Shown here one piece after another: positions 1 through 64,000 of a stretch of DNA of 64,000 nucleotides. The translations under genes were made by a program, and so were the position numbers. The first letter of the stretch is position 1; every line of letters starts with the position of its first letter. Origin of the DNA: Thermodesulfobacteriota bacterium. GTDB taxonomy: Bacteria > Desulfobacterota_D > UBA1144 > Nemesobacterales > UBA2774. Location of the stretch: positions 1,568,001-1,632,000 of the forward strand of contig OZ244197.1 of the NCBI GenBank assembly GCA_965216785.1. The letters run 5' to 3'. The notes under the pieces are model-generated. The model was not told where the DNA came from and searched no databases. It saw only the letters and a list, made by a program, of their open reading frames with translations.

Positions 1-998
1 TTGGTAAAACCGCAATCGCCGTTGACACGATAATAAATCAAAAAGAAGAAGATGTTTACTGCATATACGTAGCTGTGGGACAAAAGCAGTCCACTGTGGC
101 TCAGGTTGTTGATAAGCTAAGAGAGCACGGCGCTCTTGAGTATACAACTGTTGTTGCCGCTACAGCGAGCGACCCGGCTCCGTTTCAGTTCATCGCTCCA
201 TACGCTGGGTGCGCTCTAGGCGAGCATTTCCGCGATAATGGAAAACACGCACTTGTAATTTATGACGATTTAACAAAACACGCTTGGGCTTATCGTCAGC
301 TCTCACTGCTCCTTAGACGTCCTCCAGGACGTGAGGCATACCCGGGAGACGTTTTTTACCTGCACTCGAGACTTCTCGAAAGGGCCGCTAAGATGAGAGA
401 CGAAGACGGCGGCGGATCGCTCACAGCGCTCCCGATTATTGAAACACAGGCGGGCGACGTTTCAGCGTATATTCCCACGAACGTTATTTCGATCACGGAC
501 GGGCAGATTTATCTGGAGAGCGATCTTTTCTACTCAGGTATCAGGCCCGCGATTAACGTAGGCCTTTCGGTATCGAGGGTAGGTGGCTCGGCCCAGGTGA
601 AGGCTATGAAAAAAGTGGCCGGTACCCTGAGGCTCGACCTTGCTCAGTACAGAGAAGTTGAGGCGTTCTCGCAGTTCGCCTCTGATTTGGATAAGGCCAC
701 ACAGGCGCAGCTCGCACGAGGAAGCAGACTCGTGGAAGCGCTTAAACAAGGTCAGTATCAGCCCATCGCGGTGGAGAAGCAGATTCTCATCATCTATGCC
801 GTAACCAATGGTTACGTTGACGACTATCCTGTAGAGGCGGTTGATAAATACGAGAAAGAGCTTTATTCATTCTTCGAGTCGAAATACCAAAATATACTTG
901 ATGAGATAAAGACTAAGAAAGAGATTACCGATGAGCTTAAGGACAGCGTCGTAAACGCTCTTGACGAGCTTAAGAGTCAGTTGGGTGATCTTAAATAA
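1..998 (+). CDS. atpA: F1F0 ATP synthase alpha subunit (5' truncated by window edge)
   Basis: Frame open from base 3 ([13 protein letters not shown]); motifs [26 protein letters not shown] and [13 protein letters not shown]. Confidence 0.99.
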
Positions 999-1042
999 AA
1001 ACTTGGAGTTAAGATAACTTTAGGAAACTACTGGAATAACAT

Positions 1043-3359
<2,317 letters not shown>

Positions 3360-3460
3360 TAGCGGAGGGTACGCTTGGCACGCTTATTAATTGAGGACGC
3401 GCGTATATAAAATTACGAAACCGGCTTCTCTTTGATATAGAGAAATAGGAGATATAAATT

Positions 3461-3721
3461 TTGGCTAACGAAATTCATCTGAAAGTGGTAACACCCATCA
3501 AGCTTGAGGTTGACGAGCAGGTAGATGAGGTTATAGCTCCGGGAGAGGTCGGCGAGTTCGGCGTGCTCCCCGGACACGAGCCCTTTGTTACTACACTTCA
3601 AAGCGGAGAGCTTAAGTACAGAAAAGGCGGGGTCGAGCGGAAATTGACCCTAGAGGGTGGCCTTGCCGATGTTAGGGAAGATAATGTGAATATTCTTGCC
3701 GACAGGGTCGTAGAGGACTAA
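3461..3721 (+). CDS. atpC: ATP synthase epsilon subunit, short form (N-terminal beta-sandwich only)
   Basis: VVTP and GEFGVLPGH motifs; follows atpD; 86 aa, TTG start. Confidence 0.93.
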   Translation: MANEIHLKVVTPIKLEVDEQVDEVIAPGEVGEFGVLPGHEPFVTTLQSGELKYRKGGVERKLTLEGGLADVREDNVNILADRVVED

Positions 3722-3744
3722 AAGGTCTTTGAGTTTTGCAGTAT

Positions 3745-4929
3745 CTACCTATGCAATGGCCTTCTTCGCATAGCGATCCATCCGACCATTCCCGTTATTG
3801 CTGCCATCACGATAAGGCTCCATTGTGATAGGGTAGGTATGGATCTTACGACGGGCTCAGCACAATTTATCTCATCCACAATTGATTCGAAGTTTATCCA
3901 CGAGTAAGTGAAACCTAGTATATTTATACTGTCGTTTCCCGTGAGCTGCGGAATTTGCCCTTTCACTGCTTCGCATTCAGAAACTGCAGGGATAATCAAA
4001 GCAAATATTAAAGTGTCGAAGCCCTCTTCACCGTTCATTAATCCCGTTAGAGAAGTCTGTCTTTCAATCCTTACAGTGTCATCACCAGTGTTTAAACGCA
4101 CACTGAAACTCGCGGGATTCTGCGCAATTAACTCACCACCTCTCAACGTGACCATATCGTTGCCACTACCTGAATGTACTGGATGATTGTTAGTACTTGT
4201 GACCGAAGCGTCTTCGATGATTACGGTATCATTGTCGCCCGCCGTGAAGATACCGTCGTTAGGATCACCTACAAGGGTTGCTCCTATAACAGTTACCCGG
4301 TCGTTTCCTGAGCCGGTACGTATCGCGTTCTGTCCGGATGATATTATCACTGCAGGCTGGAGACCGAATAGACCTACATTTACTATGTCATCATCTTCTT
4401 CAGTATTTATGCCGTTTGAACCGCTGTTTATACTACCTCCATTCACTGTTACCTCATCCATTCCGTCTCCGGTACGTATTCCGTGATTATTGCCGATTAT
4501 GTTCGTTCCGTTTGCAGTAACTCGGTCATTACCACCCTCAGTATGAATGGTATCGTTATTACCTTGTACTAAGCCTCCATTGACTGTTACAGTATCGTTG
4601 CCGTCATCGGTCTCGATTGCGTTCTGAGAGCCTATAACCACATCCTGAGCTGTGTTACCGTTGTTAACGACTACGGTGTCATTCCCGTCCTCTGTTTTTA
4701 TCGCGTCGCCTGGAGCATTAATACCTGCACCTGCTTGGACTGTAATATCATCATTATTATTGCCGGTGTTCACAGCGGTCGTCTCAGGGTTTGGCGGGTC
4801 TGTATCACAGACTATGATTTCACCCCCAGAAGGGTTGTTGCCGATGAAATCGCAGTCAGCAAGTGAATATTCGATAGATATGAAAAAGATACTAAGTAGG
4901 ATGATACCTATATTAAAATATCTAGACAT
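3745..4929 (-). CDS. Secreted RTX-like Ca-binding repeat protein with IPTL-CTERM sorting signal
   Basis: Signal peptide; repeated T-x-x-G-N-D-x-V-x-V units; C-terminal IPTLSQW + TM helix + RRR. Confidence 0.85.
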   Translation of the reverse strand: MSRYFNIGIILLSIFFISIEYSLADCDFIGNNPSGGEIIVCDTDPPNPETTAVNTGNNNDDITVQAGAGINAPGDAIKTEDGNDTVVVNNGNTAQDVVIGSQNAIETDDGNDTVTVNGGLVQGNNDTIHTEGGNDRVTANGTNIIGNNHGIRTGDGMDEVTVNGGSINSGSNGINTEEDDDIVNVGLFGLQPAVIISSGQNAIRTGSGNDRVTVIGATLVGDPNDGIFTAGDNDTVIIEDASVTSTNNHPVHSGSGNDMVTLRGGELIAQNPASFSVRLNTGDDTVRIERQTSLTGLMNGEEGFDTLIFALIIPAVSECEAVKGQIPQLTGNDSINILGFTYSWINFESIVDEINCAEPVVRSIPTLSQWSLIVMAAITGMVGWIAMRRRPLHR

Positions 4930-5040
4930 ACCGTTTTCCTCTCTTGTAAAACTCTCCTCAGAACTACAATCACGATACTATCATAGTTTTTTCAGCAGAA
5001 CAATTGGAGTTTGTTTATTGTAAAATGCTAAATTCTAGAA

Positions 5041-6363
5041 TCAGACAGGAACAGTCCTTCTTCGAATTGCAAACAGTCCGATAATTCCGAGCAGTCCTGT
5101 TGTAGCGATAAGCCCCCATTCGGAAAGTGTCGGTATATTCCTTGCCGTCATTGGGTCGAGACATGTGGCTACGAATACTTGTAAAATCTCTTGAGGGTTT
5201 CCGCCGTTTATGTTTGCCCGGGAGTCGAAAGCAACGCGCGTACCGTCTGCATTTAATACTGGGTGAAAGCTATCTCCATCCGAAACGTCCGTTACTTGAG
5301 TAAATTCGCCGTTTCCGGTATCGAAAAGCCATATCTCTCTTTCTCCGGTGGAATTATTGCCGTTAAAGTTAGCATCAGACTGAAATGTTATGACTGTGCC
5401 GTCTGCGTTTATTGAAGGGTCCTGGCTAATCCCGGGTATTACTGTAATCTGAGTAATAGTATTGGCATTTACATCATACAGGAACACTTTCGTAAACCCG
5501 TCGTTAAATTTTCCTACGAGGTTGTCGTTGGACTCAAAAGTAATGAAATTGCCGTCCGCGCTTATCCAAGCGTCTCCACTACCGCTCCCTGTTGAGGAAG
5601 TTATCTGTGTTATTATTCCGGTTGAAATATTCGCTAAATATATCTGTGGAATACCGTTCGGGTTTCCACCATTTATGTTAGCAGTTGATTGAAAGGCGAC
5701 TAAGTTCCCGTCAGCGCTTATTGAAGGATTGATACTATCTCCTGACGGCTCGTTTGTGATTTGAATAAATGTGAGCGTATTGGTATCGAACACAAATATT
5801 TCATCATTACCTCCTATATTTATGCCGTTTATGTCTGCTTCGGACTCAAAGGCCACACGATTTCCGGGCGCACTTATAAATGGGTCATTACTCGGCTCGT
5901 CCGGGTCGTCAGTTACCTGAGTAAATGTATCTGTAGTAGTATCAAAAATGTATATTTGTCTTCTGTTATTAGGGTTGCCTCCGTTAATATCCGATTCACT
6001 TTCAAATGCAACGCGTGTACCGTCACCGTTAATTGACGGGAAGAAGCTGGGCTCATTCGGATCATCCGTTATTTGGGTAAGAACCTTTGTTAAAGTATCG
6101 AAAATGTATACCTGTCTAATTAGATTTGGATTATTATCATTGATGTCTAGACTCGATTCAAAAGCGACATATCTGCCGTCAGCGTTTATAGATGGGTCCT
6201 CACTTGTGGCTTCAAATCCATCAGTAATCTGGAGTATACCTCGCTGCGGACAAACAAGCTCTTGTGCTAGTGATTCTGAAATTGAATAAGTCAGAAGAGT
6301 TAGCAGGGATAACAGGATAATAAGGGAATAAGCCTTAAGGCACAGATGATTAATAATTATCAT
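5041..6363 (-). CDS. TolB-like/PD40 beta-propeller surface protein with IPTL-CTERM
   Basis: Repeated PSINADG..VAFES units; C-terminal IPTLSEWGL-TM-RRR. Confidence 0.9.
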   Translation of the reverse strand: MIIINHLCLKAYSLIILLSLLTLLTYSISESLAQELVCPQRGILQITDGFEATSEDPSINADGRYVAFESSLDINDNNPNLIRQVYIFDTLTKVLTQITDDPNEPSFFPSINGDGTRVAFESESDINGGNPNNRRQIYIFDTTTDTFTQVTDDPDEPSNDPFISAPGNRVAFESEADINGINIGGNDEIFVFDTNTLTFIQITNEPSGDSINPSISADGNLVAFQSTANINGGNPNGIPQIYLANISTGIITQITSSTGSGSGDAWISADGNFITFESNDNLVGKFNDGFTKVFLYDVNANTITQITVIPGISQDPSINADGTVITFQSDANFNGNNSTGEREIWLFDTGNGEFTQVTDVSDGDSFHPVLNADGTRVAFDSRANINGGNPQEILQVFVATCLDPMTARNIPTLSEWGLIATTGLLGIIGLFAIRRRTVPV

Positions 6364-6551
6364 TAATGATATCCTCCCTAAAGAATTGAATTTACTTTAC
6401 CACAACTTATCTGAAAATAACAATAACAATTATCAAAATTATTAGACTCTTCGGCTCCAATTTAATAAATATGTGTTAGATCCCTTCCGCTTTACTTATA
6501 CTGTATATAGAGGCATAATTATCTGTCTAAATTCGATAGCGGGAGAATAAT

Positions 6552-7349
6552 ATGGCTCTAACCGAATCAGCTCCGGGACCTCTTATACTAAGACGTGATG
6601 AAGACGGTGTAGCTAATCTCACTATAAACAGACCCAAAGCGTATAACTCACTAACTATTGAGTGCATGGAAGCTTTTATAGATGAATTGGAGGACATCGC
6701 CTCCGATATATCTATCAGTGTTGTAGTTATATCGGGAGCTGGGAAGGGGTTTTGCGCAGGTCATGATATGAGGACGCTCAGGGCCAATCCTGAAAGATCT
6801 TTTTATGAAAAGACGTTTGCCACTTCTTCAAGATTGATGATGACGATTATTAATCTTCCCAAGCCCGTAATTGCTAAAGTACACGGTGTGGCCACGGCTG
6901 CGGGATGCCAGCTTGTTGCATCCTGTGATTTGGCTATCGCGGACGAGCACGCCAGGTTTGCCACTCCCGGAGTGAACATAGGGCTATTTTGCTCAACTCC
7001 AATGGTCTCTCTCTCCAGAAATGTAGCTAGAAAACAGGCTATGGAGATGCTCTTAACAGGCGATTTTATTTCAGCGCAGAGGGCTTATGAAATCGGTCTT
7101 ATTAACCACGTTGTCCCGTTTGAAGAGCTTGATAGCTCTGTAAACGAGCTCGCCCATAAAATTGCGAGCAAATCTCCCCTGACTCTTAAAATAGGTAAGA
7201 AAGCCTTTTACGAGCAGCTGGATAAGGATATGAAAGGCGCCTATGAATACTGCAGCCGGGTAATGGTGGAGAACATGATGGCCCGGGACGCGGAAGAGGG
7301 GATAGACGCTTTTCTCGAAAAGCGCGATCCGGTATGGAAGGGCGAGTAG
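6552..7349 (+). CDS. Enoyl-CoA hydratase/crotonase family protein
   Basis: FCAGHD, ATAAGCQLVASCD, PGVNIGLFCSTP motifs. Confidence 0.93.
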   Translation: MALTESAPGPLILRRDEDGVANLTINRPKAYNSLTIECMEAFIDELEDIASDISISVVVISGAGKGFCAGHDMRTLRANPERSFYEKTFATSSRLMMTIINLPKPVIAKVHGVATAAGCQLVASCDLAIADEHARFATPGVNIGLFCSTPMVSLSRNVARKQAMEMLLTGDFISAQRAYEIGLINHVVPFEELDSSVNELAHKIASKSPLTLKIGKKAFYEQLDKDMKGAYEYCSRVMVENMMARDAEEGIDAFLEKRDPVWKGE

Positions 7350-7485
7350 CTCGGTAATACTTGTTCTTTGGCTTACCCGCTTTTTCTTAATACGTTCTTA
7401 ACAATTCATAGCTATAATTTCCAATACACATTACTTCGGTAATCTTTGCCGTAAATCAGCCTATATATATGTATAGGAGATCAAA

Positions 7486-7857
7486 ATGAAAAGAGATTCT
7501 TCCATAAACGGGATAGGGTTCTTGTCGCAAACAGTTTTTTTAATAGCGATTTTTTGTCTTATGACCACATCAACATTCGGGTATCAGACGAATGTTCATA
7601 AGAGTGATGGAGTATCCGGAAACGTTGTTGAGAATACAGATTCATTTATATTAATAGCGGGCGGCGGTCTAAGCCACGGTATGACTAAACTGGAGGCTTA
7701 CGAGGTAAAAGGCATGCCGCATAAGACGAATAGGCTCCCTGGTGAAGACGGCAAAGAAATGTGGGTTTATCAGTGTGAGAATGACGACGGTTATAATGAG
7801 GATTGTCTTTATTTATATTTCGAAGGTGATAAGCTTGTGAAAATCGAGAGACCTTAG
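7486..7857 (+). CDS. Exported hypothetical protein with SmpA/BamE-like small domain
   Basis: Hydrophobic N-terminus; GMTK-E-G-P...WxY...LYF pattern; RBS AGGAG. Confidence 0.6.
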   Translation: MKRDSSINGIGFLSQTVFLIAIFCLMTTSTFGYQTNVHKSDGVSGNVVENTDSFILIAGGGLSHGMTKLEAYEVKGMPHKTNRLPGEDGKEMWVYQCENDDGYNEDCLYLYFEGDKLVKIERP

Positions 7858-7868
7858 AGCTGGGGGAT

Positions 7869-8939
7869 ATGAAAAAATATTATTTATTGGTATTTGTTAT
7901 TTTATCAATTTGTCTGACAAGTGTAGTTAACGCTCAGAGTGATAAATTATCTTTGCCATTTCTGATGGGCAGTAACCAGATATTGGTGCTCGGAGAAGAG
8001 TACGGGCAGGAAGAGTCAGCTGAGTTTGTACTTAAGACTGTTAGCGAGTATGTAAACAGCGGCGGTTGTCTGAAGGTCGGCCTTGAGATCTCATCTGACC
8101 AGCAGGAGCTTGTCGAAAGCGCTATGAAGGGCGAAGCTCAGATATCTGAAATTGAGCTCAGGGAAGAGCTGGATACGACTTCTTACAGACAGATGCTAGG
8201 GGGCTTTAGTAATGTGATTCAAGGCGGGGGCTGTCTTAGTGTGCACGCGCTCGATACGCCTTCCACCGTGCCTATTACCGGGGACGCATGGATGGAAAAA
8301 GAGGTGGTTCGTATAGTAGGAGACTCACCGGTTCTTATATTGACGAGTAATATCCGGGCTGTAAAGGATTACGATTCGGGTGAGGGTGATAGAGCAAAAC
8401 TTCTGACGCAGAGACTTCGCGCGAGGACTTACAGAGTGGCTTCTGTTCTACAGCACTGGAAACCGGGTGAATGCGCAACGAGAAATGTCGAGCTAATAAA
8501 TACGGTAGAAGAAAAGTCCGGGATTTATGTTAGAGAGTCAATAGGTGAGATCGGAGCCAAAATGCCTGAGAAGGTAAGCATGGTGACGGACGGTGTGCTG
8601 GTCTGGAGTTGTAAAAGAGTCGAGGTTGTAAAGGAGACAGAGGTCCTTCCGAATAACGTTATCGAGGAAAAGTACGCTCTTGAGGTAGTAGACACAGAGC
8701 TTGTGGAAAGAGATGAAGAGCAACTAAAGAAAATAAGAGGCGGAATCAAGCATAATTACCCTATCTTGGGAATGACGAAAAAAGAGGCTGTAGAGGCTCT
8801 CGGTGACCCTGATGAGGTAAAGAAGTCAGGGATTAGTGAAGAGTGGACCTATGAGTGTAGTGATGATGACGGTTTTGACTATGAATGTTTTGTACTCAGG
8901 TTCAAGCAGGGTATCCTGGCTGATTTTAAAGAGCAGTAG
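7869..8939 (+). CDS. Exported hypothetical protein; C-terminal domain paralogous to the upstream ORF
   Basis: Signal peptide; C-terminal GMTKKEA...WTYECSDDDG..ECFVLRF. Confidence 0.65.
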   Translation: MKKYYLLVFVILSICLTSVVNAQSDKLSLPFLMGSNQILVLGEEYGQEESAEFVLKTVSEYVNSGGCLKVGLEISSDQQELVESAMKGEAQISEIELREELDTTSYRQMLGGFSNVIQGGGCLSVHALDTPSTVPITGDAWMEKEVVRIVGDSPVLILTSNIRAVKDYDSGEGDRAKLLTQRLRARTYRVASVLQHWKPGECATRNVELINTVEEKSGIYVRESIGEIGAKMPEKVSMVTDGVLVWSCKRVEVVKETEVLPNNVIEEKYALEVVDTELVERDEEQLKKIRGGIKHNYPILGMTKKEAVEALGDPDEVKKSGISEEWTYECSDDDGFDYECFVLRFKQGILADFKEQ

Positions 8940-9052
8940 TTCTTAGAATCCTACCTGTAAATCCGTTATAGATTTATACTGATACTACAAATTCGGTATA
9001 CCCTTAATGTAGAACTAGGTTAGAGATGTGGTTATAGGCAAAAACCAAGAGC

Positions 9053-9796
9053 CTAGCTTTTCTCTTTTTCCCCGTCATCCGAGGCAGTCTCTTCGGGCGC
9101 TTTAGCTTCTTCAGGGGTTTCTTGCGCTGCTTCAGCTTCTTCAGCCTTGGTTTCTTCAGGCGCGTCCTCTTCGGCAGCTTCAGCAGGAGCTTCCTCTGCT
9201 GCTGGAGCTTCTTCCGCTTGCTCGGCCTGAGCCTGTTCCGGAGCCTCGTTTGTGTCCTGGGTTTCAGGTTCTTGAGTTGTCTGCTCGGCGGTTTCTTCCG
9301 GGGCTTGAGTCTCTGATTGCTCTACCTGAGACTCTTCTATCTGAGGTTCTTGAGCCTCCTGCTCGGCAGCCTTGGCTTCTTCAACCTCTGCAGCCGCGGC
9401 AACTTTAGCCTCCGCCTCTTTGGCTTTTAACTCAGCGTTTTGATAATCGAGCCTTGAGCGCTCTTTGATTCGGCTTGCTTTCTTGGAGAGTCCTCTTAGG
9501 TAATAGAGTTTGGCACGCCTTACTTTTCCGAGCCTCTTTACCTCTATTTTATCTATTAGCGGAGAATGAAGAGCGAATATCCTCTCTACCCCGACACCGT
9601 ATGAGACCTTTCTCACGATGAATGTCTCTCTCGCGCCTCCGCCTTTTATGGCTATCACGACGCCTTCGAAAATCTGGATTCTTTCCCTGTCGCCCTCTTT
9701 AATCTTGTAATGGACGGCCACCGTATCTCCAGAGCGGAAATCGGGCAGGTCTTCTCTCATGTAGGATTTCTCTAATTCCTGTATAACGCTCATCAT
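9053..9796 (-). CDS. rplS: 50S ribosomal protein L19 with long acidic C-terminal extension
   Basis: [32 protein letters not shown] motifs. Confidence 0.98.
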
Positions 9797-9829
9797 TGTT
9801 CTCCTGAATTTCTTCCTATTTTTCTAAAT

Positions 9830-11131
9830 TTATACTACAGATGAAAATAATCTATCCAATATAATTGCCGCCGCGCTTCTGACCGATAAGTGATTGTAGT
9901 CAGTATATCCAGAAACGGGTTTTAGCGTATAATCGGCCTCTTCCATAATCTCTTTCGCAAGGCCCCAGCCCGTACCGAAAAGAAGTAAATAAGGATCGTC
10001 TCCCCGCTCTAGTATCAGCTCTCTAAGCTCCTCGTACCCTATCATGTCATCCCCAAAGCGAGCGTCCGTTACGATGATTTTAGGCTTCTTACCGTGAGCT
10101 TTTTCTATCTCCTCTACCACATCTTTAATCGAGTCTTTTACACAAACCAGGCTAAGTGCCCTTGTTCTCGATTCATTAAACGATGTTCCCGGCCCATTTG
10201 ACCAATGCTTGAGCACGCGCTCTATTAACTGCTGCTGCTCAGGGTTTGGCTGTACGAGAAAAAAGTTCTTTATCCCGTAAGTAGCGCAGGACCTGGCAAT
10301 ATCATGAACGTCTAGATTCGTAAACGCTGTGGTTATAATTTTAAACCGATTATTGTATACTGGATAATGGACTAATGCAATATGTAAATTAAATGGACTA
10401 TCGCTTTTCTTTTTAAGCTCTTTAACGGCCTCCAGCTCTTTTTTCGTCAGCTCCGCCCTGTCCAAAAGCCCGGGTCTTCTCCGATACGTCCTCTCTATGC
10501 TTTCTTGCCTCCTCCAGGCCTCTATTTCGCTATGGTTACCAGAGAGCAGCACATCCGGCACGTTTTTACCTTTGTAGCTCTCGGGTCTTGTGTACTGGGG
10601 GTATTCAAGAAGAGAGTACTTAAAAGATTCATTCTCTGGGGACAGCTCGTTCCCGAGCACTCCAGGCACAAACCTGGATACGCAGTCTACAATCACGCAC
10701 GCCGCGTATTCTCCTCCCGTAAGCACGAAATCGCCAAGCGAAATCTCCCGGTCTACATAGAGCTCCTTTACTCTCTCGTCTATCCCCTCGTATCTGCCGC
10801 ATATTACAATAATCTGCTCGTACGAGGCCAATTCCCTCGCGGTTCTGTCGTTAAATCTTTCCCCCGCGGGCGTGGTGAGAACAACCAGGGATTTAGCGCC
10901 GGGTTTCCTTACGGCTTCAATAGCCGCTCCGACAGGCTCTGGCTTCATGAGCATTCCGCCCCCGCCCCCGTAAGGGGTGTCGTCAACCGAGCGGTGCTTA
11001 TCGGTTGTCCAGTTCCTTAAATCGTGAGTCTCGATGTCGATTATGTTTTTATCCCGGGCTTTTTTGATATTGCCCACCGCCAGGGGGGAATCAAAAAACT
11101 CAGGAAATATTGTAATTATGTCGTATTTCAT
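9830..11131 (-). CDS. trmD: tRNA (guanine37-N1)-methyltransferase fused to a second SPOUT-type RNA methyltransferase domain
   Basis: VDDTPYGGG, CGRYEGIDER, LLEYPQYTRP; C-terminal LVHYPV..TNLDVHDIAR..FGTGWGL..YNHLSVRSA domain. Confidence 0.95.
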   Translation of the reverse strand: MKYDIITIFPEFFDSPLAVGNIKKARDKNIIDIETHDLRNWTTDKHRSVDDTPYGGGGGMLMKPEPVGAAIEAVRKPGAKSLVVLTTPAGERFNDRTARELASYEQIIVICGRYEGIDERVKELYVDREISLGDFVLTGGEYAACVIVDCVSRFVPGVLGNELSPENESFKYSLLEYPQYTRPESYKGKNVPDVLLSGNHSEIEAWRRQESIERTYRRRPGLLDRAELTKKELEAVKELKKKSDSPFNLHIALVHYPVYNNRFKIITTAFTNLDVHDIARSCATYGIKNFFLVQPNPEQQQLIERVLKHWSNGPGTSFNESRTRALSLVCVKDSIKDVVEEIEKAHGKKPKIIVTDARFGDDMIGYEELRELILERGDDPYLLLFGTGWGLAKEIMEEADYTLKPVSGYTDYNHLSVRSAAAIILDRLFSSVV

Positions 11132-11171
11132 AGCAGATAATCTGTAGCGGGGATATTTTGCTTAGCTCATA

Positions 11172-11681
11172 TTAATCAAGCATTCCTTTTGTGGGAGCAA
11201 TAACGATTTTCCCCTCTTCGAGGTTTACTTCTTTTACGATAGGATCAGCCATAGGTACGAGTAACTCTTTACCTTCGTTTTTAATTATCAGGATACTTTG
11301 AATCGTCCGTTCCATGATGTCTTCGACACTGCCCAGGTAAGTACCGTCTTCTGTGAAAGCTTTGAGTCCGATTAACTCCAAGAAATAAAATTCATCCTCT
11401 TCTAACTCCCCGAGCTCTGATTCTTCGATGAAAACCTCTTGGCCGCTCAGGCTCTGGGCTTTTTCTACTGAATCCACGCCGCGTAGTTTTAAGATTGCCG
11501 TGTTTTTATGGAACGTCATGCTTAGGATTGTATATTCATCGGCGGCAGAAGAGGTGTTATTATCTATAAAGATTTTAGTAATCTTGTCAAAGCTATGGAG
11601 CGAGCGGCTGTGCGGCAGCAGCTTTAGCTCTCCCGCAAGCCCGTGTGTCTTTGTAATTTTACCGAAAGAAATTAGCCCCAT
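11172..11681 (-). CDS. rimM: 16S rRNA processing protein RimM
   Basis: GKI..THGLAGE, EDEFY..LIGL motifs; synteny. Confidence 0.95.
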   Translation of the reverse strand: MGLISFGKITKTHGLAGELKLLPHSRSLHSFDKITKIFIDNNTSSAADEYTILSMTFHKNTAILKLRGVDSVEKAQSLSGQEVFIEESELGELEEDEFYFLELIGLKAFTEDGTYLGSVEDIMERTIQSILIIKNEGKELLVPMADPIVKEVNLEEGKIVIAPTKGMLD

Positions 11682-11703
11682 ATCTTGAAAAGGGGGATAT
11701 AGG

Positions 11704-11943
11704 TTATTCCAGTATCTCGAGAACGGCCCGTTTTCTCATCTTGGCTGCTGACGCGCTAAGGATAGTCCTGATTGCTTTGGCTGTCTTTCCCTGTTTCCCT
11801 ATAATTTTACCCAGATCATCAGGAGCCACCTTAAGCTCAAGCACCGCCGTCTGCTCTCCAGCAACCTCGCGAACCTCTACCTGGTCGGGATTGTCAACCA
11901 GGGATTTCGCAATGAATGTAACAAGCTCTGTAATCTGATCCAT
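11704..11943 (-). CDS. khpA: KH-domain RNA-binding protein
   Basis: [19 protein letters not shown] motifs; between rpsP and rimM. Confidence 0.93.
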
Positions 11944-12010
11944 ATCTGATACCTCCCCTGTGTGGTCTGACTAGTCTTCTTATCCCATATTTTAGTATCT
12001 GTATATGTCT

Positions 12011-12244
12011 TCAGTTCAAGCTTGAGATCAACTTCTCGACCCTGACCGATGGCTGCGCACCTTTATCGATCCAGTCCTGCACTCGATCTTTTTTAACTTC
12101 CAGAACATGAGGTTTCTTTCTTGGATCGTAAAAACCCAGAATCTCTAGAAATTTCCCGTCTCTTGGTGAGCGTGAATCCGCCGCCACTATCCTGTAAAAC
12201 GGCCTCTTTTTAGAACCGCTTCTTGTAAGTCTTATCTTTACCAA
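12011..12244 (-). CDS. rpsP: 30S ribosomal protein S16
   Basis: [19 protein letters not shown] motifs. Confidence 0.98.
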
Positions 12245-12296
12245 ATTATTCGTACCTCCTAGTACAATTACCAGTATAATCTAAAATCAAGTAAAA

Positions 12297-13631
12297 TCAT
12301 ATCCCTTTCATCATTCTTTTGGCCATTTTCCCCATTTTCCCCATGTTTTTCATCATGCCCCTCATCTGCATATAATTCTTGATCATGCGGTTAATATCTT
12401 CCACTCTCGTGCCGCTGCCCTTGGCGATTCGTTTGCGCCTGCTGCCGTTAAGAATAGTGTGGTTTAGTCTTTCCTTGGGCGTCATGGAATTTATTATTGC
12501 GATAGTCTTCTTAATCTCTTTCTCTGCGGTCTCAAGCGCCTTGGGGTCTTTGGCGACATCTTTCATGCCGGGTATCATCTGCGTCATGCTGTCAAGAGGT
12601 CCCAATTTGCCCATTGCGAGCATTGCATCGCGGAAGTCAGAGAGATTGAACTCCTTTTTGAGGAGTTTTTTGGACATTTTCTCCGCTTCCTTCTCATCAA
12701 ACGCTGCCTGTGCTTTTTCGATGAAAGAAAGCACATCGCCCATCCCTAATATTCTGGAAGCAATCCTGTCGGGATGGAATACCTCAAGGGCCTCAAGCTT
12801 TTCGCCCGTTCCGAAAAACTTTATGGGTTTTCCCGTCACTGCTTTAATGGAGAGAGCAGCTCCGCCCCTTGCGTCACCGTCCATCTTTGTAAGCACAACG
12901 CCGTCTATGTCCATAGCCTCGTTAAAGCTAGTGGATACGTTTACGGCGTCCTGACCGGTCATGGCGTCTGCTACAAGCAGCACCTGGTGGGGGCTTACTT
13001 CTGATTTAATTGTCTTAAGCTCGTCCATCAGCTCATCGTCAATGTGGAGACGACCCGCGGTATCGAAAATGACGATGTCGTGCGCGCTCGTGCGCGCAAT
13101 CTCCATTGCGTCTTTACAAATCTGTGCCGGCATCACTCCCGGCTGTGTATCGTATACGTCAACACCGATCTGCGATGCTAGCACCTTTAGCTGGTCTATA
13201 GCGGCCGGCCTGTAGATGTCTGCGGGTACTAAGTAGGGGTTTCTCTTGTGAGTGTCTTTAAGGTATTTAGCGAGTTTTGACGCGGTTGTGGTTTTACCTG
13301 AGCCCTGGAGCCCTATAAGCATAATTCCCACAGGCGGGGAGGATTTAAGATCGAGCTCAGAGCTTTCGGAGCCAAGTACGTTTATAAGCTCTTCGTGTAC
13401 GATTTTCACAAATTGCTGCCCAGGTGACAGGCTTTGCATCACCTCTTGGCCGAGTGCGCGGTTTTTTACCGACTCTACGAAATCTCTTACTACTTTAAAG
13501 TTTACGTCAGCTTCAAGCAAGCTCAGGCGGACTTCTCTCAGCGCTTCCTGTATATTCTTTTCACTCAGCTTGCCGTAGCCCCGTACGCGCTTTAAAGTAG
13601 TGTTTAGTTTTTCAGATATTCCTTCAAACAT
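12297..13631 (-). CDS. ffh: Signal recognition particle protein
   Basis: GLQGSGKTT, DTAGRL, TKMDGDARGGAALS, Met-rich M domain. Confidence 0.99.
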   Translation of the reverse strand: MFEGISEKLNTTLKRVRGYGKLSEKNIQEALREVRLSLLEADVNFKVVRDFVESVKNRALGQEVMQSLSPGQQFVKIVHEELINVLGSESSELDLKSSPPVGIMLIGLQGSGKTTTASKLAKYLKDTHKRNPYLVPADIYRPAAIDQLKVLASQIGVDVYDTQPGVMPAQICKDAMEIARTSAHDIVIFDTAGRLHIDDELMDELKTIKSEVSPHQVLLVADAMTGQDAVNVSTSFNEAMDIDGVVLTKMDGDARGGAALSIKAVTGKPIKFFGTGEKLEALEVFHPDRIASRILGMGDVLSFIEKAQAAFDEKEAEKMSKKLLKKEFNLSDFRDAMLAMGKLGPLDSMTQMIPGMKDVAKDPKALETAEKEIKKTIAIINSMTPKERLNHTILNGSRRKRIAKGSGTRVEDINRMIKNYMQMRGMMKNMGKMGKMAKRMMKGI

Positions 13632-13840
13632 AGTATTGTGTAATGAGGCTTAAATACACCTCTCCCATCAATTGAAAAACCTAAATAAATATCATAGCTT
13701 GGCGTGGTTGTCAACTATTTTAGAACCGCACAAAGCCCGGTTTTATTAGCTAACACTCGTCTTTACAGCCAAGTTGTGATGCAGTCCCGGTAAGACAGGA
13801 GCGTATTGCCCGGGTCATAGTTACTTGATGTTATCAGATA

Positions 13841-15109
13841 CTAAGGTGAAAAGAACAATTCTATGATTTTATATATAATCCCGTCTGATATACCTGCTAT
13901 ATATATTTCACCCTGCTCATCCAAACCGAAAGAGGCGATTATAAAGGTCTCTTCGTCAGAAAACCGGAATATTTCCTCGTTACCGGTGGCAGTACCGCCA
14001 TCAATACTTAATGCCCATATGCGGCCAGAAGCGAAATCTCCATAAATGTATTTTCCCTGTAGCTGCTCAATTTCTGCGCCCCGGTAGATAAAGCCGCCTG
14101 TAACGGACCTGCCCTGACCGCGTCCGTATTCCCATATAGGCTGCTCAAGTCCCGTCATATCACAATCTGTTGGCGGGTCAAAGCATAGCGTGCCTTCCAT
14201 GATCGGCCACCCGTAATTTTTTCCGGGCTCTACTATATCTATTTCCTCTCTATCGCCCTGACCCACGTCTGCGGTAATGAGAAGCCCCGTTACGGGGTCA
14301 ATGCTTGCTCGCCACGGATTGCGGAGCCCGTAGGCATATATCTCTTCCCTGAATCCAGACGAGTTTCCGGCAAAGGGGTTGTCAGCGGGAATTCCGTACT
14401 CAAGTCCCTCGTCGGGGTTGTCAATGTCGATGCGCAGTATAGCGCCGAACAAGTTCGTTAGGTCCTGTGATTCATCAGATACGCTCCCGGATGGGCCGCC
14501 GTCGCCGGATGTAATGTAAAGGAGGCCGTCAGAGGGGCCGAAAAACATCTGACCGCCGTTATGGAAGGCGTTGGTCTGATCGAATTCAATTAGTACCAGC
14601 TCGCTCTCTGGATCTGCAATGTCAGGGTCTCCGTCACTTACCGAGAACCTTGAAATTACGGTTCTAAAGGGAGCGTCGGCTATATAATTCACATAAAAGT
14701 ATCCGTTATTTTCAAAGTCGGGATGAAACGCTAAACCTAGTAATCCCGCTTCGCCGCCTTCATCCTTTGAGATCCTGTCCTGTATATCCAGAAAAACGCT
14801 TTTCTCCGCTCTGGATGTAATTGTCCGGGCGGTACTTTGTGCGGGCGCTGGATCCGGGGTTATGATCTGTATAGTGCCTCCCTGCTCTACCACGAAAAGA
14901 CGGTTCGAGCCGTCGCCCGCGTTTTCAATGCCAAGAGGTCTATTGAAAGTAAGCTCCGGAAACGCGTTCTCGGCTCTAATCACAGATCCGCCTTCCCCTC
15001 TTGGGCCCTCGTGTGAATCACAAGAGACTAAAGCTAGGCATATTGTGACGAGAAAAAGCGCCAACAAACCGCTCTTTAAAGCACTATGGGATAATATCAT
15101 TCCAGTCAT
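13841..15109 (-). CDS. PQQ-dependent sugar dehydrogenase (GSDH family) lipoprotein
   Basis: GLLGLAFHPDF, HNGG, GDGG, AYGLRNPWR, NYGWP; lipobox-like LVSC. Confidence 0.9.
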   Translation of the reverse strand: MTGMILSHSALKSGLLALFLVTICLALVSCDSHEGPRGEGGSVIRAENAFPELTFNRPLGIENAGDGSNRLFVVEQGGTIQIITPDPAPAQSTARTITSRAEKSVFLDIQDRISKDEGGEAGLLGLAFHPDFENNGYFYVNYIADAPFRTVISRFSVSDGDPDIADPESELVLIEFDQTNAFHNGGQMFFGPSDGLLYITSGDGGPSGSVSDESQDLTNLFGAILRIDIDNPDEGLEYGIPADNPFAGNSSGFREEIYAYGLRNPWRASIDPVTGLLITADVGQGDREEIDIVEPGKNYGWPIMEGTLCFDPPTDCDMTGLEQPIWEYGRGQGRSVTGGFIYRGAEIEQLQGKYIYGDFASGRIWALSIDGGTATGNEEIFRFSDEETFIIASFGLDEQGEIYIAGISDGIIYKIIELFFSP

Positions 15110-15176
15110 AATTGATCCCCTCCTTCCCTAGGTAGTTAATACATATTATAAATGATATAAGGAGGGTTTGTGTCTC

Positions 15177-15896
15177 TTATGTTAAGGTCTCCCCCGGTTT
15201 TAGCTCCACTACCTCTAGCCCTGAAAACTCCTTGGTTAGCTCTTTAAACTCTTCCGGAGTGCCGGTTAATACCGGAAATGTGCCGTAGTGCATTGGGATT
15301 GCGTAATCAGGATTCATGAGCTTGCAGGCATAGGCTGCTTCCCTGGGTGACATGGTGAAAATATTCCCTATGGGGAGCATCACGAGCTCCGGTTCGTAAA
15401 GCTCGGCTATGAGCTTCATATCGCCGAATACGGCGGTATCTCCGGCATGATATATCTTAAAGCCGTTCTCTAGCTCTATCACGTATCCCGCGGCCTCTCC
15501 CCCGTATATAATGCTTCCGTCCTCTTCTTTAATGCCGCAGCTATGATCTGCGTGAACCATTGTAAACTTTATGCCGTCAACTTCCTGGGTGCCCCCTTTG
15601 TTCATGGGCATAATGTTTTCTACCCCTTTGGAGTTAAGCCAAACGCATGTCTCAAATATTCCCACTACTTTTGGCTGGTGCTCTTTTCCGAGAGTAACGC
15701 AGTCTCCAATGTGGTCATAGTGCGCGTGTGTTACAGCCATGATGTCTAGCTCATCGACTTTTTTTAGCTCCTCCGGGCATAGCGGGTTTCCCTGGACCCA
15801 AGGATCAATTATAAGTGTTTTCCCTCCGGGAGTGCTGAGCTTAAATGTCGCATGGCCCATGTAAGTTATCTCAATACCGTTATCAAGTTTTCGCAT
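15177..15896 (-). CDS. Metallo-beta-lactamase-fold metal-dependent hydrolase (UPF0173-like)
   Basis: THAHYDH, YHAGDT, IPMHYGTFP motifs. Confidence 0.92.
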   Translation of the reverse strand: MRKLDNGIEITYMGHATFKLSTPGGKTLIIDPWVQGNPLCPEELKKVDELDIMAVTHAHYDHIGDCVTLGKEHQPKVVGIFETCVWLNSKGVENIMPMNKGGTQEVDGIKFTMVHADHSCGIKEEDGSIIYGGEAAGYVIELENGFKIYHAGDTAVFGDMKLIAELYEPELVMLPIGNIFTMSPREAAYACKLMNPDYAIPMHYGTFPVLTGTPEEFKELTKEFSGLEVVELKPGETLT

Positions 15897-15991
15897 AGTA
15901 AATACCCTCGTGTGTGTTTTAGTATGTTCTAAAATAATATTACTGTTACATAAATCGTTTCAAGCCGCGGATTAAAAGAGATCGCGATTCA

Positions 15992-16423
15992 ATGTTAGAA
16001 TTATGTTTAATGTCATATGAGTTGCTCGATCATACTGCCGATCTTTGTATCAGAGTCACAGGAGGGAGCTTCGGTGAGCTGCTTCGGAATGCATCGCTTG
16101 CAATGATGGATCAAATTACGGATAGAGACAGGGTCAATACGTCCGTATGTGAGATTATAGAGGTAACAGGCGATACGAAAGAGGAAATACTCGTTAAATT
16201 GCTCAGTGAGATTCTTTATCTGCACGAAACAAGCAGGCTCGTTTTTAAGGATATACGCTTGAAAATGTGTGACGAAACAACAGTAGCGGCGGAGCTTTCG
16301 GGAGAGAGATACGATTCTTCAAAACATGAGCTGGTAAATGACATTAAAGCTGTAACCTATCACGGTTTGAAAGTGGAGAGGGTGAATGATAGATTTACGG
16401 CTGATATTGTTTTCGACATTTAA
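15992..16423 (+). CDS. Archease (likely start ATG 16010)
   Basis: DHTAD N-terminal motif, IKAVTYH and FDI C-terminus. Confidence 0.95.
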   Translation: MLELCLMSYELLDHTADLCIRVTGGSFGELLRNASLAMMDQITDRDRVNTSVCEIIEVTGDTKEEILVKLLSEILYLHETSRLVFKDIRLKMCDETTVAAELSGERYDSSKHELVNDIKAVTYHGLKVERVNDRFTADIVFDI

Positions 16424-16453
16424 TGTCTCGTATTTTGCTGTAATGACAATGAG

Positions 16454-17914
16454 TTGCACGGCAGTAAAAGTGATGTGATCATGAGAATAGAAAAGGTGCA
16501 TGACTATCTTTGGGAGATCCCTAAAACAGGCGGTATGCTGGTTCCGGGCAGGGTGTATGCGGATGAGAGAATGCTCGAGCGAATAAAGGAAGACAAGGCG
16601 CTTGAGCAGGTTGTAAACGTGGCGCACTTGCCGGGGATTCGGAAATATTCAATCGCTATGCCGGACATTCACTGGGGGTACGGATTCCCCATCGGAGGTG
16701 TGGCCGGTGTTGACGCGGAGGAAGGGGTGATTTCTCCTGGCGGGGTGGGGTATGACATAAACTGCGGCGTTAGGCTTATGACGACGAAGCTTACTGAGCA
16801 GGACGTGAGGCTAAGGCTCAGTGAGTTAGTAACTCAGCTATACAAGAAAGTACCCTCTGGCGCGGGGGAGAGCGGAGAGGTCAAGCTTTCAAAAGAGGAC
16901 TATAGGGCGATATTCAGTAAGGGATCACGGTGGGCGGTCGAGAGAGGGTGCGGGCGGGATGATGATCTTTTGAAGACGGAAGACCACGGCCATTTCCCGG
17001 GGGCGGATCCTAAAGCGGTGAGTAGGCGGGCGTTTAAACGAGGAAAAGAGCAGTTAGGCACCCTCGGATCCGGAAACCACTTTGTCGAGGTTGACGTAGT
17101 GGACAAGCTGTTTGACCCGGGTGTTGCCGAGGTGTTCGGTCTTGAGCCCGGCAGAGTCTGCGTACTGATACATTCAGGCTCAAGGGGGTTCGGGCATCAG
17201 ATATGTACTGATTATATAGATACTATGATCTCTTATATGAGAAGGGAAGGGCTTACTCTTCCGGATAAGCAGCTCGCGTGCGCGCATATACGCTCTAGCG
17301 AAGCCCAGGCTTATCTTGCGGCGTTTTCCGCGGCCGTAAATTACGCATGGACCAACAGGCAAATTATCATGCACTCGGTAAGGGAAGCGTTCTATGAAAC
17401 TTTCGGCATTACGGAGAGAGAACTTGGCTCCTCGCTCGTGTACGACGTGAGCCACAATATAGCAAAGTTTGAAGACCATAAGATTAACGGGGGTATTAAG
17501 CGAATCTGCGTTCACAGAAAAGGGGCGACGCGCGCATTTCCCAAGGGGCATAAACATATACCTGAGGTGTATAAAGAAGTGGGGCAGCCCGTGTTCATAC
17601 CGGGTGATATGGGCAGGGGATCTTACGTGCTCGTGGGCACAGAAGCCTCTATGGAAGAGACATTCGGGACATGCTGCCACGGAGCGGGTAGAATGCTATC
17701 GAGAAGAAAGGCGCTCAAAGAAGCCCGGGGCAGAAATATATTTGAGGAGCTGAGTGAAAAAGGCGTGGTCATTATGGCTAAAGGTAAGAGGACAGTGGCC
17801 GAGGAGATGCCCGAGGCCTATAAGGACGCACAAGACGTATGCGATGTAGTTCATAACGCCGGTATTGCCAGCAAAGTTGCAAAACTAAGACCCATAGGTG
17901 TGATAAAAGGATAA
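16454..17914 (+). CDS. rtcB: RtcB-family RNA ligase (likely start ATG 16481)
   Basis: [44 protein letters not shown] motifs. Confidence 0.97.
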
Positions 17915-17919
17915 GGAAA

Positions 17920-19200
17920 ATGCTAGATTCGAAATTCATAGAGGAAAATCTCGATACTGTAGTTAATAAGATCAAAGAAAGGGGCGGAGAGTTTGACACC
18001 GAGACCTTTAAGTCTCTTGATCAGGAAAGAAAGAGAATTATTTCACAAGTGGAGAAGCTTGAGAATGAAAGGAACATCGGCTCAAAAAAAGTAGGTGAGC
18101 TAATGAGGGGGGGAAGTAAGGAAGAGGCCCGGCAGCTTCAGGCCGAGCTGAAACACAAGTCAGAGCAAATAAAAGAGCTTTCCGAGGAAAGAAAAAAGGC
18201 TGATGAAAATTTCAGGGCATTTCTCCTGACTGTGCCTAATATCCCCAACGACTCGGTGCCTGTAGGCGTGAGTGACGAGGACAACGTTGAGGTTAAAAAC
18301 TGGGGAGAGAAGCGTGAGTTTAACTTTGAGCCCAAGGACCATGTGGAGATCGGCAAGGGGCTCGATATACTCGATCTGGACAGGGCCGCCAAGATAACAG
18401 GCGCCAGGTTTGCCCTCTATAAAGGTCTCGGGGCGAGGCTTGAGAGGGCGCTTGTGAATTTTATGCTGGATCTTCATACAGGGGAGCACGGATATACTGA
18501 GGTGCTGCCCCCTTTTATGGCCAACACGGCAAGCTTTGTCGGTACCGGAAACCTGCCGAAATTTGAAGAAGATTTATTTAAAGTACAGGGGACTGATTAT
18601 TACCTGATCCCGACAGCGGAAGTGCCTGTAACAAATATTTACAGGGATGAAATACTGAGTGAAGATGACCTGCCGATAAAATACGCGGCGTATACGCCGT
18701 GTTTCAGATCCGAGGCGGGCTCTTACGGGAAAGACGTCCGCGGAATTATAAGACAGCATCAATTCAATAAGGTCGAGCTTGTTAAATTTGCCCATCCGGA
18801 CACCTCTTATGAAGAGCACGAGAGTCTTACCGAAAACGCGGCCCGTGTGCTGGAGCTCCTTGGGCTTCCCTATAGAATCGTAGTTCTCTGTACAGGGGAT
18901 ATGGGATTTTCCTCAGCCAAGACATATGACATAGAAGTGTGGGTGCCTGCTGAGAACACTTACCGTGAGATATCTTCGTGCAGTAACTTCGAGGACTTTC
19001 AGGCAAGGCGAGCTTCTATACGTTTCAGGCCTAAGGGAGGTGGAAAAGTGAGGCTTGTTCATACCCTAAACGGCTCTGGTCTGGCTGTGGGGCGCTGCGT
19101 GATCGGTATACTCGAAAACAATCAGGAAGAGGACGGGAGCGTTAGGATTCCGGATGTGCTGGTGCCTTATATGGGCGGAATTCAGAAGATTACGGTATAA
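17920..19200 (+). CDS. serS: Seryl-tRNA synthetase
   Basis: [34 protein letters not shown] motifs. Confidence 0.99.
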
Positions 19201-19241
19201 CTGGATACCTCTTTTCGGTTAACAGCTCTGGTATTAGCTGC

Positions 19242-21158
19242 TTATTCAGTAATAGGAAGGTCTATTATAAATCTTGCCCCTTTTGACCCCGTGTTCTCGG
19301 CGTATATATCTCCCCCGTGTTCTTTTATTATGCCGAAGGACACAGAGAGCCCAAGGCCGGTGCCTTTGCCTTTTGGTTTTGAGGTGTAGAACGGGTCAAA
19401 TATTTTGGGTAATATGTCAGCTGGTATCCCGGGTCCGCTGTCTTCGAATATTAACTGCACGAAGTCTTTTCTACCGTCTTTTATCTTGCTTATTATTGTG
19501 AGATTTCTTTCATCCGAAGAGTCTTCCAACGCGTGCAGAGCGTTCATGATTAGGTTCATAAAAACCTGCTGCAGCTGATTTGGGTCTGCGACGATCTCCG
19601 GGAGATCGGGGTTTAGGTTTTGTATGACATTCACCTTATTTTTAGTAAGCTCATAACTTACCAGTCCGAGCGTGGTGTCGAGTACATCGTTTGCCTGAAT
19701 CTGCTCTTTTTCGGGGTTGTGCTTTCGCGCGAAAGAGAGGAGATTCTGAATTACTTTTCTAGCCCTTTCGGCTTCACGGTTAATTGACTCCACCGCTTTT
19801 TTCGACTCCTCGTCCAGATCGGGCTCTTCCAGCATCATTTCTGAATATCCGATTACAACTGCCAGGGGGTTATTTATTTCATGAGTGACGCCTGATATAA
19901 GCTCACCTATGGCAGCGAGCTTAGAAGATTGGTGAAGCTGCGCCTCCATGTGTTTTCTCTCGGTGATATCAAATATAATGGCCGTCAGAACGGAACGCCC
20001 GTCAATTTTACACCTGGAAAGAGAAACCTCAATCGGGAATTCCCGTCCCGATTTACTTAGTCCCTCGGATTCAAACATAAATCCTTGTTCAAAGCTATCC
20101 TTGTTCCCGTTTTTTAAAGTGTGTTTGTCCTTAACTAAATCCTTGTGTTTTTCGGGAAAGAGCATAAAAAATTCCTTGTCCCGCACTTCCTCTGTACCGT
20201 ATTCAAAAAGCCCTTCGGCGGCCGGGTTGTAAAGAATTATATTGGCTTCCTCGTCTACTGCTATTATTGCGCTCTTAGCGGTCTCGATAAATGTTCTGTA
20301 ACGCTCTTCAGACTCTTTTAGGGCAAGCTCAAGTGTTTTCCTCGAGCTTATGTCGTCGATGACCGAGACAATGCCTATATGCTCGCCTTCCTGATCTTTT
20401 ATAACCGAGGTCTTCTCGTAAATAGGAAAAGCGGTTCCGTCTTTTTTCAGTCCGAGTCTCTCACCTTCCCAGCCTACCATCAGTATGGCCTCGTAAATCT
20501 TGCCGCTTACTCCCGAGGGGTCGTCGGCAGGGTATAGAACTGCGCTTTTCTCTCCCATTAACTCTTGGGCTGAATGGCCGAACATCTTTTCGTGTGCGGT
20601 GTTGATATAGAGTATGTTCTGGTTTATGTCCGTAATCGTTACTGCCGAGTTAAGGCTATTGACCGAAGCTGACAGTACTACCGCTTGGTCACTTACCCCC
20701 TTTGTGCCTTGAGCTTCTTTCTGAATCGTCTTTTGTGAGTTCCTGCCACGGAGCTCATCTTTGAGCTGCGCATTCTCTACTGCTTTTAAGATTAAAGTGG
20801 CCAAATAGCTTTCATTAAGCGGCCTCGCGACAAAAGCGTAAACCATGTCATGGAGCGGGATTTCTTTGGCCAATACACCGTCTGCGCTTATTTCGGCCTC
20901 TTCATCCGTAACCACTATTATCTGTGTTGCGTGTGAGATCGATTTGATCTTGGTTAACAGTTTTGTGAGGGTATCGCCCGGGTCTGAGACCTCGACAACT
21001 ACAACGTTATAGAACTCTTCCGTAAGAGCGCGGGAAACTTCATCCAAGCTATGTACGCTCTTAGCTGAAATGTTCCTATTACTTAGAAACTTATCCAGAG
21101 CCGAAGAGGGCTTAAAATTCAGCCTCAGTAAAACTCTTGATTCTTTCTTGTTACTCAT
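19242..21158 (-). CDS. PAS/PAC sensor histidine kinase with N-terminal receiver-like region
   Basis: Two PAS domains, HEINNPL H-box, N box, DSGPG, GTGLGL. Confidence 0.93.
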   Translation of the reverse strand: MSNKKESRVLLRLNFKPSSALDKFLSNRNISAKSVHSLDEVSRALTEEFYNVVVVEVSDPGDTLTKLLTKIKSISHATQIIVVTDEEAEISADGVLAKEIPLHDMVYAFVARPLNESYLATLILKAVENAQLKDELRGRNSQKTIQKEAQGTKGVSDQAVVLSASVNSLNSAVTITDINQNILYINTAHEKMFGHSAQELMGEKSAVLYPADDPSGVSGKIYEAILMVGWEGERLGLKKDGTAFPIYEKTSVIKDQEGEHIGIVSVIDDISSRKTLELALKESEERYRTFIETAKSAIIAVDEEANIILYNPAAEGLFEYGTEEVRDKEFFMLFPEKHKDLVKDKHTLKNGNKDSFEQGFMFESEGLSKSGREFPIEVSLSRCKIDGRSVLTAIIFDITERKHMEAQLHQSSKLAAIGELISGVTHEINNPLAVVIGYSEMMLEEPDLDEESKKAVESINREAERARKVIQNLLSFARKHNPEKEQIQANDVLDTTLGLVSYELTKNKVNVIQNLNPDLPEIVADPNQLQQVFMNLIMNALHALEDSSDERNLTIISKIKDGRKDFVQLIFEDSGPGIPADILPKIFDPFYTSKPKGKGTGLGLSVSFGIIKEHGGDIYAENTGSKGARFIIDLPITE

Positions 21159-21336
21159 ACATTCTCCCGATCCTAGTTAACGGACGCACAAAATTGCGCC
21201 TCATTATATGAACAGTATGAGGTAGTTACATTTATTAAATTAATATCTCGGAAAATAAAATTCCCGGGATCATCCTCTCTTTATTGTAAATCTAAAATAC
21301 TAATTGTTACAACGCGTGCGGATTAGCTGCTTTGCG

Positions 21337-21642
21337 CTAAACTTCGTCCATACGCCCGCTGTATTTTTCAAGCCTATTGGACACGTAAAGAAAAATGGGC
21401 GCCAATACGGCTGCGATTATAAAAATATAGAGAAATACAAAGCCCGTTTGTTTCTCAGCTATGCCGATATCGTGCACGATTGAGCGTATGAAAATTATAA
21501 TTACCGCAAACGCGGATATGAGGCATATTACCGCCGCGCTCATAAACAAATATGAAAAAATACTTGCGAGCTGATCTCTCATATTATTCTCTAATTTGCA
21601 CTTATTAATATTAATTATAGTGCTGTTAGTATTTGGCCGCAA
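21337..21642 (-). CDS. Small membrane protein (likely start at MRDQL)
   Basis: Two hydrophobic helices. Confidence 0.55.
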   Translation of the reverse strand: MRPNTNSTIININKCKLENNMRDQLASIFSYLFMSAAVICLISAFAVIIIFIRSIVHDIGIAEKQTGFVFLYIFIIAAVLAPIFLYVSNRLEKYSGRMDEV

Positions 21643-21717
21643 TCAAATATTTAGGGGGGGTAAACCTAGAAGTGAAGTAGGGGTTAAATGGAAAATTTAA
21701 TTGAAAGTCATGTAAAA

Positions 21718-22290
21718 CTAGACTTCCATGATTTCTTTTTCTTTTTTCTCGAGCATCCCGTTTATTTCTTTTATGAACTTGTCTGTTAGGTCCTGAACCT
21801 CTTTAAGGGTTGTTTTGACTTCGTCCTCGGGGATGTGCTCATCTTTTTCGGCTTTAGTAATCTTGTGGTTAACGTCTTTTCTGATTTGTCTAACCGAAAC
21901 TCTGTAGTCTTCTGCAAGCTTGCCCACAAATCTCACAAGCTCTTTTCTTCTGTCTTCGGTAAGTACGGGGATGTTGAGCCTTATGGTCTTACCGTCGTTT
22001 GAGGGGGTTATGCCGAGCTCAGATTTCTGAAGTGCTTTTTCCACCTCGCCGATCGCAGTCTGGTCCCAAGGCTGTATCAGTATAGTCCTGGCCTCAGGTA
22101 TCGATACCGTAGCCATCTGATTTATCGGAGTCATCGCGCCGTAATAATCAACCAGTATATGCTCAATCAGACCGGTGGACGCCCTGCCTGTCCTAATCTT
22201 CCCGAGCTCTGAATCAAATGAGCTTATTGATTTGTCCATCCTCTCTTCGGTTTCGAGAAGTAACACATCCAAGTCGATTTCTTCAGCCAT
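21718..22290 (-). CDS. frr: Ribosome recycling factor
   Basis: [20 protein letters not shown] motifs. Confidence 0.98.
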
Positions 22291-23029
22291 TTTTCTTGCT
22301 CCTTACAAGTGTTCCTATCTTAGCTCCTGTAACTACCTTTTTAATATTACCGCTTTCAAACAGATTAAAAACAATTATGGGAATATTCCCCTGCATGCAG
22401 AGTGATATGGCTGTTGCGTCCATGATCTTAAGCTCTTTATTGAGGACTTCCATGTAGTTAAGCTCGGAAAACTTTACGGCGTCGTCGTGTTTCATGGGGT
22501 CTTTATCGTAAACCCCGTCCACTTTTGTGGCTTTGAGTATCAAATCGGCGCCTATCTCGAGCGCTCTCAGTGTCGCTGCTGTATCTGTTGTGAAAAAAGG
22601 ATTTCCAGTGCCGCCTGCGAAAATTACGATCCTTTCTTTTTCTAGATGGCGGATGGCTCTTCTTCTGATGTAGGGCTCGGCGATTTGCTCGATTTCAATT
22701 GCGGACTGGACGCGTGTTTGGAGATTCTTTTTCTCCAGTGAGTTCTGAAGCGCCATGGCGTTTATTACAGTTGCCAGCATACCCATATAGTCCCCGGTAG
22801 TCCGGTCTATACCTGATTCGGTGCCGGCGACTCCCCGGAAAATGTTGCCTCCGCCTATAACGAGGGCAATCTCAACACCCAGCGCATGAACATCGGCAAT
22901 TTCCTCAGATATTTTGTCGAGCACTTCAGGGCATATACCGTATCCTTGTTGTCCCTGGAGCGCTTCTCCGCTTAATTTAAGCAGTATCTTTTTGTACTTA
23001 GGCTTAGACAGAGTCTTTGGAGAATTCAT
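22283..23029 (-). CDS. pyrH: UMP kinase
   Basis: [25 protein letters not shown] motifs. Confidence 0.99.
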
Positions 23030-23041
23030 TTTTTCCTATGC

Positions 23042-23647
23042 TCAGTCCAGGGATTCCCCCAACTGATATCTTGTGAACCTTCTGATCTGGATATTCTCTC
23101 CGATCTTGGCTATCAATGCCTGAAGCAAATCGTCCATCTTTACTTTGGAATCTCTGATGTGAGTTTGGTTTAGGAGACAAACTTCCTCGTAGAATTTCTC
23201 AATCTTACCCTGGACAATCTTGTCTGCTATGTCCTCGGGCTTGCCCGATTCGATTACCTGTGCTTTCATTACTTCCTTTTCTTTCTCAAGCTCGTCCTCA
23301 GGTATGTCTTCCTGACTTATGTATCTTGGGTTTGCCGCAGCAATCTGCATTGCCACTTCTTTGGCAAATGCCTGAAACTCCTCGTTTCTGGCTACAAAAT
23401 CGGTTTCGCAGTTTACTTCTACCATAACTCCTATCTTGCCGCCGGCGTGTATATATGAAGTTATTGTGCCTTCGGGGGTCTCTCTCCCGACTTTTTTCGA
23501 AGCTTTTGCTACTCCCTTAATTTTGAGAATATCAATTGCCTTTTCGTAATCTCCCTCGACTTCTTCGAGGGCTTTTTTACAATCGATAAAGGGCGCTCCT
23601 GTTCTGTCCCTTATATCTTTTACCATCTGTGCCGTAATATCAGCCAT
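23042..23647 (-). CDS. tsf: Elongation factor Ts (short form)
   Basis: EVNCETDFVA, GENIQIRRF motifs. Confidence 0.98.
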   Translation of the reverse strand: MADITAQMVKDIRDRTGAPFIDCKKALEEVEGDYEKAIDILKIKGVAKASKKVGRETPEGTITSYIHAGGKIGVMVEVNCETDFVARNEEFQAFAKEVAMQIAAANPRYISQEDIPEDELEKEKEVMKAQVIESGKPEDIADKIVQGKIEKFYEEVCLLNQTHIRDSKVKMDDLLQALIAKIGENIQIRRFTRYQLGESLD

Positions 23648-23654
23648 TTGTTAA

Positions 23655-24324
23655 TTAATCCTCCTTAGTATCTTCCGGTTCTGTATTTGTCTCAGTGGCT
23701 TCGCTGGACGTTTCCGCGCTCTCAGAGGTTGTAGCTGCAGCCTCTTGTTCGGTCGCTGCGCTAGTCTGGGTCTCTGAAGCGGATTCCTCAGCTGCTGTCT
23801 GGTTGTCCTGGGCGCTCGTGAAAGCGGATGCGGCCTGAGCCTCACCGGGAGAGCTTTCGGATACCGCTACCGACTCAGCACCTTCTTTCTCGCCTTCTTC
23901 GCCAAAGTCCTTAAACACAAATACCTTTCTCTCTACGACTACCTGAGACTTGTCTTCTTCTTTAACTTCCACTTCTCCTGACTGGAGCTTCTCCTCGTAT
24001 ATGTGCTTGCCTTCAATACAGGCTTCAGCGATTTTTGACGTAAAGAGGGCTTCTTCGGCTATAATGCCCTGGGCCTGTTTTTTTGTTCCGACAAAAAGAA
24101 TATCTCCACCGTTGGCTACAACATCTCTTGCATAGTCATATGATCTTTTGAATAGGCCTACAGTCTGTTGAAGATCTATAATATGTATGCCGTTTCTGCT
24201 CCCGAATATGAAGTCTTTCATCTTCGGGTTCCAGTGGCTTATCTGATGTCCGAAATGAACTCCTGCCTCCAGGAGCTGCTTCATACTTATTACATCGCCT
24301 GCTTGCTCGTGTTTCCTGTGCCAT
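23655..24324 (-). pseudogene. rpsB: 30S ribosomal protein S2, apparently disrupted (N-terminal frameshift and large central in-frame deletion) or misassembled
   Basis: [10 protein letters not shown] and [10 protein letters not shown] present; after IIAEEA the sequence jumps to [10 protein letters not shown] (no RWLGG/TN, DTN, NDDA motifs); RBS-linked ATG 24324 is out of frame with MKQLL. Confidence 0.8.
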
Positions 24325-24463
24325 TAAATAATGCCTCCTGTATTGTTCATAAATCTAACTTGTTTTATCTGCAATTCCTCTTGGGGTAAACAAACTTATA
24401 TAACATATTGCCGGGCTCTTATCAAGTTTTTAAGGGAATGGGTTTTGTTAAAAACTCGGATTA

Positions 24464-25399
24464 ATGCTATGTTTTATGCTCTTACATTATAACGGGAAAG
24501 GAAGCGTTGTGAAAGAAAGAAAGTACTTGTTTATCGTTAACCCCAAAGCCGGGAAGGGTCAAACAAAAAAATTAGTTCCTTTGTTGGAAAGAAATGGGGC
24601 TAAGCTAGGCATAGAATGTAAGTTCGTTTACACCTCCGCAAAAGGTGACGGAGAGGCAATTGCCAGAGGTGCCCGGGCCGATGGGTTTACACACGTAGTA
24701 GGTCTTGGCGGAGACGGGACGTCCCATGAAATCGTAAACGGGCTTATGGGTGATGACATCATTTTTGGTACAATACCCTCAGGAAGCGGTAATGATTTTC
24801 CGCAGGCCGCGGGAATCCCGAATGAGCCTGAACGAGCGGTACAGACTGTTTTTAACGGAAGCGTGAGAAATGTAGACGTGGGAAAGCTCGGGGGCAGATA
24901 TTTTATTAACGGACTGGGGATTGGGCTTGATGGAGCAGTAGCCAACCGCTTTAAGAGTTTCAGAATATTGGGGGGTCAGGCGGCATATCTCATTTCCTCT
25001 GTAATCGAAGCGCTCACATTCAGAGGTTTTAACGCAGAGCTGAGCATCGGCGAATGGAGCTTTAGCGGAAAGCTCTTGCTCACAGGGGCTTCAAACGGAC
25101 ATTCGCAGGGGGGTTTTAAGCTTGCCCCGGATGCCAAGGTGGATAACGGGAAACTCGATTTTCACATTATCAGGGATATGGAGCCGTTTTCCCGTCTTGT
25201 GAAAATTCCAAAAGTTCTTAAAGGGCATTACAGAGAAATAGAGGAAATGGATATAATGAGTGATAGATTCATGGAAATCACAATCTTTGATCAAGTACCC
25301 GCGCATATGGACGGACAGTCTTTTTATCTGGTGCCTGGTACCCACCGGATCGAGGTTGTCTCCGGCGCGCTGAAAGTAATGTCACTTGGTGATACGTAA
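24464..25399 (+). CDS. Diacylglycerol/lipid kinase family protein (YegS/DgkB-like; likely GTG start ~24509)
   Basis: NPKAG, GGDGT, GSGNDF, GIGLDG motifs. Confidence 0.92.
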   Translation: MLCFMLLHYNGKGSVVKERKYLFIVNPKAGKGQTKKLVPLLERNGAKLGIECKFVYTSAKGDGEAIARGARADGFTHVVGLGGDGTSHEIVNGLMGDDIIFGTIPSGSGNDFPQAAGIPNEPERAVQTVFNGSVRNVDVGKLGGRYFINGLGIGLDGAVANRFKSFRILGGQAAYLISSVIEALTFRGFNAELSIGEWSFSGKLLLTGASNGHSQGGFKLAPDAKVDNGKLDFHIIRDMEPFSRLVKIPKVLKGHYREIEEMDIMSDRFMEITIFDQVPAHMDGQSFYLVPGTHRIEVVSGALKVMSLGDT

Positions 25400-25541
25400 T
25401 ATGGGGACAGAGGCGAGCGCTTCACAGCGATGCCCGCAGGAATAAATTATGGGGACAGAGGCGAGCGCTTCACAGCGATGCCCGCAGGAATAAATTATGG
25501 GGACAGAGGCGAGCGCTTCACAGCGATGCCCGCAGGAATAA
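25400..25541. repeat. Tandem repeat, 3 x 48 bp, identical units
   Basis: Unit TATGGGGACAGAGGCGAGCGCTTCACAGCGATGCCCGCAGGAATAAAT starts at 25400, 25448, 25496. Confidence 0.97.
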
Positions 25542-25557
25542 TATAAAGGAATAAAAA

Positions 25558-26274
25558 ATGCTAAGATTCATTTATGGCTGGTTTGTTTTTATATTGCTAA
25601 CGACTTTATTTGGCATCTACGGCCTGGTGCTGGCGTTAGTCGCGCCAAATGTCGTTTCGCGCTACGCCGTTAAACCGTGGGCTAGTACTTTATTGTTTTC
25701 TCTAGGTGTGAAGGTCGTTGTTAAGGGATATGAAAATATCCCGCAAGAGCCGTGCGTTTTTATGTATAACCATCAGAGTATCTTCGATGTATTCGCTTAT
25801 ATGTCCGTATTACCCATTGAGTGGAAATCTATTATGAAAAGAAAAGTTGGGAAAATGCCCTTTATCGGCTGGGTTGCCTTAATTTCCGGACATCACGTTG
25901 TATCGAGGGACGGATCGGCCACAGACGCAAACGCGGTTAGGAGAGTAGTACGGAATATTAAAAACGGCCCGTCGGTGGTCGTGGCCCCGGAGGGTACCAG
26001 GAGTCCGGACGGCAAGCTTTTGGATTTTCAGGAAGGCGGGTTCTTGATTGCAATGATGGCTAAGGTCCCGGTTGTTACAATGGTTATAGAGGGGGGGCTT
26101 GAAAGACGCTCCAAGGTCTCAAGGGCTTTTATGCCCGGGACGATGAGAATGACTATATTCCCGAAAATAGACGTCACAAAGCTGCCAAAGGGTAAGGAAG
26201 GCCGTGAAGAGCTTATAAAAATTGTTAAATCACAGATGGAAGGTGTGCTGAATAAAAAAGAAAGAGAGGAGTGA
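25558..26274 (+). CDS. plsC: 1-acyl-sn-glycerol-3-phosphate acyltransferase (PlsC family), copy 1
   Basis: NHQSIFD and PEGTRS motifs. Confidence 0.9.
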   Translation: MLRFIYGWFVFILLTTLFGIYGLVLALVAPNVVSRYAVKPWASTLLFSLGVKVVVKGYENIPQEPCVFMYNHQSIFDVFAYMSVLPIEWKSIMKRKVGKMPFIGWVALISGHHVVSRDGSATDANAVRRVVRNIKNGPSVVVAPEGTRSPDGKLLDFQEGGFLIAMMAKVPVVTMVIEGGLERRSKVSRAFMPGTMRMTIFPKIDVTKLPKGKEGREELIKIVKSQMEGVLNKKEREE

Positions 26275-26407
26275 ACCCTGCTTTAACAAGATGTCATCCC
26301 AAGTGTATGAAGAGGCCCTTTACCTGGTGCTAAAGGGTGATAAGATAAGAGGCTTGCCCGGGCTTGAAGTAAAGTATCTTCAGAATAAATAATATCGGTA
26401 TAACTAT

Positions 26408-27130
26408 ATGTTTAATTTTGTCTACAGCTGGATTGTCATTCTAATTCTAACCGTGATCTTCGGCACATACGGTGTTGTGTTGTCGCTGATCGCTCCTAAT
26501 ATTTTAACAAAGCACGTATTTAGACCGTGGGCTAAAATGATACTTTTCGCAACAGGGGTAAAGGTGGAGGTAAGCGGGTATGAAAATATTCCAAGGGTGC
26601 CTTGTATTTTTATGTACAACCATCAGAGTGTATACGATGTGTTTTCGTATATGTCGGTGCTTCCGGTTGAGTGGAAGGCTATAATGAAAAAGGAAGTCGC
26701 CAGAATACCGTTTATCGGGTGGATTGCTTTACTTTCAGGGCATTATTTGGTTTCGAGGGATGGGTCGGCCAAAGATGCGAATGAAGTTAGAAAGATAGTT
26801 AGAAAGATTAAAAACGGACCGCCCGTGGTGCTGGCTCCTGAGGGTACCAGGAGCCCTGACGGAAAACTGCTGCCCTTTCAGGAAGGCGGGTTTCTGATAG
26901 CTATGATGGCGCAGGTTCCTGTGGTTACTATGGTGATGCAGGGCGGGCTGGAGAGGCGCTCCAAGGTCTCTAGAGCATTTGTGCCCGGAACAATGAAAGT
27001 TACTATATTCCCCCCAATTGATGTAACAAAGCTGCCAAAGGGTAAGGAAGGCCGCGAAGAGCTGATAAGAATTGTGAAGTCGCAGATGGAAGAGGTGCTG
27101 AATAAGGGTGAAAGTAAAGGCACCGTTTAA
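26408..27130 (+). CDS. plsC: PlsC-family acyltransferase, tandem paralog (copy 2)
   Basis: NHQSVYD and PEGTRS motifs; highly similar to copy 1. Confidence 0.9.
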   Translation: MFNFVYSWIVILILTVIFGTYGVVLSLIAPNILTKHVFRPWAKMILFATGVKVEVSGYENIPRVPCIFMYNHQSVYDVFSYMSVLPVEWKAIMKKEVARIPFIGWIALLSGHYLVSRDGSAKDANEVRKIVRKIKNGPPVVLAPEGTRSPDGKLLPFQEGGFLIAMMAQVPVVTMVMQGGLERRSKVSRAFVPGTMKVTIFPPIDVTKLPKGKEGREELIRIVKSQMEEVLNKGESKGTV

Positions 27131-27376
27131 TATGTCTATTCTCAGTACGATTAATAGTACGGTGGTCTGAATACAGATTGCCCACTCCCCGCTAGTGCTT
27201 ATATTTGAGTAACTTCCCTAAGTAGTCTATAATTGATTGGTTATCAGTCGGATATTGGAAGAGTGATTAACATACTGCTTGCACTAATTAAATTACGACG
27301 AGTCTTTAAGGTAAATAATTGAGTCATAATAGTTATACCCATAAGGGTCGTGAGATATGCGGAGGTTTAGTAATAT

Positions 27377-29068
27377 ATGGATAGTGGAAGGTTTGCAGAC
27401 CTTGAGCTAAAAACAATAATAACATTAACCGGAATGCCGGACCAGAAGGATTTCGTAAATCCGAGGGACCCAAAGGAAATGGCCAGGAAAGTGCGCGTAA
27501 CTTTCAGGCCGTTGCCCAGGAATTACAATAATCATATAGTAATGGGGTTTAGAGACAAGCTCAGAGACAAATTGAGCGAGCACGGAGTTGATGTTGTTCC
27601 CTGGGAGGAAGCTGCGGATGTGACGGACGGTTTTATCTCTAAGATGCTTAAGATGAGGAAGGTAAAAAGGAGCATCCATGCCGTGATTGACGTAAAAAGG
27701 GATTATTCTCTTGCGCGCAAGTTTTTTAGCGGAATTGCTGAGAAAATTTACGGCTATACCAGAAATCCCGACCGCTCGGTAATGGAAATACTGAAAGTAA
27801 GCGGTTGGGCTGATGATTTCACCGCAAGATACGTGCAGGATCCCTTCAATACCCAGATAATCACACTTATGCCTCTTGAGCCCGAGTTTGCGGATGAAGA
27901 AGTGAGCTATGACAAGAAGATCGCGATTGGGCTTAGAAACCTTATAGCAACGATGTCTGAAATAGTAATGGGCATTGCGCCCGACAGATTTTCGCTTGTT
28001 AATATGAATCTGTCGGATTCAATATTCATGAACGAAGAGCTCGACCTTTTTGTGTTAAATTCACTTATACCTAAGATTTACGCGCCAATTAAACCCCCTA
28101 TACTCGGCAGGTTTAAAAAGGGTGAGTTCGATCCGTCAAAGTCGGTATTTGCAAAACAGCTTGCGGACTTGGGTAAACAGGTAAAAGAGACCTCTCTTTT
28201 CCCTGAAGGTTCAAAGTTCAGCGACAAAATCTCAAGGCAATCGCACCGTGACGTTGTGGATAAAGTGATGGAAGGCAGAACAGGCGTGTCTTACGGTTTT
28301 ATTGCCATAGCGGAAGCGCCAAAGTACGAAGGGCAGGTTACTATAAGAAAGTCCACATGGGACAAGCTAAAGCCGGTCGAGAGTCTGGACGATGATATGG
28401 TCAGACAGAACTCAAAGGGCAGGTGGTATGTGAAGTCAAACATACGCGGAAAGGATATTTACCAGCAGGTACCGGATATTTGGATCGCCACTTCACGCTC
28501 TGGCAGTAATAAAACTAATCTTGACCCGTTGAGTGACGTTGTAAGGATAGGGCTTATAAAAGGAAAACTGTATTTAGAGACACCAAAAGATGTAGATTTG
28601 CATAGAAAGGACATAAGGCCTTCTTTTGATACATATGTAATACTGGCACAGGCAATGGCGTCGGCACTCTATACTCCAGAGCTTATTAAAGACGGGCTGC
28701 CGATACTCCATTTTCACGGATACCCTGATCCGCACTGGTTTGGAAAGAGTGAGTACTATGCGGGAGCGCGTAACCCTTCGCTTCCTTGCGGCACTGTTGA
28801 GGCAGCGCTTCTCAATTATTCAGCTATATACGAGCTCGCAAACCGAAACGGTAAGAGTATGAAGATGCTCTGTCTGGTTGAATCCGATCATGGTGTGAAC
28901 ATCATGGGTCTTGACAGAGACTATCTGGTGTCGAGGTTGAGTGATGGAGTGGACAAAGGCCATGTTATGCTGGGCGGAAAGTATCTGCCGGAGCTTAAGA
29001 AAGACGCGCTTTCATCTGAGAAGAAGCAAAAGCCCGGGAGTGTTGAGAAAAAGAGTGCTGCTAATTGA
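27377..29068 (+). CDS. Uncharacterised protein with putative C-terminal class II aldolase/adducin-like domain
   Basis: 563-aa ORF with RBS GGAGG; motifs SGSNK, RPSFD, HFHG, PCGT, SDHG. Confidence 0.6.
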   Translation: MDSGRFADLELKTIITLTGMPDQKDFVNPRDPKEMARKVRVTFRPLPRNYNNHIVMGFRDKLRDKLSEHGVDVVPWEEAADVTDGFISKMLKMRKVKRSIHAVIDVKRDYSLARKFFSGIAEKIYGYTRNPDRSVMEILKVSGWADDFTARYVQDPFNTQIITLMPLEPEFADEEVSYDKKIAIGLRNLIATMSEIVMGIAPDRFSLVNMNLSDSIFMNEELDLFVLNSLIPKIYAPIKPPILGRFKKGEFDPSKSVFAKQLADLGKQVKETSLFPEGSKFSDKISRQSHRDVVDKVMEGRTGVSYGFIAIAEAPKYEGQVTIRKSTWDKLKPVESLDDDMVRQNSKGRWYVKSNIRGKDIYQQVPDIWIATSRSGSNKTNLDPLSDVVRIGLIKGKLYLETPKDVDLHRKDIRPSFDTYVILAQAMASALYTPELIKDGLPILHFHGYPDPHWFGKSEYYAGARNPSLPCGTVEAALLNYSAIYELANRNGKSMKMLCLVESDHGVNIMGLDRDYLVSRLSDGVDKGHVMLGGKYLPELKKDALSSEKKQKPGSVEKKSAAN

Positions 29069-29177
29069 AGATTTATTACAAATGAGTATTGTAAAGTTTT
29101 AATCTGCTCGGTATATTGATCCCTTGTTAAATTTGCACTAACTAGTTCAATAGCTTGTATAAAATCCGGAAAAACAT

Positions 29178-29777
29178 ATGAATGATAAACCAAAAACCGC
29201 AAAGATATATCTTGGACGACACTGTAAGGCTGACTGGAACCTGGAGCACAGGCTCATAGGCACCACAGACCGTCCGCTTTGCGATGTGGGGCTTGCGGAA
29301 ATCGAAGAGAACAAGCCTTTAATTAAGTCCCTTGGGTTCGACAGGATTGTAACAAGCCCTCTTCAAAGGGCTTACAATACGTCTAAAGCCTATGCCGAGC
29401 ACATCGGTATACCTCTCGAAATCCATGAAGACCTGAGAGAGCTTGACCACGGTGATTGGAACGGGCAGAAATATGATGATCTTCTTTCCGATCCCGAGAG
29501 TGATTTTAAGAAGTGGTTTATTGACGGTGATACATCGATCCCTATACCCAACGGCCCCGAAACCATGGACGAGGTTCAGGAGCGGATAGTAAGAACAATA
29601 AGAGAAATCGCCCTTAAATATCCGGACGAGAGGGTGCTGGTAGTCATGCACAAGCACATTCGCTCTATATTTTCCTGCTATCTTCAGGGGATACCCCTTA
29701 GTAACTTCAGGGCGAATATTAATGAGACGGTGGAGCCGATAGAGCTTGCAGAAGAAGAGCTGACCAAAGTCCTGTAA
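29178..29777 (+). CDS. Histidine phosphatase (phosphoglycerate mutase family)
   Basis: RHC (RHG variant), SPLQRA, LRELDHGDW, VMH motifs. Confidence 0.9.
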   Translation: MNDKPKTAKIYLGRHCKADWNLEHRLIGTTDRPLCDVGLAEIEENKPLIKSLGFDRIVTSPLQRAYNTSKAYAEHIGIPLEIHEDLRELDHGDWNGQKYDDLLSDPESDFKKWFIDGDTSIPIPNGPETMDEVQERIVRTIREIALKYPDERVLVVMHKHIRSIFSCYLQGIPLSNFRANINETVEPIELAEEELTKVL

Positions 29778-29815
29778 CTGCAGGATACTAAATACTATTT
29801 AATCAAGAATACAGC

Positions 29816-30886
29816 CTATCTTAAGGGTTTATAAGACTCAAATTTGCTGTCTTGGCCCCACCCTGTAACTGACTTGTAATTCTTCCAGTCATTTCGCTTA
29901 TTCCCTTCCCATATCCATTCTTGGCTTTTAAGTTTCCAAGTATTGTTGTTAACCATATTTTTCGAAGAAGACTTATCAAACACATATAGCCCCGAGACAT
30001 CGGGGAATTCGGAATCGAATGTATTATTCTCTATTAGATTGTTTTGACTGCCGTAAATCCCGATCAAGGTGTGTTCCCGCTCGTTGGTTTCGGGCATGGA
30101 CTTGGATATGAACGTGTTATTTTTTATTACACTGTTGTAAACCCCGTAATATAGCACTATGCCCCAGGAATTGTTTTCAATTCGATTACCATCAACTACT
30201 GTACTCTCAATATGGTTTTGGCATCCCGCGCTGTTCCACTGAATACCCCTGCCCGGGTGGCGAAGAATGTGGTTCCCGCGTATCACGTTAGCATCAAGAT
30301 TGCCGCCGCACTCAAAATTTGAAAGGTATATCCCGTGGCACTGTTTGGGATTGGGCGCTCCCCCTGTGGTGCATTTGTCCGGGCCAAGGCCGTTTCCTTC
30401 TATGACGTTTTGCTCAATCAGGTTGTAGCCTGCGTTTACGATTGTGATGCCGCTAAGATTATTACTATGAATATTGTTATCTCTTATTATATTTTTGAAC
30501 CCGTAAATCTTTACTCCGTCCCAGCCGTTACGAACCTCAAAGCCTTCGAATATTATATAATCCGCATTTATCTCGACTCTTGGGAATTCATCGGGGGAGT
30601 TTGAGAAATCGAGCACCGGTTTGTGTCCCTGATAAGGTTTTACTGTTATGGGATTTACAGGTGTACCGGATGTCCTGAAGTCAAGCTTGCGGTTATAGGT
30701 GCCGTTCTTTACAAGTATAGTCTGGCCTGGCCGGACATTGGAAACAGCCTCATGTATCGTTCTGTAATCCCCGCCTCCGTTTGGGTCTACAATGGTTGTC
30801 AGTAATGAGCCTTGCGAGGCAGCTTGCTGGGCGTACGTTGATATCGCTGATGTAAAAAATAGCATAATAATAAGGATGATCGGCAT
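29816..30886 (-). CDS. Secreted right-handed beta-helix (pectin-lyase-like) protein
   Basis: Signal peptide; TIHEA..PGQTI.VKNGTY; repeated Asn-rich NxI strands. Confidence 0.82.
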   Translation of the reverse strand: MPIILIIMLFFTSAISTYAQQAASQGSLLTTIVDPNGGGDYRTIHEAVSNVRPGQTILVKNGTYNRKLDFRTSGTPVNPITVKPYQGHKPVLDFSNSPDEFPRVEINADYIIFEGFEVRNGWDGVKIYGFKNIIRDNNIHSNNLSGITIVNAGYNLIEQNVIEGNGLGPDKCTTGGAPNPKQCHGIYLSNFECGGNLDANVIRGNHILRHPGRGIQWNSAGCQNHIESTVVDGNRIENNSWGIVLYYGVYNSVIKNNTFISKSMPETNEREHTLIGIYGSQNNLIENNTFDSEFPDVSGLYVFDKSSSKNMVNNNTWKLKSQEWIWEGNKRNDWKNYKSVTGWGQDSKFESYKPLR

Positions 30887-30960
30887 GGGTTTAAATATAA
30901 CTGCTATTTACTTTTGTGCGCTAAAGTCCTATTCCCACTACACTTTCAAAAACCAATAGG

Positions 30961-30966
30961 TATAAT
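30961..30966 (+). promoter_or_regulatory. Putative native tRNA-Ser -10 box, now facing the 5' tRNA fragment
   Basis: TATAAT ~19 bp upstream of the tRNA 5' end copy; no clear -35. Confidence 0.45.
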
Positions 30967-30982
30967 AGAACTCTCACCTAGA

Positions 30983-31025
30983 ACGGAGGGCTGGCAGAAC
31001 GGCTAATGCACCGGTCTTGAAAACC
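30983..31025 (+). repeat. attL: 43-bp direct repeat equal to the 5' half of tRNA-Ser through the anticodon loop
   Basis: ACGGAGGGCTGGCAGAACGGCTAATGCACCGGTCTTGAAAACC identical to 50857-50899. Confidence 0.97.
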
Positions 31026-31162
31026 TAACTGAGCCCGAAAGTAGCGTTAAAGTCCGAATAACTCTAGTTAATAAATCGCCTTATTTTACAGTAGTATTCT
31101 AAGTTCTAAGATTAAAATACTGTTTTGCTCTATAACGCTGTTTAACGGACAATATTATCTCA

Positions 31163-31185
31163 ATCGCTACCAAAATCGCTACCAA
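31163..31185 (+). promoter_or_regulatory. Putative integrase arm-type sites (2 x ATCGCTACCAA, 12-bp period)
   Basis: Matching tandem pair at 50785-50807 near attR. Confidence 0.75.
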
Positions 31186-31249
31186 TGAGCATTCATGGTA
31201 TCTCTCGCTTATTCTTGTTTAATTATATGTTTTTTGGTATATAAGAATA

Positions 31250-31774
31250 ATGGAACAACTATTCTGGTTAATTCTTGGTTTTGTACTAGCCATTTTATGG
31301 GAAAAATATAAAGAGTGGAAACACTTTAAACATAATTTAATGATGTTATATGAAGAGATAGGAGATGCATTATTAAGTTTAGAGAGAAAATATGATGAAT
31401 TGTCTGGAGAACTTAAAAAAGTAGTTACAGCAGCTCAAGAAGGAGGCATTTCGGAAATAGGAATGGAGAACTTGAGTGGAGAACCGGTTTTTGAATTAAT
31501 GATGCCTATGAACACCTCTGCATGGGAAACATTTCTCGCTAATGGTTATCTGGGTAAATTAGATAATCAAGATGCAGAAGTAGTAAAAGAGGCATATGAT
31601 ACTTTAAAAGGAAGTGATTTTATAAAAGGATTAGTGCCAAGCCTTATAGCAGCATCTATTAGCCCAGCATTTAGTGCTAAGACACGGAATTACATGCTAC
31701 AGACTTCTAGAGTTGCTCCTTTATATCCAGTGACTTTCGCTTTACCAAAATTAAAGAAAGCATCAGAAAACTAG
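31250..31774 (+). CDS. Hypothetical protein with N-terminal TM helix
   Basis: 174-aa AT-rich ORF. Confidence 0.6.
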   Translation: MEQLFWLILGFVLAILWEKYKEWKHFKHNLMMLYEEIGDALLSLERKYDELSGELKKVVTAAQEGGISEIGMENLSGEPVFELMMPMNTSAWETFLANGYLGKLDNQDAEVVKEAYDTLKGSDFIKGLVPSLIAASISPAFSAKTRNYMLQTSRVAPLYPVTFALPKLKKASEN

Positions 31775-31959
31775 AAATTTTAATCAAGAAGGATATGTTC
31801 TCATCTTTTTGGCATTTCTTATCTAATTAAAATTATTCTCGAACAACTCGCCCGCTTCCGGCTCATCTCCCGGATCTCTATCTCTTGGGGGTGGAGGCGC
31901 ACTCTCCCCCGCATTTTCTGATTCTTCTGGTATCTGTTCCACCAGATGCATGAACTGGA

Positions 31960-32517
31960 TTATGGGCTGATTCTGCTCCCGTGGGTCTCGGTAATCTGTC
32001 GCCCATATATTGACTCTCTTACGTTACTGGGCAACCACGAATTAATTGTTTCTTTCCTGCTCAACTCGCCTTCTCTTGCTTCCCTCTTAACCCTCTCCCA
32101 TTCATAATTGAGTAAAGTTTGACTAGATTCAATTATCTTATCTAAATGTTCTGCTAATTTCTCTATTCTATCTGTGTCTGTGTAATTTAATGACTCCTTT
32201 ATCAGGTCTAAGATTTCCTTATGTTCTGTTTTGTCAGGATTTAACTGCAACTTAACGAGTTGCATGAGGTCGTCTACCTCTTTTATTATTTCATTTCTCT
32301 GAGGTGTATCCTTACCTGTAAGATTCCAGTGATAAATTAAACCACATATTTTTGCAACTGTTCGTCTAAGTTCTTCCATCCACCTTAGACGTTCTGAGGT
32401 TATAGTGTTTATGAATGTGGTTTTCTTAGAGCTTTGATACGAAAAATAAGCAGAAACCGCTGAGACGACGGCGGCTATTACAGCGGCAACAAGAGTCCAG
32501 TCAAAGGTAGTAGGCAT
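31960..32517 (-). CDS. Hypothetical protein, N-terminal TM + helical domain
   Basis: 185-aa ORF (TITSERLRWMEELR..LQLNP..EWERVK). Confidence 0.65.
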   Translation of the reverse strand: MPTTFDWTLVAAVIAAVVSAVSAYFSYQSSKKTTFINTITSERLRWMEELRRTVAKICGLIYHWNLTGKDTPQRNEIIKEVDDLMQLVKLQLNPDKTEHKEILDLIKESLNYTDTDRIEKLAEHLDKIIESSQTLLNYEWERVKREAREGELSRKETINSWLPSNVRESIYGRQITETHGSRISP

Positions 32518-32621
32518 ATTAAGCCTTTATTCTACAGCTTATGGAGGATATATTGCAAGCTCAGACCATACTTAAAGCCAGTTCCGCACCCCATCCACAT
32601 AACTCGCCAATCGACTTTAAG

Positions 32622-33482
32622 TCATTCCGAGAAGGCATCTCGATGATATGCTAGGTACTCGATATTTATATTGTGATTAGAGTCTATGATAATTTTCTTA
32701 CCAGTATCTATTACCGTGAAATCATCAGAAATGTGCAGTGTATGGGTATCAAACATAACATGATGATTGGGGCATAGACATAAAACATTTTCGATAATGT
32801 CAGGACCATTATGAGGTCTGCCTAAGGGTTTTATATGACAACATTCAGCATACGGTCCTGAAGGTGTAACTAATCTTATTCCGCAGACTTGACAACAATA
32901 ATTATAAATCCTTTTTACCTCGTTACCGACAGCTGTATTTCTTATAATGCGACTTGAAATTACATCTATCCGTGATGGCTTTCTGTTTTCAAATTCTGAT
33001 TTCTGTTTATTCTCACTATCTTTATTAAGGATATTTTCTAACGCTATCTGACCTTCTATTCTGCGTAATTTGAACCTTATAATATCTAAACCGTCAGTTC
33101 CTCTTTCTTTCCAATAATTATCTATCATATATAGACCGTCATATCTGTAGCCTTTATTTGGGGCATACATAGAGTCAAGCTCACTGCCTCTAATTACTCT
33201 TATTGGGTTTCCATCTACATAATTTTTAGCGAGAGACAAATTCCCTCTTGTGAGTGTTTGGTTAGAAATTTGTCGTCCTGTCTTTAAATCTCTGCCTCCT
33301 TGACCGGTATAAATTATGGTATCCCCTTCGTCTAGATCATCTACATAACCCCCAGACAAAACGATTGACTCTCCTCTAGATGATATGCCTTGTTGTAATC
33401 CTCTATGAATATCGGCGTCATGTAATGCTCTTCTATTCTCAAAAATTTGACCTATATTTGTACCTTCGATGTGTCCTATCAT
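32622..33482 (-). CDS. SRA/YDG-HNH endonuclease (putative modified-cytosine-dependent restriction enzyme)
   Basis: SIVLSGGYVDD, YTGQGG, YRYDGLY (SRA); CQVC..HIKPLG..NVLCLCPNHH (HNH). Confidence 0.93.
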   Translation of the reverse strand: MIGHIEGTNIGQIFENRRALHDADIHRGLQQGISSRGESIVLSGGYVDDLDEGDTIIYTGQGGRDLKTGRQISNQTLTRGNLSLAKNYVDGNPIRVIRGSELDSMYAPNKGYRYDGLYMIDNYWKERGTDGLDIIRFKLRRIEGQIALENILNKDSENKQKSEFENRKPSRIDVISSRIIRNTAVGNEVKRIYNYCCQVCGIRLVTPSGPYAECCHIKPLGRPHNGPDIIENVLCLCPNHHVMFDTHTLHISDDFTVIDTGKKIIIDSNHNINIEYLAYHRDAFSE

Positions 33483-33536
33483 AACCTTAATTTCTCCTCA
33501 GCTTAGAGTAAAACCTCAGTAAAGTAAATTAACCCC

Positions 33537-33566
33537 TTGACAGTCCTGATACAAATTAGCTACATT
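33537..33566 (+). promoter_or_regulatory. Putative sigma70 promoter for xis-primase
   Basis: TTGACA-18bp-TACATT. Confidence 0.5.
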
Positions 33567-33730
33567 TAGTATAGGAAATATGAGTCTATAGTTGTACCTA
33601 CGAAAGAAGTACTACAAGTAAGGCTAGTCCGATATAAAATGCCTTCTGAACAGTAACTGAACTGAACATTATTTATTCAGTTCTCCCATCAGTTAGCACC
33701 AGTTGGTGCATCCAGTAAAGAGGTTTTAAA

Positions 33731-33931
33731 ATGTTAAAAAAGAAGAAACTGCTCTCCTTAGCGGAAGTAGCTGAGATTTATTCTTTTTCCCTTCTGACCC
33801 TTAGAAGATGGTCTGCAGAAAGACGCTTCCCACTTTATAAGGTGTCAAACAGAATACGTGTTTCACCGACCGAGTTTGAGGCATGGTTAAGTAAATCAAA
33901 AGTAGAGCCAAAAGATAGGAGGAAAATATGA
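33731..33931 (+). CDS. Excisionase-like helix-turn-helix protein
   Basis: LLSLAEVAEI..TLRRW....FP.YKV..RIRV pattern; overlaps primase start (ATGA). Confidence 0.88.
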   Translation: MLKKKKLLSLAEVAEIYSFSLLTLRRWSAERRFPLYKVSNRIRVSPTEFEAWLSKSKVEPKDRRKI

Positions 33932-36351
33932 AATATAAAAAAAGGCTCAGCAGTGAACTGAGCCTCAAAACAATATCAGATAAACAATTAGAATTTATAT
34001 TATCACGTAAAGCGAAGCGTTTCAAAAATTTATTTAAAGGTAGGGAAGATGCCTGGGGATTAATGATAGGCAATAAGTATATTTCTAAAAGTGGTGAGTT
34101 GACTGACTTGCAATACAGGAAGCATTTAGAAGGTAGAGAGTCACTTGGCATATACCCCTTGAAAGAAGACGGAACATGTAACTTTTCTTGCGTTGACCTT
34201 GACTTCAGTGATGACCCTGATCCGAAAGAGCGAGCGGAAAAGGAAGCCATAAGAATACACGAATCACTATTAAATATCGGTTTTGATCCTATGTTCGAAC
34301 GTAGTAAGTCGGGACTGATTCACATCTGGCAGTTGTTCAAGGAACCCGTATCGGCCTTAAAAGTAAGAGCTGTTCTCAGGAATATCTTGGAGAAGCTCAG
34401 TCTTAATGTCAGGAATGGCCAGGTGGAGATATTTCCTAAACAGGATTCTTTAGAGCCTGGTAAACCTGGGAATTTTATTAATCTTCCTTATTTCGGCCAG
34501 AATACAGTAATGCGAAGAGTCATGCTTAAGACTCCTGACTTTACTCCTATATCATTAAGTGAGTTTCTTAAAAGAGCTGAGAGAAGCAGGATTCCAAAAG
34601 AGACCTTGGATATAGCTTATAATAAGTTATGCGAGGAGCAGGTTCTCAGCAAAGCAGACATAAATAAGAGAGTCGTAGATATACTCTCTACCTATTGGTC
34701 TGAGGGGCAAAGACAAGACTTAACCTTATATACTTCTGGATTTATGGTAAAAGAAGGATTTACCTTGGAACAGGTACAAGAGATTATCTTAGAAGTAGCC
34801 CATAGAGCCGGAGACACAGATATTGAAGAAAGAATAAATGCTATTAAGAGCACTTTTGAAAAGGCAAAAAAAGGGCAAGATATAAAAGGTTACGAGGGTT
34901 TAAAAGAAAAACTTAGCTCTCAGGATTTACAAACCATGTGCTCTTTATTCCAGTCAGAGCAAACTGAAGAAGAGCCTAAGAATAAGAAGTATAAGGCGGT
35001 GTTCCCCGGACTGGTTGATATAGTTGAAGATAAGGGCAAGGTAGTTTTTTTGGTTAAAGAGGATAGCAAGCTAATATTAAAAACTCATGTTGAGGTAAAT
35101 GGGGAAACTTATTACCCTCCACCAAGAGACTCATTACCTTTTTTAACCTTACCAAGGGGTGATGAAGTATTAAAACACTACTGTGCCGATACCGATACGC
35201 AATTATATGAAGATTTAAGGTCTTATCATGTAGGCATTTCAGAACTTCCTAATGATATGTTTTACGATTTACTGGTAGCGTGGGACTTCCACACTTATCT
35301 CTTCGATTTGTCTCAGTATTCTCCTATCATCTGGCTCTACGCAGTCCCTGAACGTGGTAAGAGTCGTACCGGTAAAGGTTGCATTAACGTTGCCTACAGA
35401 GGTATTCATATAGAGACACTGAGAGAGGCCCATTTATTTAGGTTTGCTGACAACTTAAATGCGACTTTATTTATTGACGTTATGGACCTTTGGCGAAAAG
35501 CAGAAAAAGAGAATTCAGTAGACATAATGCTGCATAGATTTGAAAAAGGCCCGAAGGTTCCAAGGGTTCTATACCCTGAAAGAGGGCCGTTCAAGGATAC
35601 AGTATTTTACGATACTTATGGGGCTACAATAGTTGCCACCAATATGCCTGTACATGAGATTATGGAGACACGTTCACTCATGATTACAATGCCAGAGGCG
35701 AATAAAAAATACGAGAATGATATAACACCTGAGTCAGCATTATCACTAAAAGAGCGACTGGTGGCCTTCCGTGCTAGACACTTAGGAAATACGCTTCCTG
35801 ATGTTGTGGTACCAACTAGTGGAAGGCTAAGTGTTATACTCAAGCCCCTGTTTCAAGTTATAAAGCTTATAAAGCCTGAAAAAGAGAAAACTCTATCAAG
35901 GCTCACGCGGCAACTGCAATCCAGTAGAAAAGCCGAACTCTCGGAAAGTAACGCAGCTAGCATAATAAGAGTTATTGTTGCTGAACTGGGTAGGGTTAAT
36001 AATGCTTGGCTCCCATTAAAGGTAATTACAGATATATATAACAACCTGTATGCTGGTAATGATAAATACACATATAGGAAAATGGGTCAAGAGCTTAGCG
36101 CACTTGGTTTCAAACAACAGAGTGGCACCAAAAAGAAGACCAATAGGGGAGTATCTATTAAGTTGGACATACCTATGATTATAAAATTGAGCATTAAGTA
36201 CGGTGTCCCATTCAGCTTAAAACAAGTACGTGGAAACAAACGTCTCAATCGTCGCAAAGGTCACTCGGCTAATAATAACAGTAACTCTAAGGACGATGTT
36301 TCTAGTGGTCTTACGTTAGAAGATATGAAAAGGTCACTAGAACAACACTGA
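33928..36351 (+). CDS. AEP primase (TOTE-type) fused to PriCT-like and P-loop-like domains; element replication protein
   Basis: FKGRED, GIYPL, CVDLD, ERSKSG..HIW, EIFPKQ, GNFINLP; EGQRQD; PERGKS. Confidence 0.82.
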   Translation: MKYKKRLSSELSLKTISDKQLEFILSRKAKRFKNLFKGREDAWGLMIGNKYISKSGELTDLQYRKHLEGRESLGIYPLKEDGTCNFSCVDLDFSDDPDPKERAEKEAIRIHESLLNIGFDPMFERSKSGLIHIWQLFKEPVSALKVRAVLRNILEKLSLNVRNGQVEIFPKQDSLEPGKPGNFINLPYFGQNTVMRRVMLKTPDFTPISLSEFLKRAERSRIPKETLDIAYNKLCEEQVLSKADINKRVVDILSTYWSEGQRQDLTLYTSGFMVKEGFTLEQVQEIILEVAHRAGDTDIEERINAIKSTFEKAKKGQDIKGYEGLKEKLSSQDLQTMCSLFQSEQTEEEPKNKKYKAVFPGLVDIVEDKGKVVFLVKEDSKLILKTHVEVNGETYYPPPRDSLPFLTLPRGDEVLKHYCADTDTQLYEDLRSYHVGISELPNDMFYDLLVAWDFHTYLFDLSQYSPIIWLYAVPERGKSRTGKGCINVAYRGIHIETLREAHLFRFADNLNATLFIDVMDLWRKAEKENSVDIMLHRFEKGPKVPRVLYPERGPFKDTVFYDTYGATIVATNMPVHEIMETRSLMITMPEANKKYENDITPESALSLKERLVAFRARHLGNTLPDVVVPTSGRLSVILKPLFQVIKLIKPEKEKTLSRLTRQLQSSRKAELSESNAASIIRVIVAELGRVNNAWLPLKVITDIYNNLYAGNDKYTYRKMGQELSALGFKQQSGTKKKTNRGVSIKLDIPMIIKLSIKYGVPFSLKQVRGNKRLNRRKGHSANNNSNSKDDVSSGLTLEDMKRSLEQH

Positions 36352-36403
36352 GCAAGCACCTTTAAATAAAGCTTGCGTGACGTTAGTGACGTTAGTGAGG
36401 TTT
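36239..36403. repeat. Oppositely oriented 9-bp iteron-like repeats (candidate replication origin)
   Basis: AACGTCTCA/ATCGTCGCA/AAGGTCACT (36239-65) and AAGGTCACT (36330) vs GTGACGTTA x2 + GTGAGGTTT (36377-403). Confidence 0.5.
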
Positions 36404-36454
36404 TAGAACGTAGGTATAGGCAAGTTAAAGCGAAAAAAAGAGGTAGAGTAGAAA

Positions 36455-36976
36455 ATTACTACTATAAACACTCAGAGGGACGTAATAAAAACGATAGCAC
36501 TGCTGGCACAGAATAAGCTCGACCCTGAGACTTTATCTAAAGCCGAGCAGAGCCTTCTCATCGAATACTTAAGGTTTGAGGAAAACCTTACTATTAGTAC
36601 GATAGCGGCTCTATTGAACATTCATAGAGACACTGTGAGAAGCAGAATAAAGAAAGCGGACGAGGCTATGAGGACTAGGCTAATAGCCAGAGGTTTTGAC
36701 GCTTGGGACGTCATATCTGAGCTGATGCGGGTGAAGAGGGTAGTGCAGTCTAAGGCAGCCAAAAAAGGCGACTGGGGCTTAGTATGGCGGACAGAGATGG
36801 ATACAATAGACAAGCTTATATCACTCGGTTTAATTAAGCAGTACGACCCTCTTTCTGCGTCTCAGGAGGACGATTTAAAAGGTATAGACGCTAAGACCCT
36901 TCGGAAGAAATATGAGGAAGCCAAGACAAAAGAACAGAATAAAACGCCTGGAGTTAATGCTAAAAATAGAGCCTAA
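36455..36976 (+). CDS. HTH protein, possibly terminase-small-subunit-like; true start probably upstream of 36614
   Basis: Frame open from 36452; LTISTIAALLNIHRDTVRSRIK HTH spans the TTG called by the ORF track; GAGGT upstream of ATT 36455. Confidence 0.6.
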   Translation: MTTINTQRDVIKTIALLAQNKLDPETLSKAEQSLLIEYLRFEENLTISTIAALLNIHRDTVRSRIKKADEAMRTRLIARGFDAWDVISELMRVKRVVQSKAAKKGDWGLVWRTEMDTIDKLISLGLIKQYDPLSASQEDDLKGIDAKTLRKKYEEAKTKEQNKTPGVNAKNRA

Positions 36977-37129
36977 GAACTTTAGGTTTTCGAGATAGCT
37001 GGCCCGGCATAAACTGACTACCACTACATAACAAAAATCAGATTTCCACTTATAGTATGCCGAATATTCTTACGAGCGTGCTCACAATATAGAATATATA
37101 AGTTGTATTATCCTGCCCTAATATAACTC

Positions 37130-37162
37130 TCAGAGCTCATACAGGCCCGTAGAGACGATTTT
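37130..37162. repeat. 33-bp exact direct repeat (copy 1), core of a ~75 bp imperfect repeat
   Basis: TCAGAGCTCATACAGGCCCGTAGAGACGATTTT also at 44620-44652. Confidence 0.93.
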
Positions 37163-37213
37163 ATAATGTGTCCCTGGGGTTTCCTTTTGTCAAGCTCATC
37201 CGCGTCTACAAAT

Positions 37214-37253
37214 AAAAACGCTCAGCCAACCACAGTGGATTAACTGAGCGTTT
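37214..37253 (-). terminator. Intrinsic terminator
   Basis: AAACGCTCAG...CTGAGCGTTT stem with T tract on the minus strand, downstream of the 37284 gene. Confidence 0.7.
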
Positions 37254-37283
37254 CCTAAAGAAGGATTATATGAGGAACTTTTG

Positions 37284-38648
37284 TTAAACCGTAGCGTACT
37301 TCTTCCTGATTGCGATAAATCCAACTAGCCCTAACACTCCCGCCATAGCTATAAGTCCCCATTCTGAAAGGGTAGGAATATTTCTTGCCGTCATCGGGTC
37401 GAGGCACAAAGCCAAGTAAATCTCTTCGAATCCATCAGGATTCCCACCGTTTATGTTAGACTGCGATTCAAAGGCTATGTAACTGCCGTTACCGCTTACT
37501 ACCGGGTCTTCGCTGTCATCATTATTCGTAGAGGTCACGGGGATTAGGACGCCGTTATTTGTATCAGTTACTATGATTGAACGGTTATTCTCGGGGTTGA
37601 CATTATCAAGGTTAAGCTCGGACTCTATTGCAACGATTGTGCCCGTGTAATCAATCGATGGGTCGACACTCCCTACTCCGAACCCGCCGTTGGTCAACTG
37701 TGTAAATGTGTTCGTATTGGTATCGAAAACAAAGGTCTGGTGATGCAGGCCCGGATTCCCGCCAGTAAAGTTTTCACGGGAACGAAACGCGATTCGAGTA
37801 CCATCCGCATTTACTGACGGTTGTCCGCTACCGAACCCAGTAGTGAATGTTATCTGCTGGATCGTCCCGTTTGTTACATCGGCGAGGTATATCTCTGAAT
37901 TGTGATCAGGATTTCCACCGTTAATATTCGCAGTAGATGTAAAAGCAACACAATTGCCTTCCGCGCTAATCGAAGGAGAAACACTATTGTATAATGTAGA
38001 GTCAGTTATCTGGGTAATTATCCCGGTTGCAGTATTGGCGATCCATATCTCATCTCTACCATCCGGGTTTCCGCCGTTAAAGTCATCGTCGGAACGAAAC
38101 GCTATTCGTGTACCATCTGCGCTTATAGATGGGTCTGTACTTCCTGATATAAACATGTTAAATGGACTGTCAGTTATTTGCGAAATTACTCCGGTTGTGG
38201 AATTGTAGAGCCATATCTCAAGGCTGCCATCCGGGTTTCCGCCGTTAAAGTCATCGTTAGAACGAAACGCAATAAGTGTGCCGTCTGCGTTTACAGAGGG
38301 AAAGCCGTTGTTTTGAAGGCCCGTTGTGTTTGTAATCTGAGTAATCACACCGGTTATTGAATTGACAAAGAATATCTCTCTATTATTGTCCGGGTTTCCG
38401 CCTGTATGGTCGGCGAGTGATGAGAACGCTACAATTTTCCCGTCGAAATTAATTGAAGCTTGTTCACTGCGTTCCTCGGGGTCGTTGGTCAGCTGTTTTA
38501 TCGCATGTCCTGGGCAGACGAGCTGCTGGGCTTGAGCGGAATGATTAGCAACAATAACTGATGATAAGAGTAAGATTGTTATTGCTAAAAAGAAAGATGC
38601 TTTTCGGCAAAACGTTAATTCTCCGGTAAATGTCTTTATGTATTCCAA
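37284..38648 (-). CDS. PD40/TolB-like beta-propeller protein with IPTL-CTERM
   Basis: Repeated PSVNADGT.IAFRS..NGGNP units; IPTLSEWGL-TM-RKK; TTG start with AGGAGG. Confidence 0.9.
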   Translation of the reverse strand: MEYIKTFTGELTFCRKASFFLAITILLLSSVIVANHSAQAQQLVCPGHAIKQLTNDPEERSEQASINFDGKIVAFSSLADHTGGNPDNNREIFFVNSITGVITQITNTTGLQNNGFPSVNADGTLIAFRSNDDFNGGNPDGSLEIWLYNSTTGVISQITDSPFNMFISGSTDPSISADGTRIAFRSDDDFNGGNPDGRDEIWIANTATGIITQITDSTLYNSVSPSISAEGNCVAFTSTANINGGNPDHNSEIYLADVTNGTIQQITFTTGFGSGQPSVNADGTRIAFRSRENFTGGNPGLHHQTFVFDTNTNTFTQLTNGGFGVGSVDPSIDYTGTIVAIESELNLDNVNPENNRSIIVTDTNNGVLIPVTSTNNDDSEDPVVSGNGSYIAFESQSNINGGNPDGFEEIYLALCLDPMTARNIPTLSEWGLIAMAGVLGLVGFIAIRKKYATV

Positions 38649-38809
38649 TGTCTCTACCCTCCTTAAAGATAAAAATCTAAGTCTAAAGATTACTATAGAT
38701 TGATAGAAATTAATAGATGGTAAATCGTATTTATATGAGAGTTATTGACAAATCCACTGACATAGCTCCTGGTAAATAATCTGGATGTGACGTAAGTTGG
38801 TGAGATTAC

Positions 38810-38858
38810 TGGAGCCGACGATCGGAATTGAACCGATTACCTGCTCATTACGAGTGAG
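38810..38858 (-). pseudogene. 3' half of tRNA-Thr(CGT): orphan att-site remnant
   Basis: Minus strand reads CTCACTCGTAATGAGCAGGTAATCGGTTCAATTCCGATCGTCGGCTCCA; no D-arm or 5' acceptor strand. Confidence 0.88.
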
Positions 38859-39107
38859 TTATTAGTTAACCACAGGTTATCTAACTAACTGTAATTACTT
38901 GATAATATTTCCAGCATATGACCTCATATTAACTAAATACCATTGGAAGGTTAGATAATGGTTAGACACTTTTAATGCACATGCCTCCTGCGTAAGTATC
39001 TAATCTATCATGTTGTTACTAAGGGTTCAATAGTAGAATACGGGTAGTAACTCTTACTAATTGATTAGGCCCAGCTATAGGTTGATAGATGGATTTTTAA
39101 CATGCTA

Positions 39108-39133
39108 ATGAGGGGAGCCGAAGCTCCCCTCAT
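39108..39133 (-). terminator. GGGAGC-TTCG-GCTCCC hairpin
   Basis: Perfect extended stem downstream of the C-type lectin gene; weak U tract. Confidence 0.65.
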
Positions 39134-39201
39134 ACACATTTGATCCTCCCTTTTTAGCTGTGGAGGAGGATAGAGGGAGGATAGGATGAAAACATTATTT
39201 T

Positions 39202-39810
39202 CTATGCGGTTACTTTTCTTCTACGGATAGCTATTAGACCGATTATCCCTAATACACCAGCCATTACAATCAAGCCCCATTCACTGATCGTTGGGATAGG
39301 TCTGGGCGCCAGCACAAATGAAGGCTCAAATTCAATAATACATCCGTTTGTGTCAAAACAACCCTGATCGTTCCAACCATCTCCATCCATTTCAAGGCAA
39401 TTTTCACAGCCATCTTCACCTTCGCAGCCAGCATCATTGGGTTCATCTTCATTCCACGCGGTAAAATCAAAGGGTTCACCGGTGATCCATTCCCAATCTT
39501 CGTCTGGTTCAGCTGCACCTTCCGCCTGTATGCCACCCAACCAACCATCTCCGCAGTCAAGGTCATTAGTAATAAATTGCTGTTCCTGGTCATTATTTAC
39601 TGTTGCAAGATGGCCCTGCATAGTCATAAACACTTGTTGAGAAGCAAAATCTCTGGCATCAAACCAGTCGCGATCACAATCTATATAGCATTGATAATAA
39701 TGACCATTAACTGGATTAAATTCCGGTGGTGGAACACCATTAGCACTTGATGTCATAGGGAGGCTAATAAAAAGAAATAATAAAAAGCAACTAGTAGTAA
39801 AAGTCTGCAT
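39202..39810 (-). CDS. C-type lectin-like domain protein with IPTL-CTERM
   Basis: NGHYY, GHLATV, WLGG, WITGEP, EPND, WND.C; IPTISEWGL-TM-RRRK. Confidence 0.9.
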   Translation of the reverse strand: MQTFTTSCFLLFLFISLPMTSSANGVPPPEFNPVNGHYYQCYIDCDRDWFDARDFASQQVFMTMQGHLATVNNDQEQQFITNDLDCGDGWLGGIQAEGAAEPDEDWEWITGEPFDFTAWNEDEPNDAGCEGEDGCENCLEMDGDGWNDQGCFDTNGCIIEFEPSFVLAPRPIPTISEWGLIVMAGVLGIIGLIAIRRRKVTA

Positions 39811-40079
39811 CTTATATCCTCCTCTAACTTAAATGTTAAAAATTTGAATTTACTTTTTTTGACAGCTTGTAGAGTTATTGAATTTTTAGGTTGTACATTT
39901 AGAATTTGAAGATTACTTACACTTAAACCCTGATTGTCATAATGAGCAGCTTCTAGTTACTATAGTCGCATCTAATCAACAGTAGTAATCGACCTCCTTT
40001 AAGGCTTAACAGTAATATGCATTATACAATAAACAGAAACAAATGTATACCTAGTCTAAGGCTGGATTAAGAGATGATT

Positions 40080-40165
40080 TGTACTGCACCCCTTTTGTTA
40101 AGCCCGGTTTAAGTTGGATTTATGGATAATGAAATTAAACAAAAAAGGGAGCCGAAGCTCCCTTT
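40080..40165. repeat. 3'-end module: IS3-like terminal sequence + UUCG terminator (copy 1)
   Basis: TGTACTGCACCCCTTTTGTTAAG...AAAAAAGGGAGCCGAAGCTCCC; similar at 46608-46696 and 47566-47650. Confidence 0.8.
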
Positions 40166-40199
40166 GGTATTCAATTTTACTGTTACAGTTAGTTTCAGA

Positions 40200-41534
40200 T
40201 TAAGCTGTTGCTTTTCTTCTTCGGAGAGCTAGTAAGCCAATAATCCCTAATACTCCCGCCATCGCTATAAGCCCCCACTCTGAAAGCGTTGGGATGTTCC
40301 TCGCTGTCATTGGATCGAGGCAGGTGGCTACGTATATCTGATCGGGAGTTTGATCAGGGTTCCCGCCGTTTATGTTTGAGGTTGACTCAAATGCGATACG
40401 CGTGCCGTCCGCATTGATTGATGGCCGCTCACTAAAGCCCCCGCCAGAAGTTATATTAGTCACTGAGGTGGTAACCGAGTTTGTCGAATCGAATACCCAT
40501 ATCTGATTGAATCCGCCGGGGTTCTGGCCGTTTATGTTTCCGTTGGACCTGAATGCGACACGCGTGCCGGGCGCATCAATTGTCGGGTCGTTAACATTTC
40601 CTGGTTCCGTTACCTCAGTAATCATTCCGGCAGTTGTATCAAAAATCACAATCTGATTACCCGGGCCAATGTTTCTCCTAAATGCGATTCTCATACCGTC
40701 ACCGTTTATTGACGGGTCGGTATTAAAGGAAGACCCCGTCGTAAACGTTATCTGGGTAAATGTTGCGGTCGTAATATCGAAAAGAAAGATTTCCAGGTTT
40801 CCGTCGGGGTTTCCCCCTGTAATATTTGCAGTGGACCGAAAGGCAATACGCGTTCCGTCTCCGCTTAATTGAGGATCGTTGTTGCTCCCCGTCACCGTAT
40901 CCGTTACCTGTGTAATAACACCTGTTGCCGTATCGACGAAGTATACCTCAGTGTTGAAATCAGGGTTTCCACCGTTAATGTTCCCGTTTGAGCGAAATGC
41001 GATACGCGTGCCGCCCGAGTCTATTGATGCACCGCCTGTTGACCCCGAAGGACCAGACGTAAATTGGGTAAAGGTCGAGGTCGTCGTGTCGAACATGAAG
41101 ATTTGAGGTCTCAGGATTCCGTTACCACCCGTAAAGTTCGCACTTGACTGAAATGCGATACGCGTGCCGTCGCCGTTTATTGACGGTTGCCTGCTGGTCT
41201 CCGCACTTTCTGTAATCTGCGTAATAACTTTAGTCTTTGTGTTGGCAAGGAATATCTCGTTATTCATAAGAGGGTTGTCCCCTGTCAGGTCTGCACGGGA
41301 TTCAAAAGCGACGAAGCCTCCGTCTGCGTTTATCGAAGGCTCAATACTATTTCCCGAGTCTGCATCCGTTATCTGCTGTATAAAACGGGGGTTGCAAAAG
41401 AGCTGCTGCGCTTGCGCACTTTGACTGAGAATTAAGAATGAACAAACGAAGAAAAGTGTTAAAGATAAAAAGCTTAAAGCTATCTGAGAATGCCGGGATA
41501 AGGTCTTTCCGACGGCCGGGTTTGTATATTCCAT
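40200..41534 (-). CDS. PD40/TolB-like beta-propeller protein with IPTL-CTERM
   Basis: PSINGDGTRIAF repeats; IPTLSEWGL-TM-RRRK. Confidence 0.9.
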   Translation of the reverse strand: MEYTNPAVGKTLSRHSQIALSFLSLTLFFVCSFLILSQSAQAQQLFCNPRFIQQITDADSGNSIEPSINADGGFVAFESRADLTGDNPLMNNEIFLANTKTKVITQITESAETSRQPSINGDGTRIAFQSSANFTGGNGILRPQIFMFDTTTSTFTQFTSGPSGSTGGASIDSGGTRIAFRSNGNINGGNPDFNTEVYFVDTATGVITQVTDTVTGSNNDPQLSGDGTRIAFRSTANITGGNPDGNLEIFLFDITTATFTQITFTTGSSFNTDPSINGDGMRIAFRRNIGPGNQIVIFDTTAGMITEVTEPGNVNDPTIDAPGTRVAFRSNGNINGQNPGGFNQIWVFDSTNSVTTSVTNITSGGGFSERPSINADGTRIAFESTSNINGGNPDQTPDQIYVATCLDPMTARNIPTLSEWGLIAMAGVLGIIGLLALRRRKATA

Positions 41535-41691
41535 AACCCCTTCCTCCTTTAGGAATAAATGATTGGTTCTATTCTACAATATTTTTAAAGTAATCAAAAG
41601 AGTATTGCTTAACTTATCCCATTTTATTAAATACATCCTCTGTGCTTATATTTATTCTGTATTCTAGAAATGAATCTGTATAAATTAGTGA

Positions 41692-41708
41692 TATTGTGTA
41701 CATAACGT
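41692..41708 (+). repeat. Res-like repeated motif, copy A
   Basis: TATTGTGTACATAACGT; exact at 44232, variants at 44802, 46405, 46530. Confidence 0.75.
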
Positions 41709-41954
41709 AAAGATGGTGTGTAATTAAACATATGATGGTAATTAGTTGAGATTATTGAGAATATATGACTTTAAAAGAGAGCAGTGCACAAGCATAGTGA
41801 TATAAATAATTACTAGTCACTTGGTGTAATGATATTGAGTCACTTTTTCAACATCTGGTAGTTTCCATGTTTTGTCAAATAACGACTTCTCAGGCCTATA
41901 CAAACTGTTAATCAGAAAGAAGTCTTCTCCAGTAAGTAGCCAATTTGATTACTT

Positions 41955-43028
41955 TCACCCTCCATTATTGGGTTTGAGAGGAATCCCATTATCGTAACTA
42001 ATGTCCCCGTCAAGATATTTTTTACCAGGAGGTGCCTTATCACCGGGGACTCGCTCCTTTTCCACATAATGTCTGCCATCGTACACATGAGTAACATATG
42101 TCCGGGGAGCTCCGCCACCCGATTCTAACCGCACAATGTTGTTCCATCCCGATGTTCTCTCGTCAGAGACAATGACCGGTAAACGGCTTATGGGAAAGTT
42201 ATCAACTAATTCGTAACCTTCTTGGCTTGGAGTAAAAAGCATTAGACTACAGCCGCCTGTACCGCAGAATATTGAGCCCAAGAGGTAGACAAAGACTTCT
42301 TGGGCTCCATCACCGTTTAGATCAACCCGAGTGTAAACGTAACGCGCTGTGATTCCGTTACCAATATCCATCATCTCTTGATTATAGTCAGGAGACTCTC
42401 TAATTATAGCTGCCTCAATAACTGAGTCGGGCTCTGTCTGTAAGTTTCTTTGGTCGTCATGTGGTTCCCACACATAAATGCCGCCGTCTGCCATCAAACT
42501 AAGGTAGAGCTTACCATCTTTTAATAAGTAAGAGCGTACATATTGGGTATGAGTCGAAATTTGCTCATCCAGTCTCGGAGCGGGGCAGAGCGCATTTGTG
42601 GTCGCAAGCTTCCCAAATTCAAATCGACCGCTTGTGCCGTCAGGACCAGCTTGGGACGACCATGTTCCATTGGCTTGATTACAGTCAAGCATCATGTTGA
42701 CAGCCCCGTCAGCATTAAGTTGCATGGTAAACTTGGAAGAATCTTCTGGTCGTATCGTGTCCACTGAGTCATCCATTGACTGAAACTCTAGCAGGCGCCA
42801 TTTGGTTCCAGCGAGCGATTCTACGACACCGGTTTCAGAATCAGCAGTTTTATCCTTGTCCGACACGGCCTCAGTTGATTGAGTATCAGATTGTGTTTGA
42901 GGTTCATCACCGGACTGGCTGCACCCTGTGAACATGAGCAAACTTACTAAAAACATAACTACAATATAAAGGCACGTAGCTGAATTATATTTAAGATTCT
43001 TATTTACCACTGATTTAACTCGTTTCAC
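41955..43028 (-). CDS. META-domain lipoprotein
   Basis: Lipobox FTGC; LAGTKWRL, DCNQ..G, T.ALCP; C-terminal DLNGDG..CGTGGC domain. Confidence 0.85.
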   Translation of the reverse strand: MKRVKSVVNKNLKYNSATCLYIVVMFLVSLLMFTGCSQSGDEPQTQSDTQSTEAVSDKDKTADSETGVVESLAGTKWRLLEFQSMDDSVDTIRPEDSSKFTMQLNADGAVNMMLDCNQANGTWSSQAGPDGTSGRFEFGKLATTNALCPAPRLDEQISTHTQYVRSYLLKDGKLYLSLMADGGIYVWEPHDDQRNLQTEPDSVIEAAIIRESPDYNQEMMDIGNGITARYVYTRVDLNGDGAQEVFVYLLGSIFCGTGGCSLMLFTPSQEGYELVDNFPISRLPVIVSDERTSGWNNIVRLESGGGAPRTYVTHVYDGRHYVEKERVPGDKAPPGKKYLDGDISYDNGIPLKPNNGG

Positions 43029-43121
43029 AAAATGCAGAAATCAGCAAAGTCTAAATTCTATTGAGTAAATTGCACTCTGCCTGCCAATAGAAATGACTCT
43101 GCTGATTTCTCAGTATCTTTA

Positions 43122-44147
43122 TCAACCGCCGTAAATTACTGCTTCGGGGATTTCATAACGCTCGTTTCCGGCATTTATCATATACAAGTCAGATTCTTTT
43201 TTAGATTCAAAATCCATGTTGCCGTCTGCTTGAGAAAGATCAGCGCTTACAGCGTTTCCGTTCTCAAAGAAAATAGCCCGCTTTCTTCCATCCGGTAGTG
43301 TGACTGTTACTGTTGCTGTTCCATTACCTTCTCTTGTCACACCGAATGGACACTGACCCATCGGCTGTCCTTTGGACTGTGCACAGGGGATATCTCCTGT
43401 GGCATCATATATATCCTGCCCGGCAAGCTCAGCACTCTGAGCCTCTGATGCCGAGTCAGGCGCGGAGAATGTAAGTTTCCATTTACCCCATTTAAATACT
43501 TCGTTATCTCCCTTGTCTATCATAGAAGCAATATTTTTAGACATACCCTCAGGTGTTTCCACTTGATAGCCATTGCTTTGTTCCATAAAGCTATAGGTCT
43601 GCCCGTTGCTAAAATTTATCACGTACTTATTGGTGTTTTGTGAAGCATGCTGTTCTATTTTACAGGTGCCTTTGTATTTATTGTTGTCGCTCTTTTTGTT
43701 ATACAAAGTGCATTGCCCGTCAACCGATGTTACAACAGGCTCAAACTCGGCAGTTTCACTATTCTTACAGTCAAATTCGGGTGCGTAAACAATCGACTGA
43801 TACCTGCCGTCTGCTGTACGGATCGTAACGCATTTTCCTGTGCTGTTTTCTGTCCAATAACTATAGGAGCTGTCACCGGACTTATCGGTTTTTACGTAAG
43901 TGTAGCCCCTCTGCTTAAGTCCCATCTCAGCCTGACCAGCTTTTGCTCCAACAAGGTCAGATAACCCTTCGACCGGGTCCTGGGCATATACAGGCTGTAC
44001 AGTTTGTGAAATAACGATTAAGAAAACGATAATGAAAAGACTAGATAAAAGGTAGCGCATAGCATTCCCTCCTGAACATTTTATTTTTGACCAACCCGCC
44101 ATAAACAATTGAATAATTATTCTGATTAAAGTTGTAGTATCAAGCAT
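43122..44147 (-). CDS. Exported hypothetical protein (likely start MRYLL at ~44060)
   Basis: Signal peptide; C-terminal CPFGVTREG..ERYEIPEAVIYGG domain. Confidence 0.7.
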   Translation of the reverse strand: MLDTTTLIRIIIQLFMAGWSKIKCSGGNAMRYLLSSLFIIVFLIVISQTVQPVYAQDPVEGLSDLVGAKAGQAEMGLKQRGYTYVKTDKSGDSSYSYWTENSTGKCVTIRTADGRYQSIVYAPEFDCKNSETAEFEPVVTSVDGQCTLYNKKSDNNKYKGTCKIEQHASQNTNKYVINFSNGQTYSFMEQSNGYQVETPEGMSKNIASMIDKGDNEVFKWGKWKLTFSAPDSASEAQSAELAGQDIYDATGDIPCAQSKGQPMGQCPFGVTREGNGTATVTVTLPDGRKRAIFFENGNAVSADLSQADGNMDFESKKESDLYMINAGNERYEIPEAVIYGG

Positions 44148-44231
44148 TATTTTGACTATGGCAGAGGTATATCAGACTTCGAAATTTGATAGTCATCTTG
44201 ACCCTGGAATCAAACTTGATATTATGGGTGG

Positions 44232-44248
44232 TATTGTGTACATAACGT
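44232..44248 (+). repeat. Res-like repeated motif, copy E
   Basis: TATTGTGTACATAACGT; near-inverted TTATGCACAA at ~44282. Confidence 0.75.
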
Positions 44249-44311
44249 GAGCGTGTTGAGGGCTTAATCCGGGTGCTGTAATTATGCACAATTATTGAGT
44301 TTTCTGGCAAT

Positions 44312-44333
44312 AAAAAAGGGAGCCGAAGCTCCC
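44312..44333 (-). terminator. UUCG hairpin terminator
   Basis: GGGAGCTTCGGCTCCCTTTTTT on the minus strand. Confidence 0.8.
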
Positions 44334-44373
44334 ATTTGCGTTTTCAATGAGTACTGTATAGGTTAGTTTCCGA

Positions 44374-44490
44374 TTAAGCTGTAACTTTCTGCTGTGGATA
44401 ACTATTAAACCTATAATTCTTAATACTCCTACCATGGCTAACAGTCTCCTTTCGATAAGGGTTGGGATGGGTGTAACAAAATCAGCTCCT
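44374..44490 (-). pseudogene. Orphan, decayed IPTL-CTERM tail
   Basis: Reads TPIPTLIERRLLAMVGVLRIIGLIVIHSRK, followed by the standard terminator, with no intact passenger domain. Confidence 0.75.
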
Positions 44491-44619
44491 TTTATTACAG
44501 CTATAATCACTGAATCATTGGCAGCTGGCTCTGTACACAACTTACAAAGTCCTTGAGCATCCTCCTTACTAAGAATATAGGACATAAAATATATATGTAA
44601 TCCTGCTATAATATACCTT

Positions 44620-44652
44620 TCAGAGCTCATACAGGCCCGTAGAGACGATTTT
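44620..44652. repeat. 33-bp exact direct repeat (copy 2)
   Basis: Identical to 37130-37162. Confidence 0.93.
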
Positions 44653-45239
44653 TTTAGGTGCCCCTGAGCTTACCCCGGTTATTTGATTTAAAGAGCCTCT
44701 GTAACTAGGCTCTTAATATTTTACCGCTTCCCTCTTGCTAAGCATGTCTTCTGCGTTTATATGTTTTCTGAATAATAAAAAGAAGGGATATAAAATTCCT
44801 TTATTATGTCTACAATGTAAGCTTGTCCGGCTCTTAATTGGATTACCGTGATGATTAACATATGAGATGAGGGAATTTCTCGATATTGTCTTATAGTTTC
44901 AGACGTTCTGTTTCCTAGTTCATATTTAGCAACCTCTGTAATGTTAAGTATAATCAAGATCCTTTCATACGGTATAGAAAATGTCACCTCGTCACAACAT
45001 ATTCAGACTCTCTTATATAAAAATAATTTTAATGGAAGAACAATCTGCTTTGGATTGTAATGAGTATGCTGCTAGGTGGCTCAACAGCTAAACATCTGGA
45101 TCCGTATTCCCAGTCCTATTTACTTTTATAAGATTTCAATTATTATGACTCTCAACATTAAAAACAAATGTTCACATTTAGTGGTCTTGCATGGGAAGGA
45201 TTCGCAGTGATGGACAAAAATTAAAAGAGAAGCCGTAAT

Positions 45240-46175
45240 ATGCGTCATTTTAATAATATTCTTTATGTCGGGCATGGTACCTCAGATGAAACCGAAGGCC
45301 TCAAGCAGGCGCTGAGTCTGGCCCGTAATAATCAAGCCCCGCTGAAAGTTCTTATCGTGTGCCCGGATTTCCCCACAGATATGCCTGATTATAAAATGAA
45401 GTACGAAGAATCGCTTCTGGAGCAGGCAAACGCCTCCATCCACTCTACCAAAAAGGCGATAAAAATTGCCGAAGAAGACGTAGAGCTTTCTGTAGAGCTG
45501 GAAAGCGATAAAAATCCCTCTATACGCATTATTCAGCATGTGTTGCGTAACAGTCACGATCTGGTTATTAAAGAAGCCGAACCCCTTGAGGATGGTGGTT
45601 TTAAGGCTATCGACATGAGCCTGCTACGCAAATGCCCGTGCCCGGTGTGGCTGTGCCGAGCTATCAAACAAACCCGACAGCAAATCCATGTGGCGGTGGC
45701 CATTGATCCTGCGAGTAAGGAACCGGCAGTGCAAGCACTCTCAAAGAGAATGCTGGAGCTCTCTAGTTCACTCGCAGATAGTTGCAGCGGGGAATTGAGC
45801 ATTATTTCCTGTTGGGACTATGAATTCGAGAATTATTTGCGTGGCAGTATGTGGATAAAAATGTATGATCAGCAAATTACAGAAATTGTTATACAGGCAC
45901 AGAATAATCACAAGGCCGTTCTGGAAGCCTTGATCAAGGAATCAAGGATTTCAGGCATATACCATATACATCATCTTAGGGGCCGGGCTGAAGAATTGAT
46001 CCCATCATTTACGGAGAATAAGAAGGTCGATATCCTTGTAATGGGCACGGTGGCGCGTACCGGAATAAAGGGATTGTTGATTGGAAACACGGCGGAAAAT
46101 ATCGTACAGAAACTTTCCTGCTCGCTGATTGCGTTGAAGCCAAGCGGTTTTATCTCCCCGGTAAAGGCGTATTAG
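45240..46175 (+). CDS. Universal stress protein (tandem USP, UspE-like)
   Basis: HDLVIK, LLRKCPCPVW, VMGTVARTG..GLLIGNTAE motifs. Confidence 0.93.
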   Translation: MRHFNNILYVGHGTSDETEGLKQALSLARNNQAPLKVLIVCPDFPTDMPDYKMKYEESLLEQANASIHSTKKAIKIAEEDVELSVELESDKNPSIRIIQHVLRNSHDLVIKEAEPLEDGGFKAIDMSLLRKCPCPVWLCRAIKQTRQQIHVAVAIDPASKEPAVQALSKRMLELSSSLADSCSGELSIISCWDYEFENYLRGSMWIKMYDQQITEIVIQAQNNHKAVLEALIKESRISGIYHIHHLRGRAEELIPSFTENKKVDILVMGTVARTGIKGLLIGNTAENIVQKLSCSLIALKPSGFISPVKAY

Positions 46176-46383
46176 CACAAGGGAAGGTCTGAATGCAAGA
46201 GATGGAACCAGATCGTGTAGCGCAAAGCTGGCATAGCGAAACAGCGGATCATAGTTTGACAAGCCCCAGAAAACATGTCCACCTTTTAAATTATTAATAT
46301 TCATATAATCCTCTCTAATAAGTTGAGGCAAATCCATGCTACTCACCTTTTTTATAAGTCGTTTATGCATTTTAACACTAGAA

Positions 46384-46575
46384 AAGAACGGGTATTAGTC
46401 CCGTTATTGTGATTACAATGTAAGTGTGATTGGATCTAGCTTAAGGTACTGTGTTTGTTGGTTGTTTTGATGCACTTCTGCGCTTATATGTGTTCACAAT
46501 TGTAGTAAAGAAGGGGTATAAATGAGTGGTATTGTGAACATAACGTAAGTGTGATTGGCTCTAGCTTAAGTTGCT
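46384..46575 (+). repeat. Two tandem copies (125-bp period) of the res-like motif (D, C)
   Basis: TATTGTGA..A.AA.GTAAGTGTGATTGG.TCTAGCTTAAG at 46405 and 46530; inverted TGTTCACAAT/ATTGTGAACA at 46491/46531. Confidence 0.8.
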
Positions 46576-46607
46576 GATATGACTGACTATTATAAGGGTG
46601 CTACTGT

Positions 46608-46696
46608 TGTACTGCTCCCCTTTCGTCAAGATAGATTTAAGTTAAGATTATCAATAAAAGAACTACAATAAAAAAGGGAACCGAAGCTCCCTTTTT
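46608..46696. repeat. 3'-end module: IS3-like end + terminator (copy 2)
   Basis: TGTACTGCTCCCCTTTCGTCAAG...AAAAAAGGGAACCGAAGCTCCC. Confidence 0.78.
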
Positions 46697-46722
46697 GTGT
46701 ATTCATTTGGTTCTGTATGAGA

Positions 46723-47451
46723 TTAAATTGTAACCCTTCTTCCATGGATAGCCAATAAACCTATTATCCCTAGTACTAACGCCACGGCTATAAGACCCCA
46801 TTCGGATAGGGTAGGGATAGGTCTAGCAGACCCACATGTACCGAATGAGAGCTCATATAGCAGTTCAAGTTGCGGTTGTCCTGATTCTCCGAGTTCGATG
46901 CGTGTTATTGGACCGCCAACTGATAATACACCCAAAAACGTACCGTTAACAGGTGTCACATTCACGGTGGTTGAGCCTAGAAAGATGTTTCCTGCACCAC
47001 CACCGAATACCTGCACTTCTACGGTCGAATTAACGTCAGAAGAAACAATCACCATTCCAAAAGTGTTTACAACTTCAGTAAATGTAATCACCGTCTTATC
47101 TGTGCCGACAGAAGCCCCTACGGCAACATTTGTTAATCCACTAAAGGGTGGTGTTAACACCAGTATAGGATTACCAGGATCGGTAGATCCACTGAGTGAA
47201 AACCCGGGAATAAGGGCTCCCGGTGAGTAACAGATATTATTTGTAAAGCTGTTAAAAGGACCTGGGCAAGATTCGACATCGTTAGGCGGGACGTTGGTGT
47301 TTTCGAAGCCTTCAACTGCGAGATTATCGCAAGTATTATTAAATAACCCCTCGTCATCAAAGAATTGCAGAGCCTGCGCACTGGCCATTGTAGACGTAAC
47401 TAGAATTAAAGCTATAAATAGCACTAATGTTTTTAATATTGTCTTATACAT
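46723..47451 (-). CDS. Secreted protein with IPTL-CTERM
   Basis: Signal peptide; IPTLSEWGL-TM-RR; RBS AGGAGG. Confidence 0.88.
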   Translation of the reverse strand: MYKTILKTLVLFIALILVTSTMASAQALQFFDDEGLFNNTCDNLAVEGFENTNVPPNDVESCPGPFNSFTNNICYSPGALIPGFSLSGSTDPGNPILVLTPPFSGLTNVAVGASVGTDKTVITFTEVVNTFGMVIVSSDVNSTVEVQVFGGGAGNIFLGSTTVNVTPVNGTFLGVLSVGGPITRIELGESGQPQLELLYELSFGTCGSARPIPTLSEWGLIAVALVLGIIGLLAIHGRRVTI

Positions 47452-47565
47452 TAAAAGTTCCTCCTTTAAACAATCACGCTTGACGATTATATAATAATTG
47501 CAAAGAATTGTATAGCTAGTCTGTTAAACCCACGAAAATCAGTCCATCTTAGAAAGTTATAAATT

Positions 47566-47650
47566 TGTACTGTACCCCTATGTCAAGACAGGTTTTAGTT
47601 GAATTTAATACCGAAGAACTAAACTAAAAAGGGAGCCGAAGCTCCCCTTT
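47566..47650. repeat. 3'-end module: IS3-like end + terminator (copy 3)
   Basis: TGTACTGTACCCCTATGTCAAGACAGG...AAAAAGGGAGCCGAAGCTCCC. Confidence 0.78.
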
Positions 47651-47673
47651 GTTCTGTTTCCGATAGTCTCTGA

Positions 47674-49035
47674 TTAAGCTGTTGCGTACTTTTTCCTGAT
47701 TGCTATAAATCCTACGAGTCCTAATAAACCAGCCATTACTATGAGACCCCATTCTGATAGGGTTGGTATGGGAAGTGGTCCAGTGTCGCGGCATACTGCC
47801 AAGAATATTTGCTCTCTTGCATCAGGGTTCCCGCCGTTGATGTTCGCCTGTGACTCAAAGGCGATACGCGTGCCGTCTCCGTTTATTGAAGCGTCTTCGC
47901 TCTCTGTATTTCCCGGTCCTGATTCATTGGTTACACGGGTGAAAGTTCCCGAGCTAATATCAAAAACGTATACTTCCTCATCATTATCAGGATTAGGGCC
48001 GATAATATTTGCAGTTGACTCAAAGGCGATGCGTGCGCCGTTTGCGCTTAATGAAGGGTCACGGCTATTACCCGATGTCGTATTTGTTATCTGTGTGATT
48101 GTACCTGTAGTTACATTGGCAAGGTATATTTCTTGATTACCTTCCGGATTGCCCCCGTTGATGTTACCGCGCGACGAGAACGCTATAAGCGTGCCGTCAG
48201 CGTTAATTGAAGGTTGAAATGAGTCGCCATCCGATTGAAAAGTTATTTGAGTAAATGTGCCTGTTGTTGTATCGAAGAGGTATATCTGTGATATATTGAG
48301 CGGGTTACCTCCATTGATATTTGCTTCAGACCTAAAGGCTATACGCGTTCCATCCGCGTTTACAGAAGGGGTTCTATTTGAAAAACCGCCAATTGTGTCG
48401 GTTATCTGGGTGAATGTACCTGTCGTTACGTTGAAAAGGAATATCTCCATGTTTCCGTCAGGATTAGCGCCTGTTATGTCTGCCTCGGACCCAAAAGCTA
48501 TAATTGTCCCGGATGCATTAGCTGAAGGTGACGCAACACCATCATTCGGGTCTGTAATATTTGTAATTTGAGTAATTACCCCGGTCGTATTATTGACAAG
48601 GAATATCTGATCTATATTTTGAGGGTTATTCCCGGTGAGGTTAGAATCTGATCTAAATACAGTAACTGTGCCATCCCCGCTTATACAAGGACTGTCGCTG
48701 TTAACTGATCCGTCAGTCAACTGGGTTATAGCACCTGTAATAGCATTGACAAGGAATATCTGCCGGATGTTGTTAGGGTTATCGCCCGTAAAATTTGCCG
48801 ATGAAATAAAGACAACGCTAATCCCGGCGTCGTCAATAGAAGCATCGTCACTATTCTGAAAATCATCAGTTAGTTGCTGTATAGCACGCTCAGGGCAGAC
48901 GAGGGGTTGTGCCATTGCGGAATTAGTTGTAATTAGAAACGATGCAATTAGAAACAGCAGTAATATGAAAAGGTTAATAACTTTTTTGGAGTGCGGATAT
49001 TCTTCGTTTGCTTCAATTATTCTTATAGATTTCAT
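47674..49035 (-). CDS. PD40/TolB-like beta-propeller protein with IPTL-CTERM
   Basis: PSINADGT.IAF repeats; IPTLSEWGL-TM-RKK. Confidence 0.9.
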   Translation of the reverse strand: MKSIRIIEANEEYPHSKKVINLFILLLFLIASFLITTNSAMAQPLVCPERAIQQLTDDFQNSDDASIDDAGISVVFISSANFTGDNPNNIRQIFLVNAITGAITQLTDGSVNSDSPCISGDGTVTVFRSDSNLTGNNPQNIDQIFLVNNTTGVITQITNITDPNDGVASPSANASGTIIAFGSEADITGANPDGNMEIFLFNVTTGTFTQITDTIGGFSNRTPSVNADGTRIAFRSEANINGGNPLNISQIYLFDTTTGTFTQITFQSDGDSFQPSINADGTLIAFSSRGNINGGNPEGNQEIYLANVTTGTITQITNTTSGNSRDPSLSANGARIAFESTANIIGPNPDNDEEVYVFDISSGTFTRVTNESGPGNTESEDASINGDGTRIAFESQANINGGNPDAREQIFLAVCRDTGPLPIPTLSEWGLIVMAGLLGLVGFIAIRKKYATA

Positions 49036-49171
49036 CTTCTATGTCCTCCTCTGGAAAAAGACTCTGAACAGTATCTTACAATAAATCAGAAGAAATTAAT
49101 AGGTTTTCGCAGCACTGCTATATAGTAGTAATTAAAGAGCTTAATTCTGCATCGATGCTGTATCGTAATAT

Positions 49172-49375
49172 TTATTTCGCATGGGTGGCCTTAAAAATTT
49201 CAAACCCATCTGGATAGAAACGTATCCTGTCCTCATCAGCTAACTTTTCATAAAGACACTCTGCCTTCTTAAACTGGCCCCGCATAATACATAAATTAAT
49301 AGCATCCGCAATTGTATACGGCTCCTTGATTTCGGCTAGATACTCTTCACGGTCTTTAAACGCACCTGAGAACAA
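49172..49375 (-). CDS. Small hypothetical protein (possibly 5'-frameshifted; ATG at ~49449)
   Basis: Short ORF divergent from the RHH/integrase operon. Confidence 0.4.
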   Translation of the reverse strand: MFSGAFKDREEYLAEIKEPYTIADAINLCIMRGQFKKAECLYEKLADEDRIRFYPDGFEIFKATHAK

Positions 49376-49507
49376 TTGTTCAAATTCTTCGTCTGTTATA
49401 TCTAAGTCAATAATTGTCCTTATTGTATTAGCCTCTCTTGTTTAGACATTAACTATAAAGGAAAAGTATAGCTGGTCTTAACAAAAGTAAATCGCTTTTT
49501 TAGTTGC

Positions 49508-49536
49508 TTGACTTTGACTTGATATGACTATATAAT
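49508..49536 (+). promoter_or_regulatory. sigma70 promoter for the RHH-integrase operon
   Basis: TTGACT-17bp-TATAAT, overlapped by TGACT repeats. Confidence 0.75.
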
Positions 49537-49546
49537 ATATATTCAC

Positions 49547-49741
49547 ATGACTAAAAGATTCAGACCCAATTTGATACACATATATCTCCATCCTGATGAG
49601 GACAAGTTCCTCAAGAACTACGCCGAGAAGAACTACATGACAGCTTCTGAGCTTATCAGAGGCTGGATTCACGAAGTTATGAAAATAGAAGGGGTCGAGA
49701 TTACAGAACCAAGAAATCCTGAAAGGAAAAAGGGGAGGTGA
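49547..49741 (+). CDS. Ribbon-helix-helix-like regulator
   Basis: IHIYL beta strand + EDKFLKNYAEK + TASELIR; overlaps integrase start. Confidence 0.72.
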   Translation: MTKRFRPNLIHIYLHPDEDKFLKNYAEKNYMTASELIRGWIHEVMKIEGVEITEPRNPERKKGR

Positions 49742-50838
49742 GTATTATGGCGGTTTTTAAAAGAAAGGTTAAGGATAAAGACGGCAAAGTCACAGAATAC
49801 TGGTATTACGAACTACCACTACCAGGTGGAAGGAAGCTAAAAAAGAGTGTGGGTAAGGTGGGCAGAGCGACTAAAGCTATGGCTCGTCAGGAAGAAGATC
49901 AGAAATGGAAAGAGATTAAGAACGGGCAGTTAGGCAATGTAGAAATACCGACATTGAATGATTTCAAAGACGAATATTTAAACTACAAGAGGGAAGTTAG
50001 TAAAAAGAGGTCATGGAAACGGGATGAAGAACTGTTAAGGCCGCTTTGTAAGCTCTTTGGTACTAAAAAATTGTCTGAGATTACTATACAGGATCTTGAA
50101 GAGTTTAAGCAGATAAGGCTTAAGGAAGTAAGCTCAGCAACGGTTAACCGTTCACTGTCTGTACTGAGGCATCTCTTAAATCTGGCTAAGAGATGGGGGA
50201 AGTTCTACGGTGATAATCCAGTATCGATTGTCGGCTTGCTTGAAGAGCACAATAAGATAGAACGGGTTCTAACGCCAGAGGAAGAAAGAAGGCTGCTCAG
50301 TCAGGCTATTAACTACCTGAGACCTATATTATTCACTGCCCTTAATACAGGTATGAGAAGGGGCGAGATATTAAACTTAAAGTGGTCAGAAGTTGATTTG
50401 GAAGTAAACCTCATTACGGTTAATCAGACTAACTCGAAGAGTAAGAAAGAGAGAAGAGTGCCGATTAACTCACCAATGAGAACCATGCTGCTAGAATTAA
50501 AGCTTAAGTCGACGAACTCAGAATTTGTTTTCACAGATAATCAGGGCAATCCCATAAAGACAATAAGAACAGCTTTTGCTGCCGCGTGTAGGCGAGCAGG
50601 AATACCAGAGCTCAGGTTTCATGATTTAAGGCACACAGCGGGCACGAGAATGGTTGAGGCCGGGGCTAATATCGTAGCTATTAGCAAGATTCTCGGCCAT
50701 AGTGACATAAAGACAACTATGAGGTATGCTCACCCAGAAGAATCACTCAGAGAGGCTCTTGAATCATTGGCTAAATTCGGGGAAACTACTACCAATATCG
50801 CTACCAATGATATTGCCCATAACTCAGAAGTGACGTAA
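49738..50838 (+). CDS. int: Tyrosine recombinase/phage integrase
   Basis: TGMRRGE, K, FHDLRHT, LGHSD, TMRY catalytic motifs; next to tRNA att. Confidence 0.97.
   Translation: MSIMAVFKRKVKDKDGKVTEYWYYELPLPGGRKLKKSVGKVGRATKAMARQEEDQKWKEIKNGQLGNVEIPTLNDFKDEYLNYKREVSKKRSWKRDEELLRPLCKLFGTKKLSEITIQDLEEFKQIRLKEVSSATVNRSLSVLRHLLNLAKRWGKFYGDNPVSIVGLLEEHNKIERVLTPEEERRLLSQAINYLRPILFTALNTGMRRGEILNLKWSEVDLEVNLITVNQTNSKSKKERRVPINSPMRTMLLELKLKSTNSEFVFTDNQGNPIKTIRTAFAAACRRAGIPELRFHDLRHTAGTRMVEAGANIVAISKILGHSDIKTTMRYAHPEESLREALESLAKFGETTTNIATNDIAHNSEVT
50785..50807 (+). promoter_or_regulatory. Putative arm-type sites inside the int 3' end
   Basis: ACTACTACCAA-T-ATCGCTACCAA, matches 31163-31185. Confidence 0.72.
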
Positions 50839-50858
50839 CCTACTGTAATTATTACCAC

Positions 50859-50944
50859 GGAGGGCTGGCAGAACGGCTAATGCACCGGTCTTGAAAACCG
50901 GCGTCCTTACGGACTTGGGGGTTCGAATCCCTCGCCCTCCGCCA
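50859..50944 (+). tRNA. tRNA-Ser(TGA), intact, contains attR
   Basis: GGAGGGC/GCCCTCC acceptor, CCGGT-CTTGAAA-ACCGG anticodon arm, long variable arm, GTTCGAATC, encoded CCA. Confidence 0.98.
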
Positions 50945-51053
50945 CTGATAATCCATTTTTACAGATTCGGATAAAGAGCGGTACTAGTGCATATAGCTAA
51001 GAGCCGCAGGTTTATTTTATAACTTATAACTTCGCTATACGCTTGAGCTAACT

Positions 51054-51428
51054 TTAATTCGGCGGGAAACACATGCAGCTATTCACATTTGCCTTGCATG
51101 TCCAGCCGTCTTTGCAAGCTCCCATGCCGCAATAATCCGGTTTTAAGTCAGAGCATTTGCCCTGGGCGAACACGCCGGAAGCTTCGTCAAACTCTGAGGC
51201 GAGTGTGTCCATTGTAACTGTCGATAGCTCGGTCGTATCGAATAGCCCGGCTGCTTTTTCACCGCACACGAACGCATTGTCCGCGCTGCCGGGAGCAGGA
51301 AAAGATACTAATATCAAAAGTGTAACAAGAAGTACGGCTAATGTGCCTGTTATCCTGTATTTGTCCATCATAATCTCTCCATAGCGTTTTCTTGAAACGA
51401 TAATAGGATAATCTGTGAGGGCTGTCAA
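51054..51428 (-). CDS. Small secreted Cys-rich protein (likely start MMDKY)
   Basis: Signal peptide; C-terminal 6-Cys cluster. Confidence 0.6.
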   Translation of the reverse strand: MTALTDYPIIVSRKRYGEIMMDKYRITGTLAVLLVTLLILVSFPAPGSADNAFVCGEKAAGLFDTTELSTVTMDTLASEFDEASGVFAQGKCSDLKPDYCGMGACKDGWTCKANVNSCMCFPPN

Positions 51429-51462
51429 TTGGTTTTTAGTCGATTATTTCTGGCTCTAACGG

Positions 51463-51891
51463 CTAGTGATTTGTATGATGGTCACCGTCCCCCTGGTTCA
51501 CACCATCGCGGTAAATTGTATATTCCTTTACATCCCCGTTTTTATGGTAGGTCTTGTGCATACCGTCAAGTTTTCCGTCCTTGTAGTTGCATATACTCTT
51601 AATCGCCCCATTGTCGAAATAGCCGTACGTGACTCCCTGTCTTACGTTATTTATATAGCTTGAGGCCTTTTCGACCTCGCCGTTATCATAGTAGAGCTTC
51701 GTTATACCGTTTAGCTGACCGTTCTTGCACATCCACTCTGTCTTGACCTTACCGTCATCATAGTAGTCTTTGGTTACGCCGTCGGGCTTGCCGCTGCAAA
51801 CGGCTTCGGGCTCTTCGGCGAGCGCGGCTGAAGACATAGTGATTACTATAAACAGCGCGGTTAGGGTTTTTAGCAATTTCCAATCCTCCAA
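51463..51891 (-). CDS. MORN-variant repeat (YwqK-like) exported protein
   Basis: Repeated YYDNG..K....YKDGKLDG units. Confidence 0.85.
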   Translation of the reverse strand: MEDWKLLKTLTALFIVITMSSAALAEEPEAVCSGKPDGVTKDYYDDGKVKTEWMCKNGQLNGITKLYYDNGEVEKASSYINNVRQGVTYGYFDNGAIKSICNYKDGKLDGMHKTYHKNGDVKEYTIYRDGVNQGDGDHHTNH

Positions 51892-52030
51892 AACGGGCTT
51901 ATTTAAGGATTAAGATGCCGCAGCTTTAAAATAAATTCAACCTAAAATTTTATCTTGATTCTGAAACCGGCAGCATTCCTAGTTTTTAATACAATGCGGT
52001 GCTTGACTTTTAGAGTCCGAAATAGTTAAA

Positions 52031-52600
52031 TTGATCAATATAAAAGCACGAAGGGAGGGTAAAGTGAAAAATCTTTATTCATTTGTTTTAAGTATGTTCG
52101 TAATAGGGCTGCTGGGACTTTACGTTTCAGTATCAGAGGCGCAGGAATCTGCTGTAGAGGCAGAACAAGAAGCGCCGAAGGTGGAAAAGAAAGTTGAGGC
52201 GCCGCCCACATGCGAGGGTAAGGCTCCAAATGTAATAGGGACCGAAGATAATGATACTCTTATAGGCTCTGACGGGCCTGATGTGATAGTGGGACTTGGC
52301 GGAGACGACAATATCAAGGGACTTGGCGGAGCAGATTTAATCTGCGGCGGTGATGGCAACGATACCATCACAGGCGGCCACGGGAAAGATATCATACACG
52401 GAGGCCCGGGAAACGATCATATTAAGGGCGGTAAGAATGATGACGTGTTATACGGTGATGAAGGGGACGACACTCTAAAAGGTAAAGGCGGAGAGGATGT
52501 ACTGGACGGAGGACAGGGTAAGGACAGCCTTGACGGCGGAGATGATAAAGATAAGTGTATAAACGGCGAGATACACAGTAATTGTGATAGAGATAAGTAG
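52031..52600 (+). CDS. Hemolysin-type (RTX) Ca-binding repeat protein
   Basis: Multiple GGxGxD nonapeptides; signal peptide. Confidence 0.88.
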   Translation: MINIKARREGKVKNLYSFVLSMFVIGLLGLYVSVSEAQESAVEAEQEAPKVEKKVEAPPTCEGKAPNVIGTEDNDTLIGSDGPDVIVGLGGDDNIKGLGGADLICGGDGNDTITGGHGKDIIHGGPGNDHIKGGKNDDVLYGDEGDDTLKGKGGEDVLDGGQGKDSLDGGDDKDKCINGEIHSNCDRDK

Positions 52601-52675
52601 ATCTTATATCCGGGATTCAAATATAGTCTCTTTCAATAACGCCCTGGCGTCTATTGAATATATTGCTGAAACTTA

Positions 52676-53512
52676 ATGAGCTCAGCGCTTTATATAGTTT
52701 CAACGCCGATCGGCAACCTAGGGGATATTACCCTGCGCGCTATTGAAGTGCTAAAGGATGCGGACCTGATTGCGTGTGAGGACACCCGGACTACAAAAAA
52801 GCTCCTCACGCGCTACGGGATCGATAGTCCCCTCACAAGCTATCATGAGCATAACGAGAGTGAAAAGGCCAGAGAGCTTGTATCCTTTCTGTCCGAAGGG
52901 AAAAGCATAGCGCTGGTTTCGGACGCGGGAACGCCGGGAATATCAGACCCAGGTTACAGGGTGGTTAAGCTTGCGTCGGAAGCGGGCATTAACATAGTGC
53001 CGATACCGGGGCCTTCCGCTGCTATTTCCGCGCTCTCCGTATCTGGGCTCCCCACTTCGAGTTTTTCTTTCTTCGGTTTTCCGCCGCGCTCTAAAAAGCA
53101 GCTTTCCGAATTCCTAGAGAGCATAAAAAGCCGTCCTGAGACTCTCATCTTCTATGAATCTCCCAAGAGGGTTGTGAAGACGCTCCATGCAATGCTCGAA
53201 TCGCTCGGCGACAGGAGCGCGTCGCTGAGTAGGGAGATAACGAAAATGCACGAGGAGACATTGAGGGGCAAAATATCCGAGCTGATATCAGAGCTTGGCG
53301 AGAGAAAGGAAGTAAAGGGTGAGGTTACTCTGGTTATAGAAGGTAGCAGCTCAACAGATGAGGAATTAAGCCCTGAAGATGTTGACCGGCTGCTGATGGA
53401 GCTTAAAAAAGAGGGGGTAACATTGAAGGGAGCTGTAGAGGAAATATCCGGTAAGACGGGTTTCTCAAAGAGTAAGACTTATAAACGGGCGCTAGCTATC
53501 TGGAAGGGTTAA
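52676..53512 (+). CDS. rsmI: 16S rRNA (C1402-2'-O)-methyltransferase
   Basis: TPIGNLGDIT.RA, EDTR, SDAGTPGISDPG, YESPKR, REITKMHEE. Confidence 0.97.
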   Translation: MSSALYIVSTPIGNLGDITLRAIEVLKDADLIACEDTRTTKKLLTRYGIDSPLTSYHEHNESEKARELVSFLSEGKSIALVSDAGTPGISDPGYRVVKLASEAGINIVPIPGPSAAISALSVSGLPTSSFSFFGFPPRSKKQLSEFLESIKSRPETLIFYESPKRVVKTLHAMLESLGDRSASLSREITKMHEETLRGKISELISELGERKEVKGEVTLVIEGSSSTDEELSPEDVDRLLMELKKEGVTLKGAVEEISGKTGFSKSKTYKRALAIWKG

Positions 53513-53520
53513 TAAACTTT

Positions 53521-53706
53521 CTATTTATCCGTGCCGTGTTTGATCCTCCTGTCTTTTTCAACTTCAGAGCCTACAGGAACGCTCTTTTCAATCTTTTGCT
53601 TTTTATCCGCAGCCTCTCCCTGTATTTGCTTTTTACACGAATCGCATATGGATGTGTCAGAGGGTTTAGCGCATACCATGCATAGGCTTTTTTTCTTTTC
53701 GGTCAT
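53521..53706 (-). CDS. Small CxxC...CxxC (zinc-ribbon-like) protein
   Basis: CMVC..CDSC; RBS AGGAG. Confidence 0.6.
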   Translation of the reverse strand: MTEKKKSLCMVCAKPSDTSICDSCKKQIQGEAADKKQKIEKSVPVGSEVEKDRRIKHGTDK

Positions 53707-53785
53707 TTGGCTTATCTCCTATTAATATTCTACAGATAAGAGGGCAAAATGAAACCCTGATTCTCCTGCATCCAGAGGCCATAAA

Positions 53786-55246
53786 TTAAACAGGCGGCCT
53801 TTTCCCAGACCATTCAGAGCGCTGCTCATAAGCGTGCGCTACCCGGAACATGGTCTCTTCATCAAACGGTCTGCCGAGGACTTGAATACCTATCGGAAGC
53901 CCGGTCGAGCTTAGGCCCGAGGGAAGTGAAATGCCGGGGAGCCCGGCGATATTACAGGGGATTGTGAGCACGTCCGATAGATACATCTTGATCGGGTCGT
54001 CAGTTTTCTCCCCGATTTTAAAAGCGGTTTCAGGACTTGTGGGCGCGACGATCGCGTCTACTTTCTTAAAAGCCTCATCAAAATCCTGCTTTATTAGCGT
54101 CCTTACCCGGAGGGCTTTTAAGTAGTAAGCATCGTAATAACCTGCCGAAAGAGCGTACGTGCCGAGCATTATTCTTCTTTTGACTTCCTCTCCAAACCCT
54201 TCGGCCCTGGTTCTTTTATACATGTCTATCAGGCTCTTTGCGCCGCTCGCGCGGTATCCGTACTTCACTCCGTCATATCTGGCGAGGTTCGAGCTTGCCT
54301 CCGACGGGGCGATAATGTAATAGGTCAGCACAGCGTACTCCGTATGGGGGAGTGAGATCTCGACAATCTCCGCACCTAGATCACTGAGTGCTTCAATAGC
54401 CTTTTTCGCTGAATCCTCTACGTCAGGGTCCATGCCGTCTACAAAATACTCTTTGGGGATGCCTATTTTTACCCCTTTTATATCACCGCTCAGGCTCTGT
54501 GTATAGTCGGGCACAGGGGCGTCTACGCATGTGGAGTCCCTTCTGTCGCCGCCCGCAATGGCATTAAGCATGATTGCGCTGTCTTCCACAGTCTGAGTAA
54601 GAGGTCCTGCCTGGTCGAGTGAAGAGGCAAAAGCTATCATCCCGAAGCGGCTTACCCGCCCGTACGTCGGCTTCATCCCGACTACTCCGCAAAGCGACGC
54701 CGGCTGTCTGATGGAGCCCCCGGTATCGGTGCCGACAGAGCCCAGGCACAAAGACGCAGCAGTGGCCGCTGCGGAGCCTCCGCTCGAGCCTCCGGGCACC
54801 CTGTCCGTGTCCCAAGGGTTTTTAGTCGGGCCGAAGTAAGATGTTTCCGTGGATGAGCCCATTGCGAACTCGTCCATGTTGTTTTTCCCGAGTATGACTG
54901 CTCCTGAGTCGAGGAGTTTTTGAGCTACGGTCGCGTTGTATGGGGAAATGAAATTCTCGAGCATCTTAGAACCGCAAGTAGACGGCGCGCCTTTCATCAC
55001 AAATATGTCCTTAAGCGCGATCGGAACGCCGTGAAGGGGGCCTTTGTAATTCCCCTCGGCTATTTCTTTCTCTGCCCGCTCTGCGGATTGTAGCGCGCTA
55101 TCCCCAAGTACAGTTATATATGTGTTCAGGTCCCCGTCTAAATCCTCAATCCGTTTCAATAGGGTTTTTGTAATCTCAACAGGGGAAACCTCTTTTTCCT
55201 TAATGAGCTTCCCTGCTTCTTTTATGGTTAAAAACGGCAGTTCCAT
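53786..55246 (-). CDS. gatA: Asp/Glu-tRNA amidotransferase subunit A
   Basis: [35 protein letters not shown]. Confidence 0.98.
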
Positions 55247-55257
55247 TCAAAAATCTC

Positions 55258-55548
55258 CTAGTCCTCAATTACTTTTGGTACTGTGAAAAAGTCGTCTTCT
55301 CTCTCAGGGGCGTTCTGGAGCGCCTCTTCATGAGTGATCCACTCTTCCACCCGGTCTTCTCTTAGCGGGGTCGATATATCCAGCACGTGAGACGTGGGTT
55401 CTACTCCTTTTGTGTCGAGCTCGCTTAGCTTTTCGATATATTCCAGTATATTCCCGAGCTGATCGGTAAATTTCTGGATCTCCTCTTCTCCGAATTCTAG
55501 CCTGGCAAGCTCTGCTACGTGTATAACGTCATCTTTTGAAATTTTCAT
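55258..55548 (-). CDS. gatC: Asp/Glu-tRNA amidotransferase subunit C
   Basis: HVAELARL, LRED, NAP..F.VPKV. Confidence 0.97.
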   Translation of the reverse strand: MKISKDDVIHVAELARLEFGEEEIQKFTDQLGNILEYIEKLSELDTKGVEPTSHVLDISTPLREDRVEEWITHEEALQNAPEREDDFFTVPKVIED

Positions 55549-55624
55549 AATTTAGTCCTGTAATTTCTGATAGTCCGTGCAAGTATGCAGCTTAATATTA
55601 TACAGAATCCCCGGAATATCTATT

Positions 55625-56578
55625 TTATTTGTTACTACAGAGATTTTCGACGAACTCTATGACTTCAGTCTCGATCTTCGCGCCGTTAAGATTATTTATT
55701 TCCTGAACTCCTGTAGGGCTTGTGGTATTGATTTCCGTTACAAGGCCGCCTATTACATCAATGCCCACAAAGTAGAGCCCGTCCTGTCTCAACCTGGGAG
55801 CGATAGCGGCGCATATCTCAAGGTCCCTTTCCGTAAGGGCAGATTTTGCAGGGCTTCCGCCGGAGTGAAAATTACAGCGGAATTCCCCTCCTGACTTCGG
55901 TACCCTGAGCACGGCTCCCAGAGGCTCGCCGTTTAGGAGAATGATCCTCTTATCTCCCTCGTATACCTGTTCTATGAACTTTTGGGCCATAACGTATTCA
56001 GTGCCGAATTTTGTGATCGACTCCAATATTACGTTTTCGTTCCTGTCGCCTTGTTTGGCGAAGAAAATGCCCTCGCCACCGTGGCCGTCTAGCGGTTTTA
56101 CTACCATCTCCCCGCCCGCGCTTTCTAAAAACTCTCTTAATACTGAAATATCTTTTGTGACTACGGACTCGGGTATCCATTCGGGGAAATGTAGAGCGTA
56201 CATTTTCTCGTTTGATTCCCTTATACCCGTAGGGTTATTTATTACCTTGGTTTTGCTCTCATCTATCAGGCTAAGAATGTAGGTAGCATAGAGAAAATCG
56301 TCATTTACTGGCGGGTCTTTACGCATCCATACAGCGTCAAAGCTCTCAAGCTCTCTTACCTCTGTCTTTCCCAGCTCGTAATAGTCGGTATCTCTTTTTA
56401 GGCTCAGCTCTGTTGCTCTGCACATTGCCCTTGATTCTCTCACGAAAAGGTCCTTAAGCTCCATGTACCAGACTTCATGGCCCCTTGCCTGAGCCTCCAG
56501 CATTAGAACAAATGTAGTGTCTTTTTCTATATCGATGGTCCCTACCGGGTCCATCACGAATGCCATCTTCAGTTTCAT
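55625..56578 (-). CDS. gshB: Glutathione synthetase
   Basis: MDP, MRKDPP, NEK, KPLDG.GG, GDKRI, EINTTSPTG. Confidence 0.95.
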   Translation of the reverse strand: MKLKMAFVMDPVGTIDIEKDTTFVLMLEAQARGHEVWYMELKDLFVRESRAMCRATELSLKRDTDYYELGKTEVRELESFDAVWMRKDPPVNDDFLYATYILSLIDESKTKVINNPTGIRESNEKMYALHFPEWIPESVVTKDISVLREFLESAGGEMVVKPLDGHGGEGIFFAKQGDRNENVILESITKFGTEYVMAQKFIEQVYEGDKRIILLNGEPLGAVLRVPKSGGEFRCNFHSGGSPAKSALTERDLEICAAIAPRLRQDGLYFVGIDVIGGLVTEINTTSPTGVQEINNLNGAKIETEVIEFVENLCSNK

Positions 56579-56729
56579 ATTATAGTCCTTTTCCGCAGTC
56601 CCCTGATTCTACCGAATTTTAGATGCATGGACAAATCTAAAGGCGTCTGCTCTGCTTGCTAGACTAGCATAATTGCCTTTAATGTTTCCACCAAATCCGG
56701 CATGCGTAGTAAGGTATACTTCATAACAA

Positions 56730-56981
56730 ATGGTGGAGAAAAAACCGATGTCCAAAGAAATAGCCGCGGAGAATAAGAAAATCCGGATGCTCAGGTTTAT
56801 GGTGGAGCTCACTATAGCGCTCATATACCAGAGCGAGATGACAAGAGAGGAGTCGCTTGAGCGCGTGGCCGGAGTGAAGCGCTTTGCGCTGAAACTCTTT
56901 CCCGGAAAAGAGGTCGCATTCGAGCTTATTTACGCCCCCAAATTTAAAAGAGTGATAAGAGAAGTCTATGGATTCCATTGA
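56730..56981 (+). CDS. Small hypothetical protein
   Basis: 83-aa ORF overlapping the nfi start. Confidence 0.6.
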   Translation: MVEKKPMSKEIAAENKKIRMLRFMVELTIALIYQSEMTREESLERVAGVKRFALKLFPGKEVAFELIYAPKFKRVIREVYGFH

Positions 56982-57669
56982 TCTGGAGCGTCTGCCTGAG
57001 CTCGGCAGTTATGTTCCCCGAAGCGTAAAAGAGGCGTTTTCTATACAGCGGGTGCTTAGAGACAGGGTATCGCTCGAAAATAGCGTTGAATCCCCTGCTC
57101 TGGTAGCCGGGGTGGACCTTGCGATATTAAAGGACCAAAAAAAGCTCGTCTGCGGGATAATTTTATTCCAATTCCCGGAGCTAAGCGTCATAGACAAGGT
57201 GTATTCAGTTGTAGAGGAGGCATTTCCCTACATCCCGGGGCTCCTGTCGTTCAGAGAGGGACCCGCGATATTAGAGGCATACGGGAAGCTCGAAGTGAAA
57301 CCCGATATACTGATACTCGATGGACAGGGTATAGCTCACCCGAGGGGCTTTGGGATCGCGTGTCATGTGGGTGTGATACTGAACGTCCCGACAATAGGCG
57401 TTGCCAAAAAGAAGCTATACGGCACGTTTGAGGAGCCCGGTGAGGAGCCCGGCAGGTATTCTCCTTTATTTTCTAAGGAAGGCGATACCATTGGCGCCGT
57501 TCTTAGGACCAAGAATAAGACTAAGCCTGTTTTTGTCTCGCCGGGTCATAAGATCGATTTACCTACTGCGTTGGACGTTGTAACCAAGTGTGCTCGCGGA
57601 TACAGGGTGCCCGAACCCACAAGACAGGCGGATAAATATGTCGCCGAGCTAAAAAAGGATTTGCTTTGA
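56968..57669 (+). CDS. nfi: Endonuclease V
   Basis: AGVD, FPYIPGLLSFRE, DGQGIAHPR, PEPTRQAD. Confidence 0.96.
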   Translation: MDSIDLERLPELGSYVPRSVKEAFSIQRVLRDRVSLENSVESPALVAGVDLAILKDQKKLVCGIILFQFPELSVIDKVYSVVEEAFPYIPGLLSFREGPAILEAYGKLEVKPDILILDGQGIAHPRGFGIACHVGVILNVPTIGVAKKKLYGTFEEPGEEPGRYSPLFSKEGDTIGAVLRTKNKTKPVFVSPGHKIDLPTALDVVTKCARGYRVPEPTRQADKYVAELKKDLL

Positions 57670-57703
57670 TAAAAGATTCTATGACAAAGGAGCCCCGGTA
57701 ACT

Positions 57704-58183
57704 ATGCCCAAGAGGTTTTCGTGGATAATAGAGGGCAAGATCGCGGGGATGGAAAAGCCCGGGTCTTTGTATGATCTGGAGGAGGACCTGTTGTACCTCC
57801 GTACAGTCGGCATCGATGTTATCGTGAATCTGCAGGAAGAAGAGTTTTTTCAGGACCACGACGGGTTTATAGTGAAGAACATACCGATTGAGGACTTCGG
57901 AGCGCCTGATTTGTCTGATTTTGAGGAGTTTATCTCTTTCGTAACACCTCAAATACAAAGCGGTAACGGAGTGCTGGTACACTGTTTCGCCGGTATGGGC
58001 AGGACCAATCTTATGCTTGCCTGCTACCTACTGCACCATTTGGGTATAGACCCGGACCTCGCGCTTGAAACGGTCAGATTAAAACGCCCGGTACACATGG
58101 TAAATTACAAGCAGGAAGAGGCCCTGAGAGAGTACTTTTACACCGTGAGAGATGTTCTAATAGGTCTCCGTAGCACTAAATAG
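57704..58183 (+). CDS. Dual-specificity protein phosphatase family
   Basis: VHCFAGMGRT (HCxxGxxR). Confidence 0.92.
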   Translation: MPKRFSWIIEGKIAGMEKPGSLYDLEEDLLYLRTVGIDVIVNLQEEEFFQDHDGFIVKNIPIEDFGAPDLSDFEEFISFVTPQIQSGNGVLVHCFAGMGRTNLMLACYLLHHLGIDPDLALETVRLKRPVHMVNYKQEEALREYFYTVRDVLIGLRSTK

Positions 58184-58294
58184 TGAAGTCAGCCTTAATA
58201 TGTGCCAGGTAACTTTTCTGGTATATCAAACTCTTATCTGGTAGATTATAGAATTATGGTTGAGGGCGGTTAGTCCCCCTGTACAGGAGAACAT

Positions 58295-60424
58295 ATGGGT
58301 TATTCCAAAGAGCATCTGGCGCAGCTTGATTACGGGGAAGGTAAAGTTCTTTTCGGCGATACGCCGCTTGCGATACTAAAAGCGTTTTTACAGTCGGGCG
58401 TAAGCTATCTTGGAGGCTATCCGGGCTCGCCTACCGCTGGTTTGATCGACGCCATTTCCGATTCGTACGACGATGTGCTAAGAGATAAAGGTATTTATTT
58501 TGACTGCTCAGGCAACGAGGCCTCTGCCGCGTCATTGCTGTCAGCGTCAATAAGCTATCCGATCAGGGGCTCTGTAAACTGGAAGATCGTCGGCACTAAC
58601 GTTGCCTCGGACGCGCTTTCACACATTTCTTCGTCCGGAGTTACCGGAGGGGCGATGATAATCGTAGGTGAGGATTACGGATGTGACAGTACCTGCGTGG
58701 CCGAAAGAGCGCTTCCTTTTGCTCTAAAGTCAACGATGGCAGTGATAGACCCCAGGGGAGACCTTGAGCACGTGGCCAAGATGGTACAGGCGGGGTTTGA
58801 GCTCTCTGAATATTCGAATATGCCCGTTATGTTTTTACTCTCGACAAGGGTTGCTCACATAAGGAATAAGATGGTATGCAAAAACAATGAAATGCCACCG
58901 ATCAGTATGCTGAACCGTCTGGATGATCTGAACACCAAGCAGGAATCGATACCGCTTCCGCCGTTCACATTCGATCACGAAAAGAAGAAATATCATGAGA
59001 GGATTCCCGCAGCCAAGAAATTCATACTTGAAAAAAAGCTCAACGAGTTCATCGAAGGCACTGAGACCAATATCGGCATTATAACTCACGGAATGATATA
59101 TAACTCCCTGATGAGGTGTTTGTATAACCTAGGCGAGGCAAATCTGTACGGTGAGACAAGGATACCGATACTGAATTTAAACGTTACCAATCCGCTCGTA
59201 GCGGAAGAGATCATTTTATTCATGAGGGACAAGAAAGCGGTTCTGATAGTGGAAGAGGGTATGCCCAACCTGATTGAAGAGCAGATACGCTCTATTGCTC
59301 AGCGCGCAAAGCTCGGGCTCGATATATTCGGAAAAGATATACTCCCTCAGGCAGGGGAATTCACACCTGATCACATAGCTAAGGGTGTGGGAACGTTCTT
59401 ACTTAAAAACACCGTAAATAACTATGAAAGAGAGAAGATAAAGGAAAGAAGCGAACATACCGAGAAGCATAAGCACAAGGCCGCTGGATTTTTAAAAGAG
59501 TCTGTGGCAAAGAGAAACCCTGTCTTCTGCACCGGGTGTCCTGAAAGGCCTATATTTACGGCGATTAAAATCTTAGAAGAGGATTACGGAAGGTCTTACT
59601 ATGCTTCAGACATAGGTTGTTACTCAATGAGCGGGCTTCCACCGTTTGATCTGAGCAACTCTATCACGGGGATGGGCATAGGGCTTGCTTCGGCAGGGGC
59701 GCTCTCGCGGATGGCAAATAAGAGGGTCGTATCCTTTATGGGCGACGGAACCTTCTGGCACAGCGGGCTTACCACGAGTATTTCTAACGCCGTATATAAC
59801 AATCAGAACGCAGTATTAATCATTTTAGAGAATTTCTGGACTTCTATGACCGGGCACCACGAAAATCCCGCTTCCGGTAAGAACATGAGGCAGGAAGGTG
59901 TGGGGATGGATATTGAGAAAGCTCTTAAGGGTGCGGGAGTCAAGTGGATAAAGGCAGTTGACCCCTATAACCTGCAGGATTCGATAAATGTGCTCACAGA
60001 GGCGTACGAAGAGGATGAGGGGCTAAGGGTGATTATCTCAAGGGGCGAGTGCCAGCTCGAGAAGACCAGAAGAGAAAGAGTAGTGCTAAAGAGCAACCTT
60101 AAATCCGGTAAGCGCATGGTTCAGAAGAAACTCGGCGTAGACCCCGATGTGTGTACGGGGGACCATTCCTGTATGCGTTACAACGGATGTCCTTCCCTTA
60201 CGCTCAAAGAGAGCCCGACCATACTTCGAGAAGACCCGGTAGCGCACATAGAGCATTCTTGCGTAGGGTGCGGTCTATGCGGAGAGATAGCCCATGCCGC
60301 GGTGCTTTGCCCTTCTTTTTATAAGGTGGAGATAATCGAGAACCCATCCATGCTGGACAGGGTTAGTGCGAGGATAAATAAATCCCTACTTCATTTAATT
60401 TCCCGAAACGGGTGGAGCGGTTAA
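58295..60424 (+). CDS. iorA: Indolepyruvate:ferredoxin oxidoreductase alpha subunit
   Basis: GYPGSP, CTGCPER, DIGCY, GDGTFWHSG TPP motif, C-terminal ferredoxin Cys. Confidence 0.92.
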   Translation: MGYSKEHLAQLDYGEGKVLFGDTPLAILKAFLQSGVSYLGGYPGSPTAGLIDAISDSYDDVLRDKGIYFDCSGNEASAASLLSASISYPIRGSVNWKIVGTNVASDALSHISSSGVTGGAMIIVGEDYGCDSTCVAERALPFALKSTMAVIDPRGDLEHVAKMVQAGFELSEYSNMPVMFLLSTRVAHIRNKMVCKNNEMPPISMLNRLDDLNTKQESIPLPPFTFDHEKKKYHERIPAAKKFILEKKLNEFIEGTETNIGIITHGMIYNSLMRCLYNLGEANLYGETRIPILNLNVTNPLVAEEIILFMRDKKAVLIVEEGMPNLIEEQIRSIAQRAKLGLDIFGKDILPQAGEFTPDHIAKGVGTFLLKNTVNNYEREKIKERSEHTEKHKHKAAGFLKESVAKRNPVFCTGCPERPIFTAIKILEEDYGRSYYASDIGCYSMSGLPPFDLSNSITGMGIGLASAGALSRMANKRVVSFMGDGTFWHSGLTTSISNAVYNNQNAVLIILENFWTSMTGHHENPASGKNMRQEGVGMDIEKALKGAGVKWIKAVDPYNLQDSINVLTEAYEEDEGLRVIISRGECQLEKTRRERVVLKSNLKSGKRMVQKKLGVDPDVCTGDHSCMRYNGCPSLTLKESPTILREDPVAHIEHSCVGCGLCGEIAHAAVLCPSFYKVEIIENPSMLDRVSARINKSLLHLISRNGWSG

Positions 60425-60510
60425 TAGTAATCCGCCGGATTAAGTACTTTTGTTTTATTAACCGGAAATCTTTTATAGTTGGGTAATATTGAAAAATAAT
60501 TACGGAAACC

Positions 60511-62115
60511 ATGCAGGGTAAAAGCGATCTTATAAAAATTTTCATACCGGCTGTAGGAGGACAGGGAGGTGGGGTGCTCACCGAGTGGCTCGTCCAGGCC
60601 TTTTTTAAGGAAGAGTTCGATGTTCAGGGTATAAGTCTGCCCGGGCTATCTCAGAGGGGAGGCTCTACGGTCTACTATCTTGAGGCTTACCCCAAGTCTG
60701 AAGAAAACAAACAAGTCATATTCGCGCAGTTCCCGGTTCCGGGGGAAGTGGATATTATTGTAGCGCAAGAGTTTCTGGAGCTGGGAAGAGCGCTTGAGCT
60801 CGGATACGGGTCCGATAGCACAACCATCGTGACATCTACTCACAGGATATATTCTACGCTTGAAAAGCTACCTATCGGGAGCGGCATATATTCAGATGAG
60901 AATTTAAGAAAAATCGCAAACGCGTTCTCTTCTGATTTGATCGAGCTTAACGCGCTCGAGCTCTCAAAAGCAAACGGGATGGATGAGCTTGCGGTAAACG
61001 CAATACTACTTGGGGCTTTGTCTGCGTCGGGTGCGCTTCCACTGGAGAAAAAATCCTTTATAGACGCGATTGAAGAAGTTGGAGTCGCGGTTAAATCCAA
61101 CCTGAGAGCTTTTGAAGTGGGCCACGACTATATAGTGACGAATAAGTATCAGGGTCAGGAAGCTAAACAAGCGGGGCATGTGTGGGAAAAGTTTATAGAA
61201 GAGAGAGCGCAGAAACTGGAGGGCGACGACAGAGAGGAATATCTTTCCCGCGTAAGTGAAATTGAGTCTCAGTACCCTGAAAACTTAAGAGAAATACTGG
61301 CTGAGAGCGCTTTTAGGCTTAAGGATTATCAGGACTTTAAATACGCGGACCACTACCTGACCCTGGTACAAGACGTATTTAGGATTGACGAACGTGTAAA
61401 GGGCGGCGGGTATAAGCTTACGGAGCACTATGCGAAGAATCTCGCATTACTTATGAGTTATGAGGATGGGATCAGGGTGGCCGAATTAAAGATAAAATCT
61501 GAGCGGTTTAAGCGTATAAAAGAGAACATGAGACTCAGGGACGATCAGGTCTTTAAGGTTATAGATTATCTAAAACCCGATGCCGAAGAGGTATACGGGC
61601 TCCTTCCATACTACATTGTAGCTCCGGTGCTTAGTTTTACCCGGACTTCGCTTTTCAAAAAGATATGGCGGAGGAAAAAGCCTCTTACATTCGGGCAGAC
61701 CCCCACCACTACATCGTTCTCAGGGTTCGCGAGACTGTGGTTTCTGACGAAGATAAAGTTCATGAGGACTCAGTCCTACCGCTACAGAAAAGAAAACGCG
61801 CTTGTCAAGAAATATACGGAATCTGTAAAAATTTACTCTGAATACAACTATAAGCTTGGATGCCTCATCGCTAAAAGCGCTGCTATGGTTAAAGGTTACG
61901 GTAAAGTGAGACGGAGAACAATGGACGCGTTTTACCGCTTTATTGATAATATTATATTCCCCCTGAGCCAGTTTGAGAAGGAGAGCAGGAAGAACTACGA
62001 TATTACGCTTGAGATAGGGGAAGAGGCGATAAAGCTTATAAACGGTGAATCGGTTGACGGTATAGATCAAGCGGAAAAGCTGGCGCGCGACGTGCTCGAG
62101 CGAAGGGCTGCCTAG
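60511..62115 (+). CDS. iorB: Indolepyruvate oxidoreductase beta-family protein with extended C-terminal domain
   Basis: VGGQGGG, GLSQRGG; DYQD..YA, LMSYED.IRVA, KGYG. Confidence 0.85.
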
Positions 62116-63266
62116 TTCCCTTTCCTGTTTTCTTTCATAGATTCTATAAATTCCTGAAATAAATAAGACGAGTCATGAGGTCCTGGTGAGGCCTCGGGGT
62201 GGTACTGTACCGAAAAAGCCGGGTGTTTAGTGTGCCTGATTCCCTCTACTGTATTGTCATTAAGGTTAATATGAGTGACTTCGATGTCTTTACCCAGACT
62301 GTCACCATCAACGGCAAACCCGTGGTTTTGAGAGGTTATCTCGACTTTACCGGTTTTTAGGTCTTTGACAGGCTGGTTCGCGCCCCTGTGACCGAATTTG
62401 AGCTTAAAAGTTCTCCCGCCCATCGCGAGGCTCAATATCTGATGCCCCAGACATATTCCGAATATGGGCTTTTTACCTAAAAGCGTACTTACACTCTCTA
62501 CGGCGTATGATACAGCTGCCGGGTCGCCTGGACCGTTTGAGAGAAATATGCCGTCCGGGTTAAGCGATAGAACCTCATGAGGCGGTGTTCTCGAGGGTAC
62601 TGTAGTCACCTGGCACCCATGGTCGGTGAGTTTTCTTAGTATATTTTGTTTTAAGCCGAAATCGTAAGCCACTACTTTAAATGTTTCTTTTCCCTTCTCG
62701 CCGCTCTCATGATCGGGTCTCCAAGTCCCCGTTCCGACATCCCAGGAATAAGGCTCTTCGCAGCTTACCTCTGTGACGAGGTCAATACCCACAATTCCCT
62801 GAGACGAACGTACTTTTTTGAGCAAGCTCTGGGCATCTTCATCGGTTGTGGAAATAACTGCTTTCTGCGCGCCTTTTGTGCGTATATGTCTTGTTAGCTC
62901 TCTTGTGTCTATACCCTGAATTCCGAGCACACCGTTTTCCGACAGATAAGAGGATAGATCTCCCCGGGAACGCCAGTTGCTGGGCTTTTCCCAGTACTCC
63001 TTTACCACAAGTCCCCTGAGAAAAGGTTTTCTTGACTCTGTATCTTCTGGGTTTACGCCGTAATTGCCGATCTCGGGATACGTCATCGTAACAATCTGTC
63101 CGTTATATGAGGGATCGGTGAGAATTTCCTGGTAGCCCGTCATTGAGGTGTTGAAAACCACTTCTCCGAAAGCCTGGCCTTCTGCGCCGAATGAGATGCC
63201 TTCAAATACGGTTCCGTCTTCTATCACGAGCGTGGCTTTGTTCATTTGTCCGGAGGGAAAATACAT
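62112..63266 (-). CDS. carA: Carbamoyl-phosphate synthase small subunit
   Basis: [38 protein letters not shown]. Confidence 0.98.
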
Positions 63267-63429
63267 TCTATAAAACCTTGTGTCAACATAGAGTATAATA
63301 GTATGTATATAAATACAGTGATTACGGCAGGTTTTGCTCGCTCTTGCCGGATCAATTTAAATATGGCGGACGCGAGCGCGCAATATTTTATGTTGAAAAA
63401 AGGGTAAACCTGCAGTATTAATTGTTATT

Positions 63430-64000
63430 ATGACCGCGATACCGGAGCTGGAGTTGGAAACTAAAGAGAAGATTCTCATAGTAGACGATGAAGAGGCGAT
63501 ACGAAACCTCTTTGTGGAGACGCTTACAGAGCTTGGCTACAGGTGCGAAGTTGCGGAGAACGGGCTTGAATGTCTGGTTAAGTATTATGAGTCTAGCGAC
63601 TATGACGTAGTGCTTCTGGATGTACAGATGCCTGAGCTTGGGGGCATAGAGACTCTTAAGAAGCTTAAATCCTACGCTCCTGACCTATCTATTATCATAG
63701 TATCCGCTTCACGCGATATAGATAACGTAAGGACCGCTCTAAAGGAAGGAGCTTACGACTACATATTCAAGCCCTTTAACATTAATGACGTCCAGGCAGT
63801 AATAAGACGTGCGGTAGAAAGAGCTCAGCTTATTAAAGAGAATAAGGACTATCAGAATAACCTTGAGAAGAAGGTAGAAAATCAGACACAGGAATTGGTA
63901 AAGCTATACTCTGGCACGCTACAGGCTATGATTCTTGCCCTCGATCTCAGGGAGAGTGAGACCGGTTATCATTCCTACCGTGTTACGGAGTACGCTCTGA
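63430..64000 (+). CDS. Response regulator with HD-GYP output domain (3' truncated by window edge)
   Basis: KILIVDDE, LLDVQMP, GAYDYIFKPF, ALDLRESETGYHSYRV. Confidence 0.9.
   Translation, partial: MTAIPELELETKEKILIVDDEEAIRNLFVETLTELGYRCEVAENGLECLVKYYESSDYDVVLLDVQMPELGGIETLKKLKSYAPDLSIIIVSASRDIDNVRTALKEGAYDYIFKPFNINDVQAVIRRAVERAQLIKENKDYQNNLEKKVENQTQELVKLYSGTLQAMILALDLRESETGYHSYRVTEYAL

Follow-up and report, generated by a model that had tools for sequence, protein, structure and literature searches.

The intact tRNA-Ser(TGA) gene located behind the integrase gene (int) of a genomic island in a Thermodesulfobacteriota bacterium would, in our reading, be transcribed from a promoter situated in the last int codons. 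Judging from sequence, this promoter would be the site Pa, probably helped by a second candidate, Pb, and we gave this reading a probability of about 0.58.

Structure of the island and its attachment sites

The window (the whole analysed stretch of 64,000 nucleotides, to which all coordinates refer) contained a 19.9-kb (19,874 bp) tyrosine-integrase island on the upstream side of tRNA-Ser(TGA). It was enclosed by an exact 43-bp direct repeat consisting of two upstream bases and nt 1-41 of the tRNA. Thus, the preliminary description was right that the att repeat was the tRNA 5' half up to the anticodon arm. It had also correctly placed a TATAAT box (30961-30966) in front of a dead tRNA fragment and the intact tRNA (starting at 50859) 20 bp after the int stop. 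The two ends of the island had the following features:

30939-30966, plus strand: TACACT-16-TATAAT, the native promoter of tRNA-Ser, which now faces the 5' fragment (matrix score 8.0)
30983-31025, plus strand: attL direct repeat, the stranded tRNA 5' half (anticodon loop 31016-31022)
31163-31185, plus strand: P' arm-type integrase sites in two copies (putative arm function)
50785-50807, plus strand: P arm-type sites within the C-terminal int codons
50835-50852, plus strand: putative IHF-like attP motif of 18 bp, ending 41 bp before the middle of the anticodon
50857-50899, plus strand: attR direct repeat, the tRNA 5' half supplied by the element
50859-50944, plus strand: intact tRNA-Ser(TGA), single copy

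Since arm-type repeats were present inside both ends, the ends of the element were fixed independently of the direct repeat. The arm-type 11-mer occurred three times genome-wide, always in the island, and a homologous P' arm was found in a relative (G068); repeats on both arms were consistent with a lambda-type att architecture. The motif at 50835-50852 resembled the IHF consensus and may be an IHF site. The genome had IHF alpha/beta-like genes as best matches, yet these scored below curated cut-offs. The same motif was common to 3'-type homologues, at the same 41-42 bp distance from the anticodon. The identity of attL and attR stopped 3 nt beyond the anticodon loop, and tRNA fragments in relatives ended with the same terminal base followed by TA. 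The presumed 7-bp overlap would be the anticodon loop itself (50890-50896).

Empty sites in relatives

In a genome of the same genus (G001), the region in front of the intact tRNA matched window positions 29485-30984 (73% identity, 1512 nt) and did not match the element end. At the level of sequence, this empty-site comparison, which the preliminary description had proposed, showed the left flank of the island to be the native tRNA promoter region. Empty sites at the same locus were found in G001, G008, and G044. G002 was not counted, its contig ending 37 nt after tRNA nt 41 and carrying other letters there. The native promoter boxes also preceded the intact tRNA in six genomes (G001, G003, G018, G021, G027, and G029), and stranded native copies had decayed in G003, G019, and G030. 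Near-identical strains diverged exactly at 50857 (the letters beyond were not seen). The junction check gave no attP/attB joint listed in the Logan contigs of three runs, where contigs broke at the repeat. Read depth (X2) was 59-76 inside the island vs 81 outside, a weak hint only.

Genes of the island

The island carried the following genes and promoter-like sites:

31250-31774, plus strand: first cargo ORF, lying behind the stranded native promoter (174 aa, without family assignment)
32622-33482, minus strand: SRA-HNH nuclease (PF02182 and PF13391; weak PADLOC type IV match)
33731-33931, plus strand: HTH_17 excisionase-like protein (PF12728; phrog_66/1840)
33928-36351, plus strand: AEP primase-polymerase, 807 aa (PF22548; phrog_21866)
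37284-49035, minus strand: cargo with five IPTL-CTERM exported proteins, a META lipoprotein, Usp (plus strand), and others
49508-49536, plus strand: TTGACT-17-TATAAT, a strong promoter-like site in front of the operon formed by the small regulator and int
49547-49741, plus strand: small regulator of 64 aa, ribbon-helix-helix-like, whose gene overlaps the start of int (weak DUF6290 and RelB matches)
49738-50838, plus strand: intact tyrosine integrase, 366 aa (PF00589, 126 bits; PF24624)
50702-50730, plus strand: Pa, GTGACA-17-TATGCT, predicted as a tRNA promoter within int and occupying codons S322-A331 around the catalytic tyrosine
50759-50787, plus strand: Pb, TTGAAT-17-GAAACT, the second candidate within int (in most relatives CAAAAT-like)

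The nuclease was likely modification-dependent restriction cargo and the primase-polymerase likely a replication module. Residues R207, H295, R298, H321, and Y330 of the integrase were invariant in 40 homologues, and its scores for all Xer and integron models were far under the cut-off. The gene was whole, with its stop codon 18 bp before the attR repeat. Similar to PICI and phage satellites, the island possessed an integrase, an excisionase-like regulator, and a primase/replication gene. For packaging or helper-interference genes in PICI order, there was no PHROG or Pfam match at 36614-36976 or in other small ORFs, and the island was classed just as an integrative element, not as a PICI or phage satellite.

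Probable supply of the tRNA promoter by the element

The count of other tRNA-Ser(TGA) genes, also proposed earlier, returned none: in the whole one-contig genome this was the only one among 44 tRNA genes plus tmRNA. TCA made up 19% of its 48,148 Ser codons. Several plus-strand terminator-like sites separated int from the native promoter, and there were none on this strand after 47646; the stretch 30700-31400 contained no terminator-like site. Because the sole gene for UCA codons was separated by 19.9 kb and these sites from its native promoter, the tRNA should be driven by element DNA, as the preliminary description had argued. Reading of the host promoter through the island was unlikely over such a distance with several plus-strand terminator-like sites.

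Candidate promoters in the integrase gene

Pa matched the consensus at 9/12 or better in 8 of the 17 scored 5'-type rows and in 0/49 3'-type rows. The 8 carriers made up the whole Ser/Cys clade and, as a single clade, were not independent. A 9/12 match alone was at chance level, with 53 found in the element vs 51.8 expected. Synonymous freedom was frozen at 4/5 Pa box codons vs 3/29 other codons (5 sequences, p=0.003). In 7 decayed remnants, the extended -10 of Pa had 0/56 changes vs 57/428 at other int positions (p=0.001), or 0/32 vs 46/244 when counted by genus. On the other hand, the -35 box changed in the remnants as often as other positions (6/42) and was lost in G007. The 29-nt Pa pattern was present in 10/120 genomes, and in 9 of these it was upstream of a co-directional tRNA. 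Moreover, when the highest promoter score was taken from the final 200 nt, its median was 7.9 for 5'-type rows (n=23) vs 3.6 for 3'-type rows (n=52). A crude genome-trained matrix gave 2.7 for Pa (5.3 for its TATACT variants) and 8.7 for Pb, so that Pa ranked under Pb, Pc (8.1, see below), and the promoter-like site of the int operon (14.6). It should be considered that the Pa stretch was the most conserved part of the integrase protein and therefore the easiest to detect. Pa was also absent from the Arg 5'-type clades. For Pb, a 33-nt match in G015 reached a score of 38, the highest shuffled score over 58 tested regions being 36; this was suggestive only, and matches in G006, G060, and G063 were not counted. 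Among natural variants, G052 thus had just Pa, G015 putatively just Pb, and G024 neither site.

The preliminary description had instead pointed to TTGCCC-17-TAACCT (50813-50841, Pc), overlapping the int 3' end. This sequence was indeed present, but its promoter role did not hold up well, and we considered it quite unlikely that Pc was the main promoter, starting near 50848 and overlapping the IHF-like site. Pc would give a short, native-like leader, and its matrix score of 8.1 was as high as that of the native promoter (9.3 in G019 and 7.7 in G007); a TTGCC-type -35 also preceded tRNA-Ser(TGA) in G004, G010, G013, and G032. However, Pc had only 7/12 consensus bases, was missing from the promoter-like scan list, was absent from G052, and kept a TTGCCC-like -35 in 3 of the 10 aligned clade members. 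TAACCT was rejected as promoter evidence, being the left half of the 18-bp att motif shared with 3'-type homologues; its TAAC part occurred equally in 3'-type elements, where firing would be antisense. Thus, Pa was probably better supported than Pc by sequence.

It was also possible, if unlikely, that the tRNA came mainly from read-through of the operon promoter at 49508-49536 and was cut from the mRNA, as in archaeal pTN3-like elements, with the internal boxes as back-up. That site was the best promoter match of the element (11/12 consensus; matrix score 14.6), no plus-strand terminator-like site separated it from the tRNA, and the intact 5'-type integrases of G024 and G068, also at tRNA-Ser(TGA), lacked Pa. 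However, the site would be useless in remnants without the int 5' part, and expression of integrase operons is usually low, a poor fit for an essential tRNA.

Decayed integrase remnants

The expectation that loss of the int end would be costly agreed with the relatives, which kept it: in 8 genomes, 5'-deleted or decayed int ends were located directly upstream of tRNA-Ser(TGA). The int 5' part was lost in G007, G014, G017, G019, G026, G028, and G052. The remnant of G014 started 7 nt before the Pa -35, and G052, from another family, kept a near-perfect 47-bp piece that covered just Pa, the arm and IHF-like sites being gone. Since a 3'-type remnant at tRNA-Ala (G027) had a similar starting point, the boundaries of remnants are weak evidence by themselves.

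These remnants also bore on a reading in which ATGAGGTATRCT was kept for another reason, either as a protein-binding site or because a C-terminal peptide of 39 aa starts there, and the tRNA was made from unrelated cryptic or cargo promoters. The frame from the ATGAGGTATRCT ATG was open in G007, G014, G017, G019, and G026, and the Pa spacer was conserved as well (6/70 changes in remnants). However, AGGTATRCT was retained both in G028, where the ATG and the frame were gone and the two Pa boxes remained, and in G052, where the frame was gone, and the ATGAGGTATRCT letters resembled the native AGGTATAAT box. We therefore regarded this reading as very unlikely.

Orientation of integrases in the family

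Among 75 tRNA-adjacent integrases of the family, 23 were of the 5'-type, with Cys, Lys, Asn, Thr, and Arg targets besides Ser. On a quick family tree, the orientation appeared to have switched at least 4 times. A flip to avoid the long variable arm of tRNA-Ser was rejected given these other targets, and it was also contradicted by a 3'-type row at the long-armed Leu tRNA (54 bp). The IHF-like motif was 5-8 nt from the tRNA +1 in 21/23 5'-type rows. This spacing could suggest that TG-n-AATTAT, the AT-rich end of this motif lying 6 nt upstream of +1, was an extended -10 producing a leaderless tRNA. However, this spacing is what places the motif 41-42 bp from the anticodon, a distance also seen in 3'-type rows, in which these letters abutted CCA; the AT-rich end had a matrix score of -12.5, and its last T was lost in G028, making such a start extremely unlikely. 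A scan of genome contigs with a single integrase protein returned mostly distant integrases. Viral contigs gave 2 loci and 0 matches to the Pa pattern. In metagenomes, about 45 integrases had 60-82% identity.

Proposed model

The attP order was int end, arm sites, 18-bp motif, and tRNA nt 1-41, and the host promoter stayed behind at attL. Recombination would be lambda-like and take place in the 7-nt anticodon loop. Since the motif was 41-42 bp from the anticodon in either tRNA facing, the 5'-type may have arisen by reading the symmetric stem-loop in reverse. By necessity, the tRNA would then be made from element DNA. In the Pa reading, RNA polymerase is predicted to start near 50737 within int, and RNase P to trim a leader of about 120 nt; the RNase P RNA gene was found in the genome, and the tRNA with the long leader still folded correctly in prediction. 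Decay of the island left the int tail with its -10 box, which may then serve as the host tRNA promoter, and the stranded native copy decayed, possibly for this reason.

With about even confidence, we hypothesized that the clade evolved a host-type promoter within the catalytic tyrosine codons, a dual-coded addiction tag letting the element take the tRNA from its upstream side. Once the island had died, hosts of several genera would have domesticated this tag, giving an essential single-copy tRNA its permanent promoter; independent flips in the family would have led to other promoters within the same 200 bp.

Comparison with known systems

The first case of a 5'-fragment tRNA island was reportedly that of Zhao and Williams in 2002. 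Such islands have thus been known since then, with transcription of the rebuilt tRNA mostly assumed. In Islander, 159/3919 tDNA islands carried a 5' fragment (Hudson et al. 2015, PMC4383910). Our island resembled this class in its tyrosine integrase, the upstream 5' fragment in the same orientation, the intact gene restored by the island, and the anticodon-centred site; it had a full tDNA plus 5' fragment, a PF00589 integrase of neither Xer nor integron type, a length within 2-200 kb, and was absent from relatives. It differed in belonging to a family with 23/75 5'-type members, recurrent switches, fixed geometry, and a candidate promoter inside int. Thus, the layout represented a known minority class and was not new, and the predicted dual-coded promoter was the new twist.

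Archaeal pTN3/TKV4-like integrases use the tRNA 5' half as attB, and element DNA is said to drive expression of the rebuilt tRNA (PMC8371274). However, those integrases are suicidal, being split by an att inside int, and the int gene's own promoter is used, whereas here int was whole, with arm and IHF-like sites and an internal candidate promoter. In SpyCIM5 of Streptococcus pyogenes, an int-internal promoter that rescues a downstream host gene after decay was mapped by primer extension (Scott et al. 2012, PMC3430984); ours was predicted. In SpyCIM5, the promoter was cryptic, was located in a pseudogene of a single strain, and served a protein-coding target, whereas the boxes here were fixed in intact integrases across genera at Ser and Cys tRNAs. 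HTVC019P-like pelagiphages have attP with the tRNA 5' part downstream of int, and integration was confirmed by PCR (10.1101/410191); they are podophages, unlike our island, and the preprint does not discuss a promoter (the word occurs 0 times). Islands at dusA replace the target 5' end and carry putative -10/-35 boxes (PMC4482086), but with a protein-coding target and a different integrase family.

The present family offered a concrete candidate, a 29-bp site in int with natural deletion variants, and a matched control in its 3'-type relatives, which share the att geometry. Target orientation can apparently flip without change of the recombination scaffold, and a core translation gene may permanently exchange its promoter for one from mobile DNA. 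In genome annotation, a short int tail in front of a tRNA should not be written off as junk.

The island and its attachment site

ARAGORN found tRNA-Ser(TGA) at 50859-50944 as the sole tRNA within the window, and an exact direct repeat of 43 bp (30983-31025 and 50857-50899) consisted of two bases upstream of this gene followed by tRNA nt 1-41, so that its last base lay 3 nt past the anticodon loop. The preliminary description had identified the repeat as the tRNA 5' half up to the anticodon arm and placed the int stop 20 bp before the intact tRNA; both observations were confirmed, the latter for a tyrosine integrase of 366 aa. Its catalytic residues did not vary across 40 aligned homologues, some of which carried the source label Ca. 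Dadabacteria. The genome (G000) was a single contig of 3.12 Mb, and Ser(TGA) occurred once among its 44 tRNA genes. An arm-type 11-mer was present three times genome-wide: two copies lay 140 bp in from the left end, and the third was in the int tail, where a partial copy adjoined it.

The island was correctly read as 5'-type (integrase co-directional with the tRNA, tRNA 5' part duplicated), a class that is already known. The Islander report gives a 5' fragment in 159 of 3919 islands (PMC4383910), and a pelagiphage preprint shows restoration of the tRNA 5' part (10.1101/410191).

The GC content of the island interval was 40.8% vs 46% for the genome. It encoded an excisionase-like gene, an AEP primase, an SRA-HNH nuclease and five IPTL-CTERM exported-protein genes. 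The latter made up the bulk of the cargo (37284-49035; 44 such motifs genome-wide); a similar hairpin followed each of the five, and repeats of ~40-70 nt (families D15, D18, D20) preceded several.

Empty sites in relatives

The tRNA was used as a search query in 61 genomes, 58 of which matched. In G001, from the same genus, the 1512 nt before the intact tRNA were 73% identical to 29485-30984, including the TATAAT box; this upstream region did not match the element end, and the contig ended at the tRNA. Since the match was to the left flank rather than to the element end, the preliminary description's reading, that the element appears to take over transcription of the tRNA, withstood the refuting comparison it had set. 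Two further genomes (G008, G044) had the island-free order orf27377-phosphatase-tRNA-rsmI-gatA. Near-identical records came from two further sequencing studies (X6, 88 differences in 7144 nt; X8, a single record of 151 nt); in both, the match to the right flank started exactly at 50857 and the sequence before it was unlike. Judged by alignment boundaries only, this is the pattern expected of an empty site.

Probable dependence of the tRNA on element DNA

In 1581 long ORFs, 19% of the 48,148 Ser codons were TCA, a codon whose reading needs the Ser(TGA) tRNA under standard wobble rules. Several terminator-like sites lay on the + strand between the native promoter (TACACT-16-TATAAT, 30939-30966) and int, with none past 47646. 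We consider it very likely (probability about 0.93) that the element supplies the promoter of tRNA-Ser(TGA).

Stranded at the left end, the native promoter is directed into the island, and no terminator-like site separates it from ORF 31250-31774 (region 30939-31774). It could transcribe this cargo ORF or yield a tRNA 5'-half RNA. In relatives, the stranded copy had lost its -10 (G003) or both acceptor stem and promoter (G019 and G030). A 2-kb insert in G003 (locus L032, 3700-5850) represented an alternative solution to the same promoter problem: its repeat spanned ~60 nt of the native promoter, and TATAAT was kept at the intact tRNA and lost from the stranded copy.

Candidate promoters and att geometry

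The candidates were as follows, the first three all within the last 160 bp:
50702-50730, Pa, spanning codons S322-A331 including the catalytic Y330
50759-50787, Pb
50813-50841, Pc (TTGCCC-17-TAACCT), the site named in the preliminary description
49508-49536, strong candidate promoter of the regulator-int operon

A crude genome-trained matrix gave Pa a low rank, which counts against it: Pa scored 2.7, Pb 8.7, Pc 8.1, the native promoter 8.0 and the operon promoter 14.6.

A tRNA lay within -150 to +200 bp of 75 among the 207 distinct integrase 3' ends from all fetched loci (one row each); 111 lacked one in this range and 21 ended too soon. The 75 rows comprised 52 convergent (3'-type) and 23 co-directional (5'-type) cases. 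An 18-bp motif followed the arm repeats in both types, lying against CCA in 3'-type rows and 3-8 nt upstream of +1 in 5'-type rows. The distance between its end and the anticodon middle was 41-42 bp for 20/23 5'-type rows (39-43 across all) and 41-43 bp for 39/52 3'-type rows (51-54 in 12, 61 in one). Because the motif was common to both types at a like distance, TAACCT, the -10 of the preliminary description, which sits within it, was assigned to the recombination scaffold. The reverse complement of the motif resembles the IHF consensus; the genome had IHF alpha- and beta-like genes, scoring under curated cut-offs. A quick unrooted tree, built from the 66 proteins that were near full length and excluding 9 short rows, required at least four changes of orientation.

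The catalytic tyrosine could be placed in 66 of the 75 rows, which dropped six 5'-type and three 3'-type rows. A match of at least 9/12 to the promoter consensus in the Pa register occurred in 8/17 5'-type rows and 0/49 3'-type rows; all eight belonged to the element's Ser/Cys clade. Two points count against Pa here: the carriers form one clade, and such a match alone was at chance level (53 found vs 51.8 expected). Among five in-frame clade sequences, synonymous positions were fixed in 4/5 box codons vs 3/29 elsewhere. The Arg codon before the Tyr was AGG in 9/12 close 5'-type vs 6/39 close 3'-type rows, yielding AGGTATRCT (compare the native AGGTATAAT). The 29-nt Pa pattern was found in 10/120 genomes: eight times before tRNA-Ser, once before tRNA-Cys and once in a 3'-type integrase, there with two mismatches and a broken -10.

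The best promoter score over the last 200 nt had a median of 7.9 in 5'-type vs 3.6 in 3'-type rows, the rows being kin. The Lys/Asn/Thr, Leu and Ile rows had good sites other than Pa, scoring 5.9-11.2, 14.3 and 8.6, respectively. The intact 5'-type integrases of G024 and G068, at the same tRNA, lacked Pa and had low best scores (2.0-3.9), as did the 5'-type Arg clades (1.4-4.7); read-through or other signals must therefore serve there. At tRNA-Leu(CAA) in a Ca. Stahlbacteria record (L080), the tail of a 5'-type integrase held a perfect TTGACA-17-TATAAT.

Decayed integrase remnants

From 58 genomes, 59 regions upstream of tRNA-Ser(TGA) were fetched, 58 of them long enough to test. Twelve had a clear int-end match: three intact (G000, G024, G068), one contig-cut (G031) and eight deleted or decayed. 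Substitutions were counted at positions invariant in four reference integrases for seven of the eight remnants, G035 being too decayed to project. The Pa extended -10 had 0/56 changes, the Pa -35 6/42, the Pa spacer 6/70, Pb sites 4/54 and other coding sites 57/428. In G052, 47 bp over Pa were retained at 87% identity and the arm and IHF-like sites were gone; the G014 remnant began 7 nt upstream of the Pa -35, and G028 kept the boxes despite loss of ATG and frame. A 3'-type remnant in G027 started at nearly the same codon, which counts against the Pa reading. Across ten aligned sequences, the -35 was retained in 9/10 for Pb vs 3/10 for Pc. Starting at Met328, the 39-aa frame that runs through to the int stop (50719-50838) was still open in 5/7 remnants.

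From these patterns we lean towards a main tRNA promoter inside int rather than at 50813-50841. The proposal that the element drives the tRNA stood; the particular site put forward for it is the less likely one.

The closest working model for the present island is a mapped promoter that lies within a decayed int and rescues mutL (PMC3430984). Putative promoter boxes are noted in dusA islands (PMC4482086). Among the titles listed by our literature searches, none concerned a promoter for a tRNA placed within the catalytic codons of an integrase.

Other tRNA-targeting elements

Three further 5' tRNA duplications were present in the same genome:
G000:C1:1807009-1825231, minus strand, Arg(CCT) 5' duplication of 42 nt, integrase end 12 bp before the tRNA
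G000:C1:109880-116017, minus strand, Pro(CGG) 5' duplication of 47 nt, integrase at the far end
G000:C1:1322020-1330257, plus strand, Leu(CAA) 5' duplication of 64 nt, no integrase seen

At G000:C1:77181-116017, and at loci L031/L047 (G019) and L033/L046 (G007), tRNA genes lay between a 5'-type element on their upstream side and 3'-type ones on their downstream side, which makes the intact gene wholly element-derived. At L280 (G006), L281 (G011) and L021 (G022), tRNA-Ser(TGA) came after the end of a different element that carried arm-like repeats of its own; the region upstream of this tRNA has been replaced several times in the family. At L319 (G068) and L311 (G034), the int end of another element lay before the 5' fragment, forming tandem arrays of 5'-type islands.

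Follow-up and report, generated by a model that had tools for sequence, protein, structure and literature searches.

The window analysed, a stretch of 64,000 nucleotides, carries a row of genes whose products end in an IPTL-CTERM tail, most of them followed by the same hairpin. The locus raises the question of whether the island that holds these genes is itself a swappable library of surface proteins, joining different passengers to a common anchor and terminator, as an earlier note on this DNA proposed. The results support that proposal in part, and favour a cargo island that samples a family-wide, likely recombining tail and terminator module over an island-specific cassette system.

The tRNA-Ser element and its relatives

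The genes lie in a tRNA-Ser-seated element of 19.9 kb, flanked by two identical 43-bp copies of the tRNA-Ser 5' half (Table 1). A tyrosine integrase, a tRNA-derived att repeat, an empty site in relatives, an excisionase and a primase were found, as in tRNA-targeting elements, and the att repeats, integrase, excisionase and primase/replication module support its being an integrative element. Taken alone, the island is a cargo element of an ordinary type. No capsid match was obtained among the 11 proteins scanned, and neither capsid nor conjugation genes were seen in the element. The SRA-HNH protein gave a weak PADLOC mREase_IV match, and the start codon of the weakly terS-like HTH protein is uncertain, its frame being open from 36452. 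Searches with the primase matched no viral contigs and two distant GTDB contigs, and the 75-bp repeat yielded a single weak 27-bp match, and nothing else, in 100 other genomes.

Table 1. Features of the tRNA-Ser element and its cargo (positions in the window)
Feature	Position	Strand	Remarks
Left att, 43-bp copy of tRNA-Ser(TGA) 5' half	30983..31025	+	100% identity to 50857-50899
Tandem repeats of 11-12 bp, probable arm sites of the integrase	31163..31188	+	twin at ~50785-50811
SRA-HNH protein, predicted type IV (modification-dependent) restriction enzyme	32622..33482	-	PF02182 + PF13391
Excisionase-like HTH_17 protein	33731..33931	+	PF12728 above cut-off; phrog_66, E 1e-8
AEP primase-polymerase with long C-terminal region	33928..36351	+	PF22548, phrog_21866
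HTH protein, weakly terS-like	36452..36976	+	phrog_141, E 1e-6; also Sigma70_r4 match
75-bp repeat, unexplained	37110..37184	.	second copy 44600-44674 (85%)
Different, longer terminator hairpin behind propeller 1	37217..37252	-	limits approximate
IPTL-CTERM beta-propeller 1	37284..38648	-	
Captured end of tRNA-Thr(CGT) island	38810..39098	-	49-bp att fragment 38810-38858 + ~240 bp element end
Shared hairpin 3' of lectin gene	39113..39128	-	
IPTL-CTERM C-type lectin	39202..39810	-	PF00059; EPN + WND motifs
IS3-family right-end relic (RepA)	40080..40124	-	
Shared hairpin 3' of propeller 2	40147..40162	-	
IPTL-CTERM beta-propeller 2	40200..41534	-	
Long IS-end-associated repeat (RepB)	41651..41720	-	further copies 44193-44278, 44761-44848, 46372-46451, 46488-46576
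META-domain secreted protein, non-IPTL cargo	41955..43028	-	
341-aa predicted secreted protein, non-IPTL cargo	43122..44147	-	no family
Decayed orphan tail with shared hairpin	44318..44468	-	tail 44374-44468; hairpin 44318-44333
Universal stress protein (Usp), non-IPTL cargo	45240..46175	+	
Shared hairpin and IS3 right-end relic	46608..46691	-	hairpin 46676-46691; relic 46608-46651
IPTL-CTERM protein, predicted CBM-like beta-sandwich	46723..47451	-	model pLDDT 90
Shared hairpin and IS3 right-end relic	47566..47646	-	hairpin 47631-47646; relic 47566-47607
IPTL-CTERM beta-propeller 3	47674..49035	-	
Small predicted ribbon-helix-helix (RHH) regulator	49547..49741	+	weak matches
Tyrosine integrase	49738..50838	+	catalytic motifs intact
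Right att and intact tRNA-Ser(TGA)	50857..50944	+	att 50857-50899; tRNA 50859-50944

As far as they are described in the available part of their account, tycheposons and PICI-like elements (bioRxiv 10.1101/2020.12.28.424599) resemble this element in having a tyrosine integrase at a tRNA, an att repeat of ~40 bp, an excisionase, a primase and a terS-like gene, here a weak match, in showing neither capsid nor conjugation genes, and in variable cargo and partial tRNAs scattered in the islands. The present element differs from those described there in its lineage, in its cargo of predicted surface proteins and in the duplicated piece, here the tRNA 5' half, and the likeness is one of gene content. 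Islander (PMC4383910) records duplication of the 5' half for 159 of its 3,919 islands.

Six relatives have an empty tRNA-Ser site, and in others different cargo occupies it; in G003 it contains a 2-kb relic with one unrelated IPTL gene and the hairpin. A sister backbone was found at tRNA-Asn in G007 (AEP 46%, terS-like 60%, RHH 69%, integrase 50%), with the terS-like partner behind the AEP gene and with other cargo, no IPTL gene being present on it. Copies of the RHH regulator, 57-72% identical, precede related integrases in five relatives, and the regulator and integrase regions of G003 and G013 carry two IPTL genes each. In line with the earlier note's reading, the contents of the tRNA-Ser site and of sister elements differ between species. 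The rearrangement for which it proposed to look did not appear in contigs of the probable source sample, which show one arrangement. The four sequencing runs holding the array represent one sample, three other runs gave only short low-depth pieces, and no RNA run holding the array was listed. Joints in the source-sample contigs, at full-genome depth and 80% likeness, were read as paralogous loci. Depth inside versus outside the island was 59-73 versus 81-82 in X1 and 289-309 versus 292-308 in X4, in contigs that collapse the 43-bp att.

Cargo genes and the shared hairpin

The five intact minus-strand IPTL-CTERM genes and the orphan tail of the earlier note were recovered within the same limits, the orphan being decayed. 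All five ORFs passed the Pfam cut-off for IPTL-CTERM (PF18203), and 4/5 that of TIGR04174. An N-terminal hydropathy peak was detected in 4/5 of the proteins, the lectin N-terminus falling below the threshold set for the scan. Three propellers, all PD40/TolB-like, and one C-type lectin stood as described; the supposed unknown fold did not, and was modelled as a beta-sandwich whose best Foldseek matches, CBM6/CBM4, are weak (E 4e-4 to 9e-4). Likewise, the row of IPTL genes is present, but as an array it is broken up by the META protein, the 341-aa protein and the plus-strand Usp. Each of the five intact IPTL units has its own ribosome-binding site and a long upstream spacer. The att end of another island, from tRNA-Thr, arrives with the lectin gene: its att fragment is identical to the tRNA at 48 of 49 positions, and the block is 86% identical to genome positions 2682317-2682606.

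The hairpin GGGAGC-TTCG-G(C/T)TCCC was confirmed at five of the six units (39113, 40147, 44318, 46676 and 47631), the sixth having a different, longer hairpin. The 3' regions of 5/6 units folded far better than shuffled sequences (z -3.2 to -7.1), and that of the orphan did not (z -0.7). With Rfam, only tRNAs were matched, apart from similarity below threshold to the 3' end of CrcZ. Beyond the island, the window contains two further IPTL genes (3745-4929 and 5041-6363), both without the hairpin.

The IPTL-CTERM/exosortase H system (PF18203, TIGR04174, TIGR04177, NF041730) is analogous to PEP-CTERM/EpsH (PMC1569441), and both show many substrates per sortase and a short tail on unrelated secreted passengers. 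In agreement with the earlier note, no exosortase lies in the window; a single xrtH was located ~0.6 Mb away (TIGR04177, 93.6 bits against a cut-off of 86), adjoining NF041730, and presence or absence of xrtH agreed with that of IPTL tails in 30/31 genomes.

The genome contains 55 IPTL tails, of which 47 lie outside att-bounded tRNA islands. The hairpin stands 3' of 26/55 tails (29 lack it) compared with 3/2,645 other ORFs, so the suggestion that chromosomal IPTL genes might share the 3' module held for many of them. The genome was found to have 24 terminator hairpins of the cUNCGg type, all of them with this same stem. In 33 genomes of the family the pattern had 182 matches, far beyond chance when compared with 3 for the reversed pattern, and 116 of the 182 copies sit 95-125 nt behind [EQ]WG tail codons.

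A same-strand gene row with palindromic repeats between the genes recalls integron cassette arrays, and the strong form of the earlier proposal would have the island's own recombinase excise, reorder and re-tail its cassettes. Indeed, the five island genes form the largest IPTL cluster of the genome, on one strand, and tRNA islands hold about three times as many IPTL genes as expected (8 against 2.7). Nevertheless, no IntI in the genome exceeded the TIGR02249 cut-off (best 90 bits versus 265), and a simple core test found only two isolated core pairs instead of an attC-like core behind each gene; in contrast to integrons, the same terminator closes 4/5 intact units, and all five have their own ribosome-binding sites. 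The att of the integrase is already accounted for by tRNA-Ser, and no cassette-specific recombinase was found. The island as the agent of joining is likewise not supported, in view of the tails lying mostly outside islands, of 13 other clusters of at least two IPTL genes, of the family-wide pairing of tail and hairpin, of the sister element with other cargo and of the single arrangement in source contigs, and we regard a dedicated library as highly improbable. Among other classes, a shufflon was rejected, since every module belongs to a complete gene and all of them are repeated in direct orientation, as was a REP/RAYT system, there being no Y1 transposase (PF01797) in G000 (92% complete).

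Tails and their passengers

Part of the original claim remains, in that tails are largely decoupled from passengers, although the module is not specific to the island. Tail identity was 0.627 for related passengers (121 pairs) and 0.624 for unrelated ones (1,310 pairs; p 0.89). Congruence of passenger and tail phylogenies, which the earlier note had set against its own reading, was weak, with some passenger signal kept: on a tail tree of 90 columns, with 35/51 branches open, 29 passenger changes were counted versus 32.9 after shuffling, a value as low being reached in 6/200 shuffles. Two island propellers form one well-supported tail clade, as expected under plain duplication.

The paralogs at genome positions 869682 and 2125164 differ at 4/66 third positions immediately upstream of the tail and at 14/32 within it (p 2e-5). 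Judged from these substitutions, the pair shows a tail swap, although patches of 79-81% within the passenger count against exchange. Moreover, tail and spacer of 869682 are 84% identical to those of island gene 40200 (spacer alone, 89%), the passengers being unrelated. For 18/19 genes from other genera, the tail was nearer to unrelated tails of the same genus than to that of the best passenger homolog here; codon bias or local XrtH selection may be an alternative cause of this likeness, and amino-acid identity rises too. No recombination event or live rearrangement was observed, and the modules are today 60-85% identical to each other, suggesting that exchange may be old and rare.

These data bear on the alternative that no module is exchanged, genes having duplicated and diverged while tails converged under XrtH selection and the hairpin was kept letter for letter as a very stable terminator or as the binder of a factor common to these mRNAs. 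Sister tails are kept by some paralog pairs, hairpin variants behind tails comprise G-U wobbles, altered loops, a single loop insertion and a single inverted copy, no two-sided compensatory change was seen in the hairpin, and substitutions in spacers and at wobble positions are close to saturation, all as this alternative would have it. However, it is confronted with a non-coding spacer common to unrelated passengers, with the sharp swap boundary and with orphan tails; furthermore, a single ancestral gene cannot account for passengers that fall into ten families with paralogs and eight singletons. We consider it quite improbable.

IS3 ends and the possible spread of the module

Behind three of the island hairpins lies the right end of an element of the IS3 family (RepA). 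An OrfA/OrfB transposase between terminal inverted repeats that match RepA was found in L013/L046 and in the genome's own copy at 1323501-1324640. RepA was consequently taken as an IS3 end and dropped as a promoter or recombinase site. Many RepB copies continue into a RepA-type end; that three small tyrosine recombinases encoded elsewhere in the genome use RepB as their site was not supported, RepB lying within 1.5 kb at 0/7 recombinase loci of relatives. The IS3 end follows 6/55 tails versus 5/2,645 other ORFs (p 2e-8).

Transposase-less IS ends beside passenger genes recall the IS3-family solo inverted repeats, MITEs and mobile insertion cassettes treated in the accessible part of PMC3129680, and an IS end abutting a hairpin recalls the palindrome-targeting IS1397/ISKpn1, as far as PMC1525189 was available. 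The units might accordingly be non-autonomous IS3-type elements, with tail, terminator and IS3 right end as the right arm, moved as gene-sized units by a transposase in trans and stacked in islands. The block of hairpin and IS3 end occurs 22 times in 12/33 genomes at near-constant spacing, and its homology stops exactly at the IS tip in 20/20 loci read, all flanks differing beyond it; this sharp end, as a sequence pattern, would fit transposase action as much as recombination. In G003, RepA forms the exact end of an intact IS3 (HTH_Tnp_1, HTH_21, rve), after which come an IPTL gene, hairpin and second RepA. Left and right ends enclose a passenger in single units of G010, where a miniature IS, IPTL gene, hairpin and right end make up 0.8 kb, of G094, where a left end, orphan tail, hairpin and right end lie between 4-bp direct repeats, and of this genome (1282092-1284204); also in this genome, an IS3 left end abuts half a hairpin 3' of an IPTL gene. 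On the other hand, the IS end accompanies only 6/55 tails, tail and hairpin also go together in genomes where RepA has no match (G004, G006, G011, G014, G015, G017), and 6/18 readable blocks lack an in-frame tail. The island units, unlike mobile insertion cassettes, have right ends only, in one orientation and coupled to a terminator and a sorting tail, with no cognate left end upstream of the genes. A target-site duplication was found at 1 of ~6 candidate units, none in the island, and none at two intact IS copies with both flanks read. Movement as whole IS3-type units thus seems rather unlikely to us.

We lean, with modest confidence, towards a tRNA-Ser element that carries 5/55 IPTL genes, in which the shared tail and terminator provide portable homology for gene gain, loss and re-tailing by ordinary recombination. 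Under this explanation, an N-terminal signal would export each product and the single chromosomal XrtH would process it, yielding surface propellers and lectin-like proteins. A block of 150-220 bp (tail, spacer, hairpin and sometimes the IS3 right end) would recombine between copies, giving rise to tail swaps, same-strand tandem arrays and orphan tails, and an IS3 transposase in trans might sometimes move or target block ends. Island ends may recombine mutually, as the tRNA-Thr relic suggests, and the tRNA-Ser element would finally transfer the accumulated mosaic as one block.

A bolder variant, which we think unlikely, holds that tail, terminator and IS3 end form a mobile anchor module: the hairpin arms would mimic IS3 subterminal repeats, transposase and recombination would place the block behind new secreted-protein genes, making them XrtH substrates, and tRNA islands would collect and spread the products. 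If true, this would be a surface-proteome diversifier in which a sorting signal is combined with an IS end that has been domesticated.

The spread of a short sorting tail over dozens of unrelated proteins has been described for PEP-CTERM, and no DNA-level explanation was offered in the literature examined. According to the portion of PMC1569441 available, PEP-CTERM tails cluster by genome and the tail is an appended module with rapid gain and loss; the words terminator, recombination and mobile are absent from that paper, whereas here a non-coding terminator, and sometimes an IS3 end, accompanies the tail. The terminator, spacers, orphan tails, swap junction and IS3 ends are DNA-level tracers that make tail spread testable, and in this little-studied lineage the module shows how the cell surface may vary.

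Backbone and cargo of the tRNA-Ser element

The island is enclosed by a perfect 43-bp repeat of the 5′ half of tRNA-Ser(TGA), delimiting 19.9 kb, and short tandem repeats resembling arm sites (putative) lie on the inner side of both ends. The backbone comprises an intact-looking tyrosine integrase and a small regulator at the right end and, at the left end, an excisionase, an AEP primase and a weakly terS-like HTH gene, with an SRA-HNH nuclease adjoining. Islands marked by a 5′ tRNA fragment are known but rare, representing 159 of 3,919 (4%) in the Islander set according to a passage of PMC4383910; this genome holds four, at tRNA-Pro(cgg), Leu(caa), Ser(tga) and Arg(cct).

The sequence bears out the earlier note's description of the five IPTL-CTERM ORFs with their domains, of the orphan tail and of the hairpins, and the contigs of the single sample containing the stretch tile it with zero differing letters, except for a short gap at a repeat. 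Gene 40200 (propeller 2) was modeled as a multi-blade, TolB-like β-propeller (pLDDT 91.5), and gene 46723 (CBM-like) as a β-sandwich whose five best matches (E under 0.001) were all carbohydrate-binding proteins, at low TM-scores. The adhesin or lectin roles first proposed for the cargo are therefore predicted ones. The propeller's named homologs belong to MAGs labelled 'Thermodesulfobacteriota bacterium' and to one Methylomirabilis; from such labels we take the host to be a putative Ca. Dadabacteria-type organism. A passage of PMC8671808 describes an IPTL-CTERM protein that forms part of an S-layer.

Table. Coordinates of features in the window (W) or the whole genome (G)
Feature	Coordinates	Observation
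43-bp repeat	W 30983-31025, 50857-50899	Element ends
SRA-HNH nuclease	W 32622-33482	Likely anti-phage gene, left end of island, beside two uncharacterized low-GC ORFs
Two further IPTL-CTERM genes	W 3745-4929 and 5041-6363 (-)	Beyond island; one a propeller paralog; both without shared hairpin
75-bp repeat	W 37110-37184, 44600-44674	Just two genome copies; first ~130 bp 3′ of terS-like gene
Joined IS ends	G 1291692-1291778; W 46590-46610	Head to head, or right end, ~3 nt, then left-end-like sequence, as would be expected of IS3 junctions
Full-length IS3 (L025)	G 1323501-1324640	Sole copy in genome, within tRNA-Leu island; right tip degenerate; possible transposase source
Tyrosine recombinases (L034-L036)	G 870935-871561, 1163412-1164038, 1289416-1290057	Catalytic domain only, 208-213 aa, 81-85% identical, close to IS-end relics; 6/100 other genomes have relatives

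The tail and hairpin in the genome and the family

Pfam IPTL-CTERM matches in the genome number 56, and a motif scan retained 55 tails, 54 of them with a passenger of >60 residues; the passengers form ten families and eight singletons. Clusters of two or more tails number 14, the largest being the island's five. Ten att-bounded islands contain 8 tails vs 2.7 expected, and 47 of the 55 lie outside them. Chromosomal IPTL genes share the 3′ module: the hairpin was found 3′ of 26 of the 55 tails, compared with 3 of 2,645 other ORFs. Every one of the 24 terminator hairpins of cUNCGg type detected genome-wide has this same stem. Across 33 family genomes, 116 of 182 hairpin copies lie 95-125 nt behind [EQ]WG codons (93/153 excluding this genome), a count given no p-value because kin genomes are not independent. 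A single xrtH gene passes the cut-off and adjoins its associated gene, and the presence of xrtH agrees with that of tails in 30 of 31 genomes, and the one that disagrees is an assembly 91% complete; the link between tail and exosortase H is drawn from family names and this co-distribution test.

A strict scan placed perfect intrinsic terminators behind 24/54 IPTL genes vs 15/2,646 other ORFs, a strictness that may undercount. Dense IPTL arrays, with 6 and 8 tails matched in ~20 kb, occur at two loci (L041, G003:C13; L042, G018:C16), and the stretches examined there showed no integrase.

Variation of the cargo and probable exchange of tails

In 20 regions from relatives, the tRNA-Ser site was empty in six genomes (G001, G005, G008, G018, G094 and G097), one of them of the same genus; adjoined by a related integrase in G093; occupied by a 2-kb relic with a single unrelated IPTL gene and hairpin in G003; loaded with 12 kb of non-IPTL cargo in G089; and represented by a tRNA-Ser 5′ fragment at a contig end in G002, G012 and G095. 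The others had a few additional genes or gave no information. On a metagenome contig, an integrase with 82% identity at this tRNA is accompanied by four different ORFs, the 6 kb available being free of tails; the same backbone recurs at tRNA-Asn in G007 without an IPTL gene, and regulator-integrase regions of G003 and G013 carry two IPTL genes each. Cargo varies between relatives, the array itself being known from one sample. A dedicated cassette library, the strong form of the earlier note's reading, was not supported: the genome has zero IntI over the cut-off, no attC lies behind each gene, and rearranged forms were absent from the source-sample contigs, though contigs drop rare variants. 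Such a system is very unlikely.

Behind the lectin gene, a 49-bp tRNA-Thr(CGT) 3′ fragment is accompanied by ~240 bp with 86% identity to the end of the tRNA-Thr island 1.07 Mb distant; an IPTL gene there shares this 3′ flank. This indicates that the cargo is assembled from parts of other islands.

The congruence of tails and passengers that would have opposed module swapping was mostly lacking, tail identity being 0.627 with related and 0.624 with unrelated passengers. The poorly resolved tail tree required 29 passenger changes (minimum 9, shuffled mean 32.9), indicating slight co-descent, and two island propellers have sister tails. Plain duplication, with the hairpin under constraint, is an improbable rival explanation. 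In one pair of paralogs whose proteins are 89% identical, a sharp divergence sets in at the first tail codon (third positions differing 4/66 before vs 14/32 in the tail), and the tail plus spacer of one member shares 84% identity with its counterpart in island gene 40200; further divergent patches occur elsewhere in the pair, so the tail junction is not unique. Among tails with a passenger homolog in this genome, 18 of 19 were nearer to unrelated same-genus tails than to the homolog's tail, in a non-random sample of 33 tails from fetched relatives' loci that still includes codon bias and sortase selection. The same pattern is reported at the protein level for PEP-CTERM in PMC1569441.

IS3 ends and the common 3′ block

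Two intergenic repeats, RepA and RepB (25 and 21 copies), are crowded in islands. RepA is made up of an IS3-family element's final codons and its right inverted repeat, and many RepB copies continue into the same kind of IS end. In G003, an intact IS3 copy terminates precisely in RepA, beyond which come an IPTL gene, the hairpin and another RepA. In the present genome, RepA is positioned 66-80 nt 3′ of 6 of 55 tails (three in the island) vs 5 of 2,645 other ORFs. Twenty-two copies of the hairpin-IS-end block are spread over 12 of 33 genomes in three genera; at 20 loci examined, a tail lay directly upstream in 12 (two orphan or truncated), none was in frame in 6 and upstream sequence was missing in 2, and the flanks beyond the IS tip were all different. 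IS3-driven movement of the 3′ block is a doubtful but not negligible explanation: a 4-bp duplication surrounds one G094 unit, and target duplication was absent from all other units examined. On direct reading, the hairpin arms, together with the adjoining A and T tracts, look similar to IS subterminal sequence, and half a hairpin behind one IPTL gene is abutted by an IS3 left end, which may reflect cause or may be coincidence.

The ingredients are all known singly, namely sorting tails of the many-to-one kind, primase-bearing tRNA islands (tycheposon preprint, bioRxiv 10.1101/2020.12.28.424599) and solo IS ends (passages of PMC3129680 and PMC1525189). No published tie of a terminator or IS end to IPTL tails was found in the literature searched, and term searches of PMC3237569 and bioRxiv 2023.06.07.544157 gave no relevant passage. 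The best supported reading, which we consider somewhat probable, is that a cargo-type integrative element samples a family-wide gene pool whose common 3′ block likely recombines.

Follow-up and report, generated by a model that had tools for sequence, protein, structure and literature searches.

Directly repeated non-coding sites at module boundaries in uncultured Dadabacteria: possible recombination sites with a GTAAG core

Features of the locus

The window (the whole 64,000-nucleotide stretch analysed) carries five motif sites on the plus strand, all in the same orientation, as the initial annotation had described (Table 1). They are members of a non-coding repeat family whose copies reach ~190 bp. 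The 17-mer core quoted in that annotation is exact in copies 1, 2 and 5; copies 3 and 4 differ from it by 5 and 4 mismatches, respectively, and belong to a second subtype, L2 (TTCC..TATTGTGATTACAATGTAAG-like), the other three being L1. At position +15, L1 has C and L2 has T. Each of the flanking sequences given as shared is present in just three of the five copies. An IS3-family right end is weakly matched in copy 1 (14 of 24 positions at 41609–41632, at -83) and matched at 17 of 24 positions in copy 3 (44720–44743, at -82).

Between the copies, the universal stress protein gene, the orphan IPTL-CTERM tail with its terminator and the empty 125-bp unit were all recovered as annotated. What had been called a pair of META lipoproteins proved to be one META-domain protein and a neighbour with neither a Pfam or NCBIfam match nor any similarity to it (best E 0.91), and therefore not a META pair. 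Homologues of the neighbour occur in G018, G012, G003 and other genomes, in differing surroundings. The empty unit is identical at 97 of 125 positions to a 125-bp unit at 2692903–2692779 of the source genome (G000); empty units of 125, 125 and 128 bp occur in two islands.

Sequencing runs X2–X5, from one sample that is probably the source, agree with the assembly. Run X1 contributes a small share, at depth 2–5, and all seven of its pieces matching at 96% fall between copies 1 and 2 (41721–44205). This is a hint that the module between these copies occurs alone, and only a hint, because absent cover elsewhere proves nothing at such depth.

Table 1. Features of the repeat array and its surroundings (window coordinates)
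Feature	Position	Strand	Remarks
43-bp duplicate of tRNA-Ser 5' end	30983..31025	+	100% over 43 nt; left border of the ~20-kb island holding the array
Core-free IS3 right-end copy, then IPTL terminator	40080..40103	+	
Repeat copy 1, L1	41609..41790	+	Core 41692-41711
META-domain protein gene, cargo between copies 1 and 2	41955..43028	-	Pfam PF03724, E 3.5e-9
Predicted secreted protein without family match	43122..44147	-	No Pfam or NCBIfam match
Repeat copy 2, L1, distal left part absent	44220..44345	+	Core 44232-44251; enters IPTL-gene terminator at +83
Orphan decayed IPTL-CTERM gene tail	44370..44486	-	Translation and paralogy; behind its terminator 44318-44333
Repeat copy 3, L2	44720..44870	+	Core 44802-44821
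Universal stress protein gene, cargo between copies 3 and 4	45240..46175	+	Pfam PF00582, E 1.3e-25
Right-end remnant of second IS3-family group	46257..46291	+	7 mismatches in 35 against IS end in L208
Repeat copy 4, L2, plus empty 125-bp unit	46405..46529	+	Core 46405-46424
Repeat copy 5, L1	46462..46600	+	Core 46530-46549
Core-free IS3 right-end copy, then IPTL terminator	46608..46631	+	
Core-free IS3 right-end copy, then IPTL terminator	47566..47589	+	
Island tyrosine integrase, beside tRNA-Ser (50859-50944)	49738..50838	+	Not tied to repeat

Distribution of the repeat family

A motif-model scan of the genome and its relatives, which the initial annotation had proposed, gave 23 full copies and one half copy in G000 and a further 30 copies in relatives. 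With the final weight matrix, 22 genomic copies score above 20 bits and none does in the locally shuffled genome (best shuffled score 5.9). The high conservation of the core is partly ascertainment, because copies were found by their core. None of the 24 copies in G000 lies inside an ORF of at least 150 aa, although such ORFs cover 84% of the genome. BLAST matches to the repeat were obtained in two of 32 genera, both of uncultured Dadabacteria. Exact pattern scans matched four metagenome contigs and none of the genome or viral contigs searched, a long-pattern scan of five genomes gave no match, and BLAST against plasmids and phages returned chance matches only. No description of the repeat was found among the papers listed on Dadabacteria insertion sequences, IPTL-CTERM, or IS3 MITEs and passenger genes.

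All 25 pairs of neighbouring copies are direct repeats, in 14 of 14 multi-copy clusters (hand tally). Copies are present in islands with different integrases and at loci without any. Their edges are scattered, from -94 to +16 on the left and from +19 to +110 on the right, most of them off the GTAAG core.

Possible cargo exchange at the core

At the aspC-SBP locus, aspC lies ~80–120 bp upstream in 24 of the 26 relatives that have the gene (one of the others has no upstream DNA and one is G001). The cargo gene found here instead differs among G000, G001 and metagenome contig L036, and in all three it is followed by a repeat copy 43 bp before the start codon. The G000 and L036 copies are identical at 20 of 45 positions left of +16 and at 41 of 45 from +16 onward. 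A half copy at G000 2690911 matches at 29–30 of 31 positions from +15 and at 10–11 of 44 leftward. Columns diagnostic of the two subtypes span -27 to +15, with weak linkage further right. A single exchange point at the GTAAG core (+15 to +21) is suggested by the swap at the SBP locus, the sharp half copy and the linkage of the two subtypes. The number of independent events behind the precise breakpoints is about three, and ordinary crossing-over within the shared right part would also be expected to remove linkage after +15. At one host locus in G031 and G009, the copies cease to resemble the family at +19 and +21.

That repeat copies mark module boundaries is supported: cargo differs between genomes at a copy, and orientation is strict. 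To this extent the annotated sites do delimit cargo; that a site-specific enzyme cuts there is what we infer from the pattern. The expected coincidence of gene gain and loss with the motif was borne out at one host locus, where different cargo ends at a copy, but the majority of copy edges fall at other positions. Most empty alleles do not resemble the core, with one of 29 windows above the 99th percentile (alleles from genomes only ~65–75% alike). Contigs of the source sample gave no joints at sites at 96% likeness, and those at 80% come from paralogues.

The IS3 end and the IPTL terminator

Where copies are IS3-ended, an IS3-family right end starts 81–84 bp upstream. A match to this end (at least 15 of 24 positions at -86 to -80) was found in 14 of 53 copies, against 0–2 of 50–53 in 27 control windows, and 13 of 53 copies reach the IPTL-gene terminator at +82 to +84. 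The same 24 nt terminate an element of the IS3 family in G003, and the representative of this group in G000 reaches 173 bits, above the NCBIfam IS3 cut-off of 160; G000 has 19 core-free copies of the right end. In subtype L2 the distal left part of the repeat is collinear with the transposase 3' end (0 of 150 permutations; 11 of 150 for all copies together). In L208 and L203, IS3 ends directly adjoin the motif or break into it; in L291 a copy lies within an IS3 element.

Resemblance to the insertion sequence was not significant in the core. Local alignment of the core to IS3 remained at null level, as did likeness of the right part to the IS 5' end, and the sole nhmmer match over 30 IS loci was a motif copy beside an IS. 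In those 14 copies the repeat has the IS3-family terminal repeat of an IS3-derived MITE, with no second, inverted closing end: an inverted partner was not found at a constant distance on the right, and a left IS3 end closing the insertions in G024 and G031, suspected by eye, was not confirmed. A coding origin of the core was also rejected. A post hoc plus-strand frame likeness to the IS3 C-terminus passed column permutation (0 of 120), yet scored -7.6 against 56 for true members; core dN/dS was not significant (27 of 40), and a Pfam search of the core gave nothing relevant. A core profile search of 1.84 billion proteins, with the plus-strand frame left out, found no protein parent and matched two singleton hypothetical proteins.

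Search for a recombining enzyme

An enzyme that would cut the sites was not found among the recombinase and transposase classes searched in motif-bearing genomes. For the res-like or serine-resolvase subsites of the initial annotation, no dyad exceeds column-permuted controls (best 0.388, reached by 46 of 60 permutations), and no serine recombinase was found in G001, G002 or G009 (80, 82 and 93% complete, several copies each). In G000 the serine recombinases are limited to two large ones, with no small resolvase among them. Likeness to integrons, also suggested there, fared no better: none of five genomes has an IntI over the TIGR02249 cut-off (no control genome passed either), and single-strand hairpins are absent by folding (mean DNA z of -0.39 and -0.56 over 34 copies), with no relevant Rfam match.

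The core has the pattern GGGG...TAAG, which we take to resemble a Tn3-family terminal repeat; Tn3 transposase was found in none of 33 genomes (controls positive in 2 of 14). IS110, IS200 and IS91 were each found in none of five genomes, the IS91 result being uninformative because no control scored either, and IS1595 was set aside with a match in one of five and none in G000. For a short tyrosine recombinase of 208 aa, two of its three G000 copies abut a site, but the motif occurs at none of seven relatives' loci (1.5-kb flanks) and at none of 51 further loci. This recombinase adjoins a large serine recombinase in L089 and L090. The island integrase was likewise rejected: no close relative was found in G009 or G001, and the repeat is also in islands with other integrases.

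Interpretation

The reading we favour, to which we give a little less than an even chance, is that the sites are recombination sites with GTAAG as exchange point and an enzyme supplied in trans, building arrays like the translocatable-unit arrays of IS26. DNA lying between two copies would be excised as a circle that keeps one of them and would re-enter at another copy, and arrays of one copy plus cargo would build up. The 125–128-bp units may be such modules without cargo, and the IS3 end and terminator may be the site's neighbours in the founding cassette, copied along. A chromosomal tyrosine recombinase would be the most likely source of the enzyme, because searches of motif-rich genomes did not recover the candidates encoded on islands.

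A plausible, though on balance doubtful, alternative is that the repeat is passive portable homology, left over from the flank of a single ancestral cassette that ended in IS3 (IS3 right end, spacer, IPTL-CTERM terminator), with no dedicated site or enzyme. Circular pieces would re-enter by RecA, or by IS3 transposase beside old ends, and copies would stay co-oriented. The excess of IS3 right ends over controls, the end shared with the G003 element and its core-free copies, the collinearity of the L2 distal left part with the transposase, and the IS3 ends and element touching or enclosing the motif all favour it, as do the scattered edges and the partial ascertainment of core conservation. On the other side are a core without significant IS likeness, coding signal or protein parent, the lack of a partner end at fixed distance on the right, and the presence of the same IS3 group in genus g3, from which no motif copy was recovered. 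The SBP-locus swap and the half copy also break within ~6 bp of shared sequence, which is too short for RecA.

Three further explanations carry less weight. That a serine recombinase uses the copies as res or att sites is very improbable. The unit length of ~125 bp is that of a res site, the SBP-locus copies have 9–10 of 14 complementary pairs around a central AG, and a large serine recombinase is encoded 0.4 kb from a copy in G000 and 1.9 kb from one in G029, but the missing family-wide dyad and the genomes in which no suitable recombinase was found count against it. We give equally little credence to a promoter or transcription-factor site, a possibility that the initial annotation had raised against its own proposal. 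Copies are always intergenic, TATAAA is present and L2 has a TTGT-N4-ACAA-like palindrome; however, adjacent genes face copies by starts or stops in every combination, no window copy scores as a sigma-70 promoter, the promoter count is at chance (15 against 14.6), the palindrome is lost in genus g2 copies, and half copies and empty tandem units are left unexplained. Cer- or pdif-type targets of host XerCD are improbable as well. With the register set to an 8-bp centre (-8 to -1), arms agree with those of chromosomal dif (G000 2550768) at a mean of 11.35 of 22 positions, a value reached by one of 150 column permutations, and Xer-type recombinases are the ones common to motif-bearing genomes. 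Besides XerC and XerD, G000 encodes a third Xer-like protein (1318854–1319723). The crossover implied by the 8-bp register is at -8 to -1 instead of +15 to +21, and XerCD is also found in genera without the motif. When a 6-bp register is placed around GTAAG, agreement of the XerC arm is confined to 1–3 of 11 positions in all 34 copies tested (XerD arm 4–9 of 11), and pdif sites around single modules are inverted (PMC13141974), whereas the pairs here are all direct; the annotated pdif likeness is not supported by these results.

A broader picture, which we consider rather unlikely, is that of an undescribed cassette system in two Dadabacteria genera. A host enzyme would recombine directly repeated GTAAG-core sites and shift secreted- and stress-protein modules among host loci and islands unrelated to one another, and neither an integron integrase nor a dif site or resolvase would take part. 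Were the crossover at GTAAG enzyme-made, a phylum that has been little studied would have a new family of sites and a new recombinase-site pair, whose substrate is short and defined. If the repeat is passive, a relic beside an IS end would be shown to organise gene gain and loss genome-wide.

Comparison with known systems

As with IS3-family ends and MITEs (PMC9330008), roughly one copy in four begins with a true IS3 right end, and IS3 remnants are clustered nearby. End-targeted insertion of copy-out-paste-in IS is described in that paper and in PMC9333248, the latter on IS30. The repeat differs in having no paired left end at fixed distance and a core for which no IS origin was demonstrated, and insertions that arose independently would not all face the same way, unlike the copies here.

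Acinetobacter dif modules (PMC13141974) similarly have short sites that split accessory genes into shuffled modules, some of them empty, and a host enzyme acts on them in trans. Their sites consist of XerC arm, 6-bp spacer and XerD arm in alternating orientation; here they are direct, and the XerC arm does not match in the 6-bp register. In IS26 translocatable-unit arrays (PMC4196232), a directly oriented copy likewise stands at the ends and between segments, and the unit is one copy plus cargo, but there every copy is a complete IS that encodes an active transposase, whereas those of the repeat are <200 bp, gene-free and with at most one IS3 end. By the measure of IS26, then, we found single direct copies between unique segments and no intact transposase in each copy.

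Integron attC arrays have directly repeated sites that separate cassettes of one or a few genes, and empty cassettes occur. The arrays here differ from them in lacking an IntI over the cut-off and a bottom-strand hairpin, in having the GTT triplet in L1 only and in cargo that faces either way. They share with them the direct repeats, the few-gene cassettes and the empty cassettes. Cassette systems without a recombinase gene of their own, such as pdif modules and IS26 arrays, were recognised from such patterns.

The repeat family and the window island

The GTAAG-core repeat is a real, lineage-restricted module-boundary repeat. The five sites that the initial annotation had reported in the window are all present (cores at 41692, 44232, 44802, 46405 and 46530) and share one orientation. 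With the first T of the core as +1, GTAAG lies at +16 to +20. The quoted core is exact in three copies; the other two, with 4 and 5 differences, form a second subtype, L2.

The window is positions 1568001-1632000 of the source genome (G000), a single contig (C1) of 3.12 Mb; a source assigns a close homologue of one of its proteins to Dadabacteria. A weight-matrix scan of G000 found 22 copies above 20 bits, against none in shuffled DNA. One weaker copy brings the working set to 23, and a right-half-only copy lies at 2690911; none of the 24 lies within an ORF of at least 150 aa. Relatives and four metagenome contigs supply 30 further copies. By BLAST, the family occurs in 10 of 120 genomes of the class and 2 of 32 genera; G001, a relative, has two additional diverged copies detected by matrix rather than BLAST. 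Neighbouring copies are co-oriented in all 25 pairs across 14 clusters, by a hand tally in which the half copy, two weak copies and a pair separated by 49 kb are counted. Two G000 arrays end in a third, diverged form of the left part (864742 and 3015604), 131 and 114 bp beyond the last full copy. Among the papers listed on Dadabacteria insertion sequences, IPTL-CTERM or IS3/MITE passenger genes, and on broader topics, we found no description of the repeat.

Repeat clusters and associated features
Feature	Sequence	Position	Remark
43-bp duplicate of tRNA-Ser 5' end	window	30983-31025	island border
tRNA-Ser	window	50859-50944	other island border
Terminator/IPTL system, examples	window	40140, 44311, 46669, 47624	genome-wide system
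Repeat cluster	G000	864-871 kb	serine-recombinase island in comM
Repeat positions	G000	1164 and 1214 kb	
Repeat cluster	G000	1497-1503 kb	
Repeat cluster	window		
Repeat cluster	G000	2686-2693 kb	beside tRNA-Thr integrase
Repeat cluster	G000	3007-3015 kb	
tRNA-Thr island stretches	G000	2680327-2679912 and 2682606-2682317	resemble window 38806-39240
Short tyrosine recombinases	G000	870935-871561, 1163412-1164038, 1289416-1290057	

The window array sits in an island of ~20 kb, bordered by tRNA-Ser and a partial duplicate of it, whose genes include a tyrosine integrase, an AEP primase and five intact IPTL-CTERM genes. Between the sites, the annotation is right on the orphan IPTL tail, the usp gene and the 125-bp unit; the supposed META lipoprotein pair between copies 1 and 2 consists of two unrelated genes, one with a META domain. 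An SRA-HNH gene (32622-33482) is likely a modification-dependent restriction nuclease. Window 41842-41956 is the 3'-end remnant of a gene; an intact paralogue of it (G000 865003-866436) is among the cargo of the comM island. A ~95-bp direct repeat (37089-37184 and 44584-44674; 82%) has a 33-bp identical core, which breaks short-read contigs. A tRNA fragment with its flank (38806-39240) is 80-86% identical to two tRNA-Thr island stretches, a likeness that may be a sign of between-island exchange.

Breakpoints at the repeat

In 24 of 26 relatives aspC immediately precedes the SBP gene. At this place G000, G001 and metagenome contig L036 each carry a different cargo gene, and in all three a repeat copy follows, 43 bp ahead of the SBP start. 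The same host flank bears subtype L1 in G000 and L2 in L036; these copies are identical at 20/45 positions left of +16 and 41/45 from +16. From +15 the half copy agrees with full copies at 29-30 of 31 positions; left of that point it agrees at 10-11 of 44. At a second host locus, two copies cease to resemble the family at +19 and +21. The columns separating L1 from L2 stop at +15, three weakly linked ones excepted. Cargo between copies comprises single genes or pairs in G001, G002, G009 and L036.

The SBP cargo swap, the half copy and the +19/+21 losses favour breakpoints at the motif; these precise breaks represent about three independent events. Most copy edges speak against it, scattering from -94 to +110. 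Some module boundaries carry no repeat copy (G002 contig C8 versus G000), and empty alleles are mostly unlike the core.

Anatomy of the repeat

The longest form is ~190 bp. A 24-bp IS3-family right end opens 14 of 53 copies at -81 to -84 (0-2 in control windows). The relative G003 carries an element with exactly this end, and the IS group concerned exceeds the NCBIfam IS3 cut-off. Over the ~35 bp that follow, the sequence is similar to the final transposase codons (L2, 0/150 permutations; all copies, 11/150). For the core from -25 to +25, alignment and permutation tests found no significant likeness to the IS3 transposase end; no coding signal was seen in the core, and a profile search of protein collections found no protein parent. 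Thirteen copies reach a shared IPTL-gene terminator at +82 to +84. Rfam gave no relevant match. In a singleton hypothetical ORF (P0242), a 25-aa unit similar to the translated core (E = 8.8e-4) occurs four times; here the motif may have been amplified as a 75-bp tandem in a metagenome contig.

The IS3 end also occurs without the core, at 19 places in G000; three of these lie in the window island, in the same orientation. Genome-wide, an IPTL-type motif closes 53 ORFs, and one terminator occurs 39 times; many such units are preceded by the IS3 right end in direct tandem, and these tandems are a second module-like system. Elements of ~110-150 bp that are bounded on both sides by an IS3-type end (G000 107351, 691978 and 1279111) are apparently MITEs.

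Search for an enzyme

No enzyme acting on the repeat was found among the candidates searched. Motif-bearing G009 (8 BLAST matches) yielded no serine recombinase, Tn3, IS110, IS200, integron integrase above cut-off, short tyrosine recombinase, close relative of the window-island integrase or IS3 core match; its assembly is 93% complete, and mobile genes often fail to assemble. Each of the five motif-bearing genomes searched encodes XerC- or XerD-like proteins, as well as a third Xer-like protein of 289-303 aa. In the G000 copy of the latter (1318854-1319723) YxxR replaces HxxR and the LGH motif is absent; it may be catalytically altered. The chromosomal dif lies at 2550768, close to the GC-skew maximum; the repeat resembles it weakly, and the matching register is at odds with the exchange point as mapped.

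G000 encodes three catalytic-domain-only tyrosine recombinases of 208-213 aa, each with a conserved palindromic element upstream, and internally deleted remnants near 864700, 1152550 and 1291950. They have >100 homologues (75-93% identity); at two further loci (L089, L090) one is partnered with a large serine recombinase.

Proposed mechanism and known systems

Tentatively, the repeat may well be a recombination site used in trans, with exchange at GTAAG. A copy together with its cargo would be excised as a circle and inserted at another copy, and direct arrays, subtype hybrids, half copies and empty units would follow. The IS3 end and the terminator would have been carried along from a founding cassette. 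Source-sample contigs, which drop rare variants, show no excision at repeat copies. The main rival, plausible though rather doubtful, is that the same array formed with no dedicated enzyme, through homologous recombination or through end-targeted action of IS3 on a relic. The shared IS3 end and the scattered copy edges are consistent with this rival, and the repeated breaks near GTAAG with site-specific exchange.

The suggested res-like and integron-like identities both fail, the former as no significant dyad was found in the repeat, the latter as it has no conserved hairpin and G009 no integrase above cut-off. In its workings the repeat resembles an IS26 translocatable-unit array (PMC4196232) or a dif-module system (PMC13141974), though it fits neither. 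Insertion sequences targeting Xer sites are known (PMC10132070); they lie 5 bp from the site, and the IS3 end of the repeat 83 bp from it.
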